The position numbers were made by a program, and so were the translations under genes. From NCBI GenBank assembly GCA_019114785.1, contig DXEV01000168.1, positions 2,515 to 66,514 of the forward strand: DNA of 64,000 nucleotides, read 5' to 3'. Below the pieces are notes generated by a model. The model ran no database searches. It was not told where the DNA came from and saw only the letters and a program-made list of their open reading frames with translations. Source of the stretch: Candidatus Anaerobiospirillum pullistercoris (GTDB lineage Bacteria > Pseudomonadota > Gammaproteobacteria > Enterobacterales > Succinivibrionaceae). Shown here piece by piece: positions 1 through 64,000 of the stretch; positions within the stretch are counted from its first letter, which is position 1; each line of letters starts with the position of its first letter.

Positions 1-83
1 ACTGGTTGCTGAGGCTGTGGCGTTTGCTTTCTTGCAGGGCTCAGAAAAGCCTGCCCTCCTTTCACCTAACAGGAGCATCTCCC

Positions 84-593
84 ATGCGCATCCGCCTCAC
101 CCAAGAGCGTGATTTGCCTGCTATCGATCAGATCTTTGCTTTAGGCCGCGAGCGCCAGCACAGCGAGGGCAACTACTCGCAGTGGCGCGAGGATTACCCC
201 ACCATTGCAGTGGTGCGTGAAGACATCAAAAACGGCACTGGCTTTGTCTGTGTGGATGATGATGATGACACTACTGTGCTTGGCACGTGGGCTTTGGGTG
301 ATTATGAGGAGGTCTATGACCACCTCAAAAGTGGTGCTTGGAACGCTGACCGTGACTACAAAGTCATTCACCGCATGGGCACTATGCCAGGCCATGGGGC
401 TGGGGTCTTCATCATGCAATCTTTGCAAGAGAACTACCCTTATTTGCGGGTCGACACCTTTGAAAAAAATGCCTCAATGATTCGTTTGCTCAAAAAGGTC
501 GGATTCAAGCAATGTGGTGTGGCCTATTATGAGGGCTTTGGCGACATGATTGCTTTTGACTACGTGCGGCCGGAGCGCGCTGCTCAGGATTAA
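84..593 (+). CDS. GNAT family N-acetyltransferase
   Basis: ATG at 84 is preceded by AGGAG (71-75). The ORF-track start at 6 is a TTG without an RBS. The C-terminal half, 'GAGVFIMQSLQENYPYLRVDTFEKNASMIRLLKKVGFKQCG', fits the GNAT acetyl-CoA-binding core pattern. Substrate unknown. Confidence 0.7.
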   Translation: MRIRLTQERDLPAIDQIFALGRERQHSEGNYSQWREDYPTIAVVREDIKNGTGFVCVDDDDDTTVLGTWALGDYEEVYDHLKSGAWNADRDYKVIHRMGTMPGHGAGVFIMQSLQENYPYLRVDTFEKNASMIRLLKKVGFKQCGVAYYEGFGDMIAFDYVRPERAAQD

Positions 594-840
594 TAGACTC
601 TTGTGCCATCTTGCGCTATTGCCTAAAGGAGTAGGGTGAGGTGGCGTTGTCGTCTTGGAGTCAGCCAAGCTGGCGTCAGATCTGCTGGTGTCAGGTCAGC
701 TGGCGACTGGCCAGCTGACAGGGCATGATGTTCGCTGCCTGTGGGGTTAAAGAGTGCATTTTTTGCGATTTACTGAGGTGCGTGCGATAATTGAAGCCTT
801 AATACCGCTTCTCTTGTTGTGACAAGAAACGGTTCGGTGT

Positions 841-1939
<1,099 letters not shown>

Positions 1940-1957
1940 TTGAGCCCCACATTGCCA

Positions 1958-2025
1958 TGCCGTGCCGCGCTGGCTGCAAGCCAGCCAGCCAGCAAGCTAG
2001 CCTGCTAGCTTGGCCGGTCACGGTA
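1958..2025. repeat. GC-rich compound palindromic element inside the pheS-pheT spacer (REP-like)
   Basis: Nested inverted repeats are present: GCTGGCT-GCA-AGCCAGC (1969-1985) and CAAGCTAGC-CT-GCTAGCTTG (1992-2011). They are flanked by CCGTG ... CACGG. Similar GC-rich palindromic clusters recur in other spacers (4470-4600, 8490-8600, 36960-37036, 58580-58725). Confidence 0.45.
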
Positions 2026-2056
2026 GGACGCACTTGAACAGGATTTTTGCTTTTTT

Positions 2057-4441
2057 ATGAAATTCAATAAGAACTGGGTGGACGAGTGGGTGCCAAATAG
2101 CTTAAGCGCCCAAGAGCTGTCTGATGCCATTACCATGGCCGGTTTAGAGGTCGATACCTGCTCCCCTGTCTGCGGTGAGTTTGATCATGTGGTAGTGGGT
2201 GAGGTTAAAGAGTGCTGGGATCACCCAGATTCTGATCACCTCCATGTGACCAAGGTTGATGTCGGTGGCCCTGAGCTCTTACAGATCGTTTGCGGTGCCC
2301 CAAATTGCCGTCAGGGCTTAAAGGTAGCTTGCTCGGTGGTTGGTGCCCATTTACCAGGCATTACCATTAAGGCTGCTAAGCTGCGCGGTGTTGACTCTCA
2401 AGGTATGCTCTGCTCTTACAAGGAGCTGGGTATGTCTGAGGAGTCCAATGGCATTATCGAGCTGCCTGCTGATGCCCCTGTGGGTGCTGATCTGCACGAT
2501 TACATGAAGCTTAACGACAGCACCATTGATGTGGATTTAACCACCAATCGTCCTGACTGCTTAAGCCTGCGTGGTATTGCCCGTGAAGTGGCCGTGCTGA
2601 CCCACGCTGCCTTCCATGAGCTTGATATTAAGGCTTACACCCCAACCTGTGACGCCACCTTCCCAGTAGAAGTGCTCGATTCCAAGGCCTGCCCACGTTA
2701 TTTAGGTCGTGTGATCCACGGTGTTAACCAAAAGGCCGAGAGCCCATTATGGATGACCGAGAAGCTGCGTCGTTGCGGTATCCGCTCGGTGTCGCCAATC
2801 GTTGACGTCACCAACTATGTGATGTTGGAGTTAGGTCAGCCTCTGCACGCTTTCGACTTAAATTGCGTGCACGACAAGATTGAAGTGCGCTTTGCCCGTG
2901 AGGGTGAGAAGCTGGTGCTGCTCTCTGGTGAAGAGATTGAGGTCAAGCCAGATACCTTAGTGATCGCCGATAGCCAAGGCCCTGTGGGCTTAGCTGGTAT
3001 CTTTGGTGGTCAGAAGTCTGGTATCAACGATGAGACCAAAGACGTCTTCTTAGAGTCTGCATTCTTCTCTCCTCTGGCTATCAAGGGCCGTGCTCGTCAC
3101 TATGGCTTAAAGACCGATGCCTCTCACCGCTTTGAGCGTGGCGTGGATCCAGAACTGCAGCGTATGGCTATGGAGCGTGCTACCGAGCTGTTAGTGCAGA
3201 TCGCTGGTGGTCAGGTAGGTCCAGTTATCGAGTGTAAGGATGATGCTGAGCTCAAGAGCAGCGAGACTCACCACATTGTTTTACGCTTAGAGCGCTTAAA
3301 GAAGGTCTTAGGTTGTGAGGTGCCTGTTGAGGAAGTAGAGCACATCTTAAATACCTTAGGTCTGCAGCCTGAGAAGATTGAAGGTGGCTATCGTACCTCT
3401 GCACCATCTTTCCGTTTTGACATCGAGATCGAAGAGGACTTAATTGAGGAAGTGGCCCGTATTTACGGCTACAACCGCATTCCTAACACTCTACCGATCG
3501 CTGAGATGATCATGAGCGCTGACAAGGAAGAGGTCTTAAACGATAAGGCTCTGCGTCATAGCTTAGTGCAGTCTGGCTACCAAGAGGCTATCACCTATTC
3601 CTTCACTGACCCACGTGTGCTTAAGGTCTTCAATGATTTAGAGCCAATGGTGCTGCTGACCCCAATTTCGTTAGAAATGTCAGCTATGCGTACCACCTTA
3701 CTGGCCGGTTTAGCCTTAGCTGCTAAGCACAACGTCAATCGTCAGCAAAAGCGTGTGCGCTTATTTGAGATGGGCTTAAGCTACATCCAAGACGCCAGCG
3801 CCGAAAATGGCGTGCGTCAAGAGCCAATGCTGGCCGGTATTGCTGTGGGTGATGCTGAGGCTGAAAGCTGGGCTACTCCAGCTCGTCACGTGGACTTCTT
3901 TGACATCAAGGGTGATGTCGAGGCCATGTTAGCTTTAACCGCTAAGCCAGAGGCCTATGAGTGGCGTGTCACCGATTGCCCATTCTTACACCCAGGTCAG
4001 GGTGCAGATCTTTATTTAGACGGCCGTAAGGTTGGTGTGGTCGGTATGCTGCATCCAGCTGCCCAAAAGGCTTTAGGCTTTAAGACCTCTGTGGCTGTGT
4101 TTGAGATTGAGCGTGCCGCTTTAGGTCAGCGCGTGATCCCACAAAGCCATGAGATCTCTAAGTTCCCATCAGTGCGTCGTGACTTAGCTTTTGTCTTAGA
4201 CAAGAGTGTGTCCAGCGCTGACTTAGTGCGTGAGATCCGTGAGCAGGGTGGCAAGTTAGTGACCTCGGTCGTGATCTTCGATGTGTTCACCAGTGAGGAG
4301 TTAGGTGATAAGCGCTCCATCGCTTTAGGCCTGACCTTACACGATATTGAGCGCACCTTAGAGGACGCAGAGGTCGACGCCTTGATCGAGAAGATCGTGG
4401 GCGCTGTGCAGACCAAGTTTGGTGCCACCTTACGTGCCTAA
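2057..4441 (+). CDS. pheT: Phenylalanine--tRNA ligase beta subunit
   Basis: 794 aa. It has an N-terminal OB/tRNA-binding domain ('GEVKECWDHPDSDHLHVTKVDVG') and B3/4, B5 and C-terminal FDX-ACB-like regions. It lies directly downstream of pheS. Confidence 0.97.
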   Translation: MKFNKNWVDEWVPNSLSAQELSDAITMAGLEVDTCSPVCGEFDHVVVGEVKECWDHPDSDHLHVTKVDVGGPELLQIVCGAPNCRQGLKVACSVVGAHLPGITIKAAKLRGVDSQGMLCSYKELGMSEESNGIIELPADAPVGADLHDYMKLNDSTIDVDLTTNRPDCLSLRGIAREVAVLTHAAFHELDIKAYTPTCDATFPVEVLDSKACPRYLGRVIHGVNQKAESPLWMTEKLRRCGIRSVSPIVDVTNYVMLELGQPLHAFDLNCVHDKIEVRFAREGEKLVLLSGEEIEVKPDTLVIADSQGPVGLAGIFGGQKSGINDETKDVFLESAFFSPLAIKGRARHYGLKTDASHRFERGVDPELQRMAMERATELLVQIAGGQVGPVIECKDDAELKSSETHHIVLRLERLKKVLGCEVPVEEVEHILNTLGLQPEKIEGGYRTSAPSFRFDIEIEEDLIEEVARIYGYNRIPNTLPIAEMIMSADKEEVLNDKALRHSLVQSGYQEAITYSFTDPRVLKVFNDLEPMVLLTPISLEMSAMRTTLLAGLALAAKHNVNRQQKRVRLFEMGLSYIQDASAENGVRQEPMLAGIAVGDAEAESWATPARHVDFFDIKGDVEAMLALTAKPEAYEWRVTDCPFLHPGQGADLYLDGRKVGVVGMLHPAAQKALGFKTSVAVFEIERAALGQRVIPQSHEISKFPSVRRDLAFVLDKSVSSADLVREIREQGGKLVTSVVIFDVFTSEELGDKRSIALGLTLHDIERTLEDAEVDALIEKIVGAVQTKFGATLRA

Positions 4442-4729
4442 AGCTTAGGCATAAAACCATAAAGTGCTGTCTGTTCGTTGCGCGGTGCGCAATGGATAGG
4501 CGGCCCGAGGCTAGCTTCCCTGAGCTCTTATGCGCTCTTGAGCGCTATTCAGAGCGCTAGAAAGCGCGAGAGTAGGGGAGCTGGCCTCAGTAACAAAAAA
4601 TAGTAAAAAGTAACGAGAAGGTGTGTGCCCCAAGTGCCCTCAAAGCCAAGTTTGGCTTCAAGGTATATCCCTGAGGATATTTGGGGCACGCAGCTTAGCG
4701 TGATGTGTTTTAGTCTGGCGGAGGCCCCT

Positions 4730-5173
4730 ATGGCTGACAATGAGAACTCGTCTTTTAAGAATTTGGACGAGGGTTTGGCCAAACTAGAGAGTGTGGTCAA
4801 GCAGCTTGAGGATAACTCTCTCAGTATCGATGATGCTATCGGCCGTTATACCGAGGGAATGCGTCTGGCTGTTGAGTGCCGTCGTAGTTTAAATCAGCTC
4901 ACTCAGCACGTGACTGAAGTGCGTCGTGAGGCCATGCAGTCCATTGATCAGTTGAATGCTATGGAAGGTCAGGTGCAATCTCAGATTGCGGCCCAAACGA
5001 GCGAGCCTGCTGCAAACGGCCAGATGAACGCTGCCCAGATGAATGCAGCCCCAATGGAAGCTATGCCAACAGACTCTGCTCCAATGGGCGAAGAGCCAAG
5101 AAGTAATAACAACTTCGGTGAGCCGTCTCAACCTAACTTTGGTAATGGCAGCGACGACGATATTCCGTTCTAA
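4730..5173 (+). CDS. xseB: Exodeoxyribonuclease VII small subunit with a long low-complexity C-terminal extension
   Basis: ATG at 4730 follows GGCGGAGG. 'FKNLDEGLAKLESVVKQLEDNSLSIDDAIGRYTEGMRLAVECRRSL' is the typical XseB helical hairpin. It sits upstream of ispA-dxs as in enterobacteria. The protein is 147 aa, whereas XseB is usually about 80 aa. Confidence 0.85.
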   Translation: MADNENSSFKNLDEGLAKLESVVKQLEDNSLSIDDAIGRYTEGMRLAVECRRSLNQLTQHVTEVRREAMQSIDQLNAMEGQVQSQIAAQTSEPAANGQMNAAQMNAAPMEAMPTDSAPMGEEPRSNNNFGEPSQPNFGNGSDDDIPF

Positions 5174-5225
5174 GAAGTTTGGGGCAATCAAGTTACAGTC
5201 TTAGCGGGTGGTAGGAGGATCCGTC

Positions 5226-6182
5226 ATGCCACAATTGAATGACTTTTTCTCGCTAGTGCAAAAGCGTGTGAATACCTGCATGCAGGATAAACTTGCGCGA
5301 CTGCCAGCTGCGCCTGAAGAGCTTAAGGAAGCCATGAGCTATGCTTTGCTCTTAGGTGGTAAGCGTGCTCGCCCATTGCTGGTCTATGCCACAGGTCAGG
5401 CTTTTGGTGCTTCGTTGCGCGATCTTGATTATGTCGCTGCGGCTGTAGAGTGTATTCACGCTTATTCCCTCATTCACGATGACATGCCAGAGATGGACAA
5501 CGACATGCTGCGTCGTGGTCAGCCTACCGTACATGCTAAATTTGGTGCAGCTACAGCTTTACTGGCTGGAGATGCACTGCAAGCTTTAGCTTTTGATTTC
5601 TTAACCGATGAGCGCTGCAAGCTTGCTGATGAGGTTAAGGCCAAGATGTGCGCTACCTTAGCCCAAGCCGCTGGTTTCTGTGGCATGTGTGGCGGTCAAG
5701 CTTTAGATCTCAAGGCCGAGCATCAGCATTTACCTCAAGAGCAATTAGAGCACTTACATTCACTCAAGACTGGCGCTCTGATCACCGCCGCTGTGCAATT
5801 GGGCTTTATCGCTGCACGCTATGAAGCTGCACACCAGAATCAGCAGTCTGATGTGATTGGTCTGACTTTAGGCTTCTTAGACTCGCCTCAGGTGCCACAT
5901 TACTTTGAGCTGCTTTCCAACTATGGCCGTAAGGTCGGTTTGGCCTTCCAAGTATGGGACGACGTCTTGGATGTAGCTGGAGATAGCGCCATTTTAGGCA
6001 AGACCGTGGGTTCAGATGAGTCTCACGAAAAGAGCACTTATGTGTCGTTATTAGGTCTGGAGCAGGCTAAAGCCTATGCACAAAAGCTCAGTGATGAGGC
6101 TTGTGCCATCTTAAAAGAGATCAAAGCCGACACCTCTGTGCTGGAGCAATTTGCTCGCTTCTGTGTCAATCGCGATCATTAA
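5226..6182 (+). CDS. ispA: (2E,6E)-farnesyl diphosphate synthase
   Basis: ATG at 5226 follows AGGAGG. The first Asp-rich motif is 'LIHDDMPEMDNDMLRRG' and the second is 'FQVWDDVLD'. The xseB-ispA-dxs gene order is conserved. Confidence 0.9.
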   Translation: MPQLNDFFSLVQKRVNTCMQDKLARLPAAPEELKEAMSYALLLGGKRARPLLVYATGQAFGASLRDLDYVAAAVECIHAYSLIHDDMPEMDNDMLRRGQPTVHAKFGAATALLAGDALQALAFDFLTDERCKLADEVKAKMCATLAQAAGFCGMCGGQALDLKAEHQHLPQEQLEHLHSLKTGALITAAVQLGFIAARYEAAHQNQQSDVIGLTLGFLDSPQVPHYFELLSNYGRKVGLAFQVWDDVLDVAGDSAILGKTVGSDESHEKSTYVSLLGLEQAKAYAQKLSDEACAILKEIKADTSVLEQFARFCVNRDH

Positions 6183-6367
6183 GCCAAGGCCCTTGCCTGA
6201 GGGCTAAGTGGTGGCCCTCATGGCTTAGCCACGCTGTGTGTGTTTTTTAGAATGTTAGCCGTAAGGCTATGTGATGAGTGTCTTCCCTAGACTGAGATAG
6301 AGATCTGTCACTAAAGTTAGCAGCCAGAGCTAGCTTTAGCTATCTATATCTGGGGGAGGTCACGTAG

Positions 6368-8488
6368 GTGTGGATAGTGACAACAGATAAATTTCAGCTG
6401 CTTAACGGTATTAATGATGCGACTGATGTGCGCGCCTTACCACGTGATGCCTTACCGCAATTGTGTGCGGAAGTACGCAGCTGCCTGATCGATACAGTCA
6501 GTAAGACCGCAGGCCACTTGGCCTCGGGTCTGGGCGTAGTGGAGCTTACTGTAGCTTTGCACTACGTTTATGACACCCCTAAGGACATTATTGTCTGGGA
6601 TGTTGGCCATCAGGCCTATCCACATAAAATCCTCACTGGCCACCGGCAAGAGCTGCAGACCATTCGCCAGAAGAACGGACTGCACGCCTTTATTTGGCGT
6701 GGTGAAACCCCATATGATCTCATCAGTACTGGCCATGCTTCGACTTCGGTGGGCTCGGCCTTAGGTCTTGCTGTAGCCGAGCGCAATAAGCCGCAAGATA
6801 AGCGCCGCAAAGTCATTGCGGTGATTGGTGACGGTGCGCTATCTGGTGGCTGTGCCTTTGAGGCTTTAAATCAAGCTGGTTCCTTTAAAGACATCGATCT
6901 CACTGTCATTCTCAATGACAATGAGATGAGCATTTCCGAGAACGTCGGTTCGATTGCCCAAGGTCTCTCGCATGTGATCTCTAGCCCGCATTACGTGAAG
7001 CTGGTTGAGGGCGGTAAACGCATTCTCAAGTCATTCCCTGCTGTGCGCGATCTGGCACTGCGAGCTCAAGAGCACGTCAAAGGTATGCTCATGCCAGGAA
7101 CCCTCTTTGAGGAGCTGGGCTTTAATTACATCGGCCCAGTGGATGGCAATGATGTTGAGCGTCTGACCACCATTCTGCAAAACATTAAAGAGATCTCTGG
7201 CCTTAAGTTTTTGCATATCGTTACCAAAAAGGGCAAGGGCTATGAGCCTGCTGAGCAGGATCCGGTTTGCTATCACGGTGTGCCAGCATTCAATCCTGAG
7301 CAAGGCATTGATCGTAATAGCACTAAGGAAGACCGCTCGTATTCGGCTGCCTTTGGACGCTGGCTGTGCGATCGAGCTGTAACTGATCGCAAGTTGATGG
7401 GTGTTACCCCTGCAATGCGTATTGGCTCGGGTATGGCCGAATTTGCGCGCACTTATCCACATCAGTTTTTTGATGTAGGTATTGCCGAGCAGCATGCTAT
7501 GGTCTTTGCCTCTGGCTTAGCTGCCGGAGGTTTGCGCCCAGTGGTTAATATCTACAGCTCCTTTATGCAGCGTGCTTACGACGGTCTGATCCATGATATG
7601 GCGATCCAAGACTTGCCTATTATGCTGTGCTTAGACCGTGGTGGTGTGGTTGGCCCTGATGGCCCAACCCATAATGGTAGCTTTGATATTGCCTATACCC
7701 GCACTGTGCCTAATTTGCTCATCATGGCTCCAAGTACCCGTCATGAGCTCTATACCATGATGAATACGGGTTATGCCTATGAGCATCCATGCGTGATCCG
7801 TTATCCGCGTAGTAATGGTGAGAGCCTGATGGAGTTAAGTGCTGATGGTAGTGAGCGTCCTGTACGTTTGAGCTTAGAGCAGACCTTAAAGATCGGCCAA
7901 GTGGAGTGCCTGCACTTAACTCATAGCCATCAAGCTCAGCTGGATGATCACTGGCGCGAGCTCTTGGGCATGACGGCGGATAACGTGCCTTCTTTGCCTG
8001 CACCAGCAGTGTCTGGAGCAACGACTGCAGACGTGATCACTGTTAATGCTTCAGCTGATGCTGCTACCGTTGCTGTTGCGGCAAACGATTCTGATCATGT
8101 GGCTGACAATGCTCTGGGTAAGCAGCACAAGATTGCTTTATTGTGCTTTGGTACCTGTGCTCATGATCTAGTGCCACTGGCCCAAAGTGAAGATTTGACG
8201 CTGATCAATATGCGCTTCATTAAGCCTTTAAAAGAGGATTTAGTGCGCGCCTTAGCTGCAGAATATGATCTGCTAGTGACTGTAGAGGAAGGGGCAAAAC
8301 TAGGTGGTATTGGCGAGCACATTGCAGCCGTTGTGGCAGAGCTGCCAAGAAGTAAGCAGCGTGCATCTGTGCTAACCTTAGGTCTAAATGATGCCTTTAT
8401 CATGGAAGGCTTACGTCCTGAGCTTTTAGCCGAGCAAGGTATGTCGCCACAAGGGATCAAAGAGCGTATTAGCGCTTACTTTGCCTAG
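6368..8488 (+). CDS. dxs: 1-deoxy-D-xylulose-5-phosphate synthase (with ~70-aa insertion)
   Basis: GTG start follows GGGGGAGG. The TPP-binding motif 'GDGALSGGCAFEALN ... NDNEMSIS', 'DVGIAEQHAMVFASGLA' and 'DRGGVVGPDGPTHNGSFD' are present. The protein is 706 aa, whereas Dxs is typically about 620 aa. Confidence 0.95.
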   Translation: MWIVTTDKFQLLNGINDATDVRALPRDALPQLCAEVRSCLIDTVSKTAGHLASGLGVVELTVALHYVYDTPKDIIVWDVGHQAYPHKILTGHRQELQTIRQKNGLHAFIWRGETPYDLISTGHASTSVGSALGLAVAERNKPQDKRRKVIAVIGDGALSGGCAFEALNQAGSFKDIDLTVILNDNEMSISENVGSIAQGLSHVISSPHYVKLVEGGKRILKSFPAVRDLALRAQEHVKGMLMPGTLFEELGFNYIGPVDGNDVERLTTILQNIKEISGLKFLHIVTKKGKGYEPAEQDPVCYHGVPAFNPEQGIDRNSTKEDRSYSAAFGRWLCDRAVTDRKLMGVTPAMRIGSGMAEFARTYPHQFFDVGIAEQHAMVFASGLAAGGLRPVVNIYSSFMQRAYDGLIHDMAIQDLPIMLCLDRGGVVGPDGPTHNGSFDIAYTRTVPNLLIMAPSTRHELYTMMNTGYAYEHPCVIRYPRSNGESLMELSADGSERPVRLSLEQTLKIGQVECLHLTHSHQAQLDDHWRELLGMTADNVPSLPAPAVSGATTADVITVNASADAATVAVAANDSDHVADNALGKQHKIALLCFGTCAHDLVPLAQSEDLTLINMRFIKPLKEDLVRALAAEYDLLVTVEEGAKLGGIGEHIAAVVAELPRSKQRASVLTLGLNDAFIMEGLRPELLAEQGMSPQGIKERISAYFA

Positions 8489-8662
8489 TACCGCCCCGCG
8501 CGCGTTTGCGCAAGCCTGCGCGCGCTTGAGTGCGCGTTTGCACGCGCCTCAGCGGCGCAAGCCATGGGCCGCTACAGCTGGCGTCATGCAATGTGAGACT
8601 ACACAGCGCTGTCGCTGACCTTTGTGCCAAAGCCTGTTTTGTTTTTGTGAGGAGAGAGCAGC

Positions 8663-9157
8663 ATGCCATCATTTGATATCGTTTCTGAGCTGAAGAAAGA
8701 CGAATTGCAGAACGCCGTCGATAACGCTAACCGTGAGCTGCAAAGCCGTTATGACTTTAGAGGCGTGGAGGCTTCCTATACTCTGGTTAAGGCCGAGAAT
8801 TTAGTGAAGCTTGAGGCCAATGAGGATTTCCAGATCCAGCAAATGGATGACATCCTGATGCAAAAGCTGATTAAGCGTGGCATCGAGGTGACATGCGCTG
8901 AGTTTAAGGACATTACGCGCTCCGGTAAGCGCTCGCTGCAACAGGTGGTGTTCAAAGAGGGTATCGATAAGGAGCTGGGCAAGAAGATCGTCAAGCTGAT
9001 CAAGGATGCCAAGCTGAAGGTCGACGCCAAGATGAACGATGACACTGTGCGTGTGCAGGGTAAGAAGCGTGATGATCTGCAAGCTGCAATTGCAGCAGTT
9101 AAGGCCAAGGCCGGTGATTTAGGTCAGCCACTGCAATTTAACAACTTCCGTGACTAA
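8663..9157 (+). CDS. yajQ: YajQ family (UPF0234) nucleotide / cyclic-di-GMP-binding protein
   Basis: 164 aa. 'MPSFDIVSE' and 'RYDFRGVEAS' are the characteristic YajQ N-terminus. An RBS GAGGAGAG lies upstream. Confidence 0.9.
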   Translation: MPSFDIVSELKKDELQNAVDNANRELQSRYDFRGVEASYTLVKAENLVKLEANEDFQIQQMDDILMQKLIKRGIEVTCAEFKDITRSGKRSLQQVVFKEGIDKELGKKIVKLIKDAKLKVDAKMNDDTVRVQGKKRDDLQAAIAAVKAKAGDLGQPLQFNNFRD

Positions 9158-9184
9158 TGACTGCTTAGTCCTATAGTCCTGCCT

Positions 9185-9235
9185 CCCCGCTTCTTTGCTG
9201 TGCCGTACATGCAAGGAATGCGGGGCTTTTCTTTT
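9185..9235 (+). terminator. Probable intrinsic terminator after yajQ
   Basis: CCCCGC (9185-9190) pairs with GCGGGG (9220-9225), with an inner TTGC/GCAA stem. CTTTTCTTTTCC follows. Confidence 0.45.
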
Positions 9236-9249
9236 CCTTTCTCGATTTT

Positions 9250-10800
9250 TTGGCCATTGCTATGAGCACTTCAGATCCTAGTCACTCCGCAGTAAATGAT
9301 TCTGTTCACGCCAATGACAGCGCCACGCGTCAGGATATAGAAGTGCAAGGCCACACTCCTCAAGAAGCAGTCACTGCTGGCTCCGCAGCAGTGCCACCAG
9401 ACGCATCCGCTGCATCCGCATCCTCAGCACCAGCTGCATCAGCAGCTACCACCGCTGCCACCACCACTGACGCTGCACCAGCTGCGAGTGCTGCATCAGC
9501 AGCCAATACAGCTGCGACTGAGGCTACCTCAGGAGCTGACAAAGCGACTGAGCAGCGCTCTATGTGGCGCGAGATCTTTTCCAAGCGCATGGGCATATGT
9601 GTGGTTACGGGCTTTGCCTCCGGTATGCCTCTTTTTGTGCTCATCAATCTTCTTTCGGCCTTTTTGCGCAAAGAAGGTTTAGACCTTAAGGTGATCGGAG
9701 CCTTTTCGCTCATGATGATCCCTTATACGTGGAAGTTCCTCTGGGCCCCATTTGTCGATCGCTTTCAGATCTTTCACTTAGGTCGCCGTAAAGACTGGAT
9801 GATCCTCTCGCAAGTAGTGCTGATCCTGTCCATTGGCGCTATGGGCTTTTTTAACCCCCAAGACTCTATCCTTATAGTAGCAGCATTGGCCACGCTCATT
9901 GCCTTTGCTTCAGCGACCCAAGATATTGTGCTGGATGCCTATCGTCGTGAGTTCTTGCCTACCAACGAGCTGGGCTTAGGTAACGCCATTTTCGTGAATG
10001 CCTATCGTGTGGCGGGTTTAGTGCCAGGCGGTATCTCTCTGATCCTTGCTGATTACGTCTCGTGGACAGTAGTCTTTAACTTTACGGCCGCCTGTCTGAT
10101 CCCTTGCTTAGTGCTTTCGCTTTTCCTGAATGAGAGCAAGGTAGGGCATGCGCCACGTACTCTTAAAGAGGCGGTAGTAGAGCCTTTCCGTGAGTTTATT
10201 GTGCGTCGCGGAGTAGGGGCGGCTTTATTTATCGTTTGCTTCGTCTTCCTGTATAAGATCGGCGATAGTATGGCCTTAGCGCTAGCCACGCCGTTTTATA
10301 TGGATTTAGGCTATGACTTAACCACTATTGGTATCGTGGCCAAGAATGTGGGCTTGTGGTCGACAGTCATTGGTGGTCTGTTAGGTGGCGTCTTTATGCT
10401 CAAGCTGGGCATTAACCGCGCCCTCTGGATCTTTGGTCTGATCCAATTAGTGACGATCTTAGGCTTTGTCTGGCTGGCTCATTTGGGCCAGTATGGCACG
10501 CCATCGGTCTGGTTGTTGGCTTTAGTGCTGGTAGGAGAGTACGGTGGTGGTGGTTTAGGCACCTCAGCCTTTGTGGCCTTCATTGCCAAGGAAACCAACC
10601 CTGCCTATACGGCTACGCAGCTGGCGCTGTTGACGAGCTTTTCGGCCGTGCCACGAACTTTCTGCAATGCTGTGACAGGCTATTTAGTCGAAGGCTTAGG
10701 CTGGGAGAACTTCTTTATTCTGTGCACGGTGCTCGCTATTCCAGGCATGCTGCTGCTCTTTAAGGTTGCCCCTTGGAATCAGCGCGATGATGTGGCCTAA
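9250..10800 (+). CDS. ampG: AmpG family muropeptide MFS permease with Ala/Ser/Thr-rich N-terminal extension
   Basis: It is a polytopic MFS protein. 'GFASGMPLFVLINLLSAFLRKEGLDLKVIGAFSLMMIPYTWKFLWAPFVDR' and 'FASATQDIVLDAYRRE' align by eye with AmpG. The start is uncertain (TTG 9250 or ATG 9262). About 100 aa of low-complexity sequence precede TM1. Confidence 0.8.
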   Translation: MAIAMSTSDPSHSAVNDSVHANDSATRQDIEVQGHTPQEAVTAGSAAVPPDASAASASSAPAASAATTAATTTDAAPAASAASAANTAATEATSGADKATEQRSMWREIFSKRMGICVVTGFASGMPLFVLINLLSAFLRKEGLDLKVIGAFSLMMIPYTWKFLWAPFVDRFQIFHLGRRKDWMILSQVVLILSIGAMGFFNPQDSILIVAALATLIAFASATQDIVLDAYRREFLPTNELGLGNAIFVNAYRVAGLVPGGISLILADYVSWTVVFNFTAACLIPCLVLSLFLNESKVGHAPRTLKEAVVEPFREFIVRRGVGAALFIVCFVFLYKIGDSMALALATPFYMDLGYDLTTIGIVAKNVGLWSTVIGGLLGGVFMLKLGINRALWIFGLIQLVTILGFVWLAHLGQYGTPSVWLLALVLVGEYGGGGLGTSAFVAFIAKETNPAYTATQLALLTSFSAVPRTFCNAVTGYLVEGLGWENFFILCTVLAIPGMLLLFKVAPWNQRDDVA

Positions 10801-10860
10801 TGAGTGTTAGACAGTAGCCTCAGAGTTATTCCAACGTTGTGAGTTTAGAGGGTAAAACAA

Positions 10861-12612
10861 ATGACCGATTACCACTTGCCACCATGTCCACAATCTGATC
10901 TCACGCCAATTACAACGACTTTGTCTGACTTCAGAGTCATTCGCAAGAATAAGTTCTTGCTTGTTGATAAGACTTCTCGTATCAACACTTTGCTCCGTGC
11001 TAGCAAGGTTTTCTTGGCTAGACCGCGCCGTTTTGGTAAAACCTTGCTGCTTTCGACCATTAAGGAGCTATTCACTAATGGTGCCAAAAATTTTGAGGGC
11101 TTAGCGATCCACGATTTGTGGGATCGCCCTTGCCTCCCCGTAATTAAAGTGTCGTTTTTTGGGCTCAGTTCTCCAGAAACTTTTGAGCAGGAATTGTGCG
11201 CTCGCCTGCGCGAAGCTTTTGCTCAAGCCGGATTTGCTGATGCTTTACAGATCAAGGCTTCAAGCTTTGTGGATTTGGTGCCTGAGCTCAACTTCTTATA
11301 TCGTAACAGCGACATAGTGTTGCTGATAGATGAGTGGGATTTCCCGCTGTCTGCCAATCTTAATGATCGTAAGGCTTTTGACCATAACAAGGACATACTT
11401 CGCAGGTTCTATTCTTGGGTGCGAGAGTTGCAAAATCTCGAATTTTTGATGGTCACTGGTATCGGTCGCTACCAAGACACCTCTCTGTTCACGGGGCAAG
11501 ATATCAAGGACATATCATTAGATCCTAGATTCGCTAATTTGCTTGGTTATACGCAAGAGGAGCTGGAAAGCTATTTTTCCTCCCATATTAGCGCTGCGGC
11601 AGCTTTGCTCAACCTCAAGGAGGAGCAGTTACTTGAGCTGCTAAAGCGCCAATATGACGGTTTTTGCTTTGATTACGACGCCAAAATCTCCGTTTATTGT
11701 CCAATTTCTATCAACAACTTTTTCCTGCAGGTTGTAGATTTTCCTGATCGTGTGCCTGTTTTTGGCTCTTATTGGATGGAAAGCTCGAACACTGCGCCTG
11801 CATTGCGTGCTTTTTTGGACCGCAAAAAGCCGAGCTTAGCTTTTTTGGATTCCGTCAAAGGCTCTGGTATTGAGCTTAGTCAAAGTGATTTAAGTAATGC
11901 CTATTCTTTCGACGAGTTGAATTTTAACGCTCTCCTCACCCAAACTGGCTATCTCTCAATTAAACAGGTATTGAGAAACTCACCTGTCTCCATAGATCGG
12001 ATATACTCATGTTCTTTTCCTAATCAGGAGATAGAGCGGATTTATGGCCCTATATTCTTACGTTATATTACCCAGAGTGGGCATCATGACCTCGATGGTA
12101 CTTGGTCCAGACAAGCTGCACAAAAACTGAGTCAAGCTCTTTATGAGCAGGATATTGCTCGCGTTGTCGCTGAGCTGAACGTATTCATGTGCGCTATTCC
12201 TTACGACCTGTGGGCTGATGCCAAAGAGATTGCGTACCGCACTTTCATCGGTTGGTGTCTGCAATTTAGCATCGTCAGCGATATACGCTATGAAACGATG
12301 AACAATAGGGGTAGATCGGATCTGGAGTTCACCGTTAACGACTGTACTTACGTCATTGAGCTTAAGCGCCTCACTACCAAGCAGAATACTCTCCAAGACA
12401 AGATTAAGCTGGCAGATGTAGCCCAGCAACAGGTCTATGACAAGGGCTACGGCTTCAACTCGCATGTTAATGGTGATACCCAGCGCTATGGATTAGTTTT
12501 GGTGGTATCTGAGCACAGCCGTCAGATCGAGTATTGGCGGTATTTTGATGGTTCAAAAGTGATATCTGAGGGCGAAGTTGCGCCGCTAAGCATGGCTAAT
12601 CCACTGAATTAA
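10861..12612 (+). CDS. AAA-ATPase-like (PF09820-type) protein with C-terminal PD-(D/E)xK nuclease-like domain (PDDEXK_9-type)
   Basis: The N-terminus 'FRVIRKNKFLLVDKTSRINTLL...VFLARPRRFGKTLLLSTIKELF' is the signature of the predicted AAA-ATPase family. 'VLLIDEWD' is Walker-B-like. The C-terminus 'GRSDLEFTVNDCTYVIELKRL' fits the D...E-x-K nuclease core. An RBS GAGGG lies upstream. Confidence 0.75.
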   Translation: MTDYHLPPCPQSDLTPITTTLSDFRVIRKNKFLLVDKTSRINTLLRASKVFLARPRRFGKTLLLSTIKELFTNGAKNFEGLAIHDLWDRPCLPVIKVSFFGLSSPETFEQELCARLREAFAQAGFADALQIKASSFVDLVPELNFLYRNSDIVLLIDEWDFPLSANLNDRKAFDHNKDILRRFYSWVRELQNLEFLMVTGIGRYQDTSLFTGQDIKDISLDPRFANLLGYTQEELESYFSSHISAAAALLNLKEEQLLELLKRQYDGFCFDYDAKISVYCPISINNFFLQVVDFPDRVPVFGSYWMESSNTAPALRAFLDRKKPSLAFLDSVKGSGIELSQSDLSNAYSFDELNFNALLTQTGYLSIKQVLRNSPVSIDRIYSCSFPNQEIERIYGPIFLRYITQSGHHDLDGTWSRQAAQKLSQALYEQDIARVVAELNVFMCAIPYDLWADAKEIAYRTFIGWCLQFSIVSDIRYETMNNRGRSDLEFTVNDCTYVIELKRLTTKQNTLQDKIKLADVAQQQVYDKGYGFNSHVNGDTQRYGLVLVVSEHSRQIEYWRYFDGSKVISEGEVAPLSMANPLN

Positions 12613-14091
12613 GACTGTGATTGATAAGGGTACTCGTACCCCAAAATAAGAGCGATCGCGGCTCCTGATAATTACAAAATAGCTCAGAGCCGTGGTCGCC
12701 TTGCATGGAATATTAAGCATGCACTTGTTTGGTGCGCGGCCTGCTTTTTTCAAAAGTTTAGCTTTGCTCACAAAGCTACTTTTCGCGCGGGATCTGCCGC
12801 ATATACGCATCGCTTTTTGTGCTAAAATTCTTAGCTTGAGCCTATCCTCTATTCCCAGCGATAGATTTAGAAAAAGTGCCTCACCTTAGGCTTCTCTTCC
12901 TCGTGCTTGATGCGTCAAAAAGTACTTTTGTTGCGCCAAGTCGGGGCAGGGATTGTTCTTGCACTAGGATTGCTTGTTAGTACACTTGTTTTAGTACTCG
13001 AGATCCTCTGTTACCCGCTTTTCGTAGGACTGGCCTCGCTCTGCTTGGCTTGCCTGCCAGTGGCGGTGATATAGGTGACGTGCTTCCTCTCTTTGTAGTG
13101 TGTCTTGTCTGTGTTCTCCTCTTTGTGCTGAGATTGAGCTGCTCTAACCATCAGCCTGATGTGACCGATGGTGCTGACCAGTAAAGCTAGGTAGCTGCGC
13201 TAGTGCGCTAGTGCGTTAGATTGCTTCTTGCTGGCTAGCCAATGTGAGATCTCATGCCAAGGTGTTGACCGTGAGTTGCTTGTGACTTTTGTCCGGCTTG
13301 TAGGCTTCCCTGCTTGCCAGAACCAAAAAGTGCCAAGCGGCCTTCACGGGCTTTGCCATGGCCGCGACTCAAGCCCTGCTGACCCAGCGGTGGCTTGTTA
13401 GGGCTCAACAAGAGGAATTGGAGATCCACTACAGGTTAGGTTTGACAAAGTTTCAGAGATTTTCGCTCACTGATCATTGAGCTTGAGACGCTAGTGAGTC
13501 GGCAGATAGTGAGTTAGCGCCACCTTTTTGGTGCCTGCTACTTCCTTTGGTGTGGCAAAGCCCCCAGAGGGACAGAGCTTACCCCAAAGGGGTAAGAGCT
13601 TGACCTTGCTATTTGTGGCTGATTGTTAGCGGCTTCAAGGCCGCATTGGTCGCGGACGTGATCACGTGATCGCTTCTTAGGGTGCTGCCTCGTGTAGATG
13701 CGGCCTTGAAGTGTGCTGAAATCTTAAAAGACTGCAACATGAGAGCTGAGCTTGTTTGGCGTTTGGCTAATCTGCTCGCACCTCGTGGCACAGTCAGTGT
13801 AACTTTGGCGTTATAGCTTGAGATCGTGAGTCCCATCAGTATATCGGTAGTGGCTGGTTGCTTTTTGTGACTGGCAATACTGTAGAGCTTGGGGCTAGGA
13901 TTCAGGTCTCGTTGGGAGTTAGTTTGTGCTCTCGTTACTGAGCTTACGGCTTGTCCTTAAAGCTTAGGAGAGAGGTGCAGAATAAGGGTACTACTAATCG
14001 GTAGTGCGGTGGGGGCATTTCCCCTTGCATGCTTTTGCGCTGTGTGCGGCAAGTTAACGTAATCGTTTGCATTGAGCCTTTGTTGGCGTGG

Positions 14092-14168
14092 GCAACTACG
14101 TTGCTGTTGTAAGCAACATGGTTGTTGTGGGCAACAGGTTGCTGTTGTGAGCAACAACGTTGCTCTGG
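14092..14168. repeat. Four tandem ~20-bp units, each an inverted repeat GCAAC-N2-4-GTTGC, 200-280 bp upstream of nqrA
   Basis: The units are GCAACTACGTTGCTGTTGTAA / GCAACATGGTTGTTGTGG / GCAACAGGTTGCTGTTGTGA / GCAACAACGTTGCTCTGG. The array is bracketed by TCCCCTTGCATGC (14020-14032) and its inverted copy CATGCAAGGGGA (14258-14269). A direct repeat ATTTCCC(C)T(T)GCATGCTT occurs at 14017 and 14271. Confidence 0.8.
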
Positions 14169-14368
14169 CCATGGCTTGGTTACAGCATAGCGGGCCTTGT
14201 GCTTTGTTTTGCTTTGCGATCTGCGTTCCCGTGGCGGTTGCCTCAGCGTTGCGAAATCATGCAAGGGGAGATTTCCCTGCATGCTTATCGGTCTAGCGCC
14301 TAGACCATAGAGGTTAGTCGTGGTACTGGAGCTTTGCTCCTAACTGTTTGTTTTGGAATCAACCGCCT

Positions 14369-15721
14369 ATGATTAACATCAATAAAGGATTGGATCTGCC
14401 TATCAGCGGCCAACCTGAGCAGACCATAGGTGTAAGTCCAGAGGTAAAGCATGTCGCCTTGCTAGGTGCTTGTGATTACCTAGGCTTGCGTCCTTCTATG
14501 GCTGTGGAGGTTGGAGATACCGTTAAGAAAGGCCAGGTACTGTTCGAGGACAAGAAAACCCCTGGAACACGTTTCACCGCTCCAGCCTCGGGCACCGTGG
14601 TTGCTATCAATCGCGGCGAGCGTCGTGCTTTCCAGTCGCTCGTGATCGAAGTTGATCCTGCTGCTAAGGGTGTCGAGTTTAAGAAAACCGCCGCTGACAA
14701 GCTGCTCGATTTAACTAGCCAAGAGGTCAGAGACGAGCTGATCGAGTCTGGTATGTGGACTGCCTTCCGTACCCGTCCATTCGACAAGGTGCCAGGTGTC
14801 AAGACCTTACCTCACTCTATCTTCGTTACTGCTATGGATACCAACCCATTAGCAGTCGATGCCAAGGTCGTGATTCACGCCGAAGCTGAGGCTTTTAAGA
14901 ACGGCTTAGCCGTCTTAAGCCGCTTAGGCGATTTCAAGATCTATGTGTGCCACGACGATAAGTCCATCCCTCTGTGCGATGCCCCAAATGTCTGTGAAGA
15001 GATGTTTGTCGGCCCTCACCCAGCTGGCCTGCCAGGCACCCACATCCACTTCTTAGACCCAGTCTCCGAGAACAAGACTGTGTGGCATATCGGCTATCAA
15101 GACGTGATCGCCATCGGCCACCTGTTTGTTGAAGGTGAGTACTACAATCAGCGTGTGATCGCCATCGGCGGCCCTAACGCTAAAGAGCCTCGTCTCATTA
15201 AGACCATTCAAGGTGCTTCCATCGCTGAGCTCACTCAGGGCGAAGTGATCGACTCCGAGTATGGTGTACGTGTGATCTCCGGCTCCGTCTTATGGGGTAA
15301 CACTGCTGTTGGCCCATTCGCTTACTTAGGTCGTTATCACTTACAGGTCTCGATCTTAGAAGAAGGCAAGATGAATGAGCTCTTAGCTTGGTTAGCTCCT
15401 GGCTTTAAGCGTCACTCTGCCTCCCGTGCTTTTGCTTCGCACTTCTTCAAGCCAGCGGAGTACACCTTTAACACCGCTTTAAATGGTGGTGCTCGTCCAA
15501 TGGTGCCAATCGGCTTGTACGAGAAGGTCTTCCCTCTGGACATGGAGCCTACCATGCTGTTACGCGCCATTGAGATCAATGACGTGGATCAGGCTAAGCT
15601 CTTAGGTTGCTTAGAGTTAAACGAGGAAGACGTGGCCTTGTGCACCTATGTCTGCCCTGGCAAGACCGACTACGGTCGCCTCCTGCGCAGAAGCTTGACC
15701 AAGATTGAGGTGGAGGGCTAA
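14369..15721 (+). CDS. nqrA: Na+-translocating NADH:quinone oxidoreductase subunit A
   Basis: ATG at 14369 gives 'MININKGLDLPISG', the typical NqrA N-terminus. It is the first gene of a contiguous nqrABCDEF set. Confidence 0.95.
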   Translation: MININKGLDLPISGQPEQTIGVSPEVKHVALLGACDYLGLRPSMAVEVGDTVKKGQVLFEDKKTPGTRFTAPASGTVVAINRGERRAFQSLVIEVDPAAKGVEFKKTAADKLLDLTSQEVRDELIESGMWTAFRTRPFDKVPGVKTLPHSIFVTAMDTNPLAVDAKVVIHAEAEAFKNGLAVLSRLGDFKIYVCHDDKSIPLCDAPNVCEEMFVGPHPAGLPGTHIHFLDPVSENKTVWHIGYQDVIAIGHLFVEGEYYNQRVIAIGGPNAKEPRLIKTIQGASIAELTQGEVIDSEYGVRVISGSVLWGNTAVGPFAYLGRYHLQVSILEEGKMNELLAWLAPGFKRHSASRAFASHFFKPAEYTFNTALNGGARPMVPIGLYEKVFPLDMEPTMLLRAIEINDVDQAKLLGCLELNEEDVALCTYVCPGKTDYGRLLRRSLTKIEVEG

Positions 15722-15724
15722 GTC

Positions 15725-16969
15725 GTGTTGTTATCGTTATTCCAAAAGATAGCACCAATGTTTGAGAAGGATGGCGTCTTCGAGAAGCTCTATCCTCTCT
15801 ACGAAGGTACTTTCACTTTATTATTCTCCTCGGGCAAGGTTACTACCGGTAATACCCATGTGCGCGATTTCATCGACTTAAAGCGCATCATGATTATCGT
15901 GTACTTTGCTTTATTCCCAGCAATGATCTGGGGCTGGTACAACGTTGGTGCTCAGACAGTGATGGCTTTTGCCAGCCTGCCAAACGGTGCCGAGTTAGCC
16001 GCTGTTGACTATGCTTTATTCAGCGCTGACTACCACTATGCCATTGTGCAGTTACTTGGTGGTTCGCTGGGTACAGATGCAGGTCTGTATAGCAAGTTCC
16101 TGATCGGCTTAGTGTACTTCCTCCCAATCTACATCGTCGTGTTTGTCGTCGGTGCTTTCTGGGAAGTGCTGTTCTGCATCGTGCGTCGTCATGAGATCAA
16201 CGAAGGCTTCTTCGTGACCTCGATCATCTTTGCGCTGATAGTTCCACCAACCATGCCTTTATGGCAGGCTGCCTTAGGTATTTCCTTTGGTGTGGTGATC
16301 GCAAAAGAGATCTTCGGCGGTACCGGTCGTAACTTCATGAACCCTGCCTTAGCTGGCCGTGCTTTCCTCTTCTTCGCCTATCCAGCCTCTATTTCTGGTA
16401 CCAATTGCTGGGTGCCTGTGGATGGCTTCTCTGGCGCTACCCCACTGGCTCAGTGGCAAGAGGGTGGTGAGCAAGCCTTAATCAACATCGCAGGTGAGAA
16501 GATCACTTGGATGGATGCCTTCTTAGGTAACATCCCTGGTTCTTTAGGTGAAGGCTCGACCCTGATGATCTTAGTTGGTGCCTTAATCATTATCGGTTTA
16601 GGTATCGCCTCTTGGCGTATCATGGCCGGTATCTTAGTTGGTGCCTTCCTCTGCTCGTCTCTCTTCAACGCCATTGGCTCTGACACTAATATGATGTTCT
16701 CGATGACCTTCATCTGGCACTTAGTATTAGGTGGCTTTGCTTTTGGTACTGTCTTTATGGCGACCGACCCTGTATCTTCGGCCTTTACCTGCAAAGGTAA
16801 GTGGGCTTACGGTATCTTGATCGGTGTCATGGTAGTGTTAATTCGTGTGGTCAACCCTGCATATCCTGAGGGCATGATGCTCGCCATCCTGTTCGCAAAC
16901 TGCTGGGCTCCTTTATTCGACTACATGGCTGCCAACCGCAATATCAAGAGGAGACTTGGCCGTGTTTAA
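15725..16969 (+). CDS. nqrB: Na+-NQR subunit B
   Basis: 414-aa polytopic protein. The FMN-attachment context '[10 protein letters not shown]' is present. It starts 4 nt after nqrA. Confidence 0.95.
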
Positions 16970-17744
16970 GCTTAATAAAGACTCCGTTTTCGGCACTTTC
17001 GTCATCATTGTTGCACTGTGCTTAGTGTGCTCTGTGTTGGTGTCGAGCTCTGTGGTGGCATTAGGCCCATTCCAGCAGGCCGCTATTGCTAACGATCGTC
17101 AGGTCAACATCTTACGTGTGTCTGGCTTTGAGGTCGAAGGCTCAGTTGCTGAGACCTATAGCAAGCACATTGAGGCTAAGCTTCTGGATGTGGCTACCGG
17201 TAAGTTCACCGATGCCCCAGCTTCTGAGGCTGATGGCTTTAACTTCCAATCCTTAGCCAAGGATCCTGCTTTCAACGTCGCCATTCCTGCTGAAGAGGAC
17301 TTTGCTGGTATCCGTACCCGCACCAAGCTGATGCCTGTGTTCTTATCCAAGGACGATCAGGGTCAAGTCGTGCGCTACATCCTGCCATTCTATGGTCAAG
17401 GTCTGTGGTCTACTATGTATGGCTACGTAGCTGTGGCTCCTGATGGCAATACCATCAAGGCTGTTACCTTCTATAGCCATGGTGAGACCCCAGGCTTAGG
17501 TGGTGAGATCGACAACCCAAGATGGCAAGCCCTGTGGGTTGACAAGAAGATCTTCCGTGAGGATGGTTCTCGTGGTTTCAACATCTCTAAGACTGCTGAT
17601 CACCAAGGTGAGGGCAAGGATTACGACGTGGATAGCTTGTCTGGTGCTACCTTAACCACTAATGGTGTGGATCGCTCCGCTCAATACTGGTTAAATGTGG
17701 CCTACAAGCCATTCTTAGAAAATCTGCGTAAGGGGGAGAGCTAA
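16956..17744 (+). CDS. nqrC: Na+-NQR subunit C
   Basis: Single N-terminal TM. The FMN-attachment motif '[12 protein letters not shown]' is present. It overlaps the nqrB end by 14 nt; the exact start could be TTG 16956 or GTG 16962. Confidence 0.93.
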
Positions 17745-18407
17745 ATGAGTGACGCTAAGTCTCCTACTTGGAAAGAGGTACTCATAGATCCGCTCATCGC
17801 GAATAACCCAGTGATGGTGCAGATCTTAGGTATCTGTTCCTCGTTGGCAGTTACATCTTCGATGAAGACTGCCTTCGTTATGGGTATTTCGGTTACGTTC
17901 GTGTGCGCATTCTCGAACTTATTCGTGTCGCTCATCCGTAACTACATCCCAAGCTCAGTGCGTATTATTGCCCAGATGGCCGTGATTGCTTCGTTGGTGA
18001 TCGTGGTGGATCAGGTGCTGCGTGCATTTGCCTATGACCTGTCTAAGCAATTGTCTGTGTACGTGGGCTTAATTATTACCAACTGTATTGTGATGGGTCG
18101 TACTGAGGGCTTCGCCTTAAAGTTCCCACCAAAGCTGTCTTTCGTTGATGGTATTGGTAACGGCTTAGGCTATGCTCTGGTGCTGTGCATCATCGCTACC
18201 ATTCGTGAGATCTTCGGTTCTGGCTCTTGGTTCGGCCTGACCATTTTCGAGACCGTGAACAATGGTGGTTGGTATGTTCCATGTGGCTTACTTGTAATGC
18301 CACCTTGCGGCTTCTTCTTAGTCGGTCTGTTAATTTGGTTAGTTAAGGTCTTCCGTAAGGATCTCCAAGAGCAGCCAGAGTATGAGACCCACCGGGAGGA
18401 TTACTAA
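17745..18407 (+). CDS. nqrD: Na+-NQR subunit D
   Basis: 220-aa RnfE/NqrD-type membrane protein. Its start abuts the nqrC stop. Confidence 0.95.
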
Positions 18408-18409
18408 TT

Positions 18410-19009
18410 ATGCTAGAGCATTACCTCTCACTCTTAGTTAAGAGTATCTTTATCGAGAACATGGCTTTGGCCTTCTTCCTCGGTATGTGTACTTTCTTAG
18501 CCGTGTCTAAGAAGGTGAGCACTTCCGCAGGTTTAGGTGCAGCCGTGGTGTTAGTGCAGGTTTTAGCTGTTCCTGCCAACAACCTCGTCAACGCCTATGT
18601 CTTAAAGCCAAATGCTTTAGTAGATGGTCTTGACCTCTCGTTCTTAAGCTTCATTACCTACATTGGTGTGATTGCAGCTATTGTGCAGATCTTAGAGATG
18701 TTCCTCGATAAGTTCGTACCATCGCTGTACAGCGCCTTAGGTATCTTCCTGCCACTCATTACCGTGAACTGCGTGATCTTCGCTGGTGTGTCCTTCATGG
18801 TGCAACGTGAATACAACTTTGCAGAATCTGTAGTTTACGCTGTGGGCTCGGGCGGTTCATGGGCTTTAGCTATTGTGCTCTTATCTGCTATTCGCGAGCG
18901 CTTAAAGTACTCCGACCCACCAGCAGGTTTACGCGGTATCGGTTTGGTGTTCATCACCGCTGGTCTGATGGCTATTGGCTTCATGTCCTTCTCAGGCATT
19001 CAGCTCTAA
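18410..19009 (+). CDS. nqrE: Na+-NQR subunit E
   Basis: 199-aa RnfA/NqrE-type membrane protein, 2 nt after nqrD. Confidence 0.95.
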
Positions 19010-19018
19010 GGAGTCCGC

Positions 19019-20248
19019 ATGTTTACAATCGTATCGGGCGTGGTGATGTTTGTGGTGTTAGTGGCCGTATTGGTCGCTCTCATCCTCGTTGCCAAGCGCT
19101 TCTTAGTTAGTTCAGGCGATATCAACATTGGCATCAATGATGATCCGTCTTTAGGCTTCAAGTGCCCAGCCGGTAACAAGCTGTTAAACAACTTATCCGA
19201 CAAGGGTATCTTCGTATCCTCCGCTTGCGGTGGTCGTGGTGCTTGCGGTCAATGTAAGGTTCAGGTCACCAAAGGCGGTGGTGACGTGTTACCAATCGAG
19301 TATTCTCACTTCACCAAGCGTCAGATCCGTGAGGGTTGGCGTTTAGCTTGCCAGGTGACCGTGAAGAATGACTGCGAGATCAAGCTGCCACAAGAGATCT
19401 TTGGTGTGAAGAAGTGGGAGTGTGAGGTTATTTCCAATAACAACGTCGCCACCTTCATCAAAGAGTTACGTTTACGCGTGCCTGAGGGCGAGGAAGTTCC
19501 ATTCCGCGCTGGTGGTTACATTCAGATCGAAGCCCCAGCTCACACTGTGTACTACAAGGACTATGACATTCCTGAGGAGTACCGTGGCGACTGGAACCAC
19601 TTTGGTCTGTTTGACTTAGTCTCCAAGGTTGATCACCCAACCATTCGTGCTTACTCCATGGCTAACTACCCAGATGAGAAGGGCCTCATTATGCTGAATG
19701 TGCGTATTGCGACCCCTCCATTACGTCAGCTTAAGGAGGTACCACCAGGCATTATGTCCTCCTACATTTGGAGCTTAAAGCCAGGTGATAAGGTGACCAT
19801 TTCTGGCCCATTCGGTGAGTTCTTTGCTCGTGATACTGACAACGAGATGGTGTTCATCGGTGGTGGTGCTGGTATGGCTCCAATGCGTTCGCACATCTTC
19901 GACCAGTTAAAGCGTCTTAACACCAAGCGTAAGATCTCTTTCTGGTACGGTGCTCGTTCGCTGCGTGAGGCTTTCTACGTAGACGAGTTCGATCAGTTAG
20001 CTAAGGAGCATCCAAACTTCACTTGGACTCTGGCTTTATCCGATGCTCTGCCAGAGGATAACTGGACTGGTGCAACCGGCTTCATTCACAACGTTCTGTA
20101 TGAGAACTACCTCAAGAATCACAAGAATCCTGAGGATTGTGAGTTCTACATGTGCGGCCCTCCAATGATGACCAAGTCCTGCGTCAACATGCTGCACAGC
20201 TTAGGCGTTGAAGATGAGAACATCCTGTTCGATAACTTCGGCGGTTAA
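19019..20248 (+). CDS. nqrF: Na+-NQR subunit F
   Basis: N-terminal TM, a 2Fe-2S ferredoxin motif '[12 protein letters not shown]', FAD 'RAYSMANY' and NAD(H) 'GGGAGMAPM'. Confidence 0.95.
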
Positions 20249-20317
20249 TGCACACTGCAAGTAGTAGCCATCAGCGATGATGGCAAGGCCACAGCAGTGG
20301 TCACTACTTGATAAGAA

Positions 20318-20360
20318 AGAGGGTGAGCTCTCACAAGGGGCCCACCCTTTTTTGTTTTTG
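20318..20360 (+). terminator. Intrinsic terminator of the nqr operon
   Basis: AGGGTG (20320-20325) pairs with CACCCT (20343-20348). The loop contains the palindrome GTGAGCTCTCAC. TTTTTGTTTTTG follows. Confidence 0.7.
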
Positions 20361-20488
20361 TCTGCTGATGGCGAGAGCCTAGATGTTAAAATTAGTCGAC
20401 CCTAGGGGATGGATTGCCGCTATATTTCGGCTTTTTGCCCCTCCTTTCTTTTTGTCCTTTAGTCCTTGATGGTAGATGAGTCTTTCTC

Positions 20489-23400
20489 ATGGAAACAGCT
20501 GCAAAGATGGCTGAAAAAGCCAACATTAAGCAATTTTTGCAGGATTTTTGCGTCGAACCTCGCACACTCTCTGAGATCATGTTCAAGCTCTTCCATGATG
20601 TCTATCATGAGGATGAAGCTAAAACGAATGAGGCGCTTTCTGTGGTGCTGGAGTGCATTAAAGAGCGCGAGATCTTTGCTGATGTGACCTCCTGTATGGG
20701 CTTTAGAACTCATGACGACAATACGCGCTATCGCTCTCGTCAGACTAAAGGTGATGAAGAGGACAACCAAAACTCTTGGTCGCTCGAAGATTTCCGTGAG
20801 ATCTTAAAGTTCCTGTCCTTTTTCTATGATCTGGCCTCTGGCTCTTTTTCCTACGAGGTCATCAGCCCAGATTGCCTTTACGGTCGAAGCACGACCGCCA
20901 AGCGTAATACGCTCATTGAGCCTAATGGTTTTTCTCTTGTAGATACCGTCTCCTTACGCAATGACAACCCAGATGATGCCTCAAAGTTCTCTGGATTTGT
21001 GCGCTTAACCGATTCTGAGTTTGTGAATGCCATTCGTGCGCGGATTAACCAAAAAGACGAGGCCCGTATGGTGCTGGGGGCACCGCTCTTGGTGGTGGAC
21101 AATAAGCGACATGGCGGTTACGAGAACGGTAAGAGCCCATCAGGTTCTAAGCTGGCCCGCTTTAGCTTAGTGCCTGTGTTCTATTTTTCCCTGACTAAGG
21201 CTAAGTTCACCTCCGAGCGCACCTTGCAAAGTGGCGAGGTTATTGGCCCTTTCCTGAATGAGAGCTTTACCAGCCAGATGCTTAAGCTCTACGATGGCAA
21301 GCGTAGTAAACGTAATATTAAGCAGTTGCTTGCAGGTTTAGAGGCGGAGGCAGCAGCTCTGATCGAAAAGGAAAACGATCTGATGACGGTTTGGGAGGGC
21401 ATAAACCGCATTATCTTCACGTTTTTCTCTGATATCTGCTATGGGGCTGGTGGCGACCTTGCTATTGGCAAGATCGGTAAGTTTCAGAAGCTCACAAATC
21501 TCGATCATCTAAGCTCTTTGCTCGTGAATGCCGCCTTAGTGGCACCTGCAAGTGAGTCCAATTTCTCGATCAATACTTCACGGGACTTTAAGAAGATCCT
21601 CCAAGCCTCAGATGATGAGCTGCGCCAGAGTGCCCTGAGCTGCTTCTTTTCTGATCCTAAGACGGATTCCGTTCGAGCTAACAGCTTTAATGCCTTTGGC
21701 GTAGAGAGTCAGGCGGCTGTGGTCTATGACCTCAACGATTCCTATCCTTGTGATCAGGATCAGGCTCAAGCTGTGCGCTCCATGCTTAAGAATGACCTGA
21801 CGGTGCTGCAAGGCCCACCTGGTACCGGTAAGACCATGACTGTGGCTACGGCTGCTTACAACCACCTGTTGCGCGGGCAAAAGGTGTTGGTGACTTCCTA
21901 TAACCATGCGGCTATCGATGCCTTTTACGAGAAGTCGATCATTGAGTTACCTCAAGGCCGTTTTCGCTTTGCTAAGCTCTTGAAGAATCCTGATAACTCC
22001 ACTGCGCTGACTCTCAAGCAGTTAGCTCAAGATCTGGTGCAGCGCTCGAAGCAGGTGTCGGTGGAGCAGACGCAGGCTTTTGAGCATTTTGCGTCGTCGG
22101 TGGAGCAAAAAGAGCAAGAAATTGCGGGATTAGAGCGTCTTTTGCGTGAGTTTGATGTTGATTTTAATAAGAAGCAGTCTGAGCTCGACGAGCAAATGAT
22201 CTGGTTCTTGCGTCAATATGCCACTAACGCTGCTACTGCCGAGTTCCCTAAAGATGTGCACGAGTTTATTTACAAGCAGCTGCTAGAGCCGCTCTTTGGC
22301 CTGAAAAAGGAAAAGGAGAGCGAGAACTGGTCTTTTCATGTGCCTTTCTATACCGAGGCCAAGCAGCAAAAGCAGTATGAGGATGGGATTAACGATCTGA
22401 AGCAGAAACTAGCAGAGCATTCAGAGCTCGACGATACCTATCATCGTCAAGATGGATGTCTAAAGCATCTGCGCCAAAATGTTTACGATTTCCTCAAGGG
22501 TAACAAGCTTATTTACCGTCTGAAGCATGATCAGCTACTGGATATCTTGGATCGAGTGTTGGAGCTGACTCACTTTAAGTCTGCTCTCTGCCAGCAGAAG
22601 AAGGATTTAGGTCTTTCTGAGCCAGACAATCCTGTGCTGGATTTTGGTGAGATCCATGAGCGTATTGTGAATACACGTGCTCAGATCACCAATGATGTCA
22701 CTCAATGGATTGCTAAGATCTCGCCTCAGGAAGAGTTAGTGCCTGCCAAAGCAGGCGCAGGTGCAGGTGCTGGCGTAGGCGCTGGTGGTGTTGTTGGTGG
22801 TGCTAATGATGCTGAGATGAAGAGCCAATGGAAAGCGCCTGCTGTGACTTCGTTGGCAGTTGTGAGTCTGCTGCGTAATGTGCTCAAGCAAAAGGATGTG
22901 GATGAGCTGCTGCTTAAGCCAAAGTATGCGGCAGCAGTATTGGATTTCTTCCCAGTGAGCACTTGCACCTTGCTGAGTGTGGCTGGATCTTTGCCGCTGC
23001 AAAGCGCCATGTTTGATCTGGTGATTTTTGATGAGGCGGCGCAGTTTAACTTCATTGACGCCATACCGATCATGTTCCGTGCTAAGCGTGTGGCGGTGGT
23101 GGGTGATCCTAAGCAGTTAGCGCAGATTGGTTCTTATTCCCAGTCCTTAGTTCTCAAGATTGCTAAAGCCGTTGGTCTGCCAGATAGTCTGAGATTGCGT
23201 CTTGATTGCAATGCCTCGCTCTACGACTTTGCTAATCACAATTGCGCCACTAATATCAAGAAACAAGAACGTGAGCGTGATGGGGAGCTGCACGAGCTTA
23301 ATGGCCTTGATGGCCTTAATGGCTTTAATGGCAAGGATCTTGGCCAAGGTGAGCTCAAAGAGCTTATCTTGCGTCAGAATCGTCGTTCGGTGGGCGATAT

Positions 23401-24472
23401 TGTCAGCTATATTTCGCGCAGCTTCTATGAGGATCAACTGACATGTAAAACTGAGGTTAACCGTCCACAGTTAGAGGCTGAGCATAGGATCTTGCCAGAT
23501 ATGGAGATGGGCTTGCACTTTGTGCAGGTGCCTCACGATGAGCTGTTTAAAGATCCTCTCTCTCGCTCCTCTTTTTCGACTGTAGAAGCTCAGCGTACAC
23601 TGGAGCTTTTACAGCAGATTGTGGCCAGTGGCTATCGTGGCACTATTGGCGTGATTGCTCCATTTAGACGACAGATTGGTGAGCTGCAAATGCTGGTGCT
23701 CAGAGATCCAACGCTGCGTGCGCTCTACCAAGAGGGGGAGCGCTTGGTGATCGACACAGTGCACCGCTTCCAGGGTCGTGATTGCGATACCATCATCTAC
23801 AACCTCTGCTTAGCTGCAAGCGGTGGTAGCCAGTTTGCTCTTGATGAGAACATCACTAATGTGGCTTTGTCCCGTGCGCGTTATTATCTGTTTGTGGTGG
23901 GAGATCATCTGGCCTTACAGGTGCACGCCAATCAGTCTTTTGTCCGTAATTTGCTGCCATTTGTAGCTTCCCATAATATATCAGGACAAGCCGATGGCGA
24001 GCACAGTGCCGCGTTTGCCGCGTTTGCCGATGTTGCTAAGATCCGCCCATGCTTTGATAGAGTGCGTTTTGATACAGTCTGGGAGCGGATCCTTTTCGAC
24101 CAGCTACGGATTGAGCTGAGAAAAGATGAGTTCTTTGCGCTCTATGATATCCCTCACATGATCTTTACCCAGCTGCCGATTCTGAACTATCGATTAGATA
24201 TGGCCATGATCTGCGGTAATAGGGGCTTAGATATCGAGTGCGATGGCTCTCAGCATTACGTGAATTGGTTTAGCGCTGACAACTTTAAACTGGTGCCCTC
24301 AGATCTCAAACGTGAGGCTGACCTAAGGGCCAATGTTGTGAGTTTTGAGACTATCCGTTTCCGGAATATAGAGATTGAGAACAATCCTGAAGCTTGCGCC
24401 AAGAAGGTGTTAGAGCGCTTTAAGGCGATTGTGCGCGAGGTTCAAGCAGTAGCTCAATCTGCACAGGGATAG
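20489..24472 (+). CDS. SF1B (Upf1/DNA2-like, AAA_11/AAA_12) helicase fused to a C-terminal DUF559/Vsr-like endonuclease domain; unknown 430-aa N-terminal region
   Basis: Walker A is 'LQGPPGTGKT' (GPPGTGKT at nt 21812-21835, from aa 442). Walker B is 'VIFDEAAQ' (DEAAQ at nt 23030-23044, from aa 848). Further helicase motifs are 'VVGDPKQL', 'LRQNRRS', 'TVHRFQGRDCD' and 'NVALSRARYYLFVVGD'. The C-terminus 'GLDIECDGSQHY ... DLKREADLRANVVSFETIRFRN' fits the DUF559/Vsr-type nuclease pattern. About 400 aa of largely helical, partly low-complexity (AGAGAGAGVGAGG) sequence lie between motifs I and II. Confidence 0.85.
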   Translation: METAAKMAEKANIKQFLQDFCVEPRTLSEIMFKLFHDVYHEDEAKTNEALSVVLECIKEREIFADVTSCMGFRTHDDNTRYRSRQTKGDEEDNQNSWSLEDFREILKFLSFFYDLASGSFSYEVISPDCLYGRSTTAKRNTLIEPNGFSLVDTVSLRNDNPDDASKFSGFVRLTDSEFVNAIRARINQKDEARMVLGAPLLVVDNKRHGGYENGKSPSGSKLARFSLVPVFYFSLTKAKFTSERTLQSGEVIGPFLNESFTSQMLKLYDGKRSKRNIKQLLAGLEAEAAALIEKENDLMTVWEGINRIIFTFFSDICYGAGGDLAIGKIGKFQKLTNLDHLSSLLVNAALVAPASESNFSINTSRDFKKILQASDDELRQSALSCFFSDPKTDSVRANSFNAFGVESQAAVVYDLNDSYPCDQDQAQAVRSMLKNDLTVLQGPPGTGKTMTVATAAYNHLLRGQKVLVTSYNHAAIDAFYEKSIIELPQGRFRFAKLLKNPDNSTALTLKQLAQDLVQRSKQVSVEQTQAFEHFASSVEQKEQEIAGLERLLREFDVDFNKKQSELDEQMIWFLRQYATNAATAEFPKDVHEFIYKQLLEPLFGLKKEKESENWSFHVPFYTEAKQQKQYEDGINDLKQKLAEHSELDDTYHRQDGCLKHLRQNVYDFLKGNKLIYRLKHDQLLDILDRVLELTHFKSALCQQKKDLGLSEPDNPVLDFGEIHERIVNTRAQITNDVTQWIAKISPQEELVPAKAGAGAGAGVGAGGVVGGANDAEMKSQWKAPAVTSLAVVSLLRNVLKQKDVDELLLKPKYAAAVLDFFPVSTCTLLSVAGSLPLQSAMFDLVIFDEAAQFNFIDAIPIMFRAKRVAVVGDPKQLAQIGSYSQSLVLKIAKAVGLPDSLRLRLDCNASLYDFANHNCATNIKKQERERDGELHELNGLDGLNGFNGKDLGQGELKELILRQNRRSVGDIVSYISRSFYEDQLTCKTEVNRPQLEAEHRILPDMEMGLHFVQVPHDELFKDPLSRSSFSTVEAQRTLELLQQIVASGYRGTIGVIAPFRRQIGELQMLVLRDPTLRALYQEGERLVIDTVHRFQGRDCDTIIYNLCLAASGGSQFALDENITNVALSRARYYLFVVGDHLALQVHANQSFVRNLLPFVASHNISGQADGEHSAAFAAFADVAKIRPCFDRVRFDTVWERILFDQLRIELRKDEFFALYDIPHMIFTQLPILNYRLDMAMICGNRGLDIECDGSQHYVNWFSADNFKLVPSDLKREADLRANVVSFETIRFRNIEIENNPEACAKKVLERFKAIVREVQAVAQSAQG

Positions 24473-24565
24473 GTTTATACGGCATAAGTTTGTAGCTGAG
24501 CTGTTAAAGCTGTCGCTAGAGCTTAGGTTTGGGATAAGAGTTTTGGTAATTTTGCAGGAACACAG

Positions 24566-26605
24566 ATGGCTATGGAAGAACAAGCCCCAGACGTTGACGC
24601 AAAGGGAGCTCCTGATCAAGGTATAGACTCCAGTGGGCAGGAAAAGAGCGCTTATATTCATGAGGTTGCGCGCAAAGATAAGACGAGCCAAAAGATCAGT
24701 GTTTGGGCATTCTCGCTTATAGTTATCCTTTTCGCTTTTATCTTTGTCGGTTATGTGAGCTGGGTGCTGATAGTTAACTCAAGCCAAACAGATAAGATCC
24801 GTGAAGCCGTTGAGAATCATGCGGATTTGATTGCTTTGGTGACGCAGTCTAAGCAGGATATTGCCCATTTACGTAGTGACAAGCTGGAATTAGAACAAGA
24901 GGTATCTACTTTAACAGCTCAGCGCGACGATCTCGATATCAAGGTGAAAGAGCTTTTGGCCACCAAGCAAGAGATCGATAGCTACTATCAAGAGTATAAG
25001 CTGCGTAAGGACGCTCTGGAAAAGGAATATAGCCTACAAGAGGAAGGCTTAAAGCAGCTTAGTGATAAGCTCGTAGCTACGCAATCTGATGTGACCAAGG
25101 CTGAGGTGGAGCTGGCTGATCTACAAAGTAAGGTAGAGGCTAATCGCCAGTTGGAGCAGCAAAATCGTAAGTTACTCCAAGAGCAAGATAAGTTACAGCG
25201 ACAAAAGAGTCAGCTGGAAACTGAGATAGCTTCGCTGGAGACTACCGTGAAGCAGCATGAGGACACCCTGCGTGCGCTGGCTGCGCGTGAGCAAGAGGTG
25301 GGCTCCATTACTAATCAGCTCAAGGAATTAGTCGCAGGATACGGTGAGCAGGTGACGTCTTTGCTGGATAGCAGCACTAAGCTCAACTCTTTAGCCACAT
25401 CATTGGCGGCCCAAGAGCAAAGTGCCACGTCCTTTGTTAAGCAAGCCGATGCCATGACCAAGCAACTGGATACTATTGGCCAGACTTTAGGGCAGCATGG
25501 CTCCACCATCAATTCTGCTGCTACCAATATTAACGATGCCGTTGCTAAGACCTCTAATGCTATTCATGAGGCCGAGCAGGGACTCAATGCAACGTTTACC
25601 AAGGTTACAGAGTCGTTAGGTCAATCCGAGGAGAAGATGAATGCTGCATTGTCTAGTACATCTAATGCCTTAGAGAGTGCAGGGGATAGTGTGACTAAAG
25701 CAGTGACCCAAGCTACCCAAAGCTTGAGCAATGCTACGGAAAAGGCTGTGACTTCTGTGAACACTGCCGAGAAGAGTGTCACCAGTGCCATCACCAAGAC
25801 TACGACAGCTTTAGCCTCAGCTGAGAAGAGCATAACGGATGTTGCCTCTAATGCAGTGACCCAAGCTACCCAGAGCTTTAGCGCCGCTACGGAAAAGGCA
25901 GTGGCCTCTGTGAATACAGCCGAGAAGAGTGTCATCGATGCTTTCGCTAAGACTACGACTGCGCTGAATTCAGCTGAGCAGAACCTAACGGCGGCTGCCT
26001 CGCAGACCGCAACTGCTATGCAAAGCTTTAGCGCCACTACGGAAAAGGCAGTGACCTCAGTGAACACTGCCGAGAAGAGTGTCACCGATGCCTTCGCTAA
26101 GACTACGACAGCTTTAGCTTCAGCAGAGAAGAACATAACTGATGTTGCCTCTACTGCTGTGACCCAAGCTACCCAGAGCTTTAGCGCCGCTACGGAAAAG
26201 GCAGTAGCCTCTGTGAATACGGCCGAGAAGAGTGTCACCGATACCTTCACCAAGACCACGACTGCGCTGAATTTAGCTGAGCAGAACCTGACGGCTGCAG
26301 CCTCACAGACAGCAATTGCTATGAGTCAAGCCCAAGAAAACGTAAGTTTAGCTTTGACTCAGTCTGTGTCAAATCTCAATGAGCAAGTACAACAGCTTAG
26401 AGCCTCTTTAATGCAGGTTCAGGGCGACTTACAGCAATTTATCCAAGGTCTAGAAACTCAGCAGGCTGGTGCTAATGAGGCTGTGTCATCGCAGTTGTCT
26501 CAGCTGCAAACTCAGCTACAGGAGCTACAGCAGAGCCTTGAGCAGGTGAGCCGTCAGGCCGTGCAGGTGGACGAGGCTACTGTAGCCGTTCCAGAAGCAA
26601 ATTAA
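24566..26605 (+). CDS. Membrane-anchored coiled-coil protein with tandem 50-51-aa repeats
   Basis: One predicted TM ('ISVWAFSLIVILFAFIFVGYVSWVLIV') lies near the N-terminus. About 200 aa of heptad-like K/E/Q/L-rich sequence follow. Then come 4-5 tandem Ala/Thr/Ser-rich repeats ('ATEKAV(T/A)SVNTAEKSV.DAF.KTTTAL.SAE'), then a Q/L-rich tail. AGGAA lies 7 nt upstream of the ATG. I recognise no enzymatic motif. Confidence 0.75.
   Translation: MAMEEQAPDVDAKGAPDQGIDSSGQEKSAYIHEVARKDKTSQKISVWAFSLIVILFAFIFVGYVSWVLIVNSSQTDKIREAVENHADLIALVTQSKQDIAHLRSDKLELEQEVSTLTAQRDDLDIKVKELLATKQEIDSYYQEYKLRKDALEKEYSLQEEGLKQLSDKLVATQSDVTKAEVELADLQSKVEANRQLEQQNRKLLQEQDKLQRQKSQLETEIASLETTVKQHEDTLRALAAREQEVGSITNQLKELVAGYGEQVTSLLDSSTKLNSLATSLAAQEQSATSFVKQADAMTKQLDTIGQTLGQHGSTINSAATNINDAVAKTSNAIHEAEQGLNATFTKVTESLGQSEEKMNAALSSTSNALESAGDSVTKAVTQATQSLSNATEKAVTSVNTAEKSVTSAITKTTTALASAEKSITDVASNAVTQATQSFSAATEKAVASVNTAEKSVIDAFAKTTTALNSAEQNLTAAASQTATAMQSFSATTEKAVTSVNTAEKSVTDAFAKTTTALASAEKNITDVASTAVTQATQSFSAATEKAVASVNTAEKSVTDTFTKTTTALNLAEQNLTAAASQTAIAMSQAQENVSLALTQSVSNLNEQVQQLRASLMQVQGDLQQFIQGLETQQAGANEAVSSQLSQLQTQLQELQQSLEQVSRQAVQVDEATVAVPEAN
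25690..26320. repeat. Tandem 150/153-bp coding repeats (303-bp super-repeat) inside the 24566-26605 gene
   Basis: The (A/T)TEK repeat anchor, keyed on its conserved ACGGAAAAGGC string, recurs with Thr codons at 25736, 25889, 26039 and 26192 (spacings 153, 150, 153 bp). Flanking sequence is near-identical. Confidence 0.85.
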
Positions 26606-26711
26606 GAGTCTTAATCTGCTTCCAGCGCCCGCCCCTCACCAGTCCCAGCTGCTATGGGTGAGACTATAGAAGTGTGAGGAGCGGGTCAGTTGAAGTGGTA
26701 GGAGCGGACTG

Positions 26712-29700
26712 TTAGCTTTCGTCTTTTCCTTCCTCATCTAGGCCTTGCAGCTCAGACATAATGTTAGGGTTACTACCCTCTTTGCGCAGGTACTTCTTAA
26801 CCTCTGGTAAGAGAATATTAAGTTTTTCCTCGACAAAAGAGTGGAACCGCTCTGTAAAGACATAAGATATACGTCTTCCTTTGTTGTAGGGCTCTCGCTG
26901 CTGAATTTGCTGATCGAGTCGTTGGTATGTGCTCAGTGTGTCGTCTAGCAGTTGTTCTATCTCAACAATCTCTGCTTCGTCGATGAAGTTTAGTTCTTCC
27001 TTACGGTAAAGCAGAGAGTACAGCATTACTCTAAGCGACAAGCTGAGTGAACTGCTTCCGATCACTGATTGAGCTTTTATGATTTTTTCACCTAGCTCTG
27101 GGTTATGCACTGTAGCTCGGATTTTATCTTTACTGCTGTCGAGGAGAGCGCGTGCAAACTCAGCCCCCATGCTGAAGTCTTTGGATGACGGGGAAAAGAC
27201 CTGAGGGTGATTTTCGATCAGTAGCAAGGCACCATTCATGTGCCTAGTCTTAAGCGGTGCCATTTGAAGCAGCCATTGACAGCACTTGTTAACCGCTTCC
27301 TTAGAATCAGGCACGAACATACAGTAGCGATGCATTAGCTTGCTCTTGTCTAGAAAATTAGTGCCTATCCTAAAGGCCTGCTCCACGGCTAGAGCTACTG
27401 TATTTGCGATTCCTTCAAGATCAGGGTTGCCAAAAGGCTTAGCTTGAGGGAATGGTAGACATTGGTCGATGTTATCGCAGAATGCTTTAAAGTCACCTTT
27501 TCTGATGTTGGCAAGCAAGAGGGCATGATACATTCTATGGTCTTGCAATAGACGAGCATGGATCTTCTGCTTCATTGTTTGGGAGCCGAATTCACCATTG
27601 TAATACACCAGATCTTGCTGTTTGCGCCCGCCACGGAAAATGATATCCTCTTGCGTTAACTTCTGTTGCCTACGTTGGATTGTAGTAGCTAATTGACCGC
27701 GTGGTTTTAATAATGGTGGGTAGACGCGAGGTAGCTGTGGCAGCTTCTCCGTAAAATCGACTTTTTTGCTTGGATCAAACACTTGCACCTCGCCATGTTG
27801 AGGTAACACACTGCTGACTTCACTGGCGTCAGGATCTGGCTTAATGTGGATTTTGGCGTAGCCAGATAAGGCGCGTTGTTCCACCCAAACTATAACTGGC
27901 TCATCATTATGTGCTTTGCGGCCGGAGGCAAAGGTCAAGGTAGCCTTTTGTACTGATACTGGTGGACTTTGTAAGGTAAAAGGTGTTTCTGTGGCAAGAT
28001 TGATACTATCGTCGTTAAAAGCAGTATCGGTGGAAACGTAGAGCTCAACGTGATCGCTGCCTTTGTTAATAGCTAGTCCTACCTTAGAGCCGGTGATATT
28101 TTGTGTTGGTGCGATGGTGTCATCGTTAATCAGAACCTGCTCTTTGTACTCGGTGTGCTCCTTATTACTGATAACCATTGACAGCTTGGTTAAGCGATCA
28201 AGGTAGGTAGGATGTGTCTGGGGGGCATTGAGGTTGAGGCGTTCTTGGAATAGGAATCCACCTAAAGCCATGTGTTGCCACGCGGTGTTGTGGCGCGATA
28301 ATCTCAATGGTAGAGGATGGGCCTGCATGCTTGCAAGCGAGTCAATGGTTTGGGAATTGCCATAGAGCATTGGGCCAGTAATTAATAGGCACTCGTGTGG
28401 CTCGCTATAGTCTAGATCGTCGAGCTTGTGATCAATCATCACCTTGCGGATCCACTCAGTCATACCCATATAGGCGTCATATGGTATAAATTGCTCAGTA
28501 TCACATCCGTATAACTCATAGAATGATTGAATAGCTAATGAACGAGAGCGCACTTGGGCTCGTTGTTTATCTGTCAATAGCGTATGAATGTGGCACCATT
28601 TATCGATGCTGTGTTTTTGCGGTTGAGGTACACGTAAGACGCGTAAGTGTTCGCTGGTGTCAGATTGTCCCCATGCCTCTGGGAATTGATAGATCACTTG
28701 CGCTATGACCGCATTCTGTAGTTGCTTAAGGATCTGAACGTCGTTCTGCCTTTGAGCAGAAGATAAGCTCTCTATGAGCTTCGTGCTTAAAAACGTGTAA
28801 GCATAGCTGATAGCGTATTGCAAGAAACTGGTACCAATGGCGCAATTCTTATAGACCGATTCACGGCGAATAGGGATGACATAGCTCTGATCAGTGTGTA
28901 GCTTTAGATCATAAGTGGATAGATCGATACTGTCAGGGCCAATGTAGAGCACATGCACGGTAGCAGTATCTTTGTCCTCAGGGGTGTTGCCTTGTGATTC
29001 TTGGGGATGGCTGCTTACATGCTCCACTAGACGCAGCTCTGATTGCGAGCCTGAGTTACTGCTATCTAAACCAGCACGCATAGCCTCAATTTTTGCTCGT
29101 ATTGATTCAGGTGTTTGCTTAGAGTCTTCAGCCTCAAGTTGTTTGTCAAAATCAGCAAAGATATCATTGTTTTGGCTTAGATGCTCGTAAAAGCTAGTAG
29201 CTTCTTGGGATGTGGCCACCTTGGCGCGAGACTCTTCGGCCATATTGGCAATAGATAGGTGAGAGGCAGGCTTAGCTGTACCCATAATAGTGGCAAAGCT
29301 AGGTTCTGGAACAATGTCCTGATCCGAGTAAGCATTGAAGTGGCCGAGCAAGGTAGCAATGGAGCGCCAAAGTAATTGCACCTCAAAGCCAGAGAATGCG
29401 TTGATTAAGGCTTGCTGCTCTGCCTCATCGAAATTATCAGGAATGCAGATGACAAGTTGGCAGTGAGACTGTAGATAAGCCTTATTGGTACGTGTGATTT
29501 TGGCAGGGAGTCTATCCATAGCCTCTGTATCGTTTACAGGGGCGGGCGCTGTATTTGCGGTAGCACGTTTGTGCTCGTCAAAGGTATCGCAGGCTAGCTG
29601 GATGATGTACTTGGCAAGCGAGTTAGCAGCATGTTGCTTATTTTCATCTCGTGGTTGTAGGTGCTTGAGCTGTTGCCAGAGTAAGGCTACTGGGATTCGG

Positions 29701-29897
29701 CTGCTATAGTGGTCATTGTCGATAAGGCCAATACCAGTGCGCTCATACAGTGCATCTTGGCCATACATGTAGAGCTTATTTTCACGGTCTTCAATGACCA
29801 CCGAAGGTAAGTTGCTGTCCTGCATATATACCTTGCCATCAATGACAATGGTGTCAGCAAAGCCGAAAGCACTGATGCTGATAATAGACTTGGCCAT
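26712..29897 (-). CDS. Hsp70/actin-fold protein (NBD plus SBD-beta-like region) with degenerate nucleotide-binding motifs and ~330-aa helical C-terminal domain
   Basis: By-eye alignment to the Hsp70 motifs follows.
- 'IISISAFGFADTIVIDG...NLPSVVIEDRENKLYMYGQDA' corresponds to phosphate-1 plus 'TPSVVAF..G..A'.
- 'LVICIPDNFDEAEQQALINAFSGFEVQLLWRSIATLLGH' corresponds to 'VITVPAYFND.QRQATKDAG.IAGL.V.RIINEPTAAALAY'.
- 'VLYIGPDSIDLSTYDL' corresponds to 'V.DLGGGTFDVSIL'.
- 'LLITGPMLYGN' corresponds to 'ILVGG.TR.P'.
- 'MALGGFLFQERL' corresponds to 'AVA.GAA.QA..L'.
The start is coupled to the upstream gene: a 3-nt gap, with AGGAG 8 nt upstream of the ATG. Confidence 0.6.
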   Translation of the reverse strand: MAKSIISISAFGFADTIVIDGKVYMQDSNLPSVVIEDRENKLYMYGQDALYERTGIGLIDNDHYSSRIPVALLWQQLKHLQPRDENKQHAANSLAKYIIQLACDTFDEHKRATANTAPAPVNDTEAMDRLPAKITRTNKAYLQSHCQLVICIPDNFDEAEQQALINAFSGFEVQLLWRSIATLLGHFNAYSDQDIVPEPSFATIMGTAKPASHLSIANMAEESRAKVATSQEATSFYEHLSQNNDIFADFDKQLEAEDSKQTPESIRAKIEAMRAGLDSSNSGSQSELRLVEHVSSHPQESQGNTPEDKDTATVHVLYIGPDSIDLSTYDLKLHTDQSYVIPIRRESVYKNCAIGTSFLQYAISYAYTFLSTKLIESLSSAQRQNDVQILKQLQNAVIAQVIYQFPEAWGQSDTSEHLRVLRVPQPQKHSIDKWCHIHTLLTDKQRAQVRSRSLAIQSFYELYGCDTEQFIPYDAYMGMTEWIRKVMIDHKLDDLDYSEPHECLLITGPMLYGNSQTIDSLASMQAHPLPLRLSRHNTAWQHMALGGFLFQERLNLNAPQTHPTYLDRLTKLSMVISNKEHTEYKEQVLINDDTIAPTQNITGSKVGLAINKGSDHVELYVSTDTAFNDDSINLATETPFTLQSPPVSVQKATLTFASGRKAHNDEPVIVWVEQRALSGYAKIHIKPDPDASEVSSVLPQHGEVQVFDPSKKVDFTEKLPQLPRVYPPLLKPRGQLATTIQRRQQKLTQEDIIFRGGRKQQDLVYYNGEFGSQTMKQKIHARLLQDHRMYHALLLANIRKGDFKAFCDNIDQCLPFPQAKPFGNPDLEGIANTVALAVEQAFRIGTNFLDKSKLMHRYCMFVPDSKEAVNKCCQWLLQMAPLKTRHMNGALLLIENHPQVFSPSSKDFSMGAEFARALLDSSKDKIRATVHNPELGEKIIKAQSVIGSSSLSLSLRVMLYSLLYRKEELNFIDEAEIVEIEQLLDDTLSTYQRLDQQIQQREPYNKGRRISYVFTERFHSFVEEKLNILLPEVKKYLRKEGSNPNIMSELQGLDEEGKDES

Positions 29898-29900
29898 GTT

Positions 29901-31961
29901 TTAGCTCTCCTGAGTTGTGATGTCGTGGATGATGGAAGAGATCATTACCTCCATGGACTCTAAGCACTGTAACCACTCATCAGGACTGACAGTGATAGTA
30001 CTCATGAAGCATGAAGGGCAGACTTTATTGCGGGTGAGATTGCGGTTATTGGTGCCCGCAATGACTTTGATACCTATGTTGTTGTTGTATTTCCCCGCAT
30101 TATAGGTTTGCTTGTCTGCTTGAGAGAGGGACTGAGGTTTGGTGGTGCAAATGGTGTTAATCTTGTATGTTGGTGCGTTGGCTCTATACGTGACCATGTT
30201 AGCCTCACGCTGCACACTGAAGTTTTTTAGCTCCTTTAAGTCCCAGAACTGCTCAGTACTGACTAAGAAGCAAGGATATATAGGGATGGCAGGGGAACTA
30301 GATGCTCTATTTTCGAGCAGATCTTTAAACATAGCAGGAAGCTTGAGAAGTAAGCTATCACGCTCAGATTCGTCACGTAAAGCACAGTGCATAGAATACA
30401 GTGGAACTAAGACGTGTTGTACGGGCTCCCTTAGATCTTGGATGGAAGAGACCTTGGTGAATAACAAGAAAGATGGGGCCGTTGGCATGAGTTGCAATGT
30501 CACTTGTGGCCATAATTGGGTAATAGTGTTAGGAAGCCCCATGGAGTTGAGCTTTTCTGAGCCGAAAGTGATCACTTCTACAGTGTAAACGGAGCTAGGG
30601 CTTTGAATTAAAAAAGGCCCAGCTTCGCAACCTAACTTGATACGGTGGCCGTTGATCTGCTCGCGGCTAATATGTACGTAGGACTTGCCGATGGTATTGA
30701 TCTGATACCCGTACTGTAAGGGCCATTGAGAGCTATCGGCTAGATCACAGAGTGCTGCATTGATGAGTAGATCGCAGATGTCCTGAAATAGGTTCTGTTG
30801 GCAGTAGATAGTCTTATCCAGATCTCGTTTCTCGTGGATGAGATCGAGGTACATTTGCCAGATCTTTTTGTAGTCAGGATCTTTTTGCAGCACAAAGTTT
30901 GGCTTAGGCAGCGATGGCTGACGAGGCACAGCGGCCAAGGGCGATTTCTGAGAGAGCTCTTGGCAGCGCTGCTTGAAGATATTCATCTGATGAGTGATAG
31001 AGGAGTTAGCCAAAGCGCGGTTGCGGTTGCTCTTATCCTTGATCTCAAGGATGTATTGGGTAGATTTAGTGATACAGCGCTCTAAGAAATCCTTAAGCAC
31101 ACGGTTTTCTAGTAGATTGTAGGTTTCTTCTTTAGCCAGACCTAAGAAACGCATTTTGTTCTTTTGGGCCTTTTCTCGCAGAGTATCGCCTTCGAGGCGC
31201 AATAAGTACTCAAGGCACTTACCGTCCATTGCGTTGATGCGCTCTACAGGCAACAGCTTGCGGGTGTTGATTAGGCTTTTGCGTAGCTTGGCAGCAATAC
31301 GGCTTAGTGGATCTGAGGCCTTTTCGGCGATAGCAAGAATACGTGATCTTGAGATTTGCTCGTCATTACCACAGTACTGACAGATCAGTCGATTAAGATC
31401 GGCAAAGCGCACCATCTGTACATCGGAAAAGTCGCTTGTTTGGTTGTAGTTGATGAGATAGTCAAAAAATGCGAGCCAGCGTTCGAGGTACTGAAAGTAA
31501 TGTGCCTCGGAATTATGGTCATTTTTGTCAGAGCTAACCAGCACAAAGTCGATATTTCCTATGTTTTGCCCATTATAGTGGATAGACAAAGGTAAGGTGA
31601 CTGCCGTTGTGGTTGGTGTGGAAGGCTCTGCCGTAAGCAGAGTTTGCTGAATGCTCTTTTGCAGCTTATAAGGTAAGCTACTGACGGAGATTAAAGATGG
31701 TAGCGTGTAGATGCCAATATTGAGAGCTTCTCCGGCATAGGCGTAGATAAAAGCTTTTTTCTTGAACTGGTAACTTTGGCCATCGCGCTCATAGCAGAGG
31801 GTTAGGGGTAATTCACTGCTATAGCTCTGCTCCCGAGTAGAGATGGGTAATATTAAGTAGGCACAAGTCACTGCACCATGAGTACTTGGGACAATGACTT
31901 TTTTGTCAGTGTCTCGATCGACTTTTAGTAGAGGAAAATCACTGAGAAAACCTGCTGTCAT
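29901..31961 (-). CDS. McrC/DUF2357-like partner protein (nuclease core not recognisable by eye)
   Basis: 'EETYNLLENRVLKDFLERC' matches the conserved (D/E)T.ENRfLK helix of McrC/DUF2357 proteins. 'PNFVLQKDPDYKKIWQMYLDLI' and 'NLFQDICDLLINAAL' resemble the segment that precedes the PD-(D/E)xK core in that family. It lies immediately downstream of the McrB-like gene. Confidence 0.55.
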   Translation of the reverse strand: MTAGFLSDFPLLKVDRDTDKKVIVPSTHGAVTCAYLILPISTREQSYSSELPLTLCYERDGQSYQFKKKAFIYAYAGEALNIGIYTLPSLISVSSLPYKLQKSIQQTLLTAEPSTPTTTAVTLPLSIHYNGQNIGNIDFVLVSSDKNDHNSEAHYFQYLERWLAFFDYLINYNQTSDFSDVQMVRFADLNRLICQYCGNDEQISRSRILAIAEKASDPLSRIAAKLRKSLINTRKLLPVERINAMDGKCLEYLLRLEGDTLREKAQKNKMRFLGLAKEETYNLLENRVLKDFLERCITKSTQYILEIKDKSNRNRALANSSITHQMNIFKQRCQELSQKSPLAAVPRQPSLPKPNFVLQKDPDYKKIWQMYLDLIHEKRDLDKTIYCQQNLFQDICDLLINAALCDLADSSQWPLQYGYQINTIGKSYVHISREQINGHRIKLGCEAGPFLIQSPSSVYTVEVITFGSEKLNSMGLPNTITQLWPQVTLQLMPTAPSFLLFTKVSSIQDLREPVQHVLVPLYSMHCALRDESERDSLLLKLPAMFKDLLENRASSSPAIPIYPCFLVSTEQFWDLKELKNFSVQREANMVTYRANAPTYKINTICTTKPQSLSQADKQTYNAGKYNNNIGIKVIAGTNNRNLTRNKVCPSCFMSTITVSPDEWLQCLESMEVMISSIIHDITTQES

Positions 31962-32054
31962 GGCTTCACATCTTGTCAGAAGAGTAGGGGCGGGCGCTGC
32001 CTAACGCTAACACTAGGCAGTGCCGTGGAGATGGTAGTAGAAAACACCAAAGAG

Positions 32055-35012
32055 TTAAGCTTGATCAATGGAGCGGCTGACGCCTCGCCATAAGAACATG
32101 CCGTTAGTTTCGTAGTTATCTTTGGCAATCTTAAAGGCTTTGATCAATTCTTCATCATGGGTGTCTCTAATCTCGTTGTCAATAGAGCTCAGACAGGTAT
32201 CGGATTTTTCGTTCTGCTCCAAACCAGCCAGTTTTGGAATGATTTTCATCTCGATTTGATCTGCCAGTGCTATCAAAGCGCTTTCTTCAGGATTAGCTGA
32301 GCTCTTAATGTCAGGGTACATTTGGATGTAATGGGTAATGGAATTGTTGACACGATAGCCAAAGGCTTTGCCCACACTATCCAAGGCGTTATTTAACGTG
32401 TTGATCTTTGAGCGCAGAGCTTCAGGGAAGTTATTTGGGAAGTTTTCTTGGCTACACCAGTCGTTGAAAGTATCGGCATTGACATAGATCTGTGACACTT
32501 TATCGTAGCGGATGTTATCCTCAAAGCTTTTTGGCTTACCGAAGTGCAGCACGTTGGCACGATCTAGCACTTTGTCGGATAGTGAGTATGTCGACTCATC
32601 GTCGTTCATGGTGCCGACAAATACAACATTGGAGCCAACGAAGAAGTCACGGCTATTAAGTTGGGTACCGATAGAGATCTTGCTCTTATCCTCAGGCTGA
32701 TTACGGTCAGTGCCGCGCAATTCCAGTTTTGAGAGGAACTCCGAGAAGTAGTACTCTACGCGGGCAAGGTTCATCTCATCGAGTATCACCATCATCATTG
32801 GAGAGTCGCTGTTGTTGCGGATCTGGTGGAAATAATACAAGGCCTTTACCAGTTCTGTTGGCTGATAGCGCTTCTCGAGGAAGTTATAGAAGCCAAGTAG
32901 GTCGTCCTTAGAGTCCCAACGTGGTTGTACGGCTACGTGCTCGCTGTAGAAATTGAAGAACTTAGCGTACTGCAGTGCCAGTTGGGTTTTACCTGTACCA
33001 CTTAAGCCTGCTAACACAGAGATCGGGTTAATGTTCTGCACCTTAAGTGACGTGTGGAATGCCTTAAGAGTACGAGGGGAATAGAAGAACCCTTCACCCT
33101 TTAAGTAGTCTTGGAATAGCTCTAAAGCGGTACCTTCGTCTTTTACCTCTGTGCCATCGAAGCGCTTTAAAAAATTCTCGATAGCAGCCGGTGTTTGCTC
33201 TAACTCCTCATAGGCAGTATTACTTGCTTCGACGGTGTGGGCACTCTTGGCTTTTTCCTCCAGAGCGGCTACTTCTTGCTGAAGCTGAGTTTTTTGTGCC
33301 GTGAGTTGGCTCTGAGTCGCCAGCTCCGAGGCTAGGTTTTGCATGGATTGCGATAAGGTGTCTTTGAGGTCGTCAAAGGCTTGCCCCAAGGTCTCGCTTA
33401 GCAGATTAGTACTTTGCTGTTCATTGACTTGCGATTGCAGGTCGTCAAGCTCATCCTGCTTTTTGGAGATCTGTCGTTTGAGGTTATCCAACTTGTTATT
33501 GAGCACTCTTTGTTGGTCATTGAGCTCATTCTGTCCGCTGATGCTAAAGATAGCATTGGACAGAGCCTCACTGATCTGTGAGGAGCTGCGCTGTTCATCG
33601 ACTTGAGATTGTAGGTCATCAAGTTCATCTTGCTTTTTGGAGATCTGGCGCTTGAGGTCATCTAACTTGTTATTGAGCACTCTTTGTTGGTCATTGAGCT
33701 CATTCTGTCCGTTGATGCTGGAGATAGCATTAGACAGAGCCTCACTGATCTGCGAAGAGCTGCGCTGTTCATCTAATTGAGCTTTTAGATCGTTAAGTTC
33801 TTTTTGTAGTGCTTTGGCGGCGCTGGCTTGATCGCTCTTAGCTTTTTCCAGAGCAAATACTTCTTGTTTGAGCTGATTTTTTTGCGCCGTAAGCAGGCTT
33901 TGCTCCCCTAGCTCCGAGGCTAGGTTTTGCATGGATTGCGACAGGGTGTCTTTAAGGTCATCGAAGGTTTGACCCAAGGTTTCGCTCAGCAGATTGTTGC
34001 TTTGCTGCTCATTGACTTGAGATTGCAAGTCGTCAAGTTCTTTTTGCTTGGCTGCTACATTATTTTTTAGCTCATTAAGCTGAGAAGTCAGCTTTCTGAA
34101 GTCGTTGGTATCCGACAGCTGCTCAAAAGCAGTGTTTAAGGCGTCTGAGAGCTGATTTTGATTGCTCTTATTGCTGATTTCTTCCTTAAGCTCGCTTAGC
34201 TTCTCTTCTTTTTCCTGTACTTGCTGGGACAGTTGTTCTAGCTTGGAGCTAAGCTCTTGTTCTTGCTGAGCACGGATCGCTTGCTCATTAAAGGAGGTGA
34301 AAGCCTTATTGATGGCGTCGTTGAGCTTACCTGTGTTGAGCTCTTTTTCCTGCTCTATCAGTCGAGCGGCGTTAACATCGTACTGCTTGCGCAGATCCTC
34401 AATCTCTTGTTGCAGTTTTTGGCTTTCAGACTTTAAATTCGAGTTGTCTGCGAGCTCAGAGAACATCTGGTTAAGAGAGTCCTTGGCTATACCACTGCTG
34501 AGCTTCTCGTTGACTTGATCAGAGAGCTCCTTGAGACGCTCTTCCTTGTCATTGATCTTTTGATCGAGCGCGTCTAGCTGTTCTTGCTGGTGGTTATTGA
34601 TAAAGTCCTTTAAGGCTTCACTTTTAGAGAGCTCACGGTCGAGATCCTGCAATTGCTGGAGCTTACCTTGGTACTCGCTGCCTAAGGCATTGAGCTGACC
34701 TTTTACCTGATCAATAGTCTCCTTATTGGCGGCAAATTGCTCATACTCACTTTTGATGCGGGCGGTCTGCTTTTCCACATCTTCCTTGAGACTTTGCTTT
34801 TCCTTTAGCTCAATTTCGAGATTTTGGACTTTTTTGAGCAGATCTTCATGATCGCCTTTAAGTTGTAGTCTGTAATCAAAGTGGGCGTTGATTCGGAAGT
34901 AGAAAAAGGCAAGAATAATGGAAAGGATAACGATAGCAACCGCACCTATTGCAAGGAAAAAGGAAGTGAGGTTGGTGGAAAGTATTGCGGACAAATCAGG
35001 TAAGTCAGACAT
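32055..35012 (-). CDS. McrB-family AAA+ GTPase/ATPase with N-terminal transmembrane anchor and ~600-aa coiled coil
   Basis: The TM segment is 'LTSFFLAIGAVAIVILSIILAFFYF' (aa 15-39). Heptad-rich K/E/Q/L sequence runs to about aa 600. The Walker A is 'LAGLSGTGKTQLALQYAKF' (nt 32985-33008, aa 669). 'QPRWDSKDDLLGFYN', 'MMVILDEMNLARVEYYFSEFLSKLE' and 'VFVGTMNDDESTYSLSDKVLDRANVLHF' form the McrB/AAA_5 signature set. Confidence 0.85.
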   Translation of the reverse strand: MSDLPDLSAILSTNLTSFFLAIGAVAIVILSIILAFFYFRINAHFDYRLQLKGDHEDLLKKVQNLEIELKEKQSLKEDVEKQTARIKSEYEQFAANKETIDQVKGQLNALGSEYQGKLQQLQDLDRELSKSEALKDFINNHQQEQLDALDQKINDKEERLKELSDQVNEKLSSGIAKDSLNQMFSELADNSNLKSESQKLQQEIEDLRKQYDVNAARLIEQEKELNTGKLNDAINKAFTSFNEQAIRAQQEQELSSKLEQLSQQVQEKEEKLSELKEEISNKSNQNQLSDALNTAFEQLSDTNDFRKLTSQLNELKNNVAAKQKELDDLQSQVNEQQSNNLLSETLGQTFDDLKDTLSQSMQNLASELGEQSLLTAQKNQLKQEVFALEKAKSDQASAAKALQKELNDLKAQLDEQRSSSQISEALSNAISSINGQNELNDQQRVLNNKLDDLKRQISKKQDELDDLQSQVDEQRSSSQISEALSNAIFSISGQNELNDQQRVLNNKLDNLKRQISKKQDELDDLQSQVNEQQSTNLLSETLGQAFDDLKDTLSQSMQNLASELATQSQLTAQKTQLQQEVAALEEKAKSAHTVEASNTAYEELEQTPAAIENFLKRFDGTEVKDEGTALELFQDYLKGEGFFYSPRTLKAFHTSLKVQNINPISVLAGLSGTGKTQLALQYAKFFNFYSEHVAVQPRWDSKDDLLGFYNFLEKRYQPTELVKALYYFHQIRNNSDSPMMMVILDEMNLARVEYYFSEFLSKLELRGTDRNQPEDKSKISIGTQLNSRDFFVGSNVVFVGTMNDDESTYSLSDKVLDRANVLHFGKPKSFEDNIRYDKVSQIYVNADTFNDWCSQENFPNNFPEALRSKINTLNNALDSVGKAFGYRVNNSITHYIQMYPDIKSSANPEESALIALADQIEMKIIPKLAGLEQNEKSDTCLSSIDNEIRDTHDEELIKAFKIAKDNYETNGMFLWRGVSRSIDQA
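33290..34025. repeat. Near-identical coding repeats in the coiled-coil region of the McrB-like gene
   Basis: A tandem 174-bp (58-aa) unit occurs twice; GAGCACTCTTTGTTGGTCATTGAGCTCATTCTGTCCG starts at 33501 and 33675. It is flanked by a ~130-bp dispersed repeat; GCTAGGTTTTGCATGGATTGCGA starts at 33331 and 33919, 588 bp apart. Confidence 0.85.
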
Positions 35013-35717
35013 AGCAGTGAGCGTAAGTTGGTTGTAAGCAGCAGCGCGCTGCTGGAGTGGTGTTGGTGTCGGTTAATGCCCGCCCGCTAAGGGTAGCAGG
35101 GCGGTAACAATATGGTAGCTGTTAAAAACTGGTATTGGACTTAAAGTGTGGATCCTTGTTGGAGTAGGTTTCAGGTAAGGACTTTGGATCGTACATGCAG
35201 GCTAAGCGGTGTGCTTTGCCAAGCTGCATTAAAGGGATTTCTAGTCGCTATTTTTCGCCCATTTTAATCCCAATAGAGGTGTTTGTAACTAGTGCTAAGA
35301 CACAGATGTGATAACGGCAAGCTTCAATATATGGGCTGTGTGTTCGGCAAGCGAGCGCTGGCGCGGAACAACATTGAGGTTTTGGCGGTGCCTGTTGGGT
35401 GGCGTGATTTTGGGCGGATGTTATGAGGTTGGGCAATGGTGCAGGGAGTAGTGACCGCGAGGGGCGAGCCTTGTGGTGGCTAGGGGCGGGCGCTTGGACT
35501 GTGTTTTTGGGGTGGGCGCTTGAGCCCAAGGGGCGGGCGCTGTGGCTGGCGCTGAGCCACGGCGGCAGCTTAATTCTTCAAAGCGTGACCTGTGCTCAAC
35601 TATTGCCCTCATTTTTTTGTTACGATAGCTGGTATGTAAGAGAGTCCTCTGGCCTGTGTCTCTTTGTCTTGCCTTGAGGCTACCTCTTGCTGGTTTTCCA
35701 CGTTGAGGAGCAATTTA

Positions 35718-36173
35718 ATGTTAGCTACTTCGCTTGAGCTCGCTACTAAATACGACTATTTAGCCGAAAAGTTCCAGAAGAGTATCGAGTGGTTAAAGAC
35801 CCACGATGCCACCAAGCTGGACAACGGCCGCTATGATATCTGCGACGGTGCCTTTGCCTTAGTCCAACGCTATGCCACCGTTCCTTTTGAGCAGATCCAG
35901 TTCGAGGCCCATAACGACTACTTCGATATCCAGTACTTAGCTCAAGGTATCGAGACCTTTAATGTGTGCTTACGTAAAGACTGCCAAGTCACTAAGGAAG
36001 ATGCTGCTTCTGATATGGTCTATCTGAGCACCCCTGAGGTCTACACCTCCGTGACTTTAAAGCCAGGTGAGTTTGCCATCGTTCCTCCTGAGGAGGGCCA
36101 CCAACCACGTATCGCTTATCAAGGCAAGAGCGTGGATGTGGTTAAGGTGGTAGTCAAAGTTGCTGTAGAATAG
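35718..36173 (+). CDS. nanQ: YhcH/YjgK/YiaL (DUF386) family protein, NanQ-like sialic-acid anomerase/accessory protein
   Basis: ATG at 35718 follows GAGGAG. It is a 151-aa cupin-like protein ('GRYDICDGAFALVQRY', 'HNDYFDIQYL', 'FAIVPPEEGHQP'). It sits next to the nan genes. Confidence 0.75.
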   Translation: MLATSLELATKYDYLAEKFQKSIEWLKTHDATKLDNGRYDICDGAFALVQRYATVPFEQIQFEAHNDYFDIQYLAQGIETFNVCLRKDCQVTKEDAASDMVYLSTPEVYTSVTLKPGEFAIVPPEEGHQPRIAYQGKSVDVVKVVVKVAVE

Positions 36174-36299
36174 GCTAACCAGTTACTACCAGCTGGCTTT
36201 GCTTTCTGTCAGACGTGGAGGTCTGGAAGAAAGCCTATGCTTCTTTTGGTTTTGGGCCGAGTGAGGTCGGTCTGAAATCGTGTGGAAAAGAACAAAAAG

Positions 36300-36335
36300 A
36301 AAGGCGCAAACCCGCAAGGGCCTGCGCCTTTTTCG
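36300..36335 (+). terminator. Intrinsic terminator downstream of nanQ
   Basis: AGGCGCA (36302-36308) pairs with TGCGCCT (36323-36329), with an inner CCC-GCAA-GGG. TTTTT follows. Confidence 0.75.
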
Positions 36336-36347
36336 CTTTAGTAGGAT

Positions 36348-36496
36348 CAGTGTTGAGGAAAACACCGATTATTAAGGAGGAGATCGATATTTGAGGATAA
36401 TATCGACCTAAGCCCTTTTAGGCGGCTTAGTTTCCTATCAGTCCGTCTTGAGGAATTAGACGAACAGACTGTTAGCTGCGAGGAAAACAGCTAAGC
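36348..36496 (+). ncRNA. Candidate CsrB/Rsm-type sponge RNA: four hairpins with GAGGA loops
   Basis: Four hairpins are present: 36350-36365 (loop GAGGAA), 36384-36406 (loop TGAGGAT), 36439-36471 (loop TGAGGAATT) and 36472-36494 (loop CGAGGAAAA). The stems differ in sequence while the loops are conserved. No promoter or 3' terminator was identified. Confidence 0.3.
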
Positions 36497-37036
36497 AATT
36501 CGGTCGTGATGGCTACAATATTCTAAAACCTGTAGAGGGTACTCTTCAGGGGCTTTCTAGGCTCAGTATACGCCCTATTTGCCTTATATATCGGCTTTAG
36601 CCTGATTAACTGAGATTTCTCCGCAAAAAGATCTCAGCCTATGGCCATTAATCCCGATTTTTAGCACTTTGTGTGCCGGTGCACACTTGTCTGACAATGT
36701 CTTATCTTTTGCAGTTTGATACACTGCTTTAGCGTGTTATTTATCAGATTCTAGCACTAACTTGTATGGCCTAAATTCATTATAGCTTAACCTGTAAGGA
36801 CTGGCGTAAACGCTTAAGTCGTAAGCGTTATCGGCGCTTAGAAAGGCAGGCATAGTTTGGTGGGCTTTGGCTTTGCCTTGGCTTTGGTGGCTCTGGGCAG
36901 TTTATACGCGGCAAATAGCCCCAGAGAGGCTGGGGCTTGCGATTATGTAGGGATTTAGTCTGTTTTGGGGCGCTTGTGAGCGCGTGGCGCGCTGAGCTCA
37001 GAGCGCAGTGCTGAGCTGCGCTGCACGGCGCTGGGG

Positions 37037-37951
37037 TTAGAGGCCGCGACGTTGCTTGAAGTGGTAGAAACCACCAAGCATTCCGGCATCATTGCGCAGC
37101 TGAGCAAATTCGATACGCGTGGCCTTAAAGACGATATCGCGCAGCTTGCTCTTTAATGCTGCCTCAAGGCGTGGACGTAGATAGGCATCACGGGCCATAA
37201 TGCCGCCACCTAAGATCACTGCCTGTGGGTTTTGCACTGAGACCACATTGGTAATACCGTCGCTTAAGTGCTCTACAAGGTCATCAATGGCAGCGATAGC
37301 GGTGGCATCTCCACTCTCGGCTTCATCAAAGATACGCTTGCCGTTAACCTCTTTTAAGCCCTCACCAGTGATGCCTTTGAGAGCAGCGTAGTATTTCACC
37401 AGATGGGTGGTAGAGGCCAGCTCGTGCAGCATGCCGCTAGGTACACGCATATAGGCGATTTCGCCTGCGCTGTTGGAAGCACCGCTTACCAGTTTACCGT
37501 CACAGACCATGGCTCCACCGATAGAGGTGCCAATGGTCATGCAAAAGACATCATGGCAGCCTTTACCTGCACCTAACCAAGTCTCACCTAAAGCAGCGCA
37601 GTTCACATCGTTTTCGACCTCACATGGCAGGTTAAAGTCGTGGGAGATGAGCTCCTTAAAGTTCACGCCAGTGTAGTCAGGGATAGCATCTGGCAGCGCG
37701 TAGACGATCTTGCCTTGCTCGGGGTCGACCATACCAGCAGTGGAGATACTCACACCTTTGATTTGTGAGCCATATTTAGACAGAGCGTTGGAGCAGATCT
37801 TTTTGACCTTTTGCACAATGCCTGGGCCGCCAAACTCTTGGGCTTCAGTTGGCAGTTCTGCCCGCTCTCGTAAGTTACCGTCTAAGGTAGCGATACCGTG
37901 TTTGATAGCGGTGCCGCCGATATCAATTAAGACATACAGGTCATTGTGCAT
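37037..37951 (-). CDS. nanK: ROK-family sugar kinase, probable N-acetylmannosamine kinase (lacks the ROK Cys zinc motif)
   Basis: The start at 37951 gives 'MHNDLYVLIDIGGTAIKHG' (ATP-binding DxGGT). 'VENDVNCAALGE' and 'GTSIGGAMV' are present. No CxCGxxGC motif follows 'SGASNSAGEIAYM'. It is the last gene of the minus-strand nan cluster. Confidence 0.7.
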   Translation of the reverse strand: MHNDLYVLIDIGGTAIKHGIATLDGNLRERAELPTEAQEFGGPGIVQKVKKICSNALSKYGSQIKGVSISTAGMVDPEQGKIVYALPDAIPDYTGVNFKELISHDFNLPCEVENDVNCAALGETWLGAGKGCHDVFCMTIGTSIGGAMVCDGKLVSGASNSAGEIAYMRVPSGMLHELASTTHLVKYYAALKGITGEGLKEVNGKRIFDEAESGDATAIAAIDDLVEHLSDGITNVVSVQNPQAVILGGGIMARDAYLRPRLEAALKSKLRDIVFKATRIEFAQLRNDAGMLGGFYHFKQRRGL

Positions 37952-37990
37952 CGAAAAATTCCTCTTCTCAGCTGCCTCCAAGTGGTTTTA

Positions 37991-38060
37991 GCCATGCTTG
38001 AGCCATGGTTTTGGCCATGGCTTGAGCCATGGCTATGGCTTTAGCTAAGCTTGAGCCACT
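37991..38060. repeat. Tandem ~23-bp repeats built on GCCATGG(C)TTGAGCCATGG
   Basis: GCCATGCTTGAGCCATGGTTTTG / GCCATGGCTTGAGCCATGGCTATG, plus a partial third copy, lie 40-110 bp upstream of the nanK start. Confidence 0.6.
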
Positions 38061-38320
38061 GTCGAGGCAATGTCTGCTGGGCAAATCTGTAATGGGGTTG
38101 TTGCACAGACGGACGTGAAGTCCGGTGAGCTTGGCCAAACAAGTTTACAGCGTGGGCCGGATTCTTTTGGCCTTTGGGCCGGAGGCCAGCGCACGTTGTA
38201 AGCTTGCTTCGCTATAAATTAAAAAAGCAGGGACTAGCCCTGCTTTCATTGTAGGTCATTGATTTGTGGAGCCAATGCTGGCGCTGGAGGCTTACAGGAG
38301 GCCTGCATTGGCGGGGATTA

Positions 38321-39850
38321 TTACTGCTCGCGGCAGGTTGAGTAGGTCGAGCCCTTTGGAGCCACGAACTCTTTGCCAGTCACAGCAGCTTGAATACGCG
38401 ATACGATCTCGCCAACAATTAAGGTCACGATGATAGCGATTAAAGCATACATCCAGAAGCTGATGCTTGGCACGTTGTACTTGCAGAAGAACACGGTTGC
38501 GGTTGCTGCTACGAAGCCAACGATAGCACCTAAAGCAGAGGTCTTGTTGGTGAAAGCACCTAACACGAACACACCAGCTAATGCACCTAAGGCCTGACCT
38601 AAGAAGGAGTTGAATAACTCGTATGCAGACTTCACATCTAAGCGAGCTAAGTACATGGCCACTAAGATAGCGAAGATACCGATAGCCAGAGAGATGTACT
38701 GGGCGATCTTGGTCTGACGCTCGTAGCTCATGTTTGGAGTGATCTTGACCTGAATGTCCATCACCCAAGAGGTAGCAACCGAGTTAATACCAGTCGACAG
38801 AGTGGACTGAGAAGCAGCGTACAGAGCGGCTAAGATGATACCGGTGATACCAACTGGTAACTCATAGGTGATGAAGTAAGCGAACACCTGATCCTGAGAG
38901 TCACGGAACATTGGGGTGATGAGGTCAGGATTCTGTTGGTAGTACAGGTATAAGGCGGTACCGACTAAGTAGAACACCGAAGCGCAGAACAGGGATAAGA
39001 TACCATTACCGATGGTCATCTTATTTAACTGCTTCATATCGGTAGTAGTGGTGAAACGTTGCACCACGTCTTGCGAGGAAACGTAGGAGCAGAAGGTAGT
39101 TAAACCACCACCAACTAAGGTAACGATCACCGAGGTGCCTAACAGGTTGGTCCAATCCATCCACTTCTCGTTGTCAGCTAAGAAACGGCCACCCACAGTT
39201 AAGGAGTTGGTCACATCGCTTAAGCCGCCATCTAACTTGTAGATCATGTAGAAGAGGGTTAAGGTGATACCACCGATTAAGATCACACCCTGAATGAAGT
39301 CTGTCCAGAGCACAGCCTTTAAGCCGCCGGTGTAGGAGTACACGATAGCGATAGCACCCATAGCGATGATGAGCACATCCACGCTGATACCAGTTAAGTT
39401 AGCCAAAGCGACACATGGCAGATACATCACGATAGACATACGGCCTAACTGGAAGAGCACGAACATCAAAGCACCTAACACACGTAAGGCTGGGCTTTGG
39501 AAGCGGATCTCTAAGTAGTGGTAAGCAGTATCAATGTCTAAGCGGGAGTACACTGGCAGGAAGTAACGGATGGTCAAAGGAATGGCGATGATCATACCGA
39601 GCTGTGCGAACCACAGCATCCAAGTGCCGCCGTAAGAGTTACCGGCTAAGGCTAAGAATGAAATTGGGGAAAGTAAGGTAGCGAAAATGGAAACGCAAGT
39701 AACCCACCAAGGAACCGAGCCGTCGCCCTTGAAGAATTCCTTGCCTTTCATCTCTTTCTTGGAGAAGTAGATACCAGCTACCAGCACGCCTATCATATAG
39801 ACGACTAACACGGTGGTATCAATCCAAGTAAAACCGCGTAGTTCTTCCAT
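38321..39850 (-). CDS. Sodium:solute symporter (SSS) family transporter, SiaT-like sialic acid transporter by context
   Basis: 509 aa from ATG 39850 ('MEELRGFTWIDTTVLVVYM'), polytopic with about 13 TMs. The SSS pattern 'GGLKAVLWTDFIQG' is present. It lies between nanA and nanK. Confidence 0.8.
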   Translation of the reverse strand: MEELRGFTWIDTTVLVVYMIGVLVAGIYFSKKEMKGKEFFKGDGSVPWWVTCVSIFATLLSPISFLALAGNSYGGTWMLWFAQLGMIIAIPLTIRYFLPVYSRLDIDTAYHYLEIRFQSPALRVLGALMFVLFQLGRMSIVMYLPCVALANLTGISVDVLIIAMGAIAIVYSYTGGLKAVLWTDFIQGVILIGGITLTLFYMIYKLDGGLSDVTNSLTVGGRFLADNEKWMDWTNLLGTSVIVTLVGGGLTTFCSYVSSQDVVQRFTTTTDMKQLNKMTIGNGILSLFCASVFYLVGTALYLYYQQNPDLITPMFRDSQDQVFAYFITYELPVGITGIILAALYAASQSTLSTGINSVATSWVMDIQVKITPNMSYERQTKIAQYISLAIGIFAILVAMYLARLDVKSAYELFNSFLGQALGALAGVFVLGAFTNKTSALGAIVGFVAATATVFFCKYNVPSISFWMYALIAIIVTLIVGEIVSRIQAAVTGKEFVAPKGSTYSTCREQ

Positions 39851-40563
39851 AGCAAAAAACCTCAATACTTCGTGGCTACGTCCAGCTGTAGTGCTTGTCG
39901 CGTTTTCTTTGCTAGTACTTAGCTCCCAATATCTGCTACCAAACGTGCAGAGTAGTTATTGGGCTGAAGTTGTTCTTGGGTAAGATTGTTGGTTGTCATT
40001 AAACCGAGGTTTAAGCCCCAAACCTCAGTAATTATGTTGGAAAAAGCTTATGCGCTGACGTCACAAGTGGAGGAATGCTGTGACTCTCATACTGCCATGA
40101 CCAACGCTTACATAGCCGCAGGCTATAGCCGTAGACTATGGTAAGAGCCGCTGGCGCTGGCAGTAGCGCATAAGGTTGCAGACAAAAGTGCTGAGACAAT
40201 GCCAATTTAAGCAGCTGCTTATGTGTGGAGGAATAGAAGAGCGCTTAAACTCACTATGCTCCGGCACTTTGATTCGCACTTTAATTTTGTTTTCCCTACC
40301 CCAGCGTTACTCTGTTGTTTAGCAGTACTTAATCTGCTGTGCGGCAGCAGCTTAGGTTTTGGTGAGGGAGTAGGGTGCGACCCTTAGGCACCTAAGGGGG
40401 TACTTGTGTGGAAAGTACCCCCTTCAAGTTAGCTAAAGGTCTTGCTGTCACTGCTAGGTGCAGAAAATTTGAGTCTGTGAGGTAACTTTTGTTTTTCTGC
40501 ACTGTCTGGGATCTGCAGTGGCCTTATGACGTGGTGAGGCACGTCTTAAGATTGATGTGTGCC

Positions 40564-41445
40564 TTAGAAGTACTTGTGGTAGATTTCCTTGGCACGAGCA
40601 ATCATTTCCTCGCTGTATGGGCCCATTGGCTTACGGCAGTAGCCAGCGTCCACACCAGCCTCTTGCAGGCAGATCTTTAAGGTGCCATAGAGGCCGTTTG
40701 CCAGCACGTCGGAGATGAAGTCGTTGGTGACGTGTTGAACCTCTAAGGCTTCCTTGATCTTGCCTTCGCGGGCATACTCGAAGATCTGACGAGCACGCTC
40801 GCCGTTTACGTTAAAGGTGGAACCAATAGCGCCATCAACGCCTAAAACAGTGGCAGGTAACATCATCTCATCGAAGCCAGCGAATAAGGTCTTGTCTGGG
40901 AAGGCCTTGCGGAAGCGCTCTAATAAGAAGAAGTCGCCAGCGGTGAACTTCACACCAGTGATCTTCTCGTTAGCGAATAACTCCTTGAACTGATCCACAG
41001 AGATATTCACACCGGTTAAGAATGGGATGAAGTACACAACCATTTGGTTGTCCACACCAGCGGTGATGGTGTTGTAGTAGTCTTTGATCTCGGCGAAGGA
41101 GAACTTGTAGTAGAAAGGAGTAACGGCGGATAAGGAGTCGTAGCCTAAATCGGTGGCGAGCTTAGCTAAGTGCACGGACTCGTTGATGTTTAAGGAGCCG
41201 ACTTGAGCGATTAACTGAACCTGATCCTTGGCCTCGTCCTTGACGATCTTGAAGATCTGCTCTTTTTCTTCGGTGCCCAGTAAGAAGTTCTCACCGGTAG
41301 AGCCACCGACATACAGACCGTCAACCTTGTTGACGTCGATGTTGTGACGAACTAACTGACGGATACCTTGCTCGTTGAGCTTGCCATCTGCGGTGAAGGA
41401 AGTTAACAGGGCAGAGTAAATACCGCCAATCTTCTTAAAAGCCAT
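40564..41445 (-). CDS. nanA: N-acetylneuraminate lyase
   Basis: The start at 41445 follows CAGGAGAC. 'VDGLYVGGSTGENF', 'SAVTPFYYKFS', 'GVKFTAGDFFLLER' and 'GFDEMMLPA..LGVDGAIGSTFN' are present. It closely resembles Pasteurellaceae NanA by eye. Confidence 0.95.
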   Translation of the reverse strand: MAFKKIGGIYSALLTSFTADGKLNEQGIRQLVRHNIDVNKVDGLYVGGSTGENFLLGTEEKEQIFKIVKDEAKDQVQLIAQVGSLNINESVHLAKLATDLGYDSLSAVTPFYYKFSFAEIKDYYNTITAGVDNQMVVYFIPFLTGVNISVDQFKELFANEKITGVKFTAGDFFLLERFRKAFPDKTLFAGFDEMMLPATVLGVDGAIGSTFNVNGERARQIFEYAREGKIKEALEVQHVTNDFISDVLANGLYGTLKICLQEAGVDAGYCRKPMGPYSEEMIARAKEIYHKYF

Positions 41446-41607
41446 AGTTAAAGTCTCCTGCAATGAAAAATTTCTTTTCCCACCAGCCAGAGTGATGCGC
41501 TCTGTGGTGATGCTGGTGGGAAAGCCGGTGTTTAGGTGCCTAACACCGGCTCCTAAGGAAAATGGTTTCGTTAGTCTCCTTGAGGGAGAGTCACGAAAGA
41601 GCGTTGT

Positions 41608-42282
41608 TTAGTCCTTAGGAAGGGCATCAACGAACCATTTGCCGATCACTTGTGGACGGGTGATTGCCGAACCCACAATAGTGCCGTAAGCACCAACCTC
41701 ATAGGCGATACGCAGATCGTCTGGAGTGTTGATACGGCCTTCAGCGAATACTGGAATAGATAACTTGTCGACTAAGCGAGCTACTAAGCCAAAGTCTGGG
41801 CCCTTTAAGTGTGGGCTGTATGGGGTGTAGCCAGATAAGGTGGTGGAGACGGCATCAAAGCCAATCTTCTCAGCGTTCACGCCTTCCTCATCGTTAGAGA
41901 TGTCAGCAAGGCTTAAACGGCCAGCGTCCTTAATCATCTTGACTAAGTCTTCGAGCTTCTCATCATGAGGACGCTTACGTAAGGTAGCGTCTAAGGCGAT
42001 GATCTCGCAGCCGCAGTCGATTAAGGCTTGGATCTCTTTGGCAGTTGGGGTGATGTAGATCTCAGAGTCGTCGTAGTTTTGCTTGATTAAGCCAATCACT
42101 GGCAGGCCGGTGACTTTCTTGATCTCAACAATGTCATCAACGGACTGGCAGCGAATAGCCACAGCGCCAACTTGCTTGGCAGCTAAAGCCATACGACCCA
42201 TGATGAATGGGCTGTGCAGCGGCTCATCTGGCAGAGCTTGGCAAGAAATGATGAGCTTGTGCTTAAACTGTTCAAATAACAT
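41608..42282 (-). CDS. nanE: N-acetylmannosamine-6-phosphate 2-epimerase
   Basis: 'LIISCQALPDEPLH' and 'GAVAIR' are present; the protein is TIM-barrel NanE-like. Two in-frame ATGs exist (42291 and 42282). I chose 42282 because it has better spacing from GAGGA. Confidence 0.85.
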   Translation of the reverse strand: MLFEQFKHKLIISCQALPDEPLHSPFIMGRMALAAKQVGAVAIRCQSVDDIVEIKKVTGLPVIGLIKQNYDDSEIYITPTAKEIQALIDCGCEIIALDATLRKRPHDEKLEDLVKMIKDAGRLSLADISNDEEGVNAEKIGFDAVSTTLSGYTPYSPHLKGPDFGLVARLVDKLSIPVFAEGRINTPDDLRIAYEVGAYGTIVGSAITRPQVIGKWFVDALPKD

Positions 42283-42694
42283 TAAATTCATCCTCGCAAA
42301 AATGAATCGCTTGCACGAGATGATAGCGCAAGAAAAATCTGCCTCGCAGTTAATAGCCGCTGCCATGTATGCCGAAGTCGGCCTAAAGCATTCTTCGGTG
42401 GCTGGTAAGAGCCTATCTCCTATGCGCGGTTAAGGAGAATCGAGGTAGTAGCGCTGAAACCTTTGTGTCCTAACGCATCAACGCGTCTAACACGTCAAAC
42501 GATCTGTTGCCTATTTAAGGCACAAAGGTTTTAGCTCTAAGCGCTCAGTGCGCGAGCTTAAAACTAAGTTCAAAAGTAGGGGGAATACGGCAAAGAGGGC
42601 AATGAGGTGGGCTAGAGCCCACCAAAGTCACGAGGTAATGCGCTCTCTTTGCCGCTAGGTCTGTTGTAGGTGTTGTTCCTAACTAAGACGGAGC

Positions 42695-43438
42695 TTAGAA
42701 GGTGTATTGGATACCAACACGTAAACGGAGCTGACGCTCATCGCTGGTACCAGCAACACCGATATCACCAAACTCAATGTATGGGTTCCACTTACCGATA
42801 CGGTAGTTCATGGCGAGGTTCTGCTCGTAGTTCCAATCCTTGTTGTCATACATGACACGCTCAGAACCGTCAGCATTGTCGTTTAAAGCCCACATGTGGG
42901 TGTAGTTGTAGTTGATGCCGAAGTTGCCATGGCTGTAGCCAATCCAAGCATCAATACGGGCGTTCTTTTGATCGGCTTTCTCATTATCATAACGCCAGTA
43001 GTCATAACGTGGGCGAATAGCAAACCACAGACCGAAGTCGGTGTTGTATTGCAGACGTAAGTATGGCTTATAACCAGTGGTTTCACTGGTGGACTCAGTG
43101 ATGATACCAGGGGTGACAGTAAAGCCAGTACCTTGAATCTTATAGCCCCACCATAAGCTCATCTCGGTGGCGTTGGTGACGAAGTCGCCCCATTGACCTT
43201 CGTTGTACTCTGGGTCGTTAGTAGCCTCGGTACCGGACTTGAACGAAGAATCAACGTAGAAGCCAACACCGTTCTCAAAAGCACCGATTAAGCAGATACG
43301 GTCGAAGTTTTGACCCCACTCGGAGCGGTACTCGTGACGGTAGTCAGCAGTGAAAGTTGCAGCATTAGCAGTAGTAGCAACAGTACCTAAAGTAGCGGCA
43401 GCTACACCTAAAGCCAAAGCAAGTTTAGAAAAGCGCAT
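42695..43438 (-). CDS. nanC: KdgM/NanC-family outer-membrane porin
   Basis: The signal peptide is 'MRFSKLALALGVAAATLGTVATTANA'. The sequence is an alternating beta-strand, Tyr/Trp-rich pattern and ends in '...VGIQYTF'. The 247-aa size is typical of the NanC/KdgM family. It lies in the nan cluster. Confidence 0.75.
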   Translation of the reverse strand: MRFSKLALALGVAAATLGTVATTANAATFTADYRHEYRSEWGQNFDRICLIGAFENGVGFYVDSSFKSGTEATNDPEYNEGQWGDFVTNATEMSLWWGYKIQGTGFTVTPGIITESTSETTGYKPYLRLQYNTDFGLWFAIRPRYDYWRYDNEKADQKNARIDAWIGYSHGNFGINYNYTHMWALNDNADGSERVMYDNKDWNYEQNLAMNYRIGKWNPYIEFGDIGVAGTSDERQLRLRVGIQYTF

Positions 43439-43763
43439 TGCATGCTCCTAAAACTTAATGATCCCAATAGCAAGCAAATTGACGTCGCAAGACGTAGGAT
43501 CGCCCCACAGTTTGAACTGTGGGGTGGTTGCCTCAGCTGTCCTCATGGCAGCTTGAGGTCATAGTGCTTTCTTCTGCCAGACATTAGAGAGCGTTTGGGC
43601 TTTAGCCTAAAGTCTGGGGCTTGATTGTCATCCTCACATTCAAGCCTGAGTAAGCACGGTCTTTAGTCCCTAAAGCGCATAAAAATGGGACTAAGTTTGA
43701 TAGCCTTTAAAACCTGAAGTAGGTTCTATTGGCTGAAAACTCTGTTAAGAGTGTGAAGTGTGA

Positions 43764-44918
43764 TTACTTAGCGACCACAGCGCCGTTTTCCACGGTCACG
43801 CTGATCACGTCAGTAGTGGCCTTACCACCAGTGGTCTCACCACCGATGAACAGTAACTCATCGCCGTTTTGGATGGTCACACCGTAGCCTAAAGGTTGAG
43901 CCAGCTCACCTGCGTTAGCCCACTTACCGTTGGTGTAGGTGTAGATCTCGTTGCGCCAAGTCTTGGTGCAGCCGTTGTGCGAGAAGTTTTGGCCATTGGC
44001 GTAGTTCTGAGTAGAACCTGGGAAGTTAGCACCACCGGCAACCACTAAGGTGCCACCGACATAGCCTGCAAAAGCACCGGCCACGCCGTCTTGTACTTTC
44101 TCACCCTCAGCAGGAATCAGATCAGGTACAAAGCCTAACTTGGCCAAACCATCTTCCACGGTGAATTGGACGTTGGTAGCGGTACGTAAGCCTGGCTTGC
44201 GCTCGCCGCCGACAACCATCACGCTGTGGTCAGCTGGGTTTACAGCCACAGCAGAACCTGCTGTACCAAAGTATGGCAGGTCGCCAACGGTGGTCCACAG
44301 ATTGTTCTCTGGGTCGTACTGTAAGATGGCCTTATTGAAGAAATAGTCCTTAACTAACTTGCCGTTGTAGTCAGCATTGATCTTGGCTAAGAGCTCCTTG
44401 TTCTCGCTCTTGGTGGCGTAGTCCACATCAGAGAAGTAGCCGTCGAAGATCTCTTTGTTGACCGAACCAATCACTAAGGCATTCTTGCCGTCAGCGGTGG
44501 TAGCAGCGTGGCCAGTTAAGCCGATTGGCGAGCGGGTTAAGACCTTAGTCCAAGTGTCGGAGGCGATATCGTAGGCATAAACTTCGTTGGAAACGGAGGT
44601 TAAGTCCGAATCAATCTTGCCGCAGCCACCAAAGACGTAGATCTTGCCGTTTAAAGCCACAGCTTGAGCTTGATCACGAGCGGCATCAGGGAAAGCAGCG
44701 ATGGCTTCCCACTGTGGAGCAGCGGCCTTGGTGTCGATCTTGTACCAAGACTGACCAGCAGTACCTAAGCCCACGTAAATCACGCCATCGTACATGGCAC
44801 CAGCGCCTGACTTAAATGGAACAGGAACGTCTGGTAAATCAGTTGCGGCCCATGCAGCGCTACCAAAGCAGGTGACAGTGGTTAAGGCTAAAGCAGCAGC
44901 TAAGTGCTTGATCTTCAT
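43764..44918 (-). CDS. nanM: N-acetylneuraminate epimerase (mutarotase), Kelch-repeat periplasmic protein
   Basis: The start at 44918 follows GGAGGATT. The signal peptide is 'MKIKHLAAALALTTVTCFGSAAWA'. Kelch-like repeats are present ('IYVGLG', 'IYVFGG', 'VVGGER', 'LFIGGE'). It is the first gene of the minus-strand nan cluster. Confidence 0.8.
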   Translation of the reverse strand: MKIKHLAAALALTTVTCFGSAAWAATDLPDVPVPFKSGAGAMYDGVIYVGLGTAGQSWYKIDTKAAAPQWEAIAAFPDAARDQAQAVALNGKIYVFGGCGKIDSDLTSVSNEVYAYDIASDTWTKVLTRSPIGLTGHAATTADGKNALVIGSVNKEIFDGYFSDVDYATKSENKELLAKINADYNGKLVKDYFFNKAILQYDPENNLWTTVGDLPYFGTAGSAVAVNPADHSVMVVGGERKPGLRTATNVQFTVEDGLAKLGFVPDLIPAEGEKVQDGVAGAFAGYVGGTLVVAGGANFPGSTQNYANGQNFSHNGCTKTWRNEIYTYTNGKWANAGELAQPLGYGVTIQNGDELLFIGGETTGGKATTDVISVTVENGAVVAK

Positions 44919-46672
44919 AAAAAACAATCCTCCAAAATGAAACAACTCCAGCAGTTTAGCCTTGCGGCAATTTTGTGAAGGGATATTTCGGGACTAAATG
45001 AAGCAGGCTCGCAACTTTGGGATAGATGGGATAGAAGCCGATGAGCCAACAGGATTTAGTGACTGTTGGAGATAAATTTCATGAATTATATTAGTGAAAA
45101 AAATTTTTTCCACAATCGCTTATTGTGAAAATTGTGATTTACTTCAAAAAGCTGGGGGTTATTTTGGGAAAAATAGCATATAAATCAGATTTTGAGCTGA
45201 TTTATAGCGGGGAAAAGAGTCGCGCAAAGGTGGGATGGGCTTGGATCACAAAATGGAAAATTCGACCGCATAAAAATGTGATATGGAATAAATTTTTAAA
45301 AAATTTCTGGCAGTAGGCAGAGCAATTTTCCGCAATTGGGCGTGCAATCGTGCTATTTTGTGGTTTTAGGAGGTTGTCTGTCGTTGAGAAACGTCAATGA
45401 AGGCCCAGAATAGTTTTGGCCTATTTAAGCTGTTAAGGCAAAGATTGCAGCGGTAAAAGTGCAGCACGAAACGCAAATTTGCTGCTTAGTGTGCGTAAAA
45501 CGTGTTTTTGCGGCAAATGCACGAAACTCATATTTACAGAGATCCGCTGACATTAGCAGTGGAGAGTTTTTTCACACTTGAAAAAGAGCCCAGACTGGTG
45601 TTTTAAGCATGTCTCAAACTAGCCGCAGACCGCATGCCGCCGAACATTGTCCGCATGTCCGCAAGCCATTGAGCAATGGCCACAGGTATCAGGCCGTAGG
45701 CTGTCATGTGCGGCCATCCATGCAAGCAGGCTTGCTTTGCAGGCTTGCTTTGCAAGCTTTGCAAGCTTTGTAAGGTGCAGCACGAGCCACGTGCTCTGGA
45801 GCGCAAGCTGCGCTATGTGCGGACTAAGACAGGGCATATGGAGTATTGGTGCGTAGCATTGTCCGGATCGGGCATAAGCGTAGATCTTTGTGTCTTGGGC
45901 TATTCGATAGCTTGAGGACGGTAGGATAATGAGTAGTGCTGGAGTCCTTGTGCGTGCTGAGGCTTTTTGGTGCTACATTTTGCGGAGTGTTTGAGGTCTT
46001 TTTACCGACAGAAAGTGCTGGATTTTCAGCCTTAGATCTACCTTACAAAACCCTAAAATTACTCGATTTTCGCCTTAATTTTAGGTGGCTTAAAGTGAGG
46101 TGATCTGAGGGTATGACTTAGCTTTTCAAGTTATGTATAAGCTTGGTTTTATCTTGTGGGATCTTGTGCTATTTTCTTAACTAGATCGTGGGTTGCCTTA
46201 GTGGCTTTTTGCTCTTTGCTCTCACTGCACAGAAATGTGAGGGGAGTGGTATAGGAGCACTTGCCATGCAGGCAAAGCTTGAGGTTGACAAGCTGTGCTG
46301 CGATTGGACTTAAGTGAGCTGAATGGCTAACAAATAAGTAACGTTGAGAAGATATGGGCCTTGCAGTGACTGCGTAGTGCAATTGCTGTGAGAAGCAATT
46401 GCTGTGAAAAGCAATTGTGGGGTGGGCAGTAACTGTATTTAGCTGGTGTTGCTGGTTCTCTTGCTCTAAAGCTGGCCTGAGAGTGGGCTTGGCTTGAGCT
46501 TGAGATTAAGTGCTCAGTTGGCCTTAGTTGTTTTGGCTGCGCATTGATAGAAAGCGCGCAACATTGCTGTTAACGTTTACGGGGGATTAGCTTAGCAGTA
46601 CGTTGGAGGTGACGACTCCTTCAGGTCATTGGTCACTATTTTTAGGTGTTGTTTGTACGAGGTGATTCTCCT

Positions 46673-47566
46673 ATGCGAGAGTTAAATCTTCCTGTTAGTC
46701 TAAGTGGCAAGATCATCAATACCTTGCGGGCGGTGTTGCCCGATCTGCCGGTGGCCTTGGGGCGTTTGACTAAGTACATCTTGGAAAATACGCGCGAGGT
46801 TACTACCCAGAATGTGACCGAAGTGGCTAAGTCGGCCGGAGTGGGTGAAGCTACAGTTGTGCGTCTTGCTAAGTTCTTAAAGTTCCAAGGCTTTAAGGAG
46901 TTTCAGTTAGAGCTGGCCAAAGAGATCGCTGGTAATTCCCTACCAAGTGAAGAGGAAAAGATCCTTGATTCGGATATCTCCGACGGCGATGACTGCACTA
47001 TGATCGCAAGGAAGCTGAAGCTTTCCATTATTCATTCGCTTAACGAGAATATCCGCAGCCTCGATGAAAACACCCTGATGCCGGTAGCCGATGCCATCTA
47101 TAAGGCTCGTAAAGTCTTTATCGTCGGTGTAGGTAATTCCTGCCTCAGCGCTCTATTTCTGAAGAACAAGCTCAGCCGTATTGGTATTGATGCCGTGTGC
47201 GAAGCAATGAACCACTTCCAATACACCTCGCTGGCCATGTTGGGCCCAAGTGATGTGGTTATTGCTCTGTCGCAAAAGGGTAACAGTTACGAGACCGTGA
47301 AGTCCTTCCAGATTGGTAAGGATACCGGAGCTTTAGCGGTGGCCATCACCAATAACCCTGTGGGCAAGCTAGCCCAGATGGCAGATTACGTGATCTACAA
47401 CGGTAATGAAGAGGGTGCTTTGCAAGGCGATAGTGCCGCCACGATTGCGGCCCAGATCCATATCTGCGAAGTGATTTATACGCTAGTGGTGTCCTTTAAC
47501 CGTGCAAAGGCCGTTAAGACTAAGCAGATCACCTTGCAGGCTTTAAAGCAACGTGTCGATCTGTAG
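46673..47566 (+). CDS. RpiR/MurR-family transcriptional regulator (HTH_6 + SIS), likely nan regulator
   Basis: ATG at 46673 follows GAGGTGA. The HTH region is 'TQNVTEVAKSAGVGEATVVRLAKFLKFQGFKEF'. The SIS domain motifs are 'VFIVGVGNS' and 'VVIALSQKGNS'. It lies divergent from and adjacent to the nan cluster. Confidence 0.8.
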   Translation: MRELNLPVSLSGKIINTLRAVLPDLPVALGRLTKYILENTREVTTQNVTEVAKSAGVGEATVVRLAKFLKFQGFKEFQLELAKEIAGNSLPSEEEKILDSDISDGDDCTMIARKLKLSIIHSLNENIRSLDENTLMPVADAIYKARKVFIVGVGNSCLSALFLKNKLSRIGIDAVCEAMNHFQYTSLAMLGPSDVVIALSQKGNSYETVKSFQIGKDTGALAVAITNNPVGKLAQMADYVIYNGNEEGALQGDSAATIAAQIHICEVIYTLVVSFNRAKAVKTKQITLQALKQRVDL

Positions 47567-48222
47567 CTGGCTGTAGCTGGCAGCGGCAAAACTAAGCTTG
47601 GTGCAGCTTGTGCTTAGGTTTGCGCGCTATCGAGAGTTGGCAGCGTAATGTGTTGCGTGCCGTGCACGTGCAAAATAGCTTGGCTATCTTTTTATACTGT
47701 GGGCGGCGAGCTTGTTGGACAGGACTCCACTGGGATATAGGCAGGGCCTCGCCAAAGCTGATTTGGAGCGAGATGTTAAGTTTTTCCTTGGTTTTCGTGG
47801 GCGCGGTCACGGGCTTTTTTTGTGAATTAAGCTAAGCTACGTACTCATCGAGTGTTGGCCAATGTGCCAGAATTTGGGATCGTTTCTTTAGGGTTATTTG
47901 GGTCGTTATGATTAGTGACGTGTATCAGAGCAGCTGTGTACACGGTCGCGTCGAAGGGAGCGCGACTGTGGGCTGTGCTGTGCACGTTGCATATCCTTGT
48001 ACATGGCAGCTGGATTCTGGCGCGGAGCGGGGCATAGTTGAAATGCTGCCAAGTTGGCAGTATGGCCTGCATGGCCAGCATGGCTATGGCCAGTGCTACC
48101 TGCATGGGCAAAGTCAGAACGGGTTGATCTGTCAGAGCAGGCAGGTGTGGCAGCTTGCACCTGTGGTGGCTTTAGGTGGCGCTATTTTGCTTGGCATAAC
48201 TCTAGTCACAGGACTAGTGTGT

Positions 48223-50484
48223 ATGCTGTTAATGGGTATGCTGTACTTCTGTCAGTTCCTGCATGACAGAGTGTTGCAAGTGAGGCAAGTGCAGCGCTTG
48301 ATTCTGGCGATCAGTTTACTTTCGTGCTCTAACTCGGTGTGGGCTTTGCCGCTTAGCAATTCTCTAGCAGTGGGCACTTCATGGGAAGCGGGACGCTTAG
48401 ACTATGTCTATGGGGGATCTGAGGTTGCGGCTTTTGTAAACACCCCTGAGCAGATCCAGTTGCAGTTAGTGCTCTGTGCTAAAAATGAGGCTGCACCTTA
48501 TCGCTTTTCAGTCCTGTTACCTCGTAGCACTGATGCCTCAGGTATTATCCCAGTGAAGCTCATGGTTGATGGTGTTACCACCAGCCTGTATGCGGAGATC
48601 CTCAATAATTCCTTAGAATTTCAGGTTGGGGCTAACTTTTTGATCACGCTGCCGGAGAGCCCAACTCTCGAAATGGAATTCAATGCCGCTGATGCCAAGT
48701 ATTTGCAGATCCCAGAGCATGTGTCGTTTTCGATGGAGCGGGCGCATAGTGCCTTAGATCAAGTCGCTAAATCCTGTACGATCCTGTGTCGTGAGCAAGG
48801 TTTTGCCTGCTCTAAGTCATTGATTGCAGGCATGCTGTGGCCTCACCAAGGCTTTAATACTATGGAAAGCCTTATAGCCATACGGACGCATGGGGAGCGA
48901 GCACACGATAGCTCCGCTGGCGATGCAGCATCAGGCGATGCGGCATCCGGCGATGCGACTGCGAGCGGCGATGCTGACGCGGAGGATGACCCCACAGTAA
49001 AGCTGAGCCAAGAGCTGGGGGTTAGCCCTGATGAGGTCGTCGATATAGACCGTTTTTGTTTGCAGTGGTCGAATGGGGCGTTACATGCCCGAAGTGCCCT
49101 TAGTGGTACACCTAGTGGTTTGATCAGCACTATTCATCAGGGACAGAAGCTGCCTCATTTTGTACCCACAGCTAAGTGTAAAAAGGCTCTAGAGCTAGTG
49201 TATGCGCGCACTGGTGCCGATGCTCTAAGTTTTCTGCATCAGCTTTTCCACCAGAGCAATGGTTTCTATCAGCAATACGTACAGCTCTGGAATGGTGTGG
49301 TACGTGATACCGCTCACTGGCAACAGCAGCAGCCCGAACCTGAAATTAACGATTTTGACTACTACTTAGCCCTCTTTTCGCTCTTTAGCGATACGCCGAT
49401 CTCTCAATATCCCCAAAGCTATTACGACATCCTAAAACTGCGCGAAGATCCATCTTCGTTCATCTACGCGATTGACAACCGTTATGAGCTGGAAACGGTA
49501 AAGTATTACTCGGTGCTGAGTCGTCGAGTGCATATGTCTTTATCCCTCAATCGCAATATCTCTAAGGCTTTAAGCATGTGGCAGCAGTTTTACCAAGACT
49601 TTAGTATGTCGCTCCCGCCTATTGCTAAGGCTCAAGCTTTACGTCCATTGATCTACAGACAGATGCTCATGCGAGTGTGGCGTTTAGCTGGACATCCTGA
49701 ATCCCTCCGTTTGCGTCCTCAGTACAATTTCACGCAAGGCACAGGAGGTAAGCCGCGTACTAATGAGCTGCTCGAGGCCAGATGCTCGATTTTTGAGGGT
49801 AGTAATGGTGATCAGTTCTTCTTTGCCAGCTCTGAGTGTGTGCAGTCTATTGCGAGCGATATTAGGCGACAGGGACTGCTTAATGATGATTTAAGGCAGG
49901 TATTGCTCAACTGGGATGCCTTTGCCAAGGCGTGGCGGCAATCAGACTTCTTTAGCCAAAATGATCAGGATGACATGGGCGAGCATTTGCGCTCGGGGTT
50001 AAGCCTAACGCTGCTGTCGCTGTATAAGACCTATGGCTTTGGTGATTACTTCTTATTGCGTAAGTGTCTCTCAACTCGCGATAGTGATATCTGCGCTTAT
50101 GATGCCTACAAGAATCAAAATCTCTATAGCCGCGAGCTGCGTAAGAACATTGCCGATCTGTCTTTGGTCGCAGGCAAAGAGGCCAGAGCTCTGAGTGATC
50201 TCAGCAAGTTGTGGGAGCGTTATTACGAGAGTTTGTGCACCTACACTAACAATCTTGCACAAAGTGGCAAGATCCCACGGTGGAGAGCCAGTTTTGTCCA
50301 AGCGGTAGCCACAACTTCACAAAGTGAGAGCGTATTGCAGGCTCTGTTTACTTTGCAGCACCAGCTGGTGCGCGATGCCGTCAGTGGAGGTCAGGACTCA
50401 GAGCAGGAAAGCGAGGATATGAGCAGTGAGGAGAGGGACGCGGCCGAGTCATTGTCAGCGGCTGCAATTACAGGCGAAGACTAG
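48223..50484 (+). CDS. Large hypothetical exported/membrane protein (possible DUF1311/LprI-like Cys-framed helical modules)
   Basis: The ORF is open from 47908, but 48050-48130 is built from CCATGG-type intergenic repeats. Plausible starts are ATG 48223/48232/48238 or GTG 48289. The last gives a signal-peptide-like 'QRLILAISLLSCSNSVWA'. 'C...DSDICAYDAYKNQNLYSRELRKNI...LSKLWERYYESLC' resembles the DUF1311 pattern. The C-terminus is acidic. Confidence 0.5.
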   Translation: MLLMGMLYFCQFLHDRVLQVRQVQRLILAISLLSCSNSVWALPLSNSLAVGTSWEAGRLDYVYGGSEVAAFVNTPEQIQLQLVLCAKNEAAPYRFSVLLPRSTDASGIIPVKLMVDGVTTSLYAEILNNSLEFQVGANFLITLPESPTLEMEFNAADAKYLQIPEHVSFSMERAHSALDQVAKSCTILCREQGFACSKSLIAGMLWPHQGFNTMESLIAIRTHGERAHDSSAGDAASGDAASGDATASGDADAEDDPTVKLSQELGVSPDEVVDIDRFCLQWSNGALHARSALSGTPSGLISTIHQGQKLPHFVPTAKCKKALELVYARTGADALSFLHQLFHQSNGFYQQYVQLWNGVVRDTAHWQQQQPEPEINDFDYYLALFSLFSDTPISQYPQSYYDILKLREDPSSFIYAIDNRYELETVKYYSVLSRRVHMSLSLNRNISKALSMWQQFYQDFSMSLPPIAKAQALRPLIYRQMLMRVWRLAGHPESLRLRPQYNFTQGTGGKPRTNELLEARCSIFEGSNGDQFFFASSECVQSIASDIRRQGLLNDDLRQVLLNWDAFAKAWRQSDFFSQNDQDDMGEHLRSGLSLTLLSLYKTYGFGDYFLLRKCLSTRDSDICAYDAYKNQNLYSRELRKNIADLSLVAGKEARALSDLSKLWERYYESLCTYTNNLAQSGKIPRWRASFVQAVATTSQSESVLQALFTLQHQLVRDAVSGGQDSEQESEDMSSEERDAAESLSAAAITGED

Positions 50485-50600
50485 CTGCTCGCTCGCGGGA
50501 AGAGGAATCGATAGGGGGCTGACTGATAGGAGAGGGCTGCTATGTAGTTTAGCAACCCTCCCCAAAAGATTAGGCGTTTGCAGAATTGCAGAGCCGTGTT

Positions 50601-51677
50601 TTAGAGCACAGTGAACTTGTACATGATGTAGCGGTTCAGAGGCTGCTTTGGAGTCACCACTGGGTTAACCTCAGTGAACTCCTTTAAGTGTGGAGCATCT
50701 GGGAAGTACTCTGGCTCAATGCAGAAGCCGTCGTGTGGGCCATATTCCTTATTGTCGTCACGAGCAATGGCTACATCTGGTACACCCTGATTGATGGCGT
50801 TGCCTGAGTAGAACTGGAAGGCTGGGTAGTTGGTAAAGACTTCAAGCTGTACTTGCTTGCCGTCCACGACCTCACCCTTGACCGTAGCACATGGCTTGGT
50901 GATGTCACCGTAGTCGTTAATGACATAGGCGTGATCGTAGCCACCAGTGAAGCGCATGTTCTCGTCACCCACAAAGTCCTCAACGCTGCCACTTGGAGCC
51001 AGCTTCTTGAACTGAGTGAAGTTGAAGTTATCGACCTTGTCGGTGCGAGCAGTGACGTCATAAACCACGCCAGTTGGAATGGAGCGAGGATCCATGAGCA
51101 GAATGCTCTTGGCGTTGAACATAGCCTCGTGGCCTAAAACCTTGCAGTGCTTGCCGTTTAAGTTGAAGTAAGAGTGGTTGGTGATGCAAGCTGGGCACTC
51201 TTGATCGCAAGTGCCGTGGTAGTCGACACGCAGCGAGCCATCATCGCCTAAGGTGTACTTCACAATCAGGTCAAAGTTGCCTGGGAAGCCCTCCTGGCCA
51301 TCTGGAGAGTGAAGCTTAAAGGTCACGCAGTTAGGTTGTTGCTCAAGGATGCTAAAACGCTGCTTATCAAAGCCAACGTCTCCGCCGTGTAACACCACGT
51401 CTTTGCCGCCACCGACTGTATAGTCCTTGCCATTGGCGACGAATTGGCCCTTGTCGATACGGTTGGCGTAACGACCAATGGTAGCACCCATGTAGCAGTA
51501 CTGGTGGTGATAGTCCTCTGGATTAGCAGGGCCGATCAGCATCTCACGTAAAGTGCCATTGCCAAGAGGCACCTTAATGGAGTGGATGGTGGCACCCCAG
51601 TCCATCAGGGTAACTTGCATGCCAGCGGCATTGTGCAGGGTAACTAAGGTTGGATTTTGTGGAAAGATATCGCTCAT
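50601..51677 (-). CDS. galM: Aldose 1-epimerase (galactose mutarotase)
   Basis: ATG at 51677 gives 'MSDIFPQNPTLVTLHNAAGMQVTLMDWGATIHSIKVP', typical of GalM. 'GATIGRYANRI', 'LHGG' and 'FCIEPE' are present. The longer ORF-track start reads through non-triplet repeats. Confidence 0.9.
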   Translation of the reverse strand: MSDIFPQNPTLVTLHNAAGMQVTLMDWGATIHSIKVPLGNGTLREMLIGPANPEDYHHQYCYMGATIGRYANRIDKGQFVANGKDYTVGGGKDVVLHGGDVGFDKQRFSILEQQPNCVTFKLHSPDGQEGFPGNFDLIVKYTLGDDGSLRVDYHGTCDQECPACITNHSYFNLNGKHCKVLGHEAMFNAKSILLMDPRSIPTGVVYDVTARTDKVDNFNFTQFKKLAPSGSVEDFVGDENMRFTGGYDHAYVINDYGDITKPCATVKGEVVDGKQVQLEVFTNYPAFQFYSGNAINQGVPDVAIARDDNKEYGPHDGFCIEPEYFPDAPHLKEFTEVNPVVTPKQPLNRYIMYKFTVL

Positions 51678-51703
51678 AGAATCGTAGCCGAGGCCCTCCC
51701 GTG

Positions 51704-51802
51704 GTCGACGATGTGTCGATGTCGTACCGACGACGTATCGACGTCGTACAGGCGTTACGCCGACGTCGCGCCGATGTCGTGCCGACGTCGTGCCGACGTA
51801 AT
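51704..51802. repeat. About nine imperfect tandem 11-bp units with palindromic core CGACGTCG, 27-125 bp upstream of galM
   Basis: The units run GTCGACGATGT GTCGATGTCGT ACCGACGACGT ATCGACGTCGT ACAGGCGTTAC GCCGACGTCGC GCCGATGTCGT GCCGACGTCGT GCCGACGTAAT. Confidence 0.8.
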
Positions 51803-52320
51803 GTTTAGCCTTGCTGTCATATTGCAGCTTGGGCAAACATTGAGAGGAGAGGAAGCGGCGTCCTCCTTAAATTGCATGTGGTGATCAACAAAGCTGCGTC
51901 TGGGTAGTGGAGATATGTGCCTAAGCGTAAACATTAGCTTGGCTGTTTGCGCTTGAGAGGCTGGCAGAGTCATATGGGGCAGCTCAGCTCCAAATGGCTT
52001 AGGGGATTGCTGACAGATCTGTCCATAGCACAGCTTAGTTGTTTTTCTCATTATAGCAGCTGCTATTTAGGGCGGCGGTAGCTTTTGTGTAAACGTTTCC
52101 AAAAACGTGATCGGCTTAGAAAACATAAATTGTAGGACTTAATGAGTGAGGCACACGCCGCATAGAGCAGCGCAGACAGCCTGTGTAGTGAGCCTTTGGC
52201 TGGTTTTCAGGCCTTACCTATGAGGCAACATGACCTAAAGAACCTAAATGCAGCCTATGGGGTGGCGATTTCCAGCTTGCTTTGGCTTGCTATGGCTCCT
52301 AACGTCTAAAGCTTTTCTAC

Positions 52321-53247
52321 TCAGCGCTGAAAAAAGTCTTCAACACTGTCAGCTTCCTCATATTCGACCGCTTGTCCTAAGCTCCGCATCAGGCCAATGT
52401 GTCTACTGAAATAGAGTTTAGAGGCAGGATCGCTATCACACATTAGGCAGTGACGCCCTTCGGCAATGCAGACTCTGCCCACGGTGCCGCTGCCAGCAAA
52501 GAAGTCGAGGACGATGGAGCTAGGGTAGGAAAGCGACTTCATCAAACGCTCAATAATCTCCACCGGCTTCTGTGTGGAATGCCCAACGCGCTCTTTGCTG
52601 TTGCCATTTAGCCGCCCGATCTGCCACACATTTGTGGGGTTTTTTCCTTTTAAGGTATTTTCAGGGTTAAGTCGCTTATCCTTTAAAGCCAGCTTCAGAT
52701 CTTCCTCTGAATACGGAACCCTAACCGCATCCAGATCAAAGTAATAATCCTTGGTCTTTGCCAGCCAAATGATCTCCTCATGCCTGTTGGCAAAATACCT
52801 TTGCGCTGACATACCGTTTTTGTAATGCCAAACAATGGTGTTGATCAGTTGGAATGCCGTGTGGTGCCTAACATGCTGAATGATGTCGATGAGGTCGCCT
52901 GATTTTTTGTCGCGAAATTGGATGCCACCAAAAATGACCATGTTGCCATTTGGGGCCAGTACCCTATAGGCCTCATCTAGCCATGTGGCGGCCCACTCAA
53001 TGTAGTTGGCATAGGCATCCCATCCTGCAAGCTCAAGGTTATACGGTGGGTCAATGCAGATCAGTTGGACTGATTCGTCAGGCAATGCTTTCAGGAACTC
53101 GTTGCAGTCCATGATGCTGTGCAGCAGCTTGACCTTAGTGGGCTTTGTGAAATCAGCTGCGCTTTTCTGCTTCCAGCTGTTATCTTTGCGCATTCTGTTT
53201 AGTGACCATAACGCGTGGTTATTGTGGGATTTGTTGTGGATCGCCAT
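52321..53247 (-). CDS. Beta-class (motif IV before motif I) DNA methyltransferase, probably N6-adenine; no adjacent endonuclease
   Basis: 'LICIDPPYNLE' (motif IV, DPPY) is N-terminal. 'HSTQKPVEIIERL' and 'VLDFFAGSGTVG' (motif I) are C-terminal. This is the PF01555-type order. Confidence 0.85.
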   Translation of the reverse strand: MAIHNKSHNNHALWSLNRMRKDNSWKQKSAADFTKPTKVKLLHSIMDCNEFLKALPDESVQLICIDPPYNLELAGWDAYANYIEWAATWLDEAYRVLAPNGNMVIFGGIQFRDKKSGDLIDIIQHVRHHTAFQLINTIVWHYKNGMSAQRYFANRHEEIIWLAKTKDYYFDLDAVRVPYSEEDLKLALKDKRLNPENTLKGKNPTNVWQIGRLNGNSKERVGHSTQKPVEIIERLMKSLSYPSSIVLDFFAGSGTVGRVCIAEGRHCLMCDSDPASKLYFSRHIGLMRSLGQAVEYEEADSVEDFFQR

Positions 53248-54430
53248 GTGTTATGCCTATGTGTAACGGTTAATGTTGTGCAGTGCAGTCTTAGTGGCCT
53301 CTTTGAGGCACAAGGGCTCCAGTGGGTTATACCCCCTGATAGCGTCGGTGCTGTCACCATTGGGGACAGGTATCGGTTACAGCTGTCTGAGGTTTACTTG
53401 GTGGATTGTCGCCTTTCTGGTTGGTGGCACTCATTCATTGTGACAACAAAGCATGATACCACTGGGATCTTTTGTGATGTTTGCGCCTTAGGCCTCATGA
53501 GGCCTCATGGGGCCTCATGGAGTACTGATGTAATCGCTCTTGGTGCTGCTGCTTTGCTTATAGCTCAACATCCATCTGCTGATGCCTCATGAGAGCGGGA
53601 TGGCGAAAGCAGCACGGGCTGGTTGACCCATTTGCCTTGGGCTGCCTTTGGCAGCCTTGGGCTCAAAATGTCCTAAAGTACCAATACGCATGGGCTTGGT
53701 GTTCAGTTTATGGGTATTTTGCGGCATAATAGGAAATTGAGCTTCAGTACCGGATTGTTCTTGGCTCGGGGCATGGCTTGTTCTCAGCCCTGTTGATGTT
53801 TTTTTGGCTGGCGGTGTTTGCCAGTGTTTGTGGTGCTGTTCTGTTCCTGTCTTAATGTGTGCCCTGTGACGCGTTAGAGGGAGCGTGAGCTCAAGTGGGA
53901 GTGGCTTTGGCCACTTAATGTCCCCCAAGGAAAATTCCTGTGGGGTTCTTTTGGGATTTCTTTTGGCGTGCTCGTCAGGAGTGATGGTAACGCTTGCACA
54001 GCTGTGGCCCGTGAGGGCAGATCTGCTCTCTGTTGCCTGTTAATTATTCAGGGGCGGATCGTGGGAGGCTGTGCGCTTTTGAGCATAGGGAGCGCTCGTC
54101 CGCAGTCATTTGTTTTTGGGACTGCATGGAGGGCGAAGATGCACGACAGGTCGCTCCAAATTTCTTTATTGCTCTTAGCCAAAGGGCTCTTAGCCAGAAA
54201 ACTTCTAGCTGTAGGTTGTCGTTAAGTCACAACAAAGTGTTGTTTGTTGGGCCGCTTGGCTTTTGTCTTAGGTTTGTACACCAAAAGAGCAGCAATTTGG
54301 GGAATATACGTCTAGACCAAGGGTTTGTTCGGTCTTGAGTGGGATCTGTCAAGATGTGTGCGGCAGAGCTTCTTCTCGTTTTGCGTCGAGTAGAGATTGA
54401 GCTTGCTGGGTTTTGAGGTGTAATTTTTTT

Positions 54431-57151
54431 ATGGTGGATTTAGAGCGTGAAGATCCAATGCTAAAGGCTCCTGTTCAAGACAATGAGCCTGAGCATGATC
54501 AAGATCTTAATGCAGAGGAAGATGGTCGCGAGAACCGTGCACGTAAAAGCAACAATACGGCTGTAGCCTACTCTCATGGTGGCGATCAGAGTCTTTTGCT
54601 GCAAGGCGATGATGATGAGTACTACGACGATGAAGACGACGAGTACTATGACGACGAATACGATGAAGAGTACGACGATGCAGACGCTGATGGCTACACC
54701 GATGATGAGTACTCTGATGATGCTGAGGACTCTGGTGAGTACTCTGCTGATGAGCAACAAGACACTGAAGCCGCACCTGCCAACAAAGTAGTGCAGCAGC
54801 CTTGGGCTCAAGCCATTGGTGCTCCAATTGTGTCTGACTCTGAACCAGATAGTGACGTAGCTGCCGAAGATGCTGACGCTGCTGACGCTGCGGATGCAGC
54901 TGCAGATTCAGCAGCAGCGGCTGTAGATGGGGCTCTATCTAGCGCTAAGAACGCTATCGTGGATAGCGATGAGGCTGATGACTCAGAAGTTGAGTCCAAG
55001 AATACTGGTGCTGCGCTTGCTGAGGGCAGTGATGATAGCGAAGAGAGCTCTGTTACCTTTGCTGACTTGGACTTAAGTGCCCCAGTACTTGCTGCTGTGC
55101 AGCATGAGGGCTTTGAGCAGCCTACTCCAATCCAAATGCGCGCTATCCCTACGATTTTGTCGGGTCGCGATATGATTGGCCAAGCCCAAACCGGTACCGG
55201 TAAGACTGCCGCCTTTGCTCTGCCTATTCTTTCGCGTCTGCCAAAGACTCAGCGTCAGATCTTTGCTGTAGTCTTAGAGCCAACCCGTGAGCTGGCTTTG
55301 CAAGTGGCAGAATCGTTCTCTCGTTTTGCGCACTATATCGACAACTTCCGTGTGGCTCCAATTTACGGTGGCGCTTCTTATGAGAACCAGATCCGTAGCC
55401 TGCGTCATGGAGCTCAAGTCGTAGTAGCCACCCCTGGACGTCTGATTGATCTGATCGAAAAAGGCCGCATGGACTTTTCTGAAGTGAAGTATGTGGTGAT
55501 CGATGAGGCCGATGAGATGTTGCGCATGGGCTTTATCGATGATGTGGATTGGATTTTAGACAAGATCCCAGAGCCTCGTCAGACGGCTTTATTCTCGGCT
55601 ACCATGCCAACCCCAATCCGCCGTATTGCCCATCAGCACTTAGTCAATCCATTAGAAGTGCGGATCCAGTCTCACACCACCACAGCCACCACCGTGCGTC
55701 AGCGCTATTGGGTGGTGTCGGGAGTACACAAGATCGACGCTATGACCCGTATGCTCGAGGTAGAGCCATACGATGCAGTGTTAGTCTTTGTGCGCACTAA
55801 GACTGATGCTGAGGATGTGGCAAATAAGCTGGCAGGTCGTGGTTTAGCTTGTGCTGCTTTACATGGCGATATCCCACAGCGTCAGCGTGAAAAGATCATT
55901 GAGCGCTTAAAGAACGGCTCTCTGGATATCATCATTGCCACCGACGTGGCCGCTCGTGGTCTTGATGTGGATCGTATTACCCACGTCTTTAACTACGATA
56001 TCCCATACGATGCAGAGTCTTACGTGCACCGTATCGGTCGTACTGGCCGTGCCGGTCGTACTGGTGAGGCCATTCTCTTTGTGTCGCCACGTGAGCGTCG
56101 TGCTCTGCGTCAAATTGAGCGCGTTACCCGTCAACATATTGAGCCAATGCGCATGCCAACCATTGCTGACGTCAACAAGCGCCGCTTAGAGAACTTCCGT
56201 AATCAGATTATTGAGACCATTGATGCTGGTGGTTTAGGCGAGTACTTGGAGGTTGTGTCTGACATCCTGTCCGATGACAGCATTGAGCCAGAGTTATTAG
56301 CCGCTGCTTTAGCTAAGATGGCACAGCGTGACGGTTCGTTGCTCTTAGAAGAGTCAGTCCCAGAGCCTAAGATGCGCTCCTTTGATGAGCGTGGGGATCG
56401 TCCTGAGCGTCGCCATGGTGGCCCTTCGGCCGAGCCTGTGCCACTGCGCTCTTTCCCAGACATCAAGATGGTGCGTTATCGCTTAGCTGTTGGTCGCCGC
56501 GATTCGGTCAAGCCAGGTCAGATTGTGGGTGCTATCGCTAACGAGGCCAATATTGAAAGCAAGTATATTGGCGAGATCTCGATTTACGATAGCTTCTCGA
56601 CCGTGGACTTACCTGAGGGTATGCCTCACGAGACCATGAACGTGTTGGCTCGTGCCCGTGTATGTGGTCGTGCCTTAGAGCTGCGTGAGTACACTCAAGA
56701 TCCACCACCACGTCGTCCACGTGCTGAGCGTCCAGAGCGTGGTGAGCGTCCAGAACGCCCAGAGCGTCCGGAGCGTGAGCGCGCAGGTCGTCCAGAGCGC
56801 CGTCGTGGTGATGAGCGCGGCCCACGTTCATATCGTGGCCGTGGATTTGAGGGACGTGGCGGTGAAGATGATCTCTTCTCTTACATGGACGATGGAGAGT
56901 ATCGTCATGAAAAGGGTGATGTAAACGGCAATAGCATCAACTATCAGCCACGCCACAAGTCCGCAGATGAGTACGCTGTGGGTGTAGGCTATGGCTATGA
57001 TATGGGCTTTGGTGGTGGTATGGGCAATGGCCCTAAGAGCTCTAAGCCGCCAAAGCCACGTCGCCGCCCAAGCTTTGATTTAAGCCGTCATGAGCGCAGC
57101 ATGCGTGCCCCAAGTGGTTCACGCCGTCCACGTGCTCCACGTTTCCGTTAG
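54431..57151 (+). CDS. deaD: DEAD-box ATP-dependent RNA helicase DeaD/CsdA type with ~210-aa acidic N-terminal extension and Arg/Pro/Glu-repeat C-tail
   Basis: The Q-motif region is 'FADLDLSAPVLAAVQHEGFEQPTPIQ'. The helicase motifs 'AQTGTGKTAAF', 'PTRELA', 'VIDEADEML', 'SAT', 'ATDVAARGLD' and 'HRIGRTGRAG' are present. A DbpA/DeaD-like C-domain is present ('YRLAVGRRDSVKPGQIVGAIANE'). The start is uncertain (54413 TTG, 54431 ATG or 54458 ATG). Confidence 0.9.
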   Translation: MVDLEREDPMLKAPVQDNEPEHDQDLNAEEDGRENRARKSNNTAVAYSHGGDQSLLLQGDDDEYYDDEDDEYYDDEYDEEYDDADADGYTDDEYSDDAEDSGEYSADEQQDTEAAPANKVVQQPWAQAIGAPIVSDSEPDSDVAAEDADAADAADAAADSAAAAVDGALSSAKNAIVDSDEADDSEVESKNTGAALAEGSDDSEESSVTFADLDLSAPVLAAVQHEGFEQPTPIQMRAIPTILSGRDMIGQAQTGTGKTAAFALPILSRLPKTQRQIFAVVLEPTRELALQVAESFSRFAHYIDNFRVAPIYGGASYENQIRSLRHGAQVVVATPGRLIDLIEKGRMDFSEVKYVVIDEADEMLRMGFIDDVDWILDKIPEPRQTALFSATMPTPIRRIAHQHLVNPLEVRIQSHTTTATTVRQRYWVVSGVHKIDAMTRMLEVEPYDAVLVFVRTKTDAEDVANKLAGRGLACAALHGDIPQRQREKIIERLKNGSLDIIIATDVAARGLDVDRITHVFNYDIPYDAESYVHRIGRTGRAGRTGEAILFVSPRERRALRQIERVTRQHIEPMRMPTIADVNKRRLENFRNQIIETIDAGGLGEYLEVVSDILSDDSIEPELLAAALAKMAQRDGSLLLEESVPEPKMRSFDERGDRPERRHGGPSAEPVPLRSFPDIKMVRYRLAVGRRDSVKPGQIVGAIANEANIESKYIGEISIYDSFSTVDLPEGMPHETMNVLARARVCGRALELREYTQDPPPRRPRAERPERGERPERPERPERERAGRPERRRGDERGPRSYRGRGFEGRGGEDDLFSYMDDGEYRHEKGDVNGNSINYQPRHKSADEYAVGVGYGYDMGFGGGMGNGPKSSKPPKPRRRPSFDLSRHERSMRAPSGSRRPRAPRFR

Positions 57152-57195
57152 AGCTTAGTTTTGACAGTGCAGGTGTTGCGCCTGCGATAGAAAAA

Positions 57196-57221
57196 GGGGA
57201 GCGTTATTGCTCCCCTTTTTC
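57196..57221 (+). terminator. Intrinsic terminator after deaD
   Basis: GGGGAGC (57196-57202) pairs with GCTCCCC (57209-57215) around the loop GTTATT. TTTTT follows. Confidence 0.8.
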
Positions 57222-57300
57222 GTGACTGCCGCTGCTGGGCGGGTAGCTCAGCTGCGGCTGTGGCTGGGCGGAGCTCTGCTCATCTGAGCTGAGCTTAGGG

Positions 57301-58473
57301 CTAACTGATCTTTGGTGGTTTGCTTACAAAGAACAGCAAGATGGTACCCACCACGGCAATGCCCAAACCGACCTCGTAGATGAGCAGGTAAGTACCTCCA
57401 GCGGCTAAGGAGATCATGGCACCACCTGCGATCTGGCCTGCGGTCGAAGAGTTAATGAAGAGCGAAGTGGATTGCCCAGGAATGGTAGGCAGTAGCTCTT
57501 GGAAAAACACCATGCCCATGGTGCCGACAAAGGCAATAAAGGTGGCAGAGAAGAGCTGAATGCACATGATTAGCTCAAAACTGCGTACAAAGTAAAACAG
57601 GATTAAGAAAATACACAGCGCGGCTGAACCTAAGATCACCACTGCTTTTAAACCGATGTACTTAGCCAGACGCGCGGCCACAAACATCAGTGGGATCTCT
57701 AAGAAAGCAGCTAAGCCCATGATATAGCTTGGCAGCTCCTTGGCCATGTGTAGCTCTTGGGTTAAGAAGAGTGGCATGGTTGTGATGTACGAGGAGAATG
57801 CGGTTGAGATCATGGCATTGGCCACACACAACAACATCACAGAGCGATTAGTCCACCACTTAATGCGTGCTTCTTCTGCCGTCTTTTTTCTTTCCATTAC
57901 ATTAGGCAGAAAGAAGAAGCTGGTGAGACCAACCAAGATGAACATGGTAGCCGAGGTGATGAAGAGTGTGTTAAAGCTAGCACCAAAGGCAATGCCGAAA
58001 GCCAATGGTGGGCCCACTACCCATGAGAGCGAGGTCATGGCACGCATGACGGTAGTGAACATGATGGCACCATTGAGATGCTTTTCTGCGTACTCACGAG
58101 CCGAAGCAAAGATCTGCGGAAAGGACACTGGATAAGAGGACAAGCAGATCAGACCAATAGTGCACAGCACTAAAAAGCTCGGGCGTAAGATCAGAATAAT
58201 GGAGCTGGCGATACCAAAGAGGGCCGATATGCAGATAATGGTCGGTCGCTGCAAGCCCATGTCGGAAAAACGCGCTACAGTCTGCACCACTAAGATGGTG
58301 CCGATTGGCAGCAGGATAAATAAGATCGAGATATAGATAGGGGATAGCCCCAGCTCAGTGTTAAAGAAGTAAGAGAGCACTGGGTTAAAAAGCGAGCCTG
58401 AGGCCGCAATGAGCAGGCTCATCGAGATATATACAAAGACTGAGCCTTTCTTATTAGCTCCAAAAGTTTGCAT
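57301..58473 (-). CDS. MFS sugar-efflux transporter, SetA/SetB/SotB-like (paralog 1)
   Basis: 390 aa, 12-TM MFS. 'FPQIFASAREYAEKHLNGAIMFTTVMRAMTSLSWVVGPPLAF' aligns by eye with the Set-family signature region. Confidence 0.8.
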   Translation of the reverse strand: MQTFGANKKGSVFVYISMSLLIAASGSLFNPVLSYFFNTELGLSPIYISILFILLPIGTILVVQTVARFSDMGLQRPTIICISALFGIASSIILILRPSFLVLCTIGLICLSSYPVSFPQIFASAREYAEKHLNGAIMFTTVMRAMTSLSWVVGPPLAFGIAFGASFNTLFITSATMFILVGLTSFFFLPNVMERKKTAEEARIKWWTNRSVMLLCVANAMISTAFSSYITTMPLFLTQELHMAKELPSYIMGLAAFLEIPLMFVAARLAKYIGLKAVVILGSAALCIFLILFYFVRSFELIMCIQLFSATFIAFVGTMGMVFFQELLPTIPGQSTSLFINSSTAGQIAGGAMISLAAGGTYLLIYEVGLGIAVVGTILLFFVSKPPKIS

Positions 58474-58579
58474 GACATTCTCCGCCTAAAAGCGAGGTAT
58501 ATGCCTCACATTGTGCCGTTCTCAGCTGTTCTCTAACTGCAATTTCGACACTTTGCTCTGACTGCGGTGCAGCTTACCC

Positions 58580-58725
58580 TGCTGCCAGCAGGGCCGCTTG
58601 GCCAGCTGGGCCAGCAGGCCCAGCAGAGCTGGGCTGGGGCTGTGGTCAGGCCAGTAGGGCCGCTAGGCCAGCAGGGGCTGTGGTCAGGCCAGAGCCTGCT
58701 GGTAATAGCAGGCTAGGCCTGATGG
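58580..58725. repeat. GC-rich short-repeat cluster between the two MFS paralogs
   Basis: GGGGCTGTGGTCAGGCCAG occurs at 58636 and 58674. GGCCGCT(T/A)GGCCAGC occurs twice. There are multiple CCAGCAGG copies. Confidence 0.6.
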
Positions 58726-58734
58726 GACTTGGTC

Positions 58735-59907
58735 TTAATTAATTTTTGGTGGCTTGCTGACTAGGAATAAAAGCAAGGAACCTGCAATGGCTACGGCTCC
58801 ACCGACTACGTAAATGATGAGGTAGGAACCGCCTGAGGCTAAGGAGATCAGTGCACCACCGATGATCTGACCTGCGGTTGATGAATTGATATATAGAGAG
58901 GTCGCCTGTCCAGGGATCGAAGGAAGCAGCTCTTGGAAAAACACCATGCCCATGCTGGCTACAAATGCAATGAAGAGAGCTGAGAAGAACTGTATGAATA
59001 GCATATGCTCAAAAGTCTTTGCATGATAGAGCAGCACCAAGAAAATGCACAGTGATACAGCACCAATGATCACCACGGCCTTGAGACCAATGCTCTTGGC
59101 CAAGCGCGCAGCGAGGAACATGAGTGGGATCTCTAAAAAGGCAGCTAAGCCTAACATATAGCCTGGTAACTCGGTGGCTAATTTGAGCTCTTGGGTCACT
59201 AACAGTGGCATGGTAGTGATGTACGAGGAAAAAGCAGTGAAGAGACAGGCAATAGAGATGCACAGCAACATCACCGAGCGATTAGTCCACCACTTAATGT
59301 GCGCGTCGGTACTTGCCTTGCTCTTCTCCATCACATTAGGCAGAAAGAAGAAGCTGGTCACACCCACCAAGCAAAACATGACAGCTGTAGTGATGAACAG
59401 CATGTTAAAGCTCACACCTAAGGCAATGGCGTAGGCCATAGGAGGGCCGATCACCCATGACAGTGAGGCCAGAGAGCGCAAAAAGGTCGTGAACATAATG
59501 GAGCCGTGCACATATTTGACGGCGTATTCACGAGCTGAAGCAAAGATCTGAGGGAACGACACTGGGTATGAAGCAAGGCACAGCAGGCCAATGGTGCACA
59601 GCACTAAAAAGCTAGGGCGCATGAGCAGGATAAAGGAGCTGGCGATACCAAAGGTTGAGGCAATGCAGATAATAGCTGGGCGCTGCAAGCCCATGTCAGA
59701 AAAACGGGCTACAGTTTGCACCACAATAATGGTGGCGATTGGCAGCATGATGAAAAAGGCCGAAATGTGCAGCGGCGATAATCCTAGCTCTGTATTGAGG
59801 TAATACGAAAGCACAGGGTTGAAGAGTGAGCTTGAAGCCGCAATAAGCAAGCACATGGCGATATAGGTGGTGATTGAGCCTTTTTTCTTGGCTCCAAGTG
59901 TCTGCAT
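58735..59907 (-). CDS. MFS sugar-efflux transporter, SetA/SetB/SotB-like (paralog 2)
   Basis: 390 aa and colinear with the 57301-58473 product. The two share the same N-terminus 'MQT(L/F)GA(K/N)KKGS' and the same C-terminus 'VSKPPKI(N/S)'. By-eye identity is roughly two-thirds or more. Confidence 0.8.
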   Translation of the reverse strand: MQTLGAKKKGSITTYIAMCLLIAASSSLFNPVLSYYLNTELGLSPLHISAFFIMLPIATIIVVQTVARFSDMGLQRPAIICIASTFGIASSFILLMRPSFLVLCTIGLLCLASYPVSFPQIFASAREYAVKYVHGSIMFTTFLRSLASLSWVIGPPMAYAIALGVSFNMLFITTAVMFCLVGVTSFFFLPNVMEKSKASTDAHIKWWTNRSVMLLCISIACLFTAFSSYITTMPLLVTQELKLATELPGYMLGLAAFLEIPLMFLAARLAKSIGLKAVVIIGAVSLCIFLVLLYHAKTFEHMLFIQFFSALFIAFVASMGMVFFQELLPSIPGQATSLYINSSTAGQIIGGALISLASGGSYLIIYVVGGAVAIAGSLLLFLVSKPPKIN

Positions 59908-60308
59908 ATTTTCCTCAGATGGTGGTCTTTGCTGTTACTCCCTCGACTGCCAAAAGAAACGTTTCATGCATCTGGGAGTTACTGGTCAGAGCTGTGTTGT
60001 TTTGTGCAGCGCAATGCTAAAGACAAATGTGAGGGAATGCAAGATCTTCCAAATTTTGTTTCTTGACGCTAGCTGCAAGCCCCAAGAATCAAGGCAATTG
60101 CTAAAGGTAGTGTGGCTTTAGGCATTACTTTTGCTCCTTGTATACTAGATATACATTTTTGCTGAGAGCGTGGCCTTTGTGCCGCTCTTAGTTTGAGGAT
60201 AATTTCCTGCAAGTGTCAGGATAAAGTAGAGCACTTTTTAGGTTAAAAAGAAATGGAGCCGCAAAGCTGTAGGTGAGCTAAAGCCTAGCTGCAACAAATC
60301 GAGAGAGT

Positions 60309-61223
60309 GTGTCTAAGGAGAGCAAATTGACAACAGATGCCAAGGAGTTAGCTCAATTAACTCGAGAGCATGGCCGTAAGTTAGCCAGTGGTGATGTCTT
60401 ACCTGCAATTGGTTTTGGCACCTATGCTTTACCCGATGGTACTGATGCGGTTAAAGCTGTAGCGCAAGCAGTGCTCTGTGGTTATCGCTCTTTTGATTGC
60501 GCTGCTTTTTACGGTAACGAGTCTTTGGTTGGTCGTGGCCTGCGCTTAGGAGCCAGCAAAGCTGAGCTTAAGCGTGAGGATTTCTTTGTCACCTCTAAGG
60601 TTTGGCCAACACAGCTTGGCTACCAAAAGACCATGGACGCCTTTTTTAAGAGCTTAAACGATCTCGATGTGGACTATATGGATCTGTACCTGATCCATTG
60701 GCCTGCTAATGCTCGTAGCCACGAAAATTGGAATGAGCTTAACCTCTCTACATGGAAAGCCATGGTGCAGCTGTACGAAGAGGGCTATGTGCGCTCGATC
60801 GGTGTCTCTAATTTTAAAGAGCATCACTTACGCTCGCTGCTCGATACCCGCGTCCCTCCAATGGTCAATCAGCTTGAGGTGCATCCTGGTTTTTCTCAGC
60901 AGTCATTGCGTCAGTTCTGTCGCATGATGGGGATCGTGGTTGAGGGGTGGAGCCCATTTGGCAGAGCACGCATTCTTCAGCATGAGCTCTTGCAGCAACT
61001 GGCTCAAAAGTACCAGCGCGCACCAACGCAGATCTGCCTTCGCTTTGCTCTGCAATTAGGGGTAGTGCCTTTACCAAAGGCTACCAATATGAATCACATG
61101 CGAGATAACTTGCAGATCTTTGATTTTGAGCTGGAGTCTAGCGATATGGAGCTCTTGCTCTCACTGGATCGCGATCAGATCGGCTTTTCTGGTGAAGACA
61201 GCGACCTGTTGACCTTTAGTTAG
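60309..61223 (+). CDS. Aldo/keto reductase (DkgA/2,5-diketo-D-gluconate reductase-like)
   Basis: 'IGFGTYALPDG', 'FDCAAFYGNE', 'DLYLIHWP', 'SIGVSNF' and 'NQLEVHP' are AKR catalytic-tetrad contexts. The start codon is uncertain (GTG 60309). Confidence 0.85.
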   Translation: MSKESKLTTDAKELAQLTREHGRKLASGDVLPAIGFGTYALPDGTDAVKAVAQAVLCGYRSFDCAAFYGNESLVGRGLRLGASKAELKREDFFVTSKVWPTQLGYQKTMDAFFKSLNDLDVDYMDLYLIHWPANARSHENWNELNLSTWKAMVQLYEEGYVRSIGVSNFKEHHLRSLLDTRVPPMVNQLEVHPGFSQQSLRQFCRMMGIVVEGWSPFGRARILQHELLQQLAQKYQRAPTQICLRFALQLGVVPLPKATNMNHMRDNLQIFDFELESSDMELLLSLDRDQIGFSGEDSDLLTFS

Positions 61224-61391
61224 GCCAAGCTGTTAAGCCAAAATGGGTACGGCTTAGCTGCCTGTTGGCAGGGCTAAACCCTTGAGGTAGTGGCGGGAGT
61301 GACAAGCATGCCAGCTGGGGCATGCTTGCTTGAACCAGCTTAAGTCTGCTTAAGCTGGCAGGCGGCTTGGTCTGGCCTAGCTTGGCCTAGC

Positions 61392-63047
61392 CTAGGCGAT
61401 GCGCTTGAGGCGGGCCATGTAGAAGCCATCAAAGCCGCTCGATGGGAGAATGGACTTCTCCTCTTCAAGCTCAAATTGATAGCCGTGCTTCTCAAGGAAA
61501 GCCTGCACCTGAGCGTGGTTTTCGCTTGGCAGGAAGGAGCAGGTCGAATAGATCACCTTACCACCCACCTTAGCCATGAGACTGTATCGCTCTAAGATGT
61601 CGGCTTGAGTCTTCTTCAGCTCGATCATACGAGGCTGTGGGTCTGACCACTTACCATCAGGATTGCGGCGTAACACTCCTAAGCCCGAGCAAGGGGCATC
61701 GATCAGCACACGATCGGCGTGCTCATGAAGACGCTTGATCACCTTGGTGGAATCAATGAGACGGGTGTCGATGTTAAAGGCACCGGCACGCTTGGCGCGC
61801 TTCTTTAAGTCCTCTAACTTCCAGCCCTCGATATCCAGCGCAATCAGAGTACCCTTACCTTCCATTAAAGCTGCAAGGTGTAAGGTTTTACCACCGGAGC
61901 CTGCGCAGGCATCAATGACGCGCATGCCAGGGGCGGCCTCAACAAAAGGAGCGATCTCCTGAGAGCCCGCATCTTGTTGCTCAAACAAGCCATTCTTAAA
62001 GGCCACAGTGCGGAATAAGGCGGCATTAGAGGTCACTTCTAAAGCAGTGTTGACGCCCTTGACTGACTTAGTGACCACGCCTTCCTCACTTAAAGCTGAA
62101 GCCAGTTCATCGCGGGTGCACTTTAAGGTGTTAACGCGAATGAAGCGTGGAGCAGCCTCACCTAAGGCCTTACGCTCAGCAGGCCAAGCCTCTTTGAGCT
62201 CACGCGAGCCCAGCTCTTCCAGCCAATATGGGCAACCCTCACGGAATAAGGTGTGCTCTAAAGCGGCAGTAACTTTTTTGTCGAGGCCGGAGCGCTCCAT
62301 ACCATCAGGATCCATCTCTGGCCATGGCCAGCGCTCTACAGTGTAGTAGGCAAGGATCAGGCGATTGATGTGACGCTCAAAGTCCGAAGGACGCTTTAAG
62401 TTGGCGATCTCTGCAAAGAGCGAGAGACGGCGGAACATGGCGTTGATGTGACGGATGACAAAGCCTTGCTCGACAGCTGGGATCTTGACCTTAGCAAACC
62501 AGTAGGCATAGGCCTTATCAAGCGACTTCTTTTCCACCAAGACGCTGTTTAAGATGCTGCTGACCAAGCGCAGTTGGAAAGTGGTAAAGCCAGGCTTGTG
62601 AGGAGCACGCTCCGCAACGATCTCCTTGCGTTTTGGCATACCTGCACGCAGCTTACGAGCACCAGCGCTCTCGCTAAAGTGGCCTTCACGGCGCTGACTA
62701 AAGCGCGATTGTGCATTACGATTGCTGGCAGTTGATACTGCTGAATCTGCACGGCCATTGCGTGCACCACGTGAGCTTGAGCTTTTGTGCTCATGCAGGT
62801 GCACTGGATCGTGAGCATGGCTGTGACCATGACCATGACCATGATCACCAGAATAGACGGAGCCACCTAAGTTGGCACCTTCAGGGTGATGAGGGTTAAA
62901 AACGCGGCCGCTCTTGTTGTTGTTTTGGTGAGGGCCAGAGAAATTACTAGCACGATTCTTAGCGCTAAAAGAGGAGCGCTTTAGGCGGTTAGAGGTCTTG
63001 GCATCAAAAGGCATGAAATGTTTCGGCGCTCCAACCTCTAGTCTCAT
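61392..63047 (-). CDS. RsmB/NOP2/Sun-family RNA (cytosine-C5) methyltransferase with ~150-aa basic, His/Gly-rich N-terminal extension
   Basis: The SAM motif is 'VIDACAGSGGKTLHLAAL'. The catalytic motifs are 'VLIDAPCSGLGVLRRNPD' (motif IV, PC) and 'VIYSTCS' (motif VI, TC). The N-terminus includes 'GDHGHGHGHSHAHDPVHLHEH'. Confidence 0.8.
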   Translation of the reverse strand: MRLEVGAPKHFMPFDAKTSNRLKRSSFSAKNRASNFSGPHQNNNKSGRVFNPHHPEGANLGGSVYSGDHGHGHGHSHAHDPVHLHEHKSSSSRGARNGRADSAVSTASNRNAQSRFSQRREGHFSESAGARKLRAGMPKRKEIVAERAPHKPGFTTFQLRLVSSILNSVLVEKKSLDKAYAYWFAKVKIPAVEQGFVIRHINAMFRRLSLFAEIANLKRPSDFERHINRLILAYYTVERWPWPEMDPDGMERSGLDKKVTAALEHTLFREGCPYWLEELGSRELKEAWPAERKALGEAAPRFIRVNTLKCTRDELASALSEEGVVTKSVKGVNTALEVTSNAALFRTVAFKNGLFEQQDAGSQEIAPFVEAAPGMRVIDACAGSGGKTLHLAALMEGKGTLIALDIEGWKLEDLKKRAKRAGAFNIDTRLIDSTKVIKRLHEHADRVLIDAPCSGLGVLRRNPDGKWSDPQPRMIELKKTQADILERYSLMAKVGGKVIYSTCSFLPSENHAQVQAFLEKHGYQFELEEEKSILPSSGFDGFYMARLKRIA

Positions 63048-63762
63048 TGATGAGGACTCTCATTGTTGATGAGGACGCGCCGCCTCCTAAGAAAGAAAAA
63101 CTCAAGCAAACCGCCATTATATCACGTATAGCGGCTTTTTATCGCGACGCGTCGCGACGCGTCGCGTCATGACAGGACTGTCTGCCTGTCTGCTGACAGG
63201 CTTACCAGTCAGCCTGCATAACAGGCTTACCAGCAGGGCGGGCTGGCCTGCATGGCTCTCAGCCGCCACAAGGCGGCCTAAGTGCCAGTGAGGCAGCTGA
63301 CAGCAGGCTGTCTCAGTCTGTTGCATTGGATTGGGGCGAGCTAACTGCCTCGTCCTCTCAATTCGTGACTCATTACCCATTTTTGGGCAGAAGTGAAAAA
63401 AGATCACAAACTTTGCTGCAAAAATCACAGTACTGAGCCGCTAGGCTTTCTATACTTTATATGTTCGTGTAGTCTTAGTCTCTCTTTTTTCATTTCCCCT
63501 AAGTTGTGCACCTAATACCACAACAGTTTATGCTTGGCAGTGCGTTGCAGGCGTTGCGCTGTAAGCGTTGCGTTGCAAGCGTTGCTCTGCTGGGGTATAG
63601 CTACCCATGGGCAGAGTCAGCTAGGGGTGTTTGTCTCTAATTTAGAGGTGGGTCTGCGGCTAAATTCCTTTTCTGTTTGTCTGGGCATTTGTCTGCCCGA
63701 GTTCACTTACCATATCGTATTGTTCTGAATGACTTGGAGCGCGGGAGCAAGGAGAAAACGCC

Positions 63763-64000
63763 ATGTCAGATGGTGAGCGTCAACGTCAAGATGCAGTGAC
63801 CGATGAAATAGTCCAATATATGCGGGGCATGATCAGCTCTGGTCAATGGCCAGTGGGCTCTAAGATCCCTTCTGAAAATCAACTGCGCTCTACTCTCAAT
63901 GTCTCGCGTACCTCATTGCGCAGTGCCATTATGCAGCTTGCTGCCTTAAATATCTTAAAGGCCAAGCAAGGCATTGGTACTTTCGTTATTGCCCCCATGC
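63763..64000 (+). CDS. GntR-family transcriptional regulator (5' fragment, runs off the window)
   Basis: ATG at 63763 follows AAGGAGAA. 'GSKIPSENQLRSTLNVSRTSLRSAIMQLAALNILKAKQGIGTFV' is the GntR winged-HTH signature. There is no stop codon before the window end. Confidence 0.7.
   Translation, partial: MSDGERQRQDAVTDEIVQYMRGMISSGQWPVGSKIPSENQLRSTLNVSRTSLRSAIMQLAALNILKAKQGIGTFVIAPM

Follow-up and report, generated by a model that had tools for sequence, protein, structure and literature searches.

The five large genes between nqrF and nanQ in the window (the whole 64,000-nucleotide stretch of Candidatus Anaerobiospirillum pullistercoris DNA analysed here) very probably constitute a single Type III-B-type CoCoNuT (coiled-coil nuclease tandem), an McrBC-derived system acquired as an island. 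They belong to a class that has already been published, and the subtype is not a new one. The assignment is made because gene content and domain layout match item by item the description given by Bell et al. (eLife 2024, PMC11090510), and it refers to this content and layout, not to a position in the GTPase tree. In the published Type III-B, a Vsr-like nuclease is joined directly to CnuH, CnuA is domain-less, CnuD is encoded separately and TerY-P is missing (PMC11090510). The initial annotation had placed the five genes, as one system, in the CoCoNuT branch of McrBC, with which domain content and co-occurrence elsewhere agree. It had also found no published subtype to fit and suspected that finding a helicase-nuclease together with an Hsp70-like gene might be new; neither point holds, because this gene content, including that combination, is the published Type III-B definition.

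Insertion Site and Composition

The block is an accessory insertion of ~15.4 kb at the nqrF-nanQ junction, as had been proposed, since a syntenic empty site is found in the sister species Anaerobiospirillum succiniciproducens. The flanks and non-coding features are as follows.

19019..20248, plus strand: nqrF, left flank (NCBIfam TIGR01941, E=7e-211), the last gene common to island and empty sites
20335..20350, plus strand: terminator-like hairpin 3' of nqrF, from a consensus scan
26600..26715, no strand: stable hairpin between the convergent units (MFE -46.2 kcal/mol, z = -3.5)
35013..35717, no strand: right-hand intergenic region, with three GGGG[CT]GGGCGCT repeats at 35483-35543
35718..36173 (start approximate), plus strand: nanQ (N-acetylneuraminate anomerase), right flank (NCBIfam NF040884, 1.2e-25)

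In A. succiniciproducens DSM 6400, nanQ begins 230 bp past nqrF and is accompanied by the same sialic-acid genes. Nucleotide homology to this genome stops at 20249 and restarts at 35706, and the insert ends on the right at some point within 35013..35717, a region for which an Rfam search returned no match. The absence of apbE and nqrM, which had been read as consistent with an insertion, is uninformative because the empty site, too, has nanQ as the next gene, 230 bp past nqrF. The five open reading frames (1327, 679, 1061, 686 and 985 aa) form two convergent units, 20489-26605 on the plus strand and 35012-26712 on the minus strand, exactly as first described, and the hairpin between them is a candidate bidirectional terminator. 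The terminator placed after nqrF at 20318-20360 corresponds to the hairpin listed above, and the A. succiniciproducens sequence has its own terminator-like hairpin 3' of nqrF. Scans agreed with the earlier failure to see a tRNA, flanking direct repeat or mobility gene: the whole window contains no tRNA, no mobility genes or target-site repeats were found for the island, and the two boundary intergenic regions have no common repeat beyond chance (one inverted 10-mer, against 0.25 expected 10-mers).

Variable presence of the island among relatives, which the initial annotation had envisaged, is observed between species, the block being absent in A. succiniciproducens, but not within this one: all five informative conspecific contigs, which have identical NqrF, retain it at the same position. 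Among these contigs, the nucleotide identity of the island genes is 85–96%, compared to 97.5–99% for nqr.

The base composition of the island departs only slightly from that of its surroundings, so that the contrast first reported (GC of 37-47% against 52-62% in core genes) was overstated. The five genes have a GC content of 47.1% (GC3 51.6%) and the 25 flanking genes 50.6% (GC3 55.6%); 1-kb windows range over 44-50% in the island and 47-53% in the flanks. The difference claimed in codon choice is real for four codons, as island genes use less TTA (0.19 vs 0.37) and CGT (0.36 vs 0.53) and more AGA (0.10 vs 0.03) and CTT (0.14 vs 0.08) than the flanks, but TTG shows no difference (0.12 vs 0.11) and the per-gene codon-usage distances of island genes overlap those of core genes.

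Copies in Other Genomes

All five genes also occur together in 11 further loci that were examined; these lie at unrelated places in their genomes and show three gene orders. Among the loci with all five are L087, L088/L089 and L090-L096. Each complete locus examined has the full set, and most of these loci are a single colinear operon with often overlapping reading frames. The closest CnuB relatives lie in such colinear five-gene sets. In Anaerobiospirillum-type genomes the block occupies three different sites, in L092 it lies inside a defence island with GmrSD and DUF1156, and in L096 it is carried on a Rhizobium plasmid, again in a defence island, here with Shedu and a BPTD_3080 restriction endonuclease. 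Co-inherited at unrelated genomic sites, the five genes are one system, and it is mobile.

Components of the System

The roles first guessed for all five proteins, including the Hsp70-like one, are in agreement with domain, Foldseek and profile matches. The plus-strand unit encodes CnuH and CnuA.

20489..24472, plus strand: cnuH, 1327 aa, Upf1-like SF1 helicase with a C-terminal Vsr/DUF559-type nuclease fusion
21812..21835, plus strand: CnuH Walker A GPPGTGKT, residues 442-449, from sequence
23018..23044, plus strand: CnuH Walker B LVIFDEAAQ, residues 844-852, from sequence
24170..24418, plus strand: CnuH Vsr/DUF559-like nuclease domain, residues 1228-1310 (YRLD 1234-1237, IECDGxxH 1249-1256)
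24566..26605, plus strand: cnuA, 679 aa, membrane-anchored, coiled coil only
24695..24775, plus strand: CnuA transmembrane helix, residues 44-70 (Kyte-Doolittle 19-residue maximum 2.81)
25695..26294, plus strand: tandem repeat inside cnuA (TRF), 153-nt (51-aa) unit, 3.9 copies

CnuH matches Pfam AAA_11 (6.6e-22) and AAA_12 (1.7e-25), and its closest PDB matches are UPF1, NAM7, SMUBP-2, SEN1 and DNA2; it also matches PADLOC MkoA (9e-52), MkoC and Hhe. The gap of ~400 residues between Walker A and Walker B indicates a large insertion within the first RecA-like domain, and this spacing recurs in the orthologs L087, L088 and L090. The nuclease domain matches Pfam DUF559 at E=5.6e-5, with 23.4 bits where the cutoff is 20.6, and its RxD...IE.(D/N)G..H motif, kept in four orthologs and the Rhizobium copy, is intact. 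For CnuA, Pfam, PADLOC and NCBIfam profile searches gave no Pfam domain and only SMC/Rad50/ZorA-type coiled-coil matches. Its gene adjoins cnuH in other loci too, and the protein is 571, 628 or 679 aa long among contigs with identical NqrF.

The minus-strand unit encodes CnuB, CnuC and CnuD.

32055..35012, minus strand: cnuB, 985 aa, transmembrane helix, then ~600 aa of coiled coil, then McrB-like AAA+ GTPase
34896..34970, minus strand: CnuB transmembrane helix, residues 15-39 (Kyte-Doolittle maximum 2.98)
32985..33008, minus strand: CnuB Walker A GLSGTGKT, residues 669-676, invariant in alignment A2
32595..32612, minus strand: CnuB signature T-M-N-D-D-E, residues 801-806, NxD(E) variant of the McrB NxxD motif
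29901..31961, minus strand: cnuC, 686 aa, McrC homolog with N-terminal beta-sandwich, DUF2357 and degenerate nuclease region
30849..31307, minus strand: CnuC DUF2357 match, residues 219-371 (Pfam E=1.5e-12)
30570..30650, minus strand: CnuC degenerate PD-(D/E)xK position, G-P-F 448-450 and E-V-I 462-464, on two adjacent beta-strands
26712..29897, minus strand: cnuD, 1061 aa, Hsp70-like NBD/SBD, then helical-repeat domain
29340..29456, minus strand: CnuD Hsp70 NBD core motif region LVICIPDNFDEAEQQAL...LLWRSIATLLGH, residues 148-186
26736..27581, minus strand: CnuD C-terminal helical-repeat domain, residues 773-1054 (AF2 block-mean pLDDT mostly 80-95; Foldseek TPR/ARM/HEAT)

CnuB matches Pfam AAA_5 (7e-8) and PADLOC PDC-M26A (6.5e-45), with SMC/Rad50-type matches over residues 50-620 and no K/R before but three after the transmembrane helix. 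The G, T, N and D of its signature are invariant across 22 homologs, and the NxD motif is the one defined by Bell et al. (eLife 2024, PMC11090510). A search of the PDB with the CnuB family profile reached no McrB by sequence; CnuB is read as McrB-like from AAA_5, from its motif pattern, from the DUF2357 gene next to it and from the published phylogeny.

The AF2 model of CnuC (pTM 0.75) contains an N-terminal beta-sandwich, and Foldseek matched CnuC to the TEAD YAP-binding domain, which we take to be an Ig-like beta-sandwich, over ~130 columns at a probability of ~0.9, the table leaving unspecified which part of CnuC is aligned. In a 25-sequence alignment G448, P449, F450 and E462 are invariant, the catalytic positions hold no conserved D or K, and PF...EVI replaces PD...ExK; the model has strands at 450-453 and 458-465. 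The nuclease motif of CnuC has lost its catalytic residues.

The CnuD family is small, with 95 cluster representatives among 1.84 billion proteins. The three best Foldseek matches of CnuD are mortalin, DnaK and Ssz1 (E 1.6-3.1e-3), the remainder being TPR/ARM/HEAT repeats, and the N-terminal half of the AF2 model is of low confidence. The first four PDB matches of the family profile are all Ssz1 Hsp70 (E 0.014-0.024), with the core motif region falling on Ssz1 'VITIPTNFTEKQKAAL...LISEPAAAVLAY'. Statistically, the Hsp70-like label of CnuD is marginal, with E values of about 1e-2 to 1e-3.

Transmembrane Anchors

Both CnuA and CnuB carry an N-terminal transmembrane helix, a hallmark of the entire III-B architecture that III-A lacks. 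The anchors that the initial annotation noted on both coiled-coil proteins, and thought might be new, are real, but this locus shares them with the III-B architecture at large. They are present in 41 of 51 III-B-like metagenomic loci and in the alphaproteobacterial copy on the Rhizobium plasmid, and are therefore a class feature rather than a subtype marker, whereas CnuB has no such helix in any of 29 III-A loci. Bell et al. do not mention transmembrane helices in III-B in their main text (PMC11090510), to which this trait is an addition. Since the helices are seen across the III-B architecture, they probably depart from the description in that paper and not from the systems themselves.

Alternative Explanations

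It is quite unlikely that the locus represents a new, unpublished CoCoNuT subtype, set apart by its anchors and by the pairing of helicase-nuclease with Hsp70-like protein. The silence of the main text on III-B helices would suit this idea, as would the gammaproteobacterial host, III-B having been described as mainly alphaproteobacterial (PMC11090510), the convergent rather than colinear gene order, and an assignment by gene content and layout rather than by published tree position. However, published III-B is defined by just these traits: the fusion of helicase and Vsr, a CnuA without domains, a free-standing CnuD and no TerY-P. The anchors recur in the Rhizobium plasmid copy and the metagenomic loci, and the closest CnuB relatives are found in colinear five-gene sets.

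The block could also be no immune system at all, but a membrane-associated cellular machine for RNA or translation quality control, fixed in the species. Upf1-like helicases and Ssz1-like Hsp70s are active in RNA surveillance and at ribosomes, and the kinship of CnuH and CnuD to these families, the same-place island in five of five informative contigs, a composition near that of the host and the lack of mobility genes all lean this way. We consider such a role improbable, given the sister species without the block, the three different sites among Anaerobiospirillum-type genomes, the copies carried by a plasmid or set in defence islands, the small CnuD family, and a within-species divergence several-fold above that of neighbour genes, which is typical of conflict genes. 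Finally, the convergent units with a terminator-like hairpin between them, and the PADLOC matches of CnuH alone to MkoA, MkoC and Hhe, might suggest two independent neighbours: a Mokosh- or Hhe-like helicase-nuclease with a coiled-coil protein, and an McrBC-like pair with an Hsp70-like accessory. This is very hard to reconcile with the presence of all five genes in every complete locus examined, mostly as one colinear operon with often overlapping reading frames. Collectively, a single Type III-B-type CoCoNuT is the preferred reading.

Proposed Function

Its role is likely one of defence, presumably against phages or mobile elements, as suggested by the genomic context and by a Type II relative: in Pseudomonas aeruginosa, a Type II CoCoNuT (Obs) confers protection from RNA phages as well as from one DNA phage (bioRxiv 10.64898/2026.04.06.716636). 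The literature holds no experimental test of any Type III-B system, and the single mechanistic steps are less certain than the defence role. CnuB would be anchored in the inner membrane, the N-terminus facing outwards and the coiled coil and GTPase ring lying in the cytoplasm. CnuC might plug into this ring via DUF2357, as McrC does in McrBC, and stimulate GTP hydrolysis; its part would be to bind, not to cleave. CnuD, a degenerate Hsp70-like module with a helical-repeat platform, could act as a sensor or adaptor for foreign or aberrant RNA, or for a ribosome or nascent-chain state. CnuH, as the sole component with an apparently intact nuclease, may translocate 5'-3' on RNA or single-stranded DNA and cut it, and CnuA, the second membrane-anchored coiled coil, may be a scaffold or regulator of assembly. 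Membrane tethering would put the machine at the entry point of phage nucleic acid.

Comparison with Known Systems

The likeness to Mokosh (MkoA/MkoC) and Hhe is limited to the Upf1-like SF1 helicase core of CnuH, and all PADLOC and NCBIfam matches are far below family cut-offs. CoCoPALM (PMC11090510) shares an NxD GTPase fused to an N-terminal transmembrane and coiled-coil segment (FtsB-like), but has SipA-like signal peptidase or pilus-assembly genes, no such peptidase gene being present here, and lacks CnuH, CnuA and CnuD. Canonical McrBC (E. coli Type IV restriction) likewise pairs an AAA+ GTPase with an adjacently encoded DUF2357 McrC partner; it has NxxD in place of NxD, whereas the present system is without a DNA-reading N-terminal domain, appears to have an inactivated McrC nuclease, gains three extra components and membrane anchoring, and has a CnuB family profile that finds no solved McrB by sequence. 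Type III-A CoCoNuT shares the Upf1-like CnuH, an NxD CnuB whose N-terminal part is a coiled coil, and an Hsp70-like module that also has helical repeats, but there this module is fused to CnuC (CnuCD, 1000-1377 aa, with a cold-shock domain), the effector is a separate wHTH-HEPN protein, CnuE, TerY-P kinase genes are present, and CnuB is without the helix.

Compared to Type III-B (Bell, Sahakyan, Makarova, Wolf, Koonin, eLife 2024, PMC11090510), the locus differs in its two convergent units, the usual order being colinear H-A-B-C-D, which the published accession numbers fit (representatives TBW38398.1 and TBW38399.1 (CnuB)); in its host, a gut gammaproteobacterium (Succinivibrionaceae) rather than an alphaproteobacterium; and in unusually long coiled coils with recent tandem repeats. 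It has the same five proteins: a Upf1-like CnuH with a large insertion after Walker A and direct Vsr-like nuclease fusion, a CnuA coiled coil without other domain, a CnuB with N-terminal coiled coil and NxD McrB-like GTPase, a CnuC with Ig-like domain, DUF2357 and a seemingly dead PD-(D/E)xK, and a separate CnuD with Hsp70-like NBD/SBD and helical repeats, all without TerY-P triad or HEPN domain, as in the published type.

Genomic setting of the island

The intergenic distance between nqrF and nanQ is occupied by five genes, for which ORF calling reproduced exactly the coordinates and sizes claimed in the initial annotation. Their division into two convergent units, a plus-strand pair at 20489-26605 and a minus-strand trio at 35012-26712, was likewise borne out. 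The features are as follows.

19019-20248, plus strand: nqrF, of the nqrA-F operon that forms the left flank
20489-24472, plus strand: cnuH, helicase-nuclease
24566-26605, plus strand: cnuA, coiled-coil protein
26712-29897, minus strand: cnuD, Hsp70-like protein
29901-31961, minus strand: cnuC, DUF2357 protein
32055-35012, minus strand: cnuB, coiled coil with AAA_5 GTPase domain
about 35718-36173, plus strand: nanQ, the start of the right flank, followed by a ROK kinase, a sodium:solute symporter, nanA, nanE and a mutarotase (sialic-acid catabolism cluster)

Within 20489-35012, all other ORFs of at least 80 aa overlap one of the five genes, and the right-hand intergenic region holds two further short ORFs of 84 and 93 aa. 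The 106-bp spacer between the convergent units is predicted to form a stable hairpin (-46.2 kcal/mol, z = -3.5). A tRNA search found none in the whole window, and repeats common to both border regions do not exceed the chance level, as had been claimed on both counts; an Rfam search of the island borders gave no match. The compositional contrast is real but was overstated, the island genes having 47.1% GC (GC3 51.6%) against 50.6% (GC3 55.6%) in 25 flanking genes. The proposed codon shift is seen, in the claimed direction, for TTA, CGT, AGA and CTT; TTG does not follow it, and in per-gene codon-usage distances the island genes overlap the core genes.

Two side observations concern the right flank. 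The 705-bp cnuB-nanQ intergenic region contains three copies of GGGG[CT]GGGCGCT at 35483-35543, spaced by 21-26 bp and lying ~470-530 bp upstream of cnuB and ~175 bp upstream of nanQ; these repeats have no Rfam match and could be operator sites for either gene. Beyond them, the window carries a complete sialic-acid utilisation cluster at 35718-44945 (nanQ, ROK kinase, sodium:solute symporter, nanA, nanE, an OmpL-like porin and the NanM mutarotase), which fits a gut-mucus lifestyle.

Insertion, mobility and allelic variation

Among species-representative genomes, the nearest relative by NqrF is Anaerobiospirillum succiniciproducens DSM 6400 (91% identity), where a gap of 230 bp separates nqrF from nanQ, behind which lie the genes for the ROK kinase and the symporter and then nanA and nanE; over this part of the sialic-acid cluster, the gene order is identical to that of the window. 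None of the five island genes is found at this syntenic site, and nucleotide homology between the two sequences ends at 20249 and picks up again at 35706. The junction comparison thus upholds the proposed insertion, since a syntenic empty site exists, and the block can be described as an insertion of ~15.4 kb. A precise loss of the block by A. succiniciproducens, instead of an insertion in the window lineage, is the less likely account of the same junction. The absence of apbE and nqrM, which had been taken as a further sign of insertion, is uninformative because both genes are also missing from the empty site.

The five genes travel together in the other loci examined, as expected from the earlier proposal that they form one system. 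A. thomasii carries a colinear operon in the order H-A-B-C-D that adjoins upp, and another Succinivibrionaceae-type lineage has the convergent arrangement of the window, but between aroQ and glyA. The colinear H-A-B-C-D order also occurs in distant relatives whose CnuD is only ~17-19% identical, one of them beside GmrSD and DUF1156 genes, and on a mobilizable plasmid of Rhizobium leguminosarum, where the genes on either side encode a Shedu nuclease and a restriction endonuclease. Taken together, three insertion sites in one family, a plasmid copy and defence-island neighbours argue for a mobile immune module; no mobility genes occur in the window. A phage origin of the island was considered and ruled out, as PHROGs matches are limited to the helicase core and to coiled-coil (tape-measure-like) segments; a search of a phage collection returned two weak CnuB matches and nothing more.

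Variable presence within the species, also raised for this junction, was not observed: all five informative contigs with identical NqrF have cnuH directly downstream. The variation is instead allelic. Four conspecific contigs with 100% identical NqrF differ from the window by 4-15% of nucleotides in the island and by 1-2.5% in nqr; among conspecific contigs, cnuH, cnuA, cnuD and cnuC are 85-96% identical, compared with 97.5-99% for the nqr genes. High island divergence beside conserved nqr genes is typical of conflict-driven diversification or allelic exchange, and the divergence of these four contigs suggests allelic replacement or diversifying selection limited to the island. CnuA is 571, 628 or 679 aa long depending on the contig, and two of the contigs (L003 and L004) have a shorter CnuH allele of 1294 aa.

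In-frame tandem repeats are present in both coiled-coil genes, with 3.9 copies of 153 nt in cnuA (25695-26294) and 2.2 copies of 174 nt in cnuB (33416-33800), each a recent duplication. From these duplications and the CnuA length variants, coiled-coil length appears to evolve through repeat gain and loss.

A separate observation concerns a protein of 583 aa that combines an AAA-ATPase_like (PF09820) with a PDDEXK_9 domain and is encoded upstream of the nqr operon (10861-12612, plus strand). Its gene is kept in one conspecific contig (L002) and replaced by other genes in another (L001), and the A. thomasii CoCoNuT is flanked by three paralogs (L087, 12836-17018 and 21994-22628). This may be a second variable, conflict-related family in Anaerobiospirillum.

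Domain architecture of the five proteins

CnuB consists of an N-terminal hydrophobic helix, ~600 residues of SMC/Rad50-type similarity and a C-terminal AAA_5 domain. Its coiled coil was called from SMC/Rad50/ASRP-type sequence matches, which span residues about 50-620. The GTPase domain is recognized by Pfam as AAA_5 (7e-8), and two homologs carry the source name 'McrB'; neither this domain nor a 22-sequence profile matched McrB in the PDB. The sensor-1 motif reads T-M-N803-D-D805-E806, with the G-T-x-N-x-D positions invariant among 22 homologs. An NxD motif in place of NxxD in the McrB-like GTPase, usually followed by E or D, defines the branch of McrBC systems that includes CoCoNuTs (Bell et al., eLife 2024, PMC11090510), and CnuB carries this NxD(E) variant. 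BLAST ranking of CnuB domains has no power to split subtypes because identity is 42-47% across the whole clade; the closest CnuB relatives by sequence belong to A-B-C-D-H and H-A-B-C-D gene sets, a shared five-gene context that speaks indirectly for a place of this GTPase domain in the III-B clade.

The gene for CnuC starts 93 bp downstream of cnuB, and its product matches DUF2357 (PF09823), the N-terminal domain of McrC, with E=1.5e-12 and 47.8 bits against a Pfam cutoff of 23.3. This 686-aa protein has 100% identity to an NCBI protein from Candidatus Anaerobiospirillum pullistercoris (Succinivibrionaceae, Gammaproteobacteria). The AlphaFold2 model (pTM 0.75) shows an N-terminal beta-sandwich with strands over residues 5-143, then a bundle of helices and, at the C-terminus, an alpha/beta region (residues 420-686). 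Foldseek with this model returned TEAD YAP-binding domains (prob ~0.9, E ~1e-2; aligned CnuC residues not given), which we take to be Ig-like beta-sandwiches; this was the only kind of match, with neither a McrC nor a nuclease fold returned. As modelled, the N-terminus of CnuC would be the Ig-like beta-sandwich that is characteristic of Type III-B. At the two adjacent strands that correspond to the PD...(D/E)xK site, all 25 family members read G-P-F...E-V-[IVL], with no conserved D or K, so that two of the three catalytic residues are absent.

For CnuD, Foldseek ranks three Hsp70s first, with alignments of about 770-806 columns; the matches behind them are TPR/ARM/HEAT repeats. A broadened 51-sequence profile reached Ssz1 in the PDB on the core of the nucleotide-binding domain (NBD) with E=0.014, and these Hsp70 statistics are marginal, yet comparable to the published ones. 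Pfam gave no Hsp70 match for 25 family members and 10 distant relatives, a close-family profile found nothing in the PDB, and no DnaK gene, sought as a comparison set for profile-profile comparison, was present in the fetched loci.

CnuH has Pfam AAA_11 and AAA_12 domains, and its closest solved structures in the PDB are UPF1, NAM7, SMUBP-2, SEN1 and DNA2, as expected of a Upf1-like SF1 helicase. Walker A (residue 442) and Walker B (residue 844) are set apart by a large insert of ~400 residues. The C-terminal nuclease matches DUF559 above the Pfam cutoff (residues 1228-1310) and retains the motif YRLD...IECDG..H, which is conserved in orthologs; ortholog matches are to DUF559 or MTES_1575. The nuclease is fused to CnuH and there is no sixth gene for a separate CnuE. 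Residues 1-420 gave no sequence-profile match, and the nuclease domain gave none in the PDB. Two low-complexity stretches were also noticed in cnuH: a 9-nt repeat in four copies at 23297-23332, which encodes LNGLDGLNGFNG downstream of Walker B and before AAA_12, and a Gly/Ala run, AGAGAGAGVGAGGVVGG, at about 22760-22800, inside the Walker A-Walker B insert. CnuA shows one strong hydrophobic (TM) helix at its N-terminus and coiled-coil-type matches alone, with no Pfam domain.

Assignment to Type III-B

As published, the Upf1-like CnuH of Type III-B carries a Sul7s-like wHTH and an OB fold at its N-terminus, has a large helical insert behind Walker A and is fused directly to a Vsr-like nuclease, CnuE being absent. 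CnuA is a separate protein with nothing besides coiled coil, and the coiled coil of CnuB is N-terminal only. CnuC unites an Ig-like domain and DUF2357 with a PD-(D/E)xK domain that has been inactivated, CnuD is a separate protein with Hsp70-like NBD/SBD and HEAT-like repeats, and TerY-P is lacking (PMC11090510). The TerY-P triad is absent here, the island having five ORFs only and flanks of nqr and sialic-acid genes. The CoCoNuT class proposed in the initial annotation is supported by the NxD motif, the GTPase-fused coiled coil and the adjacent DUF2357 gene. Its statement that no published subtype could be assigned is not supported, as the features that gave a clear answer match the published III-B definition, and the co-occurrence of a helicase-nuclease with an Hsp70-like gene, which it suggested might be new, is already part of that definition. 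By gene content and domain layout, the window locus is a further member of Type III-B, and we are fairly confident in its identity as an acquired locus of this type.

In one metagenomic genome (L094), a III-B-like set of five genes has a canonical McrBC pair (1445-5234, minus strand; Pfam McrBC, McrB_lid and AAA_5) as a neighbour at a distance of ~1.3 kb. This neighbourhood fits the published co-occurrence of NxD and NxxD systems in the same genomes (PMC11090510).

Membrane anchors and topology

The transmembrane anchors reported on both coiled-coil proteins are real (Kyte-Doolittle 2.8-3.0), but they are not peculiar to the window locus: an N-terminal hydrophobic helix is present in CnuA and CnuB of 10/10 further loci that were curated, the plasmid copy from an alphaproteobacterium among them. 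A metagenome scan with a CnuB GTPase profile yielded 80 loci, which were annotated by HMMs built from our own alignments. Fifty-one were classed as III-B-like on the criterion that CnuC (about 500-590 aa) and CnuD (about 780-920 aa) are separate proteins, and in 41 of these the CnuB N-terminal helix scores at least 1.8; the remaining ten comprise four truncated loci and six with weaker hydrophobic CnuB N-termini. In 26 III-B-like loci, the ORF directly upstream of cnuB has no annotation but does have a TM helix at its N-terminus. The other 29 loci have the III-A layout, as checked by Pfam on L162 (kinase, CnuH, wHTH protein, CnuB and a CnuCD of 1000-1377 aa with a cold-shock domain), and none of them has a TM helix in CnuB. 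Dual membrane anchoring through CnuA and CnuB is a hallmark of the III-B architecture. In the main text of the defining paper, TM helices are mentioned only for CoCoPALM, EssC and ShdA and never for III-B (PMC11090510).

The residues flanking the CnuB helix contain on average 0.33 K+R before and 3.07 after it, the C side being higher in 29/30 loci. These charges strongly obey the positive-inside rule, which places the GTPase in the cytoplasm as expected, and an N-out/C-in orientation of CnuB is a well supported prediction. For CnuA, the N-side flank has a mean K+R of 2.7 and a net charge of +1.5, compared with 2.3 and -1.0 for the C-side flank, with the N side higher in 20/26 loci. An N-in/C-out orientation with a periplasmic coiled coil is possible, although far from shown by so weak a charge signal. 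A subgroup of III-B-like CnuB proteins (L104, L105, L109 and L122) starts with a conserved, only weakly hydrophobic helix, MDPFITQFxxWxSAL..., with Kyte-Doolittle values of 1.1-1.5, in place of a clear TM helix; this segment may anchor the protein to the membrane in an amphipathic or peripheral manner.

A more far-reaching and rather improbable idea is that III-B performs membrane-embedded surveillance, the coiled coils of CnuB and CnuA lying on opposite sides of the inner membrane and envelope events outside being signalled via the TM helices. If so, phage adsorption or genome injection could be sensed outside and transmitted through these helices to the cytoplasmic GTPase and helicase-nuclease.

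Proposed mechanism and comparison with known systems

A working mechanism can be drawn from established McrBC biology and the proposals of Bell et al. (PMC11090510). CnuB would form a GTPase ring tethered to the membrane, on which CnuC could dock via DUF2357 without being able to cut. CnuD, with little or no ATPase activity, may serve as a sensor or adaptor and CnuA as a scaffold or regulator of assembly, and CnuH would be the only active nuclease, with RNA or single-stranded DNA as its putative substrate.

CoCoNuTs, a large branch of McrBC systems that was defined computationally, are predicted to target RNA (PMC11090510), and their experimental support comes from one Type II example only (bioRxiv 10.64898/2026.04.06.716636). 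By analogy, the Type II experiment supports a probable immune role for the class; our literature search found no report of a tested Type III-B locus. The window locus is a clean candidate for such a test, with five genes, no accessory modules and natural allelic variants, and the empty site of the cultured A. succiniciproducens DSM 6400 narrows the island borders to the two flanking intergenic regions. Moreover, the CnuA and CnuB anchors provide a simple diagnostic of III-B versus III-A and suggest that the system acts at the inner membrane, a location that current CoCoNuT models do not consider. In gene content and domain layout, the locus shares every published feature of Type III-B for which the analysis gave a clear answer, and it occurs in an unusual host and with a rearranged gene order.

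What the first reader, a model, noticed from the sequence alone, without database searches (positions are those of the whole stretch)
20489..24472. Upf1/DNA2-like SF1B helicase with a 400-aa insertion between motifs I and II and a terminal DUF559/Vsr-like nuclease
Seen:
- A complete SF1B motif set is present.
- Walker A is at aa 442-449 and Walker B at aa 848-852. The intervening ~400 aa are helical, coiled-coil-like sequence plus a (GA)n/GV tract (nt ~22745-22800).
- A second low-complexity patch, 'NGLDGLNGFNG', follows the Q-L motif.
- The last ~150 aa match the DUF559/Vsr-like endonuclease pattern ('LDIECDGSQHY', 'READLRA', 'IRFRN').
- The first 430 aa match nothing I recognise.

Established:
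- Upf1-like helicases act on RNA and DNA.
- DUF559 domains are PD-(D/E)xK-type nucleases.

Inference: this is the effector or translocase arm of the island and may supply the nuclease activity.
Basis: partly seen in the sequence, partly recalled or inferred. Interest (0 to 1): 0.7.

Follow-up and report, generated by a model that had tools for sequence, protein, structure and literature searches.

The report
Helicase-nuclease of a CoCoNuT defence system
This gene encodes the helicase-plus-nuclease subunit of a five-gene, McrBC-derived anti-phage system of a kind already described by computer analysis in 2024 (Type III-B CoCoNuT), found here in a chicken-gut bacterium, a host group where that type was not said to be common.

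Summary
ORF 20489-24472 (+) encodes a 1327-aa Upf1-like SF1B helicase. It has about 400 aa between Walker A and Walker B and a C-terminal DUF559/Vsr-like domain whose acidic and histidine residues are invariant across the family.

It is not an orphan. In all 8 family subclades sampled it sits with the same four partners: a coiled-coil McrB GTPase with an NxD motif, a DUF2357 McrC with no conserved nuclease triad, an Hsp70-like protein (Foldseek to DnaK, E 6.6e-9) and a pure coiled-coil protein. That is the gene set published as Type III-B CoCoNuT (Bell et al., eLife 2024), where this helicase is called CnuH/CnuHE. A syntenic relative lies on a Rhizobium tropici plasmid.

The host is Candidatus Anaerobiospirillum pullistercoris (Gammaproteobacteria). 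The cassette occupies a hot spot between nqrF and a sialic-acid cluster. In sister genomes that site is empty or holds a Type ISP restriction enzyme.

The two low-complexity tracts are strain-specific DNA tandem repeats. The N-terminal 400 aa have no relatives outside the family, and their fold assignment is inconclusive.

Verdict: a new member of a known but experimentally untested kind.

The parts
20489..24472 (+). cnuH (CnuHE): 1327-aa Upf1-like SF1B helicase fused to a Vsr/DUF559-like nuclease. Deposited as HIX57486.1, 'AAA family ATPase'.
   Evidence: ORF; Pfam AAA_11, AAA_12, DUF559; PDB relatives Sen1/SETX, Upf1, DNA2, IGHMBP2; identity of the deposited protein.
20489..21688 (+). CnuH N-terminal module (aa 1-400). 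The model shows a three-helix bundle (aa 2-58), a disordered linker (63-94), a beta-rich domain (149-256) and long helices (258-316).
   Evidence: AF2 model, mean pLDDT 68, about 80-87 over aa 150-330. Foldseek against PDB gave no significant hit; the best were Aquarius, Sen1 and SETX at E 0.07-2.2. Only 6 family members found among 1.84 billion proteins.
21701..21964 (+). RecA1 first part, aa 405-492: motif I GPPGTGKT (442-449) and motif Ia VLVTSYNHAAID.
   Evidence: aligns to the Rhizobium helicase at 37.5% identity.
21965..22912 (+). Helical insertion, about aa 493-808, between motifs Ia and II, at the position of subdomain 1C in Upf1-family helicases. It is the most divergent block among close alleles.
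   Evidence: Spacing; heptad-like blocks 502-586, 620-710, 716-745; Upf1 and SETX alignments bracket it; 59-82% identity here against 90-100% in the N-terminus for close alleles.
22751..22785 (+). In-frame 6/12-nt tandem repeat that encodes the (GA)n/GV tract; strain-specific.
   Evidence: TRF; present only in the window and P0002.
22913..23923 (+). RecA1 second part plus RecA2, aa 809-1145: motifs II DEAAQ, III GDPKQL, IV LRQNRRS, V TVHRFQGRD, VI NVALSRAR.
23297..23332 (+). In-frame 9-nt tandem repeat (CTTAATGGC, 4 copies) that encodes NGLDGLNGFNG; strain-specific.
24056..24421 (+). Vsr/DUF559-like PD-(D/E)xK-type nuclease domain, aa about 1190-1311. Invariant residues: D1237, D1248, E1250, D1252, H1256, R1275, R1290.
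   Evidence: Pfam DUF559 in 11 of 11 members and MTES_1575 in 11 of 11; the best PDB sequence hit is the DUF559 structure 3HRL, E 0.06, with signature blocks aligned; invariant columns.
24566..26605 (+). cnuA: 679-aa protein that is almost entirely coiled coil, with no other domain.
   Evidence: No Pfam hit; only sub-threshold hits to SMC/Rad50/ZorA coiled-coil regions; heptad-like over aa 67-679; orthologues follow cnuH in every locus.
26712..29897 (-). cnuD: 1061-aa Hsp70-like NBD/SBD protein with C-terminal helical repeats.
   Evidence: AF2 model, pLDDT 72. The top 7 Foldseek hits are all DnaK, E 6.6e-9 to 4.9e-4, probability 1.00. No sequence-level hit to any family.
29901..31961 (-). cnuC: 686-aa McrC homologue (DUF2357) with a C-terminal region that lacks a conserved D...(D/E)xK triad.
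   Evidence: Pfam DUF2357, E 1.5e-12; five-sequence alignment.
32055..35012 (-). cnuB: 985-aa McrB-like AAA+ GTPase with about 575 aa of N-terminal coiled coil and the signature GTMNDDES (NxD followed by E).
   Evidence: AAA_5; PADLOC PDC-M26A, E 6.5e-45; motif alignment; heptad-like over aa 44-619.
20335..20350 (+). Terminator-like hairpin with a T-run after nqrF, separating the nqr operon from cnuH.
   Evidence: Consensus scan only; sequence seen.
19019..20248 (+). nqrF: left border of the hot spot.
   Evidence: Pfam; identical NqrF flanks empty or differently filled sites in L095-L100.
35664..36173 (+). DUF386 (YhcH/YjgK/YiaL) gene: right border of the hot spot and start of the sialic-acid cluster.
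   Evidence: Pfam; same flank in L001 and L095-L100.

Best explanation
The ORF encodes CnuH (CnuHE), the helicase-nuclease subunit of a five-gene Type III-B-type CoCoNuT system. This is an McrBC-derived, Type IV-restriction-like anti-phage system. Here it is carried as a gain-and-loss cassette in a defence hot spot of Candidatus Anaerobiospirillum pullistercoris.

Shown:
- An intact SF1B motor.
- A conserved insertion of about 300 aa, helical and heptad-rich, at the subdomain-1C position.
- A C-terminal Vsr/DUF559 domain with its acidic and histidine residues invariant.
- Obligatory linkage to CnuA (pure coiled coil), CnuB (coiled-coil NxD McrB GTPase), CnuC (McrC with a degenerate nuclease) and CnuD (Hsp70-like).

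Inferred mechanism:
- The CnuB-CnuC GTPase module and the Hsp70-like CnuD act as the sensing and licensing part.
- The long coiled coils of CnuA and CnuB dock the helical insertion of CnuH.
- Once engaged, CnuH translocates 5'->3' on a single strand using ATP, as all characterised Upf1-family enzymes do.
- Its Vsr-like domain, the only intact nuclease in the cassette, cuts the invading nucleic acid.

It is not established whether the substrate is RNA, as Bell et al. argue for CoCoNuTs in general, or DNA, which is the classical substrate of Vsr-type nucleases.
For: Architecture.

Linkage. The five orthologous genes (26-49% identity) are found in L001, L002/3, L004/5, L006, L092, L093 and L094, as far as each contig reaches.

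Partner features.
- CnuB carries the NxD-E motif.
- CnuC is DUF2357 without a conserved catalytic triad.
- CnuD matches DnaK by Foldseek, E 6.6e-9.
- CnuA and CnuB are coiled coils.

Nuclease. The Vsr domain is conserved: DUF559 in 11 of 11 members, with invariant D/E/H residues.

Published definition. The Type III-B definition matches gene for gene (PMC11090510; preprint supplement).

Alphaproteobacterial relative. A syntenic H-A-B-C-D system lies on Rhizobium tropici pRtrCIAT899b. Its CnuH matches at 201 bits including the Vsr domain, CnuB at E 2e-80 and CnuC at E 6e-19.

Defence context. With an identical NqrF, the same site is empty in 4 genomes and holds a Type ISP restriction enzyme in another. 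Flanking proteins are 80-93% identical while the system proteins are 36-47% identical.

Experiment on a related type. A Type II CoCoNuT-like locus protects P. aeruginosa against RNA phages and one DNA phage (preprint 10.64898/2026.04.06.716636).
Against: - There is no experimental evidence for any Type III-B system.
- The published N-terminal wHTH (Sul7s-like) and OB fold of III-B CnuH could not be confirmed. The model has moderate confidence and Foldseek gave nothing significant.
- The N-terminal 400 aa show no significant similarity to the Rhizobium N-terminal fragment or to anything outside the family.
- CnuD and CnuA are only weakly similar, or not similar at all, to their Rhizobium counterparts.
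- The published III-B reference sequences could not be retrieved, so placement in the CnuB GTPase tree is untested.
- Inactivation of CnuC is judged from a 5-sequence alignment only.
- Docking by coiled coils, the order of events and the substrate are all inference.
Confidence: 0.85

Rival explanations
1. It is a CoCoNuT, but of a separate, undescribed subtype that only parallels Type III-B. Under this reading it has its own non-homologous N-terminal sensor module on CnuH and much larger CnuB, CnuC and CnuD proteins.
For: - The N-terminal 400 aa have no relatives outside the roughly 40-member family and no significant match to the Rhizobium N-terminal fragment.
- Foldseek did not recover a wHTH or OB fold.
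- The proteins are 25-70% longer than the Rhizobium ones: CnuH 1327 aa against about 1050, CnuD 1061 against 764, CnuC 686 against 405, CnuB 985 against 673.
- The host is a gammaproteobacterium, whereas III-B is reported mainly from Alphaproteobacteria.
- The window's CnuB is about as close to a non-III-B-type CoCoNuT CnuB (36%) as to the Rhizobium one (33%).
Against: - Gene content and every testable domain feature match III-B.
- The published classification rests on the GTPase tree plus gene context, and the context is met.
- The model's topology, an N-terminal helical bundle followed by a beta-rich domain, is compatible with wHTH plus OB.
Confidence: 0.12
2. It is a stand-alone helicase-nuclease defence gene of the Hhe or Mokosh kind that merely lies next to an independent McrBC-like system in a defence island.
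For: - PADLOC MkoA hit (E 9e-52) and Hhe hit (1e-10); NCBIfam Hhe, ProA and PLuB hits.
- Remote helicase-Vsr fusions P0043 and P0048 have no McrBC neighbours.
- cnuH-cnuA forms its own transcription unit, and its orientation flips between loci.
Against: - The hits cover only the generic helicase core (aa 811-1161) and are far below the curated cut-offs: Hhe scores 44.8 bits against 2000.
- There is no PLD domain.
- Linkage to CnuB/C/D holds in 8 of 8 subclades and on the Rhizobium plasmid.
- All five genes are gained or lost together at the hot spot.
Confidence: 0.02
3. It is a housekeeping DNA-repair or RNA-surveillance helicase (DNA2-like or Upf1-like) of the host.
For: Sequence similarity to DNA2, Upf1, Sen1 and IGHMBP2; chromosomal location next to core genes.
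Against: - It is absent from sister genomes with an identical NqrF.
- It diverges far faster than its flanks.
- Its nuclease is C-terminal and Vsr-type, not the N-terminal Fe-S PD-(D/E)xK nuclease of DNA2.
- It is embedded in an McrBC-type cassette.
Confidence: 0.01

Closest known systems
CnuH/CnuHE of Type III-B CoCoNuT (Bell, Sahakyan, Makarova, Wolf, Koonin, eLife 2024; PMC11090510)
   Same: - A Upf1-like SF1 helicase with a large helical insertion after Walker A and a Vsr-like nuclease fused directly to the C-terminus.
- Encoded with a separate pure coiled-coil CnuA, a coiled-coil NxD CnuB, a DUF2357 CnuC with an inactive nuclease and a separate Hsp70-like CnuD.
- No TerY-P module.
   Different: - Gammaproteobacterial gut host (Anaerobiospirillum) rather than mainly Alphaproteobacteria.
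- All proteins are larger.
- The N-terminal 400 aa are family-restricted, and the published wHTH and OB folds could not be confirmed.
- cnuHA lies convergent to cnuBCD here.
Five-gene system on Rhizobium tropici CIAT 899 plasmid pRtrCIAT899b (NC_020061.1, about 436-449 kb), annotated only as AAA-domain, hypothetical and DUF2357 proteins
   Same: Syntenic H-A-B-C-D set. The helicase matches through the Vsr domain (201 bits to the family profile). CnuB carries GTMNEDEST (E 2e-80). CnuC matches at E 6e-19.
   Different: Only 27-33% identical. The helicase is split by an IS21. The N-terminal fragment, CnuA and most of CnuD are not detectably similar in sequence.
Type II CoCoNuT-like 'Obs' locus of Pseudomonas aeruginosa (preprint 10.64898/2026.04.06.716636)
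   Same: The same system class (CnuB/CnuC plus a CnuH helicase), and the only CoCoNuT-type system found with experimental anti-phage evidence, against RNA and DNA phages.
   Different: Seven genes. In Type II the effector is a separate HEPN protein (CnuE) and TerY-P is usually present (PMC11090510). It has no fused Vsr domain and no separate CnuD or CnuA.
Hhe and other stand-alone bacterial Upf1-like helicase + Vsr/MTES_1575 fusions
   Same: AAA_11/AAA_12 helicase core with a large motif I-II insertion and a C-terminal Vsr-type nuclease.
   Different: These are single-gene systems of 1400-1900 aa, with DUF4011 and other N-terminal domains and no McrBC partners. The NCBIfam Hhe score is 44.8 against a cut-off of 2000.
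Mokosh MkoA/MkoC
   Same: Upf1/MOV10-like helicase core; best PADLOC hit (E 9e-52) over aa 811-1161.
   Different: Mokosh is defined by a PLD nuclease, either separate (MkoB) or fused (my own knowledge of Millman et al. 2022). No PLD domain is present here, and the partners are different.
Eukaryotic Upf1, Sen1/senataxin, IGHMBP2 and DNA2
   Same: SF1B motifs I-VI; accessory domains inserted in RecA1; 5'->3' single-strand translocases (established knowledge); best PDB sequence hits.
   Different: In the alignments the segment between the motif I block and the motif II block is about 80 aa in Upf1 and about 180 aa in senataxin, against about 340-355 aa here. They have no Vsr domain. DNA2's nuclease is N-terminal and of a different type.

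Membership tests
Type III-B CoCoNuT (PMC11090510) | CnuB: McrB-like GTPase with the NxD signature motif (not NxxD), usually followed by E or D. | tested here: met
   AAA_5 hit. GTMN(D/E)DES is invariant in 5 orthologues, and the same motif is present in the Rhizobium and Siccirubricoccus homologues.
Type III-B CoCoNuT (PMC11090510) | Long coiled coil fused to CnuB. | tested here: met
   Heptad-like over aa 44-619. Sub-threshold hits to SMC, Rad50 and JetC coiled-coil regions. Heuristic only; no dedicated coiled-coil predictor was available.
Type III-B CoCoNuT (PMC11090510) | CnuC: McrC homologue with a DUF2357 N-terminal domain. | tested here: met
   PF09823, E 1.5e-12; also called in the related loci.
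Type III-B CoCoNuT (PMC11090510) | CnuC: PD-(D/E)xK fold retained but catalytic residues lost. | tested here: inconclusive
   The C-terminal half has conserved blocks (AGPFL, LEVV..GS, TAP.YL) but no invariant D...(D/E)xK in 5 orthologues. The fold itself was not modelled.
Type III-B CoCoNuT (PMC11090510) | CnuC: N-terminal immunoglobulin-like beta-sandwich. | not tested
About 190 aa precede the DUF2357 region.
Type III-B CoCoNuT (PMC11090510) | CnuD: a separate gene encoding an Hsp70-like NBD/SBD plus HEAT-like helical repeats. | tested here: met
   AF2 model. The top 7 Foldseek hits are DnaK NBD+SBD, E 6.6e-9 to 4.9e-4, probability 1.00. The C-terminal domain (aa 772-1050) is all-helical with pLDDT about 90 and gives weak TPR/ARM-type hits.
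Type III-B CoCoNuT (PMC11090510) | CnuH: Upf1-like SF1 helicase with a large helical insertion after Walker A. | tested here: met
Type III-B CoCoNuT (PMC11090510) | Vsr-like PD-(D/E)xK nuclease fused directly to the CnuH C-terminus, with no separate CnuE. | tested here: met
   DUF559 above the Pfam cut-off in 11 of 11 members; 3HRL alignment; invariant D1237, D1248, E1250, D1252, H1256.
Type III-B CoCoNuT (PMC11090510) | wHTH (Sul7s-like) at the CnuH N-terminus. | tested here: inconclusive
   The model shows three helices at aa 2-58 followed by a disordered linker. No significant Foldseek hit.
Type III-B CoCoNuT (PMC11090510) | OB-fold domain in CnuH (Upf1 1B-like, without a stalk). | tested here: inconclusive
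   Beta-rich domain at aa 149-256, pLDDT about 80-87. The best hits are Upf1-family helicases (Aquarius, Sen1, SETX) but they are not significant: E 0.07-2.2, TM below 0.2.
Type III-B CoCoNuT (PMC11090510) | Separate coiled-coil protein CnuA with no other recognisable domain. | tested here: met
   No Pfam domain; heptad-like over aa 67-679; only hits to coiled-coil regions.
Type III-B CoCoNuT (PMC11090510) | No TerY-P (vWA, PP2C, Ser/Thr kinase) module. | tested here: met
   Only the five genes lie between nqrF and DUF386.
Type III-B CoCoNuT (PMC11090510) | CnuB GTPase domain falls in the III-B branch of the published phylogeny. | not testable with these tools
   The Type III-B sheet of the supplementary file is cut off in the stored copies. 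Accessions ATX65552.1, TBW38397.1 and TBW38399.1 could not be fetched.
Mokosh (MkoA+MkoB, or MkoC) | PLD-family nuclease, separate or fused to the helicase. | tested here: not met
   No PLD domain in CnuH or its neighbours. The PADLOC MkoA match covers only the helicase core, aa 811-1161.
Hhe | Single-gene DUF4011-helicase-Vsr protein that reaches the NCBIfam equivalog score. | tested here: not met
   NF042953 scores 44.8 bits against a cut-off of 2000, over aa 814-877 only. There is no DUF4011.
Canonical McrBC Type IV restriction | NxxD GTPase motif, a small DNA-binding N-terminal domain on McrB, and a catalytically intact McrC. | tested here: not met
   The motif is NxD-E. The N-terminus is a coiled coil of about 575 aa. 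CnuC has no conserved triad.

The most novel reading that the evidence does not exclude
The Anaerobiospirillum clade is a distinct CoCoNuT subtype. In this reading the CnuH N-terminal 400-aa module is a lineage-specific sensor unrelated to the wHTH/OB of alphaproteobacterial III-B. The helical insertion, which is the most divergent block among otherwise near-identical mosaic alleles, would be a rapidly evolving specificity or partner-docking determinant, shaped by recombination and diversifying selection at a fixed nqrF-nan hot spot.
Probability: 0.2. Interest if true: 0.5.

Novelty: new member of a known kind. Interest (0 to 1): 0.3.

Why it matters
Type III-B CoCoNuTs are known only from comparative genomics. 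Nobody has shown what they restrict or whether the fused Vsr domain cuts RNA or DNA.

This locus offers a compact test case of about 14.5 kb. It has clean borders, natural empty-site controls in sister genomes, and a series of divergent and mosaic alleles at the same chromosomal site. That makes it suitable for cloning, for point-mutant tests of the helicase and nuclease, and for asking which parts evolve fastest.

It also extends the type to gut Gammaproteobacteria (Succinivibrionaceae). Finally, it gives a proper name to proteins now deposited only as 'AAA family ATPase', 'DUF559 domain-containing protein' or 'hypothetical'.

Tried and rejected
- A profile of 5 CnuD sequences against PDB sequences found nothing. 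A database search with the same profile found only 44 full-length family members, none with a Pfam domain. The Hsp70 relationship showed up only by structure.
- I looked for a real DnaK among the held loci to run a profile-profile test. None was present.
- tblastn of CnuD against plasmids found no match.
- Foldseek of the CnuH N-terminal model against PDB gave no significant hit.
- hmmsearch and hhalign of the family profile against the Rhizobium N-terminal fragment were not significant.
- The supplementary tables of both versions of the CoCoNuT paper are cut off before the Type III-B sheet.
- A literature search for the PADLOC candidates PDC-M26 and PDC-S37 found nothing.
- Rfam and tRNA scans of the window found nothing.
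- Rejected readings: Mokosh (no PLD domain), Hhe (far below the cut-off, and multi-gene linkage), DNA2-like repair enzyme (wrong nuclease type and position, and an accessory gene). I also rejected the idea that the (GA)n and NGLDG tracts are functional features, because they are strain-specific tandem repeats.

Full report
**1.

The ORF at 20489-24472 (+) is real: 1327 aa with an ATG start.
- Motif I, GPPGTGKT, aa 442-449.
- Motif II, DEAAQ, aa 848-852.
- Motif III, GDPKQL, aa 872-877.
- The (GA)n/GV tract, aa 755-772.
- NGLDGLNGFNG, aa 938-948.
- The C-terminal strings LDIECDGSQHY, READLRA and IRFRN.

Pfam finds AAA_11, AAA_12 and DUF559, all above their curated cut-offs. The nearest solved structures by sequence are senataxin/Sen1, Upf1, DNA2 and IGHMBP2, which make up the Upf1-like SF1B clade.

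The alignments to Upf1 and senataxin bracket the insertion. The stretch between the motif I block and the motif II block is about 340-355 aa here, against about 80 aa in Upf1 and about 180 aa in senataxin. From established knowledge of Upf1-family structures, this is where subdomain 1C (the 'prong') is inserted into RecA1.

**2. A sharply bounded family**

A search of 5.8 billion proteins returned about 40 full-length relatives at 32-91% identity. E-values then dropped from 1e-122 to 1e-30, into generic helicase-nuclease fusions.

Within the family all SF1B motifs are invariant. So are the nuclease-domain residues D1237, D1248, E1250, D1252, H1256, R1275 and R1290. All 11 diverse members tested match Pfam DUF559 and, more weakly, the related restriction-endonuclease model MTES_1575. 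The best solved-structure match of the domain profile is the DUF559 protein 3HRL. That match is weak (E 0.06), but the Y..D.E.DG.QH and R...L...RF.N blocks align.

The motif I-II spacing is 362-453 aa across the family. Other bacterial Upf1-like hits have 252-342 or 620-734 aa, so a big insertion is normal in this bacterial clade. A crude heptad heuristic, calibrated on three globular proteins of the window, marks aa 502-586, 620-710 and 716-745 as coiled-coil-like.

The two low-complexity patches exist only in the window and one close allele. They correspond to in-frame DNA tandem repeats with 6/12-nt and 9-nt units. They are recent slippage products in variable loops and do not define the family.

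**3. The gene is one of five**

In distant relatives (34-43% identical helicases) the neighbours are always the same.
- An AAA_5 McrB-like protein.
- A DUF2357 McrC-like protein.
- An unannotated protein of about 950-1000 aa.
- The helicase.
- An unannotated protein of 460-680 aa directly after the helicase.

Three further subclades show the same partners as far as their contigs reach. The five window proteins are orthologous to these at 26-49% identity.

Two layouts occur. Some loci are co-linear (B-C-D-H-A). Others, like the window, have the H-A pair convergent with B-C-D. So cnuHA and cnuBCD behave as two transcription units. A terminator-like hairpin at 20335-20350 separates cnuH from the upstream nqr operon. 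This comes from a consensus scan only.

**4. The set matches a published type**

Bell et al. (eLife 2024, PMC11090510) describe CoCoNuTs, 'coiled-coil nuclease tandems'. According to that paper, Type III-B consists of the following.
- CnuH: a Upf1-like helicase with a large helical insertion after Walker A, a Vsr-like nuclease fused directly to it, an N-terminal Sul7s-like wHTH and an OB fold.
- CnuA: a separate protein that is nothing but coiled coil.
- CnuB: a coiled-coil McrB GTPase with an NxD instead of an NxxD motif.
- CnuC: DUF2357, an Ig-like sandwich and an inactivated PD-(D/E)xK domain.
- CnuD: a separate Hsp70-like NBD/SBD protein with HEAT-like repeats.
- No TerY-P module.

The preprint supplement lists the authors' own evidence for 'CnuHE': wHTH against 7bzh, OB against 2xzp, and Vsr against 1VSR by HHpred at E 1e-4.

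**5. Testing each feature**

- CnuB carries GTMN(D/E)DES, that is NxD followed by E, invariant in five orthologues. About 575 aa of heptad-like sequence precede the GTPase domain.
- CnuC has DUF2357. Its C-terminal half has conserved blocks but no invariant D...(D/E)xK. That is consistent with inactivation, although the fold was not modelled.
- CnuD has no sequence-level match to anything. Its AF2 model (pLDDT 72) shows two beta-beta-beta-alpha lobes, a beta-sandwich and a confident C-terminal helical-repeat domain. The seven best Foldseek hits are all DnaK NBD+SBD, at E 6.6e-9 to 4.9e-4 and probability 1.00.
- CnuA is heptad-like from residue 67 to its end and has no other domain.
- Only these five genes lie between the flanking core genes, so TerY-P is absent.
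- The CnuH N-terminus stays unresolved. The model (pLDDT 68) has a three-helix bundle at aa 2-58, a disordered linker, a beta-rich domain at 149-256 and long helices. This is compatible with wHTH plus OB. However, Foldseek found nothing significant, and the best non-significant hits were the Upf1-family helicases Aquarius, Sen1 and senataxin.

**6. A direct link to Alphaproteobacteria**

tblastn against plasmids found one hit, Rhizobium tropici CIAT 899 pRtrCIAT899b. Its annotation shows a helicase interrupted by an IS21. Four genes follow: a 465-aa hypothetical, a 673-aa hypothetical, a DUF2357 protein and a 764-aa hypothetical.

| Rhizobium protein | Match to the window system |
|---|---|
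| Helicase | 201 bits to the family profile, including part of the insertion and the Vsr domain |
| 673-aa protein (motif GTMNEDEST) | 33% identical to CnuB, E 2e-80 |
| DUF2357 protein | matches CnuC, E 6e-19 |
| 764-aa protein | weak match to CnuD, E 2e-4 |

The 465-aa protein and the severed N-terminal fragment are not significantly similar to their window counterparts.

The nearest helicase outside the family, from the alphaproteobacterium Siccirubricoccus, also sits beside a coiled-coil NxD McrB. That McrB is 36% identical to the window's CnuB (E 1e-75). The helicase lacks the Vsr fusion, so this looks like another CoCoNuT type.

By contrast, two remote helicase-Vsr fusions of similar size have no McrBC neighbours. 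The fusion itself is widespread; the five-gene linkage is what defines this family.

**7. Host and locus**

The protein is deposited as HIX57486.1, 'AAA family ATPase', from Candidatus Anaerobiospirillum pullistercoris. The lineage is Gammaproteobacteria, Aeromonadales, Succinivibrionaceae. The paper reports Type III-B mainly from Alphaproteobacteria.

The cassette lies between nqrF and a DUF386-ROK-SSF-NanA-NanE sialic-acid cluster. L001 has the same flanks. There the flanking proteins are 80-93% identical to the window's, while the five system proteins are only 36-47% identical.

In genomes whose NqrF is identical to one another's, and at least 90% identical to the window's, the same site varies.
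- Empty in four genomes.
- Holding a 1738-aa Type ISP restriction-modification enzyme in one.
- Holding IS elements plus small ORFs in another.

This is the behaviour of a defence hot spot, and the five genes come and go as a unit.

Close alleles of CnuH are mosaics. One is 97-100% identical over aa 1-500 but 70-82% identical in several later blocks. The insertion is the most divergent block, at 59-61% identity where the N-terminus is 87-98% identical.

**8. Mechanism**

Shown:
- An intact SF1B motor.
- A conserved Vsr/DUF559 catalytic set.
- A McrC partner without a conserved catalytic triad.
- Obligatory linkage to two long coiled-coil proteins, an NxD GTPase and an Hsp70-like protein.

Inferred:
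- CnuB-CnuC, with CnuD, sense or license the response.
- Coiled-coil contacts dock the CnuH insertion. Bell et al. propose the same on the basis of multimer models of other subtypes.
- CnuH translocates 5'->3' on a single strand, and its Vsr domain cleaves the target.

The substrate is open. Bell et al. argue for RNA, by analogy with the HEPN-bearing types and the Hsp70-like CnuD. Vsr-type enzymes classically cut DNA.

I found one piece of experimental evidence for the class. A Type II-like locus in P. aeruginosa protects against RNA phages PP7 and LeviOr01 and against one DNA phage (preprint 10.64898/2026.04.06.716636). I found nothing experimental on Type III-B.

**9. Verdict**

The thing is already described as a type, so this is a new member, from a new host lineage, of a known but untested kind.

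The residual novelty lies in three points. The N-terminal module is restricted to the family: only 6 hits among 1.84 billion proteins, all family members. The proteins are larger than their Rhizobium counterparts. The alleles at a fixed hot spot are mosaic and fast-evolving.

Noticed in passing
window 20249-35663; loci L095-L100: The interval between nqrF and the DUF386 gene is a variable hot spot. With an identical NqrF protein it is empty in four genomes (L095, L096, L098, L100), holds a 1738-aa Type ISP restriction-modification enzyme in L097, and holds IS66/ISL3 elements plus small unknown ORFs in L099.
   Followed up: partly
window 20489-26605 versus 26712-35012; L001, L002, L004, L006, L092: The cnuH-cnuA pair is inverted relative to cnuB-cnuC-cnuD in some loci. 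The window, L004, L006 and L092 are convergent; L001 and L002 are co-linear. The flanks stay in the same orientation.
   Followed up: partly
window 20489-24472 (CnuH) versus P0002, P0007, P0020, P0023: Close alleles are mosaics. P0007 is 97-100% identical over aa 1-500 but 70-82% identical in later blocks, and P0002 shows the opposite pattern. The helical insertion (aa 500-800) is the most divergent block, which suggests recombination and perhaps diversifying selection.
   Followed up: partly
window 14348-20248 and 35664-37981 versus L001: Flanking Nqr, DUF386 and ROK proteins are 80-93% identical between the window and L001. The five system proteins at the same site are only 36-47% identical.
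   Followed up: yes
L091 (Rhizobium tropici pRtrCIAT899b, NC_020061.1, about 436-449 kb): The alphaproteobacterial five-gene relative has its helicase gene split by an IS21 (istA/istB) insertion into a 317-aa N-terminal ORF and a 733-aa C-terminal ORF, so it is probably inactive. It is annotated only as AAA-domain, hypothetical and DUF2357 proteins.
   Followed up: partly
L087 (Siccirubricoccus sp. G192, JAHREN010000002.1): A CoCoNuT-like locus: a helicase without Vsr, a 478-aa protein, a coiled-coil NxD McrB and a DUF2357-like fragment. It sits in a defence island next to SIR2-HerA, a NERD protein, a large kinase and HigB.
   Followed up: no
window 10861-12612 (+): A 583-aa ORF with AAA-ATPase_like and PDDEXK_9 domains lies between the MFS transporter gene and nqrA. 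In L095-L100 that gap is only about 1.6 kb with no called gene, so this is a second small variable region.
   Followed up: no
window 47908-50484 (+): An 858-aa ORF with no Pfam hit at E 1e-5, lying between an RpiR-type regulator gene and an aldose epimerase gene.
   Followed up: no
window 32055-35012 (-): The only strong PADLOC match of CnuB is to the uncharacterised candidate family PDC-M26A (E 6.5e-45). None of the other four proteins matched a PDC-M26 component, and no paper in the library mentions PDC-M26.
   Followed up: partly

Follow-up and report, generated by a model that had tools for sequence, protein, structure and literature searches.

[quoted passage not shown] In type III-B, CnuD is encoded by a separate gene adjoining cnuC and combines an Hsp70-like NBD and SBD with HEAT-like helices. 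CnuB is an McrB-like GTPase with an NxD instead of an NxxD motif, fused to a long coiled coil; CnuC carries DUF2357 and has an Ig-like sandwich at its N-terminus as well as a PD-(D/E)xK domain that is inactivated; in CnuH, a UPF1/DNA2-like SF1 helicase is directly joined with a Vsr-like PD-(D/E)xK nuclease; and CnuA is a separate coiled-coil protein without other recognisable domain (PMC11090510). Type III-B has no TerY-P triad, and type III-C differs from it in having a separate PLD effector (PMC11090510). Bell et al. deem ATP/ADP binding by CnuD likely and favour RNA as its ligand, by analogy with the RNA-binding domains of other CoCoNuT types (PMC11090510). In Pseudomonas, a type II CoCoNuT gave protection against RNA phages and against one DNA phage (bioRxiv 10.64898/2026.04.06.716636).

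The window analysed here is a stretch of 64,000 nt from Candidatus Anaerobiospirillum pullistercoris. It contains a five-gene island that is a CoCoNuT of type III-B as defined by Bell et al. (2024); the 1061-aa protein encoded in the island is its CnuD. The features of the island are as follows.

20489..24472, plus strand: cnuH, a 1327-aa SF1 (UPF1/DNA2-like) helicase with a C-terminal DUF559 (Vsr-like) nuclease
24566..26605, plus strand: cnuA candidate, 679 aa, with a TM helix and a long helical repeat-rich region
26626..26688, no strand assigned: GC-rich hairpin between cnuA and cnuD
26712..29897, minus strand: cnuD, a 1061-aa Hsp70-like ORF with an ATG start, from the ORF and its translation
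29898..29911, minus strand: cnuC-cnuD junction (AGGAG, cnuC stop, 3-nt spacer, ATG)
29901..31961, minus strand: cnuC, 686 aa, McrC-like, with DUF2357 (Pfam PF09823, E 1.5e-12)
32055..35012, minus strand: cnuB, 985 aa, with a TM helix, a coiled coil and an McrB-like AAA_5 GTPase (E 7e-8)

The gene set corresponds to that of published type III-B loci, with CnuB, a DUF2357 CnuC, CnuH and a candidate CnuA as partners. CnuD has the same free-standing gene beside cnuC, the same NBD and SBD with a helical tail, and the degenerate Walker A-like loops of its published counterparts. In CnuB, a single N-terminal TM helix (residues 19-37) precedes a coiled coil of ~600 aa with an in-frame repeat (SMC/Rad50-type matches over residues ~50-620). 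The AAA_5 domain follows, with the Walker A motif GLSGTGKT at residue 669 and the NxD signature GTMNDDES at residue 802. The one-residue deletion that distinguishes NxD from NxxD is read from the motif pattern, and GTMN(D/E)DE, an NxD followed by E, is present in CnuB of all five related loci tested. Six aligned CnuC homologues show no conserved D...(D/E)xK triad in the C-terminal domain. CnuH holds AAA_11 (E 1e-22), AAA_12 (E 1e-25) and DUF559 (residues 1228-1310, E 5.6e-5) in one protein, unlike type III-C, and its homologues in three related loci (L005-L007) carry DUF559/MTES_1575. By its domains, CnuH is the sole candidate for an active nuclease in the island. The product of the cnuA candidate has a single TM helix (residues 52-70) and no Pfam domain. 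ORFs for the VWA, phosphatase and kinase of a TerY-P triad are absent between 14 kb and 42 kb of the window.

The same gene set and order are common to seven related loci (L001-L007), and the eighth (L008) lies on a contig that ends within the locus. In all eight, cnuD comes next after cnuC and cnuB is present, down to ~17% identity, so the linkage to McrC-like and McrB-like genes claimed by the first-pass annotation is kept in every related locus examined. Wherever the contig extends far enough, cnuH and cnuA accompany cnuBCD. A positional cnuA homologue lies between cnuH and cnuB in L001, L005, L006 and L007, and after cnuH in the convergent module in L002-L004. From locus to locus, divergence is greatest in CnuD and CnuA.

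CnuD is a further member of a known family and this kind of island is not new; the reading of an Hsp70-like, McrBC-linked protein is supported and had already been published. The statement that Hsp70 homologues occur in some CoCoNuT loci is likewise correct (PMC11090510). New here are the membrane anchors, which are conserved on both CnuA and CnuB, and the strong purifying selection on an altered CnuD cleft. The TM helices are unmentioned in the main text on type III-B (PMC11090510). The island also differs from published type III-B systems in that cnuH-cnuA is inverted in this clade, making it convergent with cnuBCD, and in the length of CnuD (1061 aa versus ~850-950 aa), which is due to a disordered insertion in the NBD. 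In type III-A CnuCD, and in the Hsp70-McrB fusions found at the root of the NxD clade, an McrBC core bears the same Hsp70-like module (NBD/SBD plus HEAT; PMC11090510). There, the module is fused with the N-terminal domain of McrC or with the GTPase, whereas here it is free-standing and coupled by translation only. An identical protein is deposited as HIX57488.1 ('hypothetical protein', Candidatus Anaerobiospirillum pullistercoris). The host belongs to the Succinivibrionaceae (Gammaproteobacteria), whereas published type III-B systems are mainly from Alphaproteobacteria.

The cnuD gene is on the minus strand, so the 'upstream' gene cnuC lies at higher coordinates, and the first-pass annotation handled this orientation correctly. 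The cnuC stop codon TAA (29903-29901) is followed by the spacer AAC and the cnuD ATG (29897-29895), and AGGAG (29911-29907) is located within cnuC, 9 nt ahead of the ATG. Both the 3-nt spacing and the internal AGGAG had been described and are found in the sequence. In the related loci, cnuC and cnuD overlap by 4 nt (L006, L007 and L008) or 11 nt (L001), or are 1-4 nt apart (L002 and L005).

The Hsp70-like character of CnuD is recognised at the level of the fold. An AlphaFold2 model from 70 family members (pLDDT 83, pTM 0.74) shows an actin/Hsp70-type NBD, an Hsp70-type beta-sandwich SBD and a helical-repeat tail, in this order. Foldseek places CnuD in the Hsp70 superfamily by its two-lobed NBD, linker and beta-sandwich SBD: DnaK accounts for all of the nine best PDB matches of the model (E 3.4e-8 to 8.2e-4, prob 1.00). 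Seven of the nine are complete or almost complete chains (E 3.4e-8 to 6.4e-8, 750-940 aligned columns) and two are isolated NBDs (TM-score 0.49-0.54, normalised to the target); TM-scores against DnaK are moderate (0.38-0.54). In the BFVD library, the two best matches are giant-virus Hsp70s, with Megavirus Hsp70 at the top (E 6.3e-8). An earlier model with a shallower alignment matched DnaK as well and had Hsp110 Sse1 among its best matches. The order of secondary-structure elements in the model agrees with that of the Hsp70 NBD.

Pfam, NCBIfam, PADLOC and phmmer against the PDB do not recognise CnuD as Hsp70, and Pfam HSP70 (PF00012) matches neither CnuD nor its 21 close and 10 distant relatives. 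In a PDB profile search, Hsp70 chains appear only at E 0.08-0.13, which is not significant; the sole coherent sub-threshold sequence matches are 'putative heat shock protein' chains in that range (4gni, 5mb9, 6sr6 and 7z3n), which we take to be Ssz1/RAC. Alignment of the CnuD family profile to DnaK and HSPA8 with hhalign gives P 0.0013 and Prob 18%, so the similarity survives profile-profile comparison weakly, with the motifs in the register proposed earlier. IPDNFDEAEQQ is paired with VPAYFNDAQRQ, LLWR(S/P)(I/V)AA with IINEPTAA, and YIGPDSIDLS with YDLGGGTFDIS. The hhalign alignment at low stringency runs collinearly across NBD and SBD. Since sequence libraries give no match and the profile scores are weak, the assignment rests on predicted structure, which recovers DnaK over NBD and SBD-beta as the first-pass annotation had proposed. 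Its further claim, that a beta-rich segment is followed by a helical tail, agrees with the model (residues ~561-720 and ~771-1061), and all the motif strings it quoted are located in the translation. The parts of CnuD, from the C-terminus, are encoded as follows.

26712..27737, minus strand: C-terminal part, residues 721-1061 and stop; a linker of ~50 aa and paired helices of ~290 aa
27738..28217, minus strand: linker and SBD-beta, residues 561-720, from Foldseek and the model strands at 566-707
28218..28967, minus strand: NBD lobe II, residues 311-560, from family conservation, the AlphaFold2 model and hhalign
28968..29300, minus strand: insertion, residues 200-310; a variable, disordered loop joining lobe I to lobe II
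29301..29897, minus strand: NBD lobe I, residues 1-199, from secondary-structure order, hhalign register and family conservation

Lobe I holds the altered phosphate-1 loop ISAFGFAD (residue 8), PSVV (residue 31), CIPDNFDEAEQQALINAFSGFEVQLLWRSIATLLGH (residue 151), the IPDNFDEAEQQ helix and LLWRSIA. Lobe II holds LYIGPDSIDLSTYDL (residue 317), with the altered phosphate-2 loop LYIGPDSIDLS in place of DnaK VYDLGGGTFDIS; LLITGPMLYGN (residue 504), in which ITGPM is the adenosine motif; and ALGGFLFQ (connect-2, residue 544). The inter-domain linker reads PTYLDRLTKLS, compared with LLLDVTPLSLG in DnaK, and the SBD-beta contains VISNKE (residue 575), VLINDDTIAPTQ (residue 588), ATLTFAS (residue 652) and VIVWVEQRALSGYAKIHIKP (residue 668). 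The insertion between the lobes is predicted to be disordered (pLDDT <50 for residues 214-286 and 292-306), has no conserved position in the family alignment, and is absent or shortened in many homologues (P0012, P0025 and P0030-P0039). It had been called acidic and Ser-rich; the insertion is present, but its enrichment is modest only (D+E 17% versus 12.7% overall, S+T 21% versus 13%). In the tail, the helices of residues 773-1051 (pLDDT >90) are paired in a HEAT/armadillo-like manner, with weak Foldseek matches to armadillo/HEAT/TPR-like repeats (E 0.1-1). The C-terminus carries the conserved motif YLRKEGSNPNIM and then an acidic tail.

CnuD shares with DnaK the succession of two-lobed NBD, hydrophobic/acidic linker and beta-sandwich SBD, and remnants of the five actin-fold motifs are recognisable, at ~10% identity in structural alignments. 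The two proteins differ in several respects. A long helix (residues 85-114) largely takes the place of subdomain IB in CnuD, and in the model the Hsp70 helical lid (SBD-alpha) is not retained, ~290 aa of helical repeats standing in its place. J-protein and nucleotide-exchange-factor partners are not encoded in the CnuD island.

A further difference lies in the nucleotide cleft. The catalytic and phosphate-binding residues of Hsp70 are, in DnaK numbering, D8, K70, E171, D194, G196-G198, T199 and D201. Residue equivalences with CnuD are taken from the sequence register and secondary-structure order, not from 3D coordinates, with the DnaK reference sequence checked against the PDB. D8, E171 and D194 are replaced by S9, R178 and Y318, and G196-G197-G198 corresponds to G320-P321-D322, changing GGG to GPD. 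S323 (DnaK T199) and D325 (DnaK D201) are conservative. The partner of K70 is uncertain: it may be R67, which may align with R75/R76 instead. The altered loops have the family-wide consensus GxSAFGxxD, LLWRPVAA and YLGPDxxE, and P153, W177, R178, R344, G508, G546 and G679 are invariant among 63 diverse family members. Sixty-eight positions are at least 75% conserved, 45 of them in the NBD and 18 in SBD-beta; the tail has only three (L962, R965 and G1041). Judged from this alignment, the cleft replacements are under strong purifying selection. The reported replacement of the ATP-binding loops by ISAFGFAD and GPDS is thereby borne out by hhalign and family conservation, but 'degenerate' is a misleading label: no part of the family is more conserved than these altered loops.

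Some atypical relatives of Hsp70, such as Hsp110/Sse1 and Ssz1, hydrolyse ATP weakly or not at all and act as scaffolds or exchange factors. Like CnuD, Hsp110/Sse1 and Ssz1 (of the ribosome-associated complex) have the Hsp70 fold without the normal chaperone cycle. They retain the glycine-rich phosphate loops and bind ATP, whereas CnuD has both loops altered.

As a whole, the data are, with good confidence, best explained by the CnuD of a type III-B CoCoNuT with an altered, selected cleft that works in the following manner. CnuD would be produced stoichiometrically with CnuC and bind the CnuB-CnuC GTPase complex; gene adjacency and the type III-A fusion of Bell et al. suggest the CnuC-CnuD contact. 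We infer for CnuD a sensor or adaptor role, as does the literature. It would not act as an ATP-driven foldase; with its cleft and beta-sandwich repurposed, it would recognise a ligand or serve as a clamp, the ligand being RNA, as proposed by Bell et al. (PMC11090510), or unfolded polypeptide. Target binding would be passed to the GTPase ring of CnuB by way of CnuC, itself probably nuclease-dead, and the Vsr-like nuclease on the CnuH helicase would perform the cleavage. Since CnuA and CnuB each have one N-terminal TM helix, the assembly is probably tethered to the membrane, held at the inner membrane by long coiled coils.

The choice of ligand allows a different reading, in which CnuD recognises protein instead of RNA, for example a phage polypeptide, unfolded or injected, that binds in the groove of SBD-beta, and so triggers the system. 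Consistent with this, SBD-beta is kept with its 18 conserved positions, the linker (YLD..L..LS) resembles that of Hsp70 (LLDVTPLSLG), the complex appears membrane-tethered, and the divergence of CnuD and CnuA between loci is expected of a target-facing subunit. The published argument for RNA, the analogy with other CoCoNuT types (PMC11090510), speaks against it, but is weak for type III-B because the nuclease is Vsr-like. We regard recognition of protein as a real though minority possibility.

The type III-B reading with a selected cleft can be carried further, tentatively and on balance with doubt, to a cleft that is a repurposed ligand pocket in a membrane-tethered surveillance complex. If so, the cleft would not be a decayed ATP site but would sense the end of a nucleic acid, a nucleotide signal or a peptide, with a pocket made of the invariant W177-R178 and R344 and the near-invariant R67, R553, D15 and D322. 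The machine would be suspended by the TM helices of CnuA and CnuB and by coiled coils of variable length, and the pseudo-Hsp70 would grip phage material near the entry site and license the CnuH helicase-nuclease.

Alternatively, CnuD could be an ATP-driven Hsp70-type chaperone with an unconventional catalytic set, which remodels or loads CnuB-CnuC-CnuH or unfolds phage proteins. The NBD keeps its overall architecture and all five positions of the actin-fold motifs, with high conservation of both, the conservative S323 and D325 fit this proposal, D15, D322 and several invariant arginines in the presumed cleft could bind nucleotide, and Bell et al. consider ATP/ADP binding likely (PMC11090510). 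However, the residues that position Mg and water in DnaK are S, R and Y in CnuD, Phe, Pro and Asp occur in its glycine-rich phosphate loops, the lid is replaced, and the island encodes no J-domain or GrpE-like partner. A working chaperone is therefore improbable.

We judge it distinctly improbable that the island is not immune but a membrane-anchored coiled-coil/GTPase housekeeping or mobile-element machine with CnuD as a structural pseudo-enzyme. Literature searches gave no experiment on a type III-B system, two subunits carry TM anchors, and PADLOC recognises CnuB alone, by the 'candidate' model PDC-M26A. On the other hand, descent from McrB/McrC, the fusion of helicase and nuclease and a patchy distribution point to defence, and a type II CoCoNuT does defend. 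Defence is also favoured by the flanks of related loci, which vary by genome and include Cas12a CRISPR-Cas, integrases and other defence-type genes, and by a GC of the island below that of its flanks; here, the flanking genes are nqrA-F and sialic-acid catabolism genes.

A generic actin/MreB/ParM-like or sugar-kinase-like N-terminal domain is very improbable: MreB, BeeR and MamK are among the weaker Foldseek matches (E 0.07-0.6), but the Hsp70 matches are better by 6-7 orders of magnitude and run past the linker into a beta-sandwich SBD that actin, MreB and kinases lack, and the hhalign register fits Hsp70-specific motifs.

The hairpin that separates the convergent genes cnuA and cnuD (26626..26688; GC-rich, MFE -37.9 kcal/mol, z -2.66) is probably a bidirectional terminator.

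CnuD, the 1061-aa Hsp70-like protein, is an exact match of HIX57488.1, which is annotated as 'hypothetical protein' in a Candidatus Anaerobiospirillum pullistercoris MAG (Succinivibrionaceae, Gammaproteobacteria). The peptide strings quoted in the first-pass annotation are all present in CnuD, each at its expected place. The junction described there is also found, with the cnuD ATG 3 nt past the cnuC stop and AGGAG inside cnuC. In the window, cnuH and cnuA are convergent with cnuB, cnuC, and cnuD.

Genes of the island and the cnuC–cnuD junction (window positions)
20489-24472, plus strand: cnuH, 1327-aa SF1 helicase (AAA_11/AAA_12) with a C-terminal DUF559 Vsr-like nuclease
24566-26605, plus strand: cnuA candidate, 679 aa, helical-type, repeat-rich, no Pfam domain
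26712..29897, minus strand: cnuD ORF, 1061 aa, ATG start
29901-31961, minus strand: cnuC, 686 aa, DUF2357 (McrC N-terminal; Pfam E 1.5e-12)
32055-35012, minus strand: cnuB, 985 aa, ~600-aa coiled coil and AAA_5/McrB-like domain
29911-29907, minus strand: AGGAG within cnuC
29903-29901, minus strand: cnuC TAA, followed by the spacer AAC
29897, minus strand: cnuD ATG

CnuD has no match in Pfam, NCBIfam, PADLOC, or the PDB (phmmer). Pfam scans of single relatives give noise only, for 21 close relatives at E up to 10 and for 10 distant relatives at E up to 0.1. A word-indexed protein search finds 39 relatives, all metagenomic or from Anaerobiospirillum, and its repetition with alignments A1 and A2 adds one protein, P0147. 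When 1.84 billion representatives are searched exhaustively with HMMER, 96 family clusters score E 1e-3 or better, mostly 800-1000 aa long and 15-20% identical; the distant relatives are recovered by this search only. The genome-contig scan finds one locus, in an Anaerobiospirillum MAG, and tblastn against plasmids with CnuD and with the distant relative P0059 gives no match.

Two models of CnuD were predicted, one on 21 sequences and one on 70 sequences including distant relatives. The N-terminal half of the 21-sequence model is mediocre (pLDDT 67), and Hsp110/Sse1 is also among its Foldseek matches. The 70-sequence model is good (pLDDT 83, pTM 0.74), and its best nine Foldseek matches in the PDB are all DnaK. 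Seven of them are complete or nearly complete chains (E 3.4e-8 to 6.4e-8, probability 1.00), with alignments of 750-940 columns that cover the nucleotide-binding domain (NBD) and the substrate-binding domain (SBD); the other two are isolated NBDs, with a TM of 0.49-0.54 normalised to the target. Among viral predicted structures, the top two Foldseek matches of CnuD are giant-virus Hsp70s. The Hsp70 fold proposed earlier is borne out in the model by DnaK being the best match across NBD and SBD, indicating that the predicted architecture of CnuD is Hsp70-like. A generic actin/MreB fold is rejected, because matches to actin folds of the MreB, BeeR, and MamK type lie six to seven orders of magnitude below the Hsp70 matches and an SBD is present.

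Residues 200-310, within the NBD, had been described as an acidic, serine-rich insertion. The acidic and Ser/Thr enrichment is there, but only moderate by composition. This segment is disordered in the predicted structure and is missing or far shorter in many homologues. Therefore, it is a variable loop insertion and no domain. The last ~290 aa of CnuD are confidently predicted as paired helices, and their resemblance to armadillo/HEAT/TPR repeats is weak. One of the three conserved spots of this helical tail is the C-terminal motif YLRKEGSNPNIM (aa ~1035-1052, window 26742-26795), in which G1041 is near-invariant family-wide and after which a short acidic tail follows.

We aligned the CnuD family profile (aa 1-720) with a DnaK+HSPA8 mini-profile by hhalign, the DnaK sequence being confirmed against the PDB. 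The similarity is weak (P 0.0013, probability 18%, 129 columns), and the register is identical to that proposed in the first-pass annotation. At low stringency, collinearity extends from the first strand to the SBD. Alignment of the family with the single DnaK sequence is too weak (E 0.1 and 0.016).

Correspondence between CnuD and DnaK in the hhalign register
GISAFGxxD in the CnuD family, GIDLGTTNS in DnaK
IPDNFDEAEQQ in the CnuD family, VPAYFNDAQRQ in DnaK
LLWR(S/P)(I/V)AA in the CnuD family, IINEPTAA in DnaK
(L)YIGPDSIDLS in the CnuD family, VYDLGGGTFDIS in DnaK
(C/T)GP in the CnuD family, VGG in DnaK
AxGAxxYGxR in the CnuD family, AIGAAVQG in DnaK
PTYLDxLxxLS in the CnuD family, LLLDVTPLSLG in DnaK
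S9 in CnuD, D8 in DnaK
R178 in CnuD, E171 in DnaK
Y318 in CnuD, D194 in DnaK
P321-D322 in CnuD, G197-G198 in DnaK
S323 in CnuD, T199 in DnaK
D325 in CnuD, D201 in DnaK

In Hsp70, these DnaK residues place Mg-ATP and the attacking water. On the hhalign register, the Hsp70 catalytic set is replaced in CnuD, and the phosphate loops carry the same substitutions as had been read by eye. Which CnuD residue pairs with DnaK K70 is uncertain: R67 is a candidate, although it may instead pair with R75/R76.

The loops had been called degenerate. The Hsp70 residues are indeed replaced, but the alignment argues against decay, since no part of the CnuD family is better conserved than the altered loops. Residues P153, W177, R178, R344, G508, G546, and G679 are invariant among 63 diverse members. 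There are 68 positions with at least 75% conservation, including 45 in the NBD, 18 in the SBD-beta, 3 in the helical tail, and 0 in the insertion. This pattern indicates that purifying selection acts on the cleft and the SBD of CnuD. A few distant members (P0077, P0095, P0102, P0103, P0107, and P0129) keep an Asp at the position of DnaK D194, in contexts such as VVLDFG and AVFDFQ, and partly lack the W-R or SAFG consensus. These remote members may stand between true Hsp70s and CnuD, or they may belong to other CoCoNuT types.

CnuB matches the PADLOC candidate model PDC-M26A (E 6.5e-45). Its signature GTMNDDES reads as NxD followed by E, and GTMN(D/E)DE is conserved in the CnuB of five related loci. 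The NxD variant is the defining feature of the McrB GTPase branch in which the CoCoNuTs lie (PMC11090510). In CnuC, the conserved D...(D/E)xK triad is absent from an alignment of six homologues. The assignments of CnuB as NxD and of CnuC as nuclease-dead rest on motif inspection, because phmmer searches of CnuB and CnuC against the PDB find no McrB or McrC match.

The related loci L001 (A. thomasii), L005, L006, and L007 are collinear in the order H-A-B-C-D (helicase-Vsr, ~500-aa protein, CnuB, DUF2357 CnuC, and CnuD). L002-L004 contain all five genes with cnuH-cnuA convergent to cnuB-C-D, like the window, and L008 is a short contig that retains B-C-D. Homologues of CnuB, CnuC, and CnuH are found by tblastn at every locus where the contig permits. 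The linkage to McrB- and McrC-like genes is thus kept, even in L005, L006, and L007, whose CnuD is just ~17% identical to that of the window. In the related loci, the start of cnuD overlaps cnuC or lies 1-4 nt past the cnuC stop. cnuD is tightly coupled to cnuC. Its co-occurrence with cnuB and cnuC is obligate and extends to cnuH and cnuA where the contig is long enough. Between the window and the distant loci L005-L007, tblastn identity is ~40% for the CnuB GTPase, ~30% for CnuC, and ~27% for CnuH; CnuD is matched over its first 184 aa only, in L005 only (25%), and CnuA is not detected. Of the island's components, CnuD and CnuA diverge fastest.

CoCoNuT systems, this arrangement included, were defined by Bell, Makarova, Wolf and Koonin (eLife 2024, PMC11090510), in accordance with the statement in the first-pass annotation that Hsp70 homologs occur in CoCoNuT-type loci. 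The hallmarks of type III-B are a Vsr-like nuclease fused to CnuH, a coiled-coil CnuA, and no TerY-P (PMC11090510). No TerY-P-type gene is present at the island. The type III-B features tested are all found here: a separate gene for an Hsp70-like CnuD next to cnuC, a coiled-coil CnuB with the NxD signature, DUF2357 in CnuC, the fusion of SF1 helicase and Vsr-like nuclease in CnuH, and the lack of TerY-P. Therefore, CnuD belongs to a family already published and defined by computation; the earlier observation is confirmed, its interpretation is supported overall, and the known picture of the family is unchanged. Type III-C is rejected, because the nuclease is Vsr-like and helicase-fused and a PLD protein is absent. 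In the description by Bell et al., CnuD has degenerate Walker A-like motifs and is expected to hydrolyse ATP poorly, if at all (PMC11090510). What is added here is a gammaproteobacterial (Succinivibrionaceae) type III-B clade, an inverted cnuH-cnuA module, and the variable disordered NBD insertion. The literature searched contains no experimental work on CnuD or type III-B and supports CoCoNuTs experimentally through one type II system only, which is reported to protect Pseudomonas from RNA phages and one DNA phage (2026 preprint, bioRxiv 10.64898/2026.04.06.716636).

We propose that CnuD would be made together with CnuC and join CnuB and CnuC in their GTPase complex, where it would act in recognition or as a clamp without hydrolysing ATP. 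The binding of a ligand would be relayed to the GTPase via the predicted nuclease-dead CnuC, and cleavage would be performed by the CnuH helicase-Vsr protein. The ligand could be RNA, for which Bell et al. reason by analogy (PMC11090510), or a polypeptide; the argument for RNA is weaker for type III-B, because the nuclease is Vsr-like and not HEPN. The CoCoNuT branch of McrBC restriction is large, and hardly any of it has been characterised. The type III-B island of the window, five genes of a gut gammaproteobacterium, is clean and compact and makes a good entry point for experiments on this defence family. Because the locus is compact, the model is good, ~96 clusters are available, and the invariant residues are defined, mutagenesis can directly address the two central questions, namely the role of a non-hydrolysing Hsp70 in immunity and the nature of its ligand.

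CnuB (aa 19-37, window 34900-34958) and CnuA (aa 52-70, window 24719-24775) each have a single N-terminal TM-like helix, with a Kyte-Doolittle 19-residue mean of 2.3-3.6. The helices of both proteins are also present in all five related loci tested (L001, L002, L005, L006, and L007), and CnuC, CnuD, and CnuH have none. Their presence implies a putative membrane-tethered complex. TM helices on type III-B CnuA and CnuB are not mentioned in the main text of PMC11090510, and these conserved anchors make a concrete prediction of where the system acts. In-frame tandem repeats in cnuA (window 25695-26294, 153 bp x 3.9 or alternatively 303 bp x 1.9) and cnuB (window 33416-33800, 174 bp x 2.2) fall inside the coiled-coil regions, of which that of CnuA is putative, and lengthen both, which suggests a recent change in coiled-coil length.

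The 106-bp stop-to-stop gap between cnuA and cnuD contains a GC-rich hairpin (window 26626-26688, MFE -37.9 kcal/mol, z -2.66), which is probably a shared terminator of the two genes. Promoter and terminator scans are at background level. The GC content of cnuB, cnuC, and cnuD is 0.455-0.462 versus ~0.49 in the flanks, which would fit acquisition by horizontal transfer. Neither a tRNA that could mark an integration site nor an integrase is found within the window. The island is bordered by nqrA-F on one side and on the other by a sialic-acid catabolism cluster (YhcH/DUF386, ROK kinase, SSF transporter, NanA-like DHDPS, and NanE), at window 14348-20248 and 35664-42366.

The flanks of the island vary among genomes and include Cas12a CRISPR-Cas, integrases, and further defence-type genes. 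In L005, a Cas12a-Cas1-Cas2 locus lies between two rve transposase genes of identical length (12810-22083). AAA-ATPase_like/PDDEXK_9 and SLFN_AlbA_2 genes are near the island in L001 (12836-22628), and phage-type integrases are near it in L007 (19853-20422) and L008 (5860-7299).
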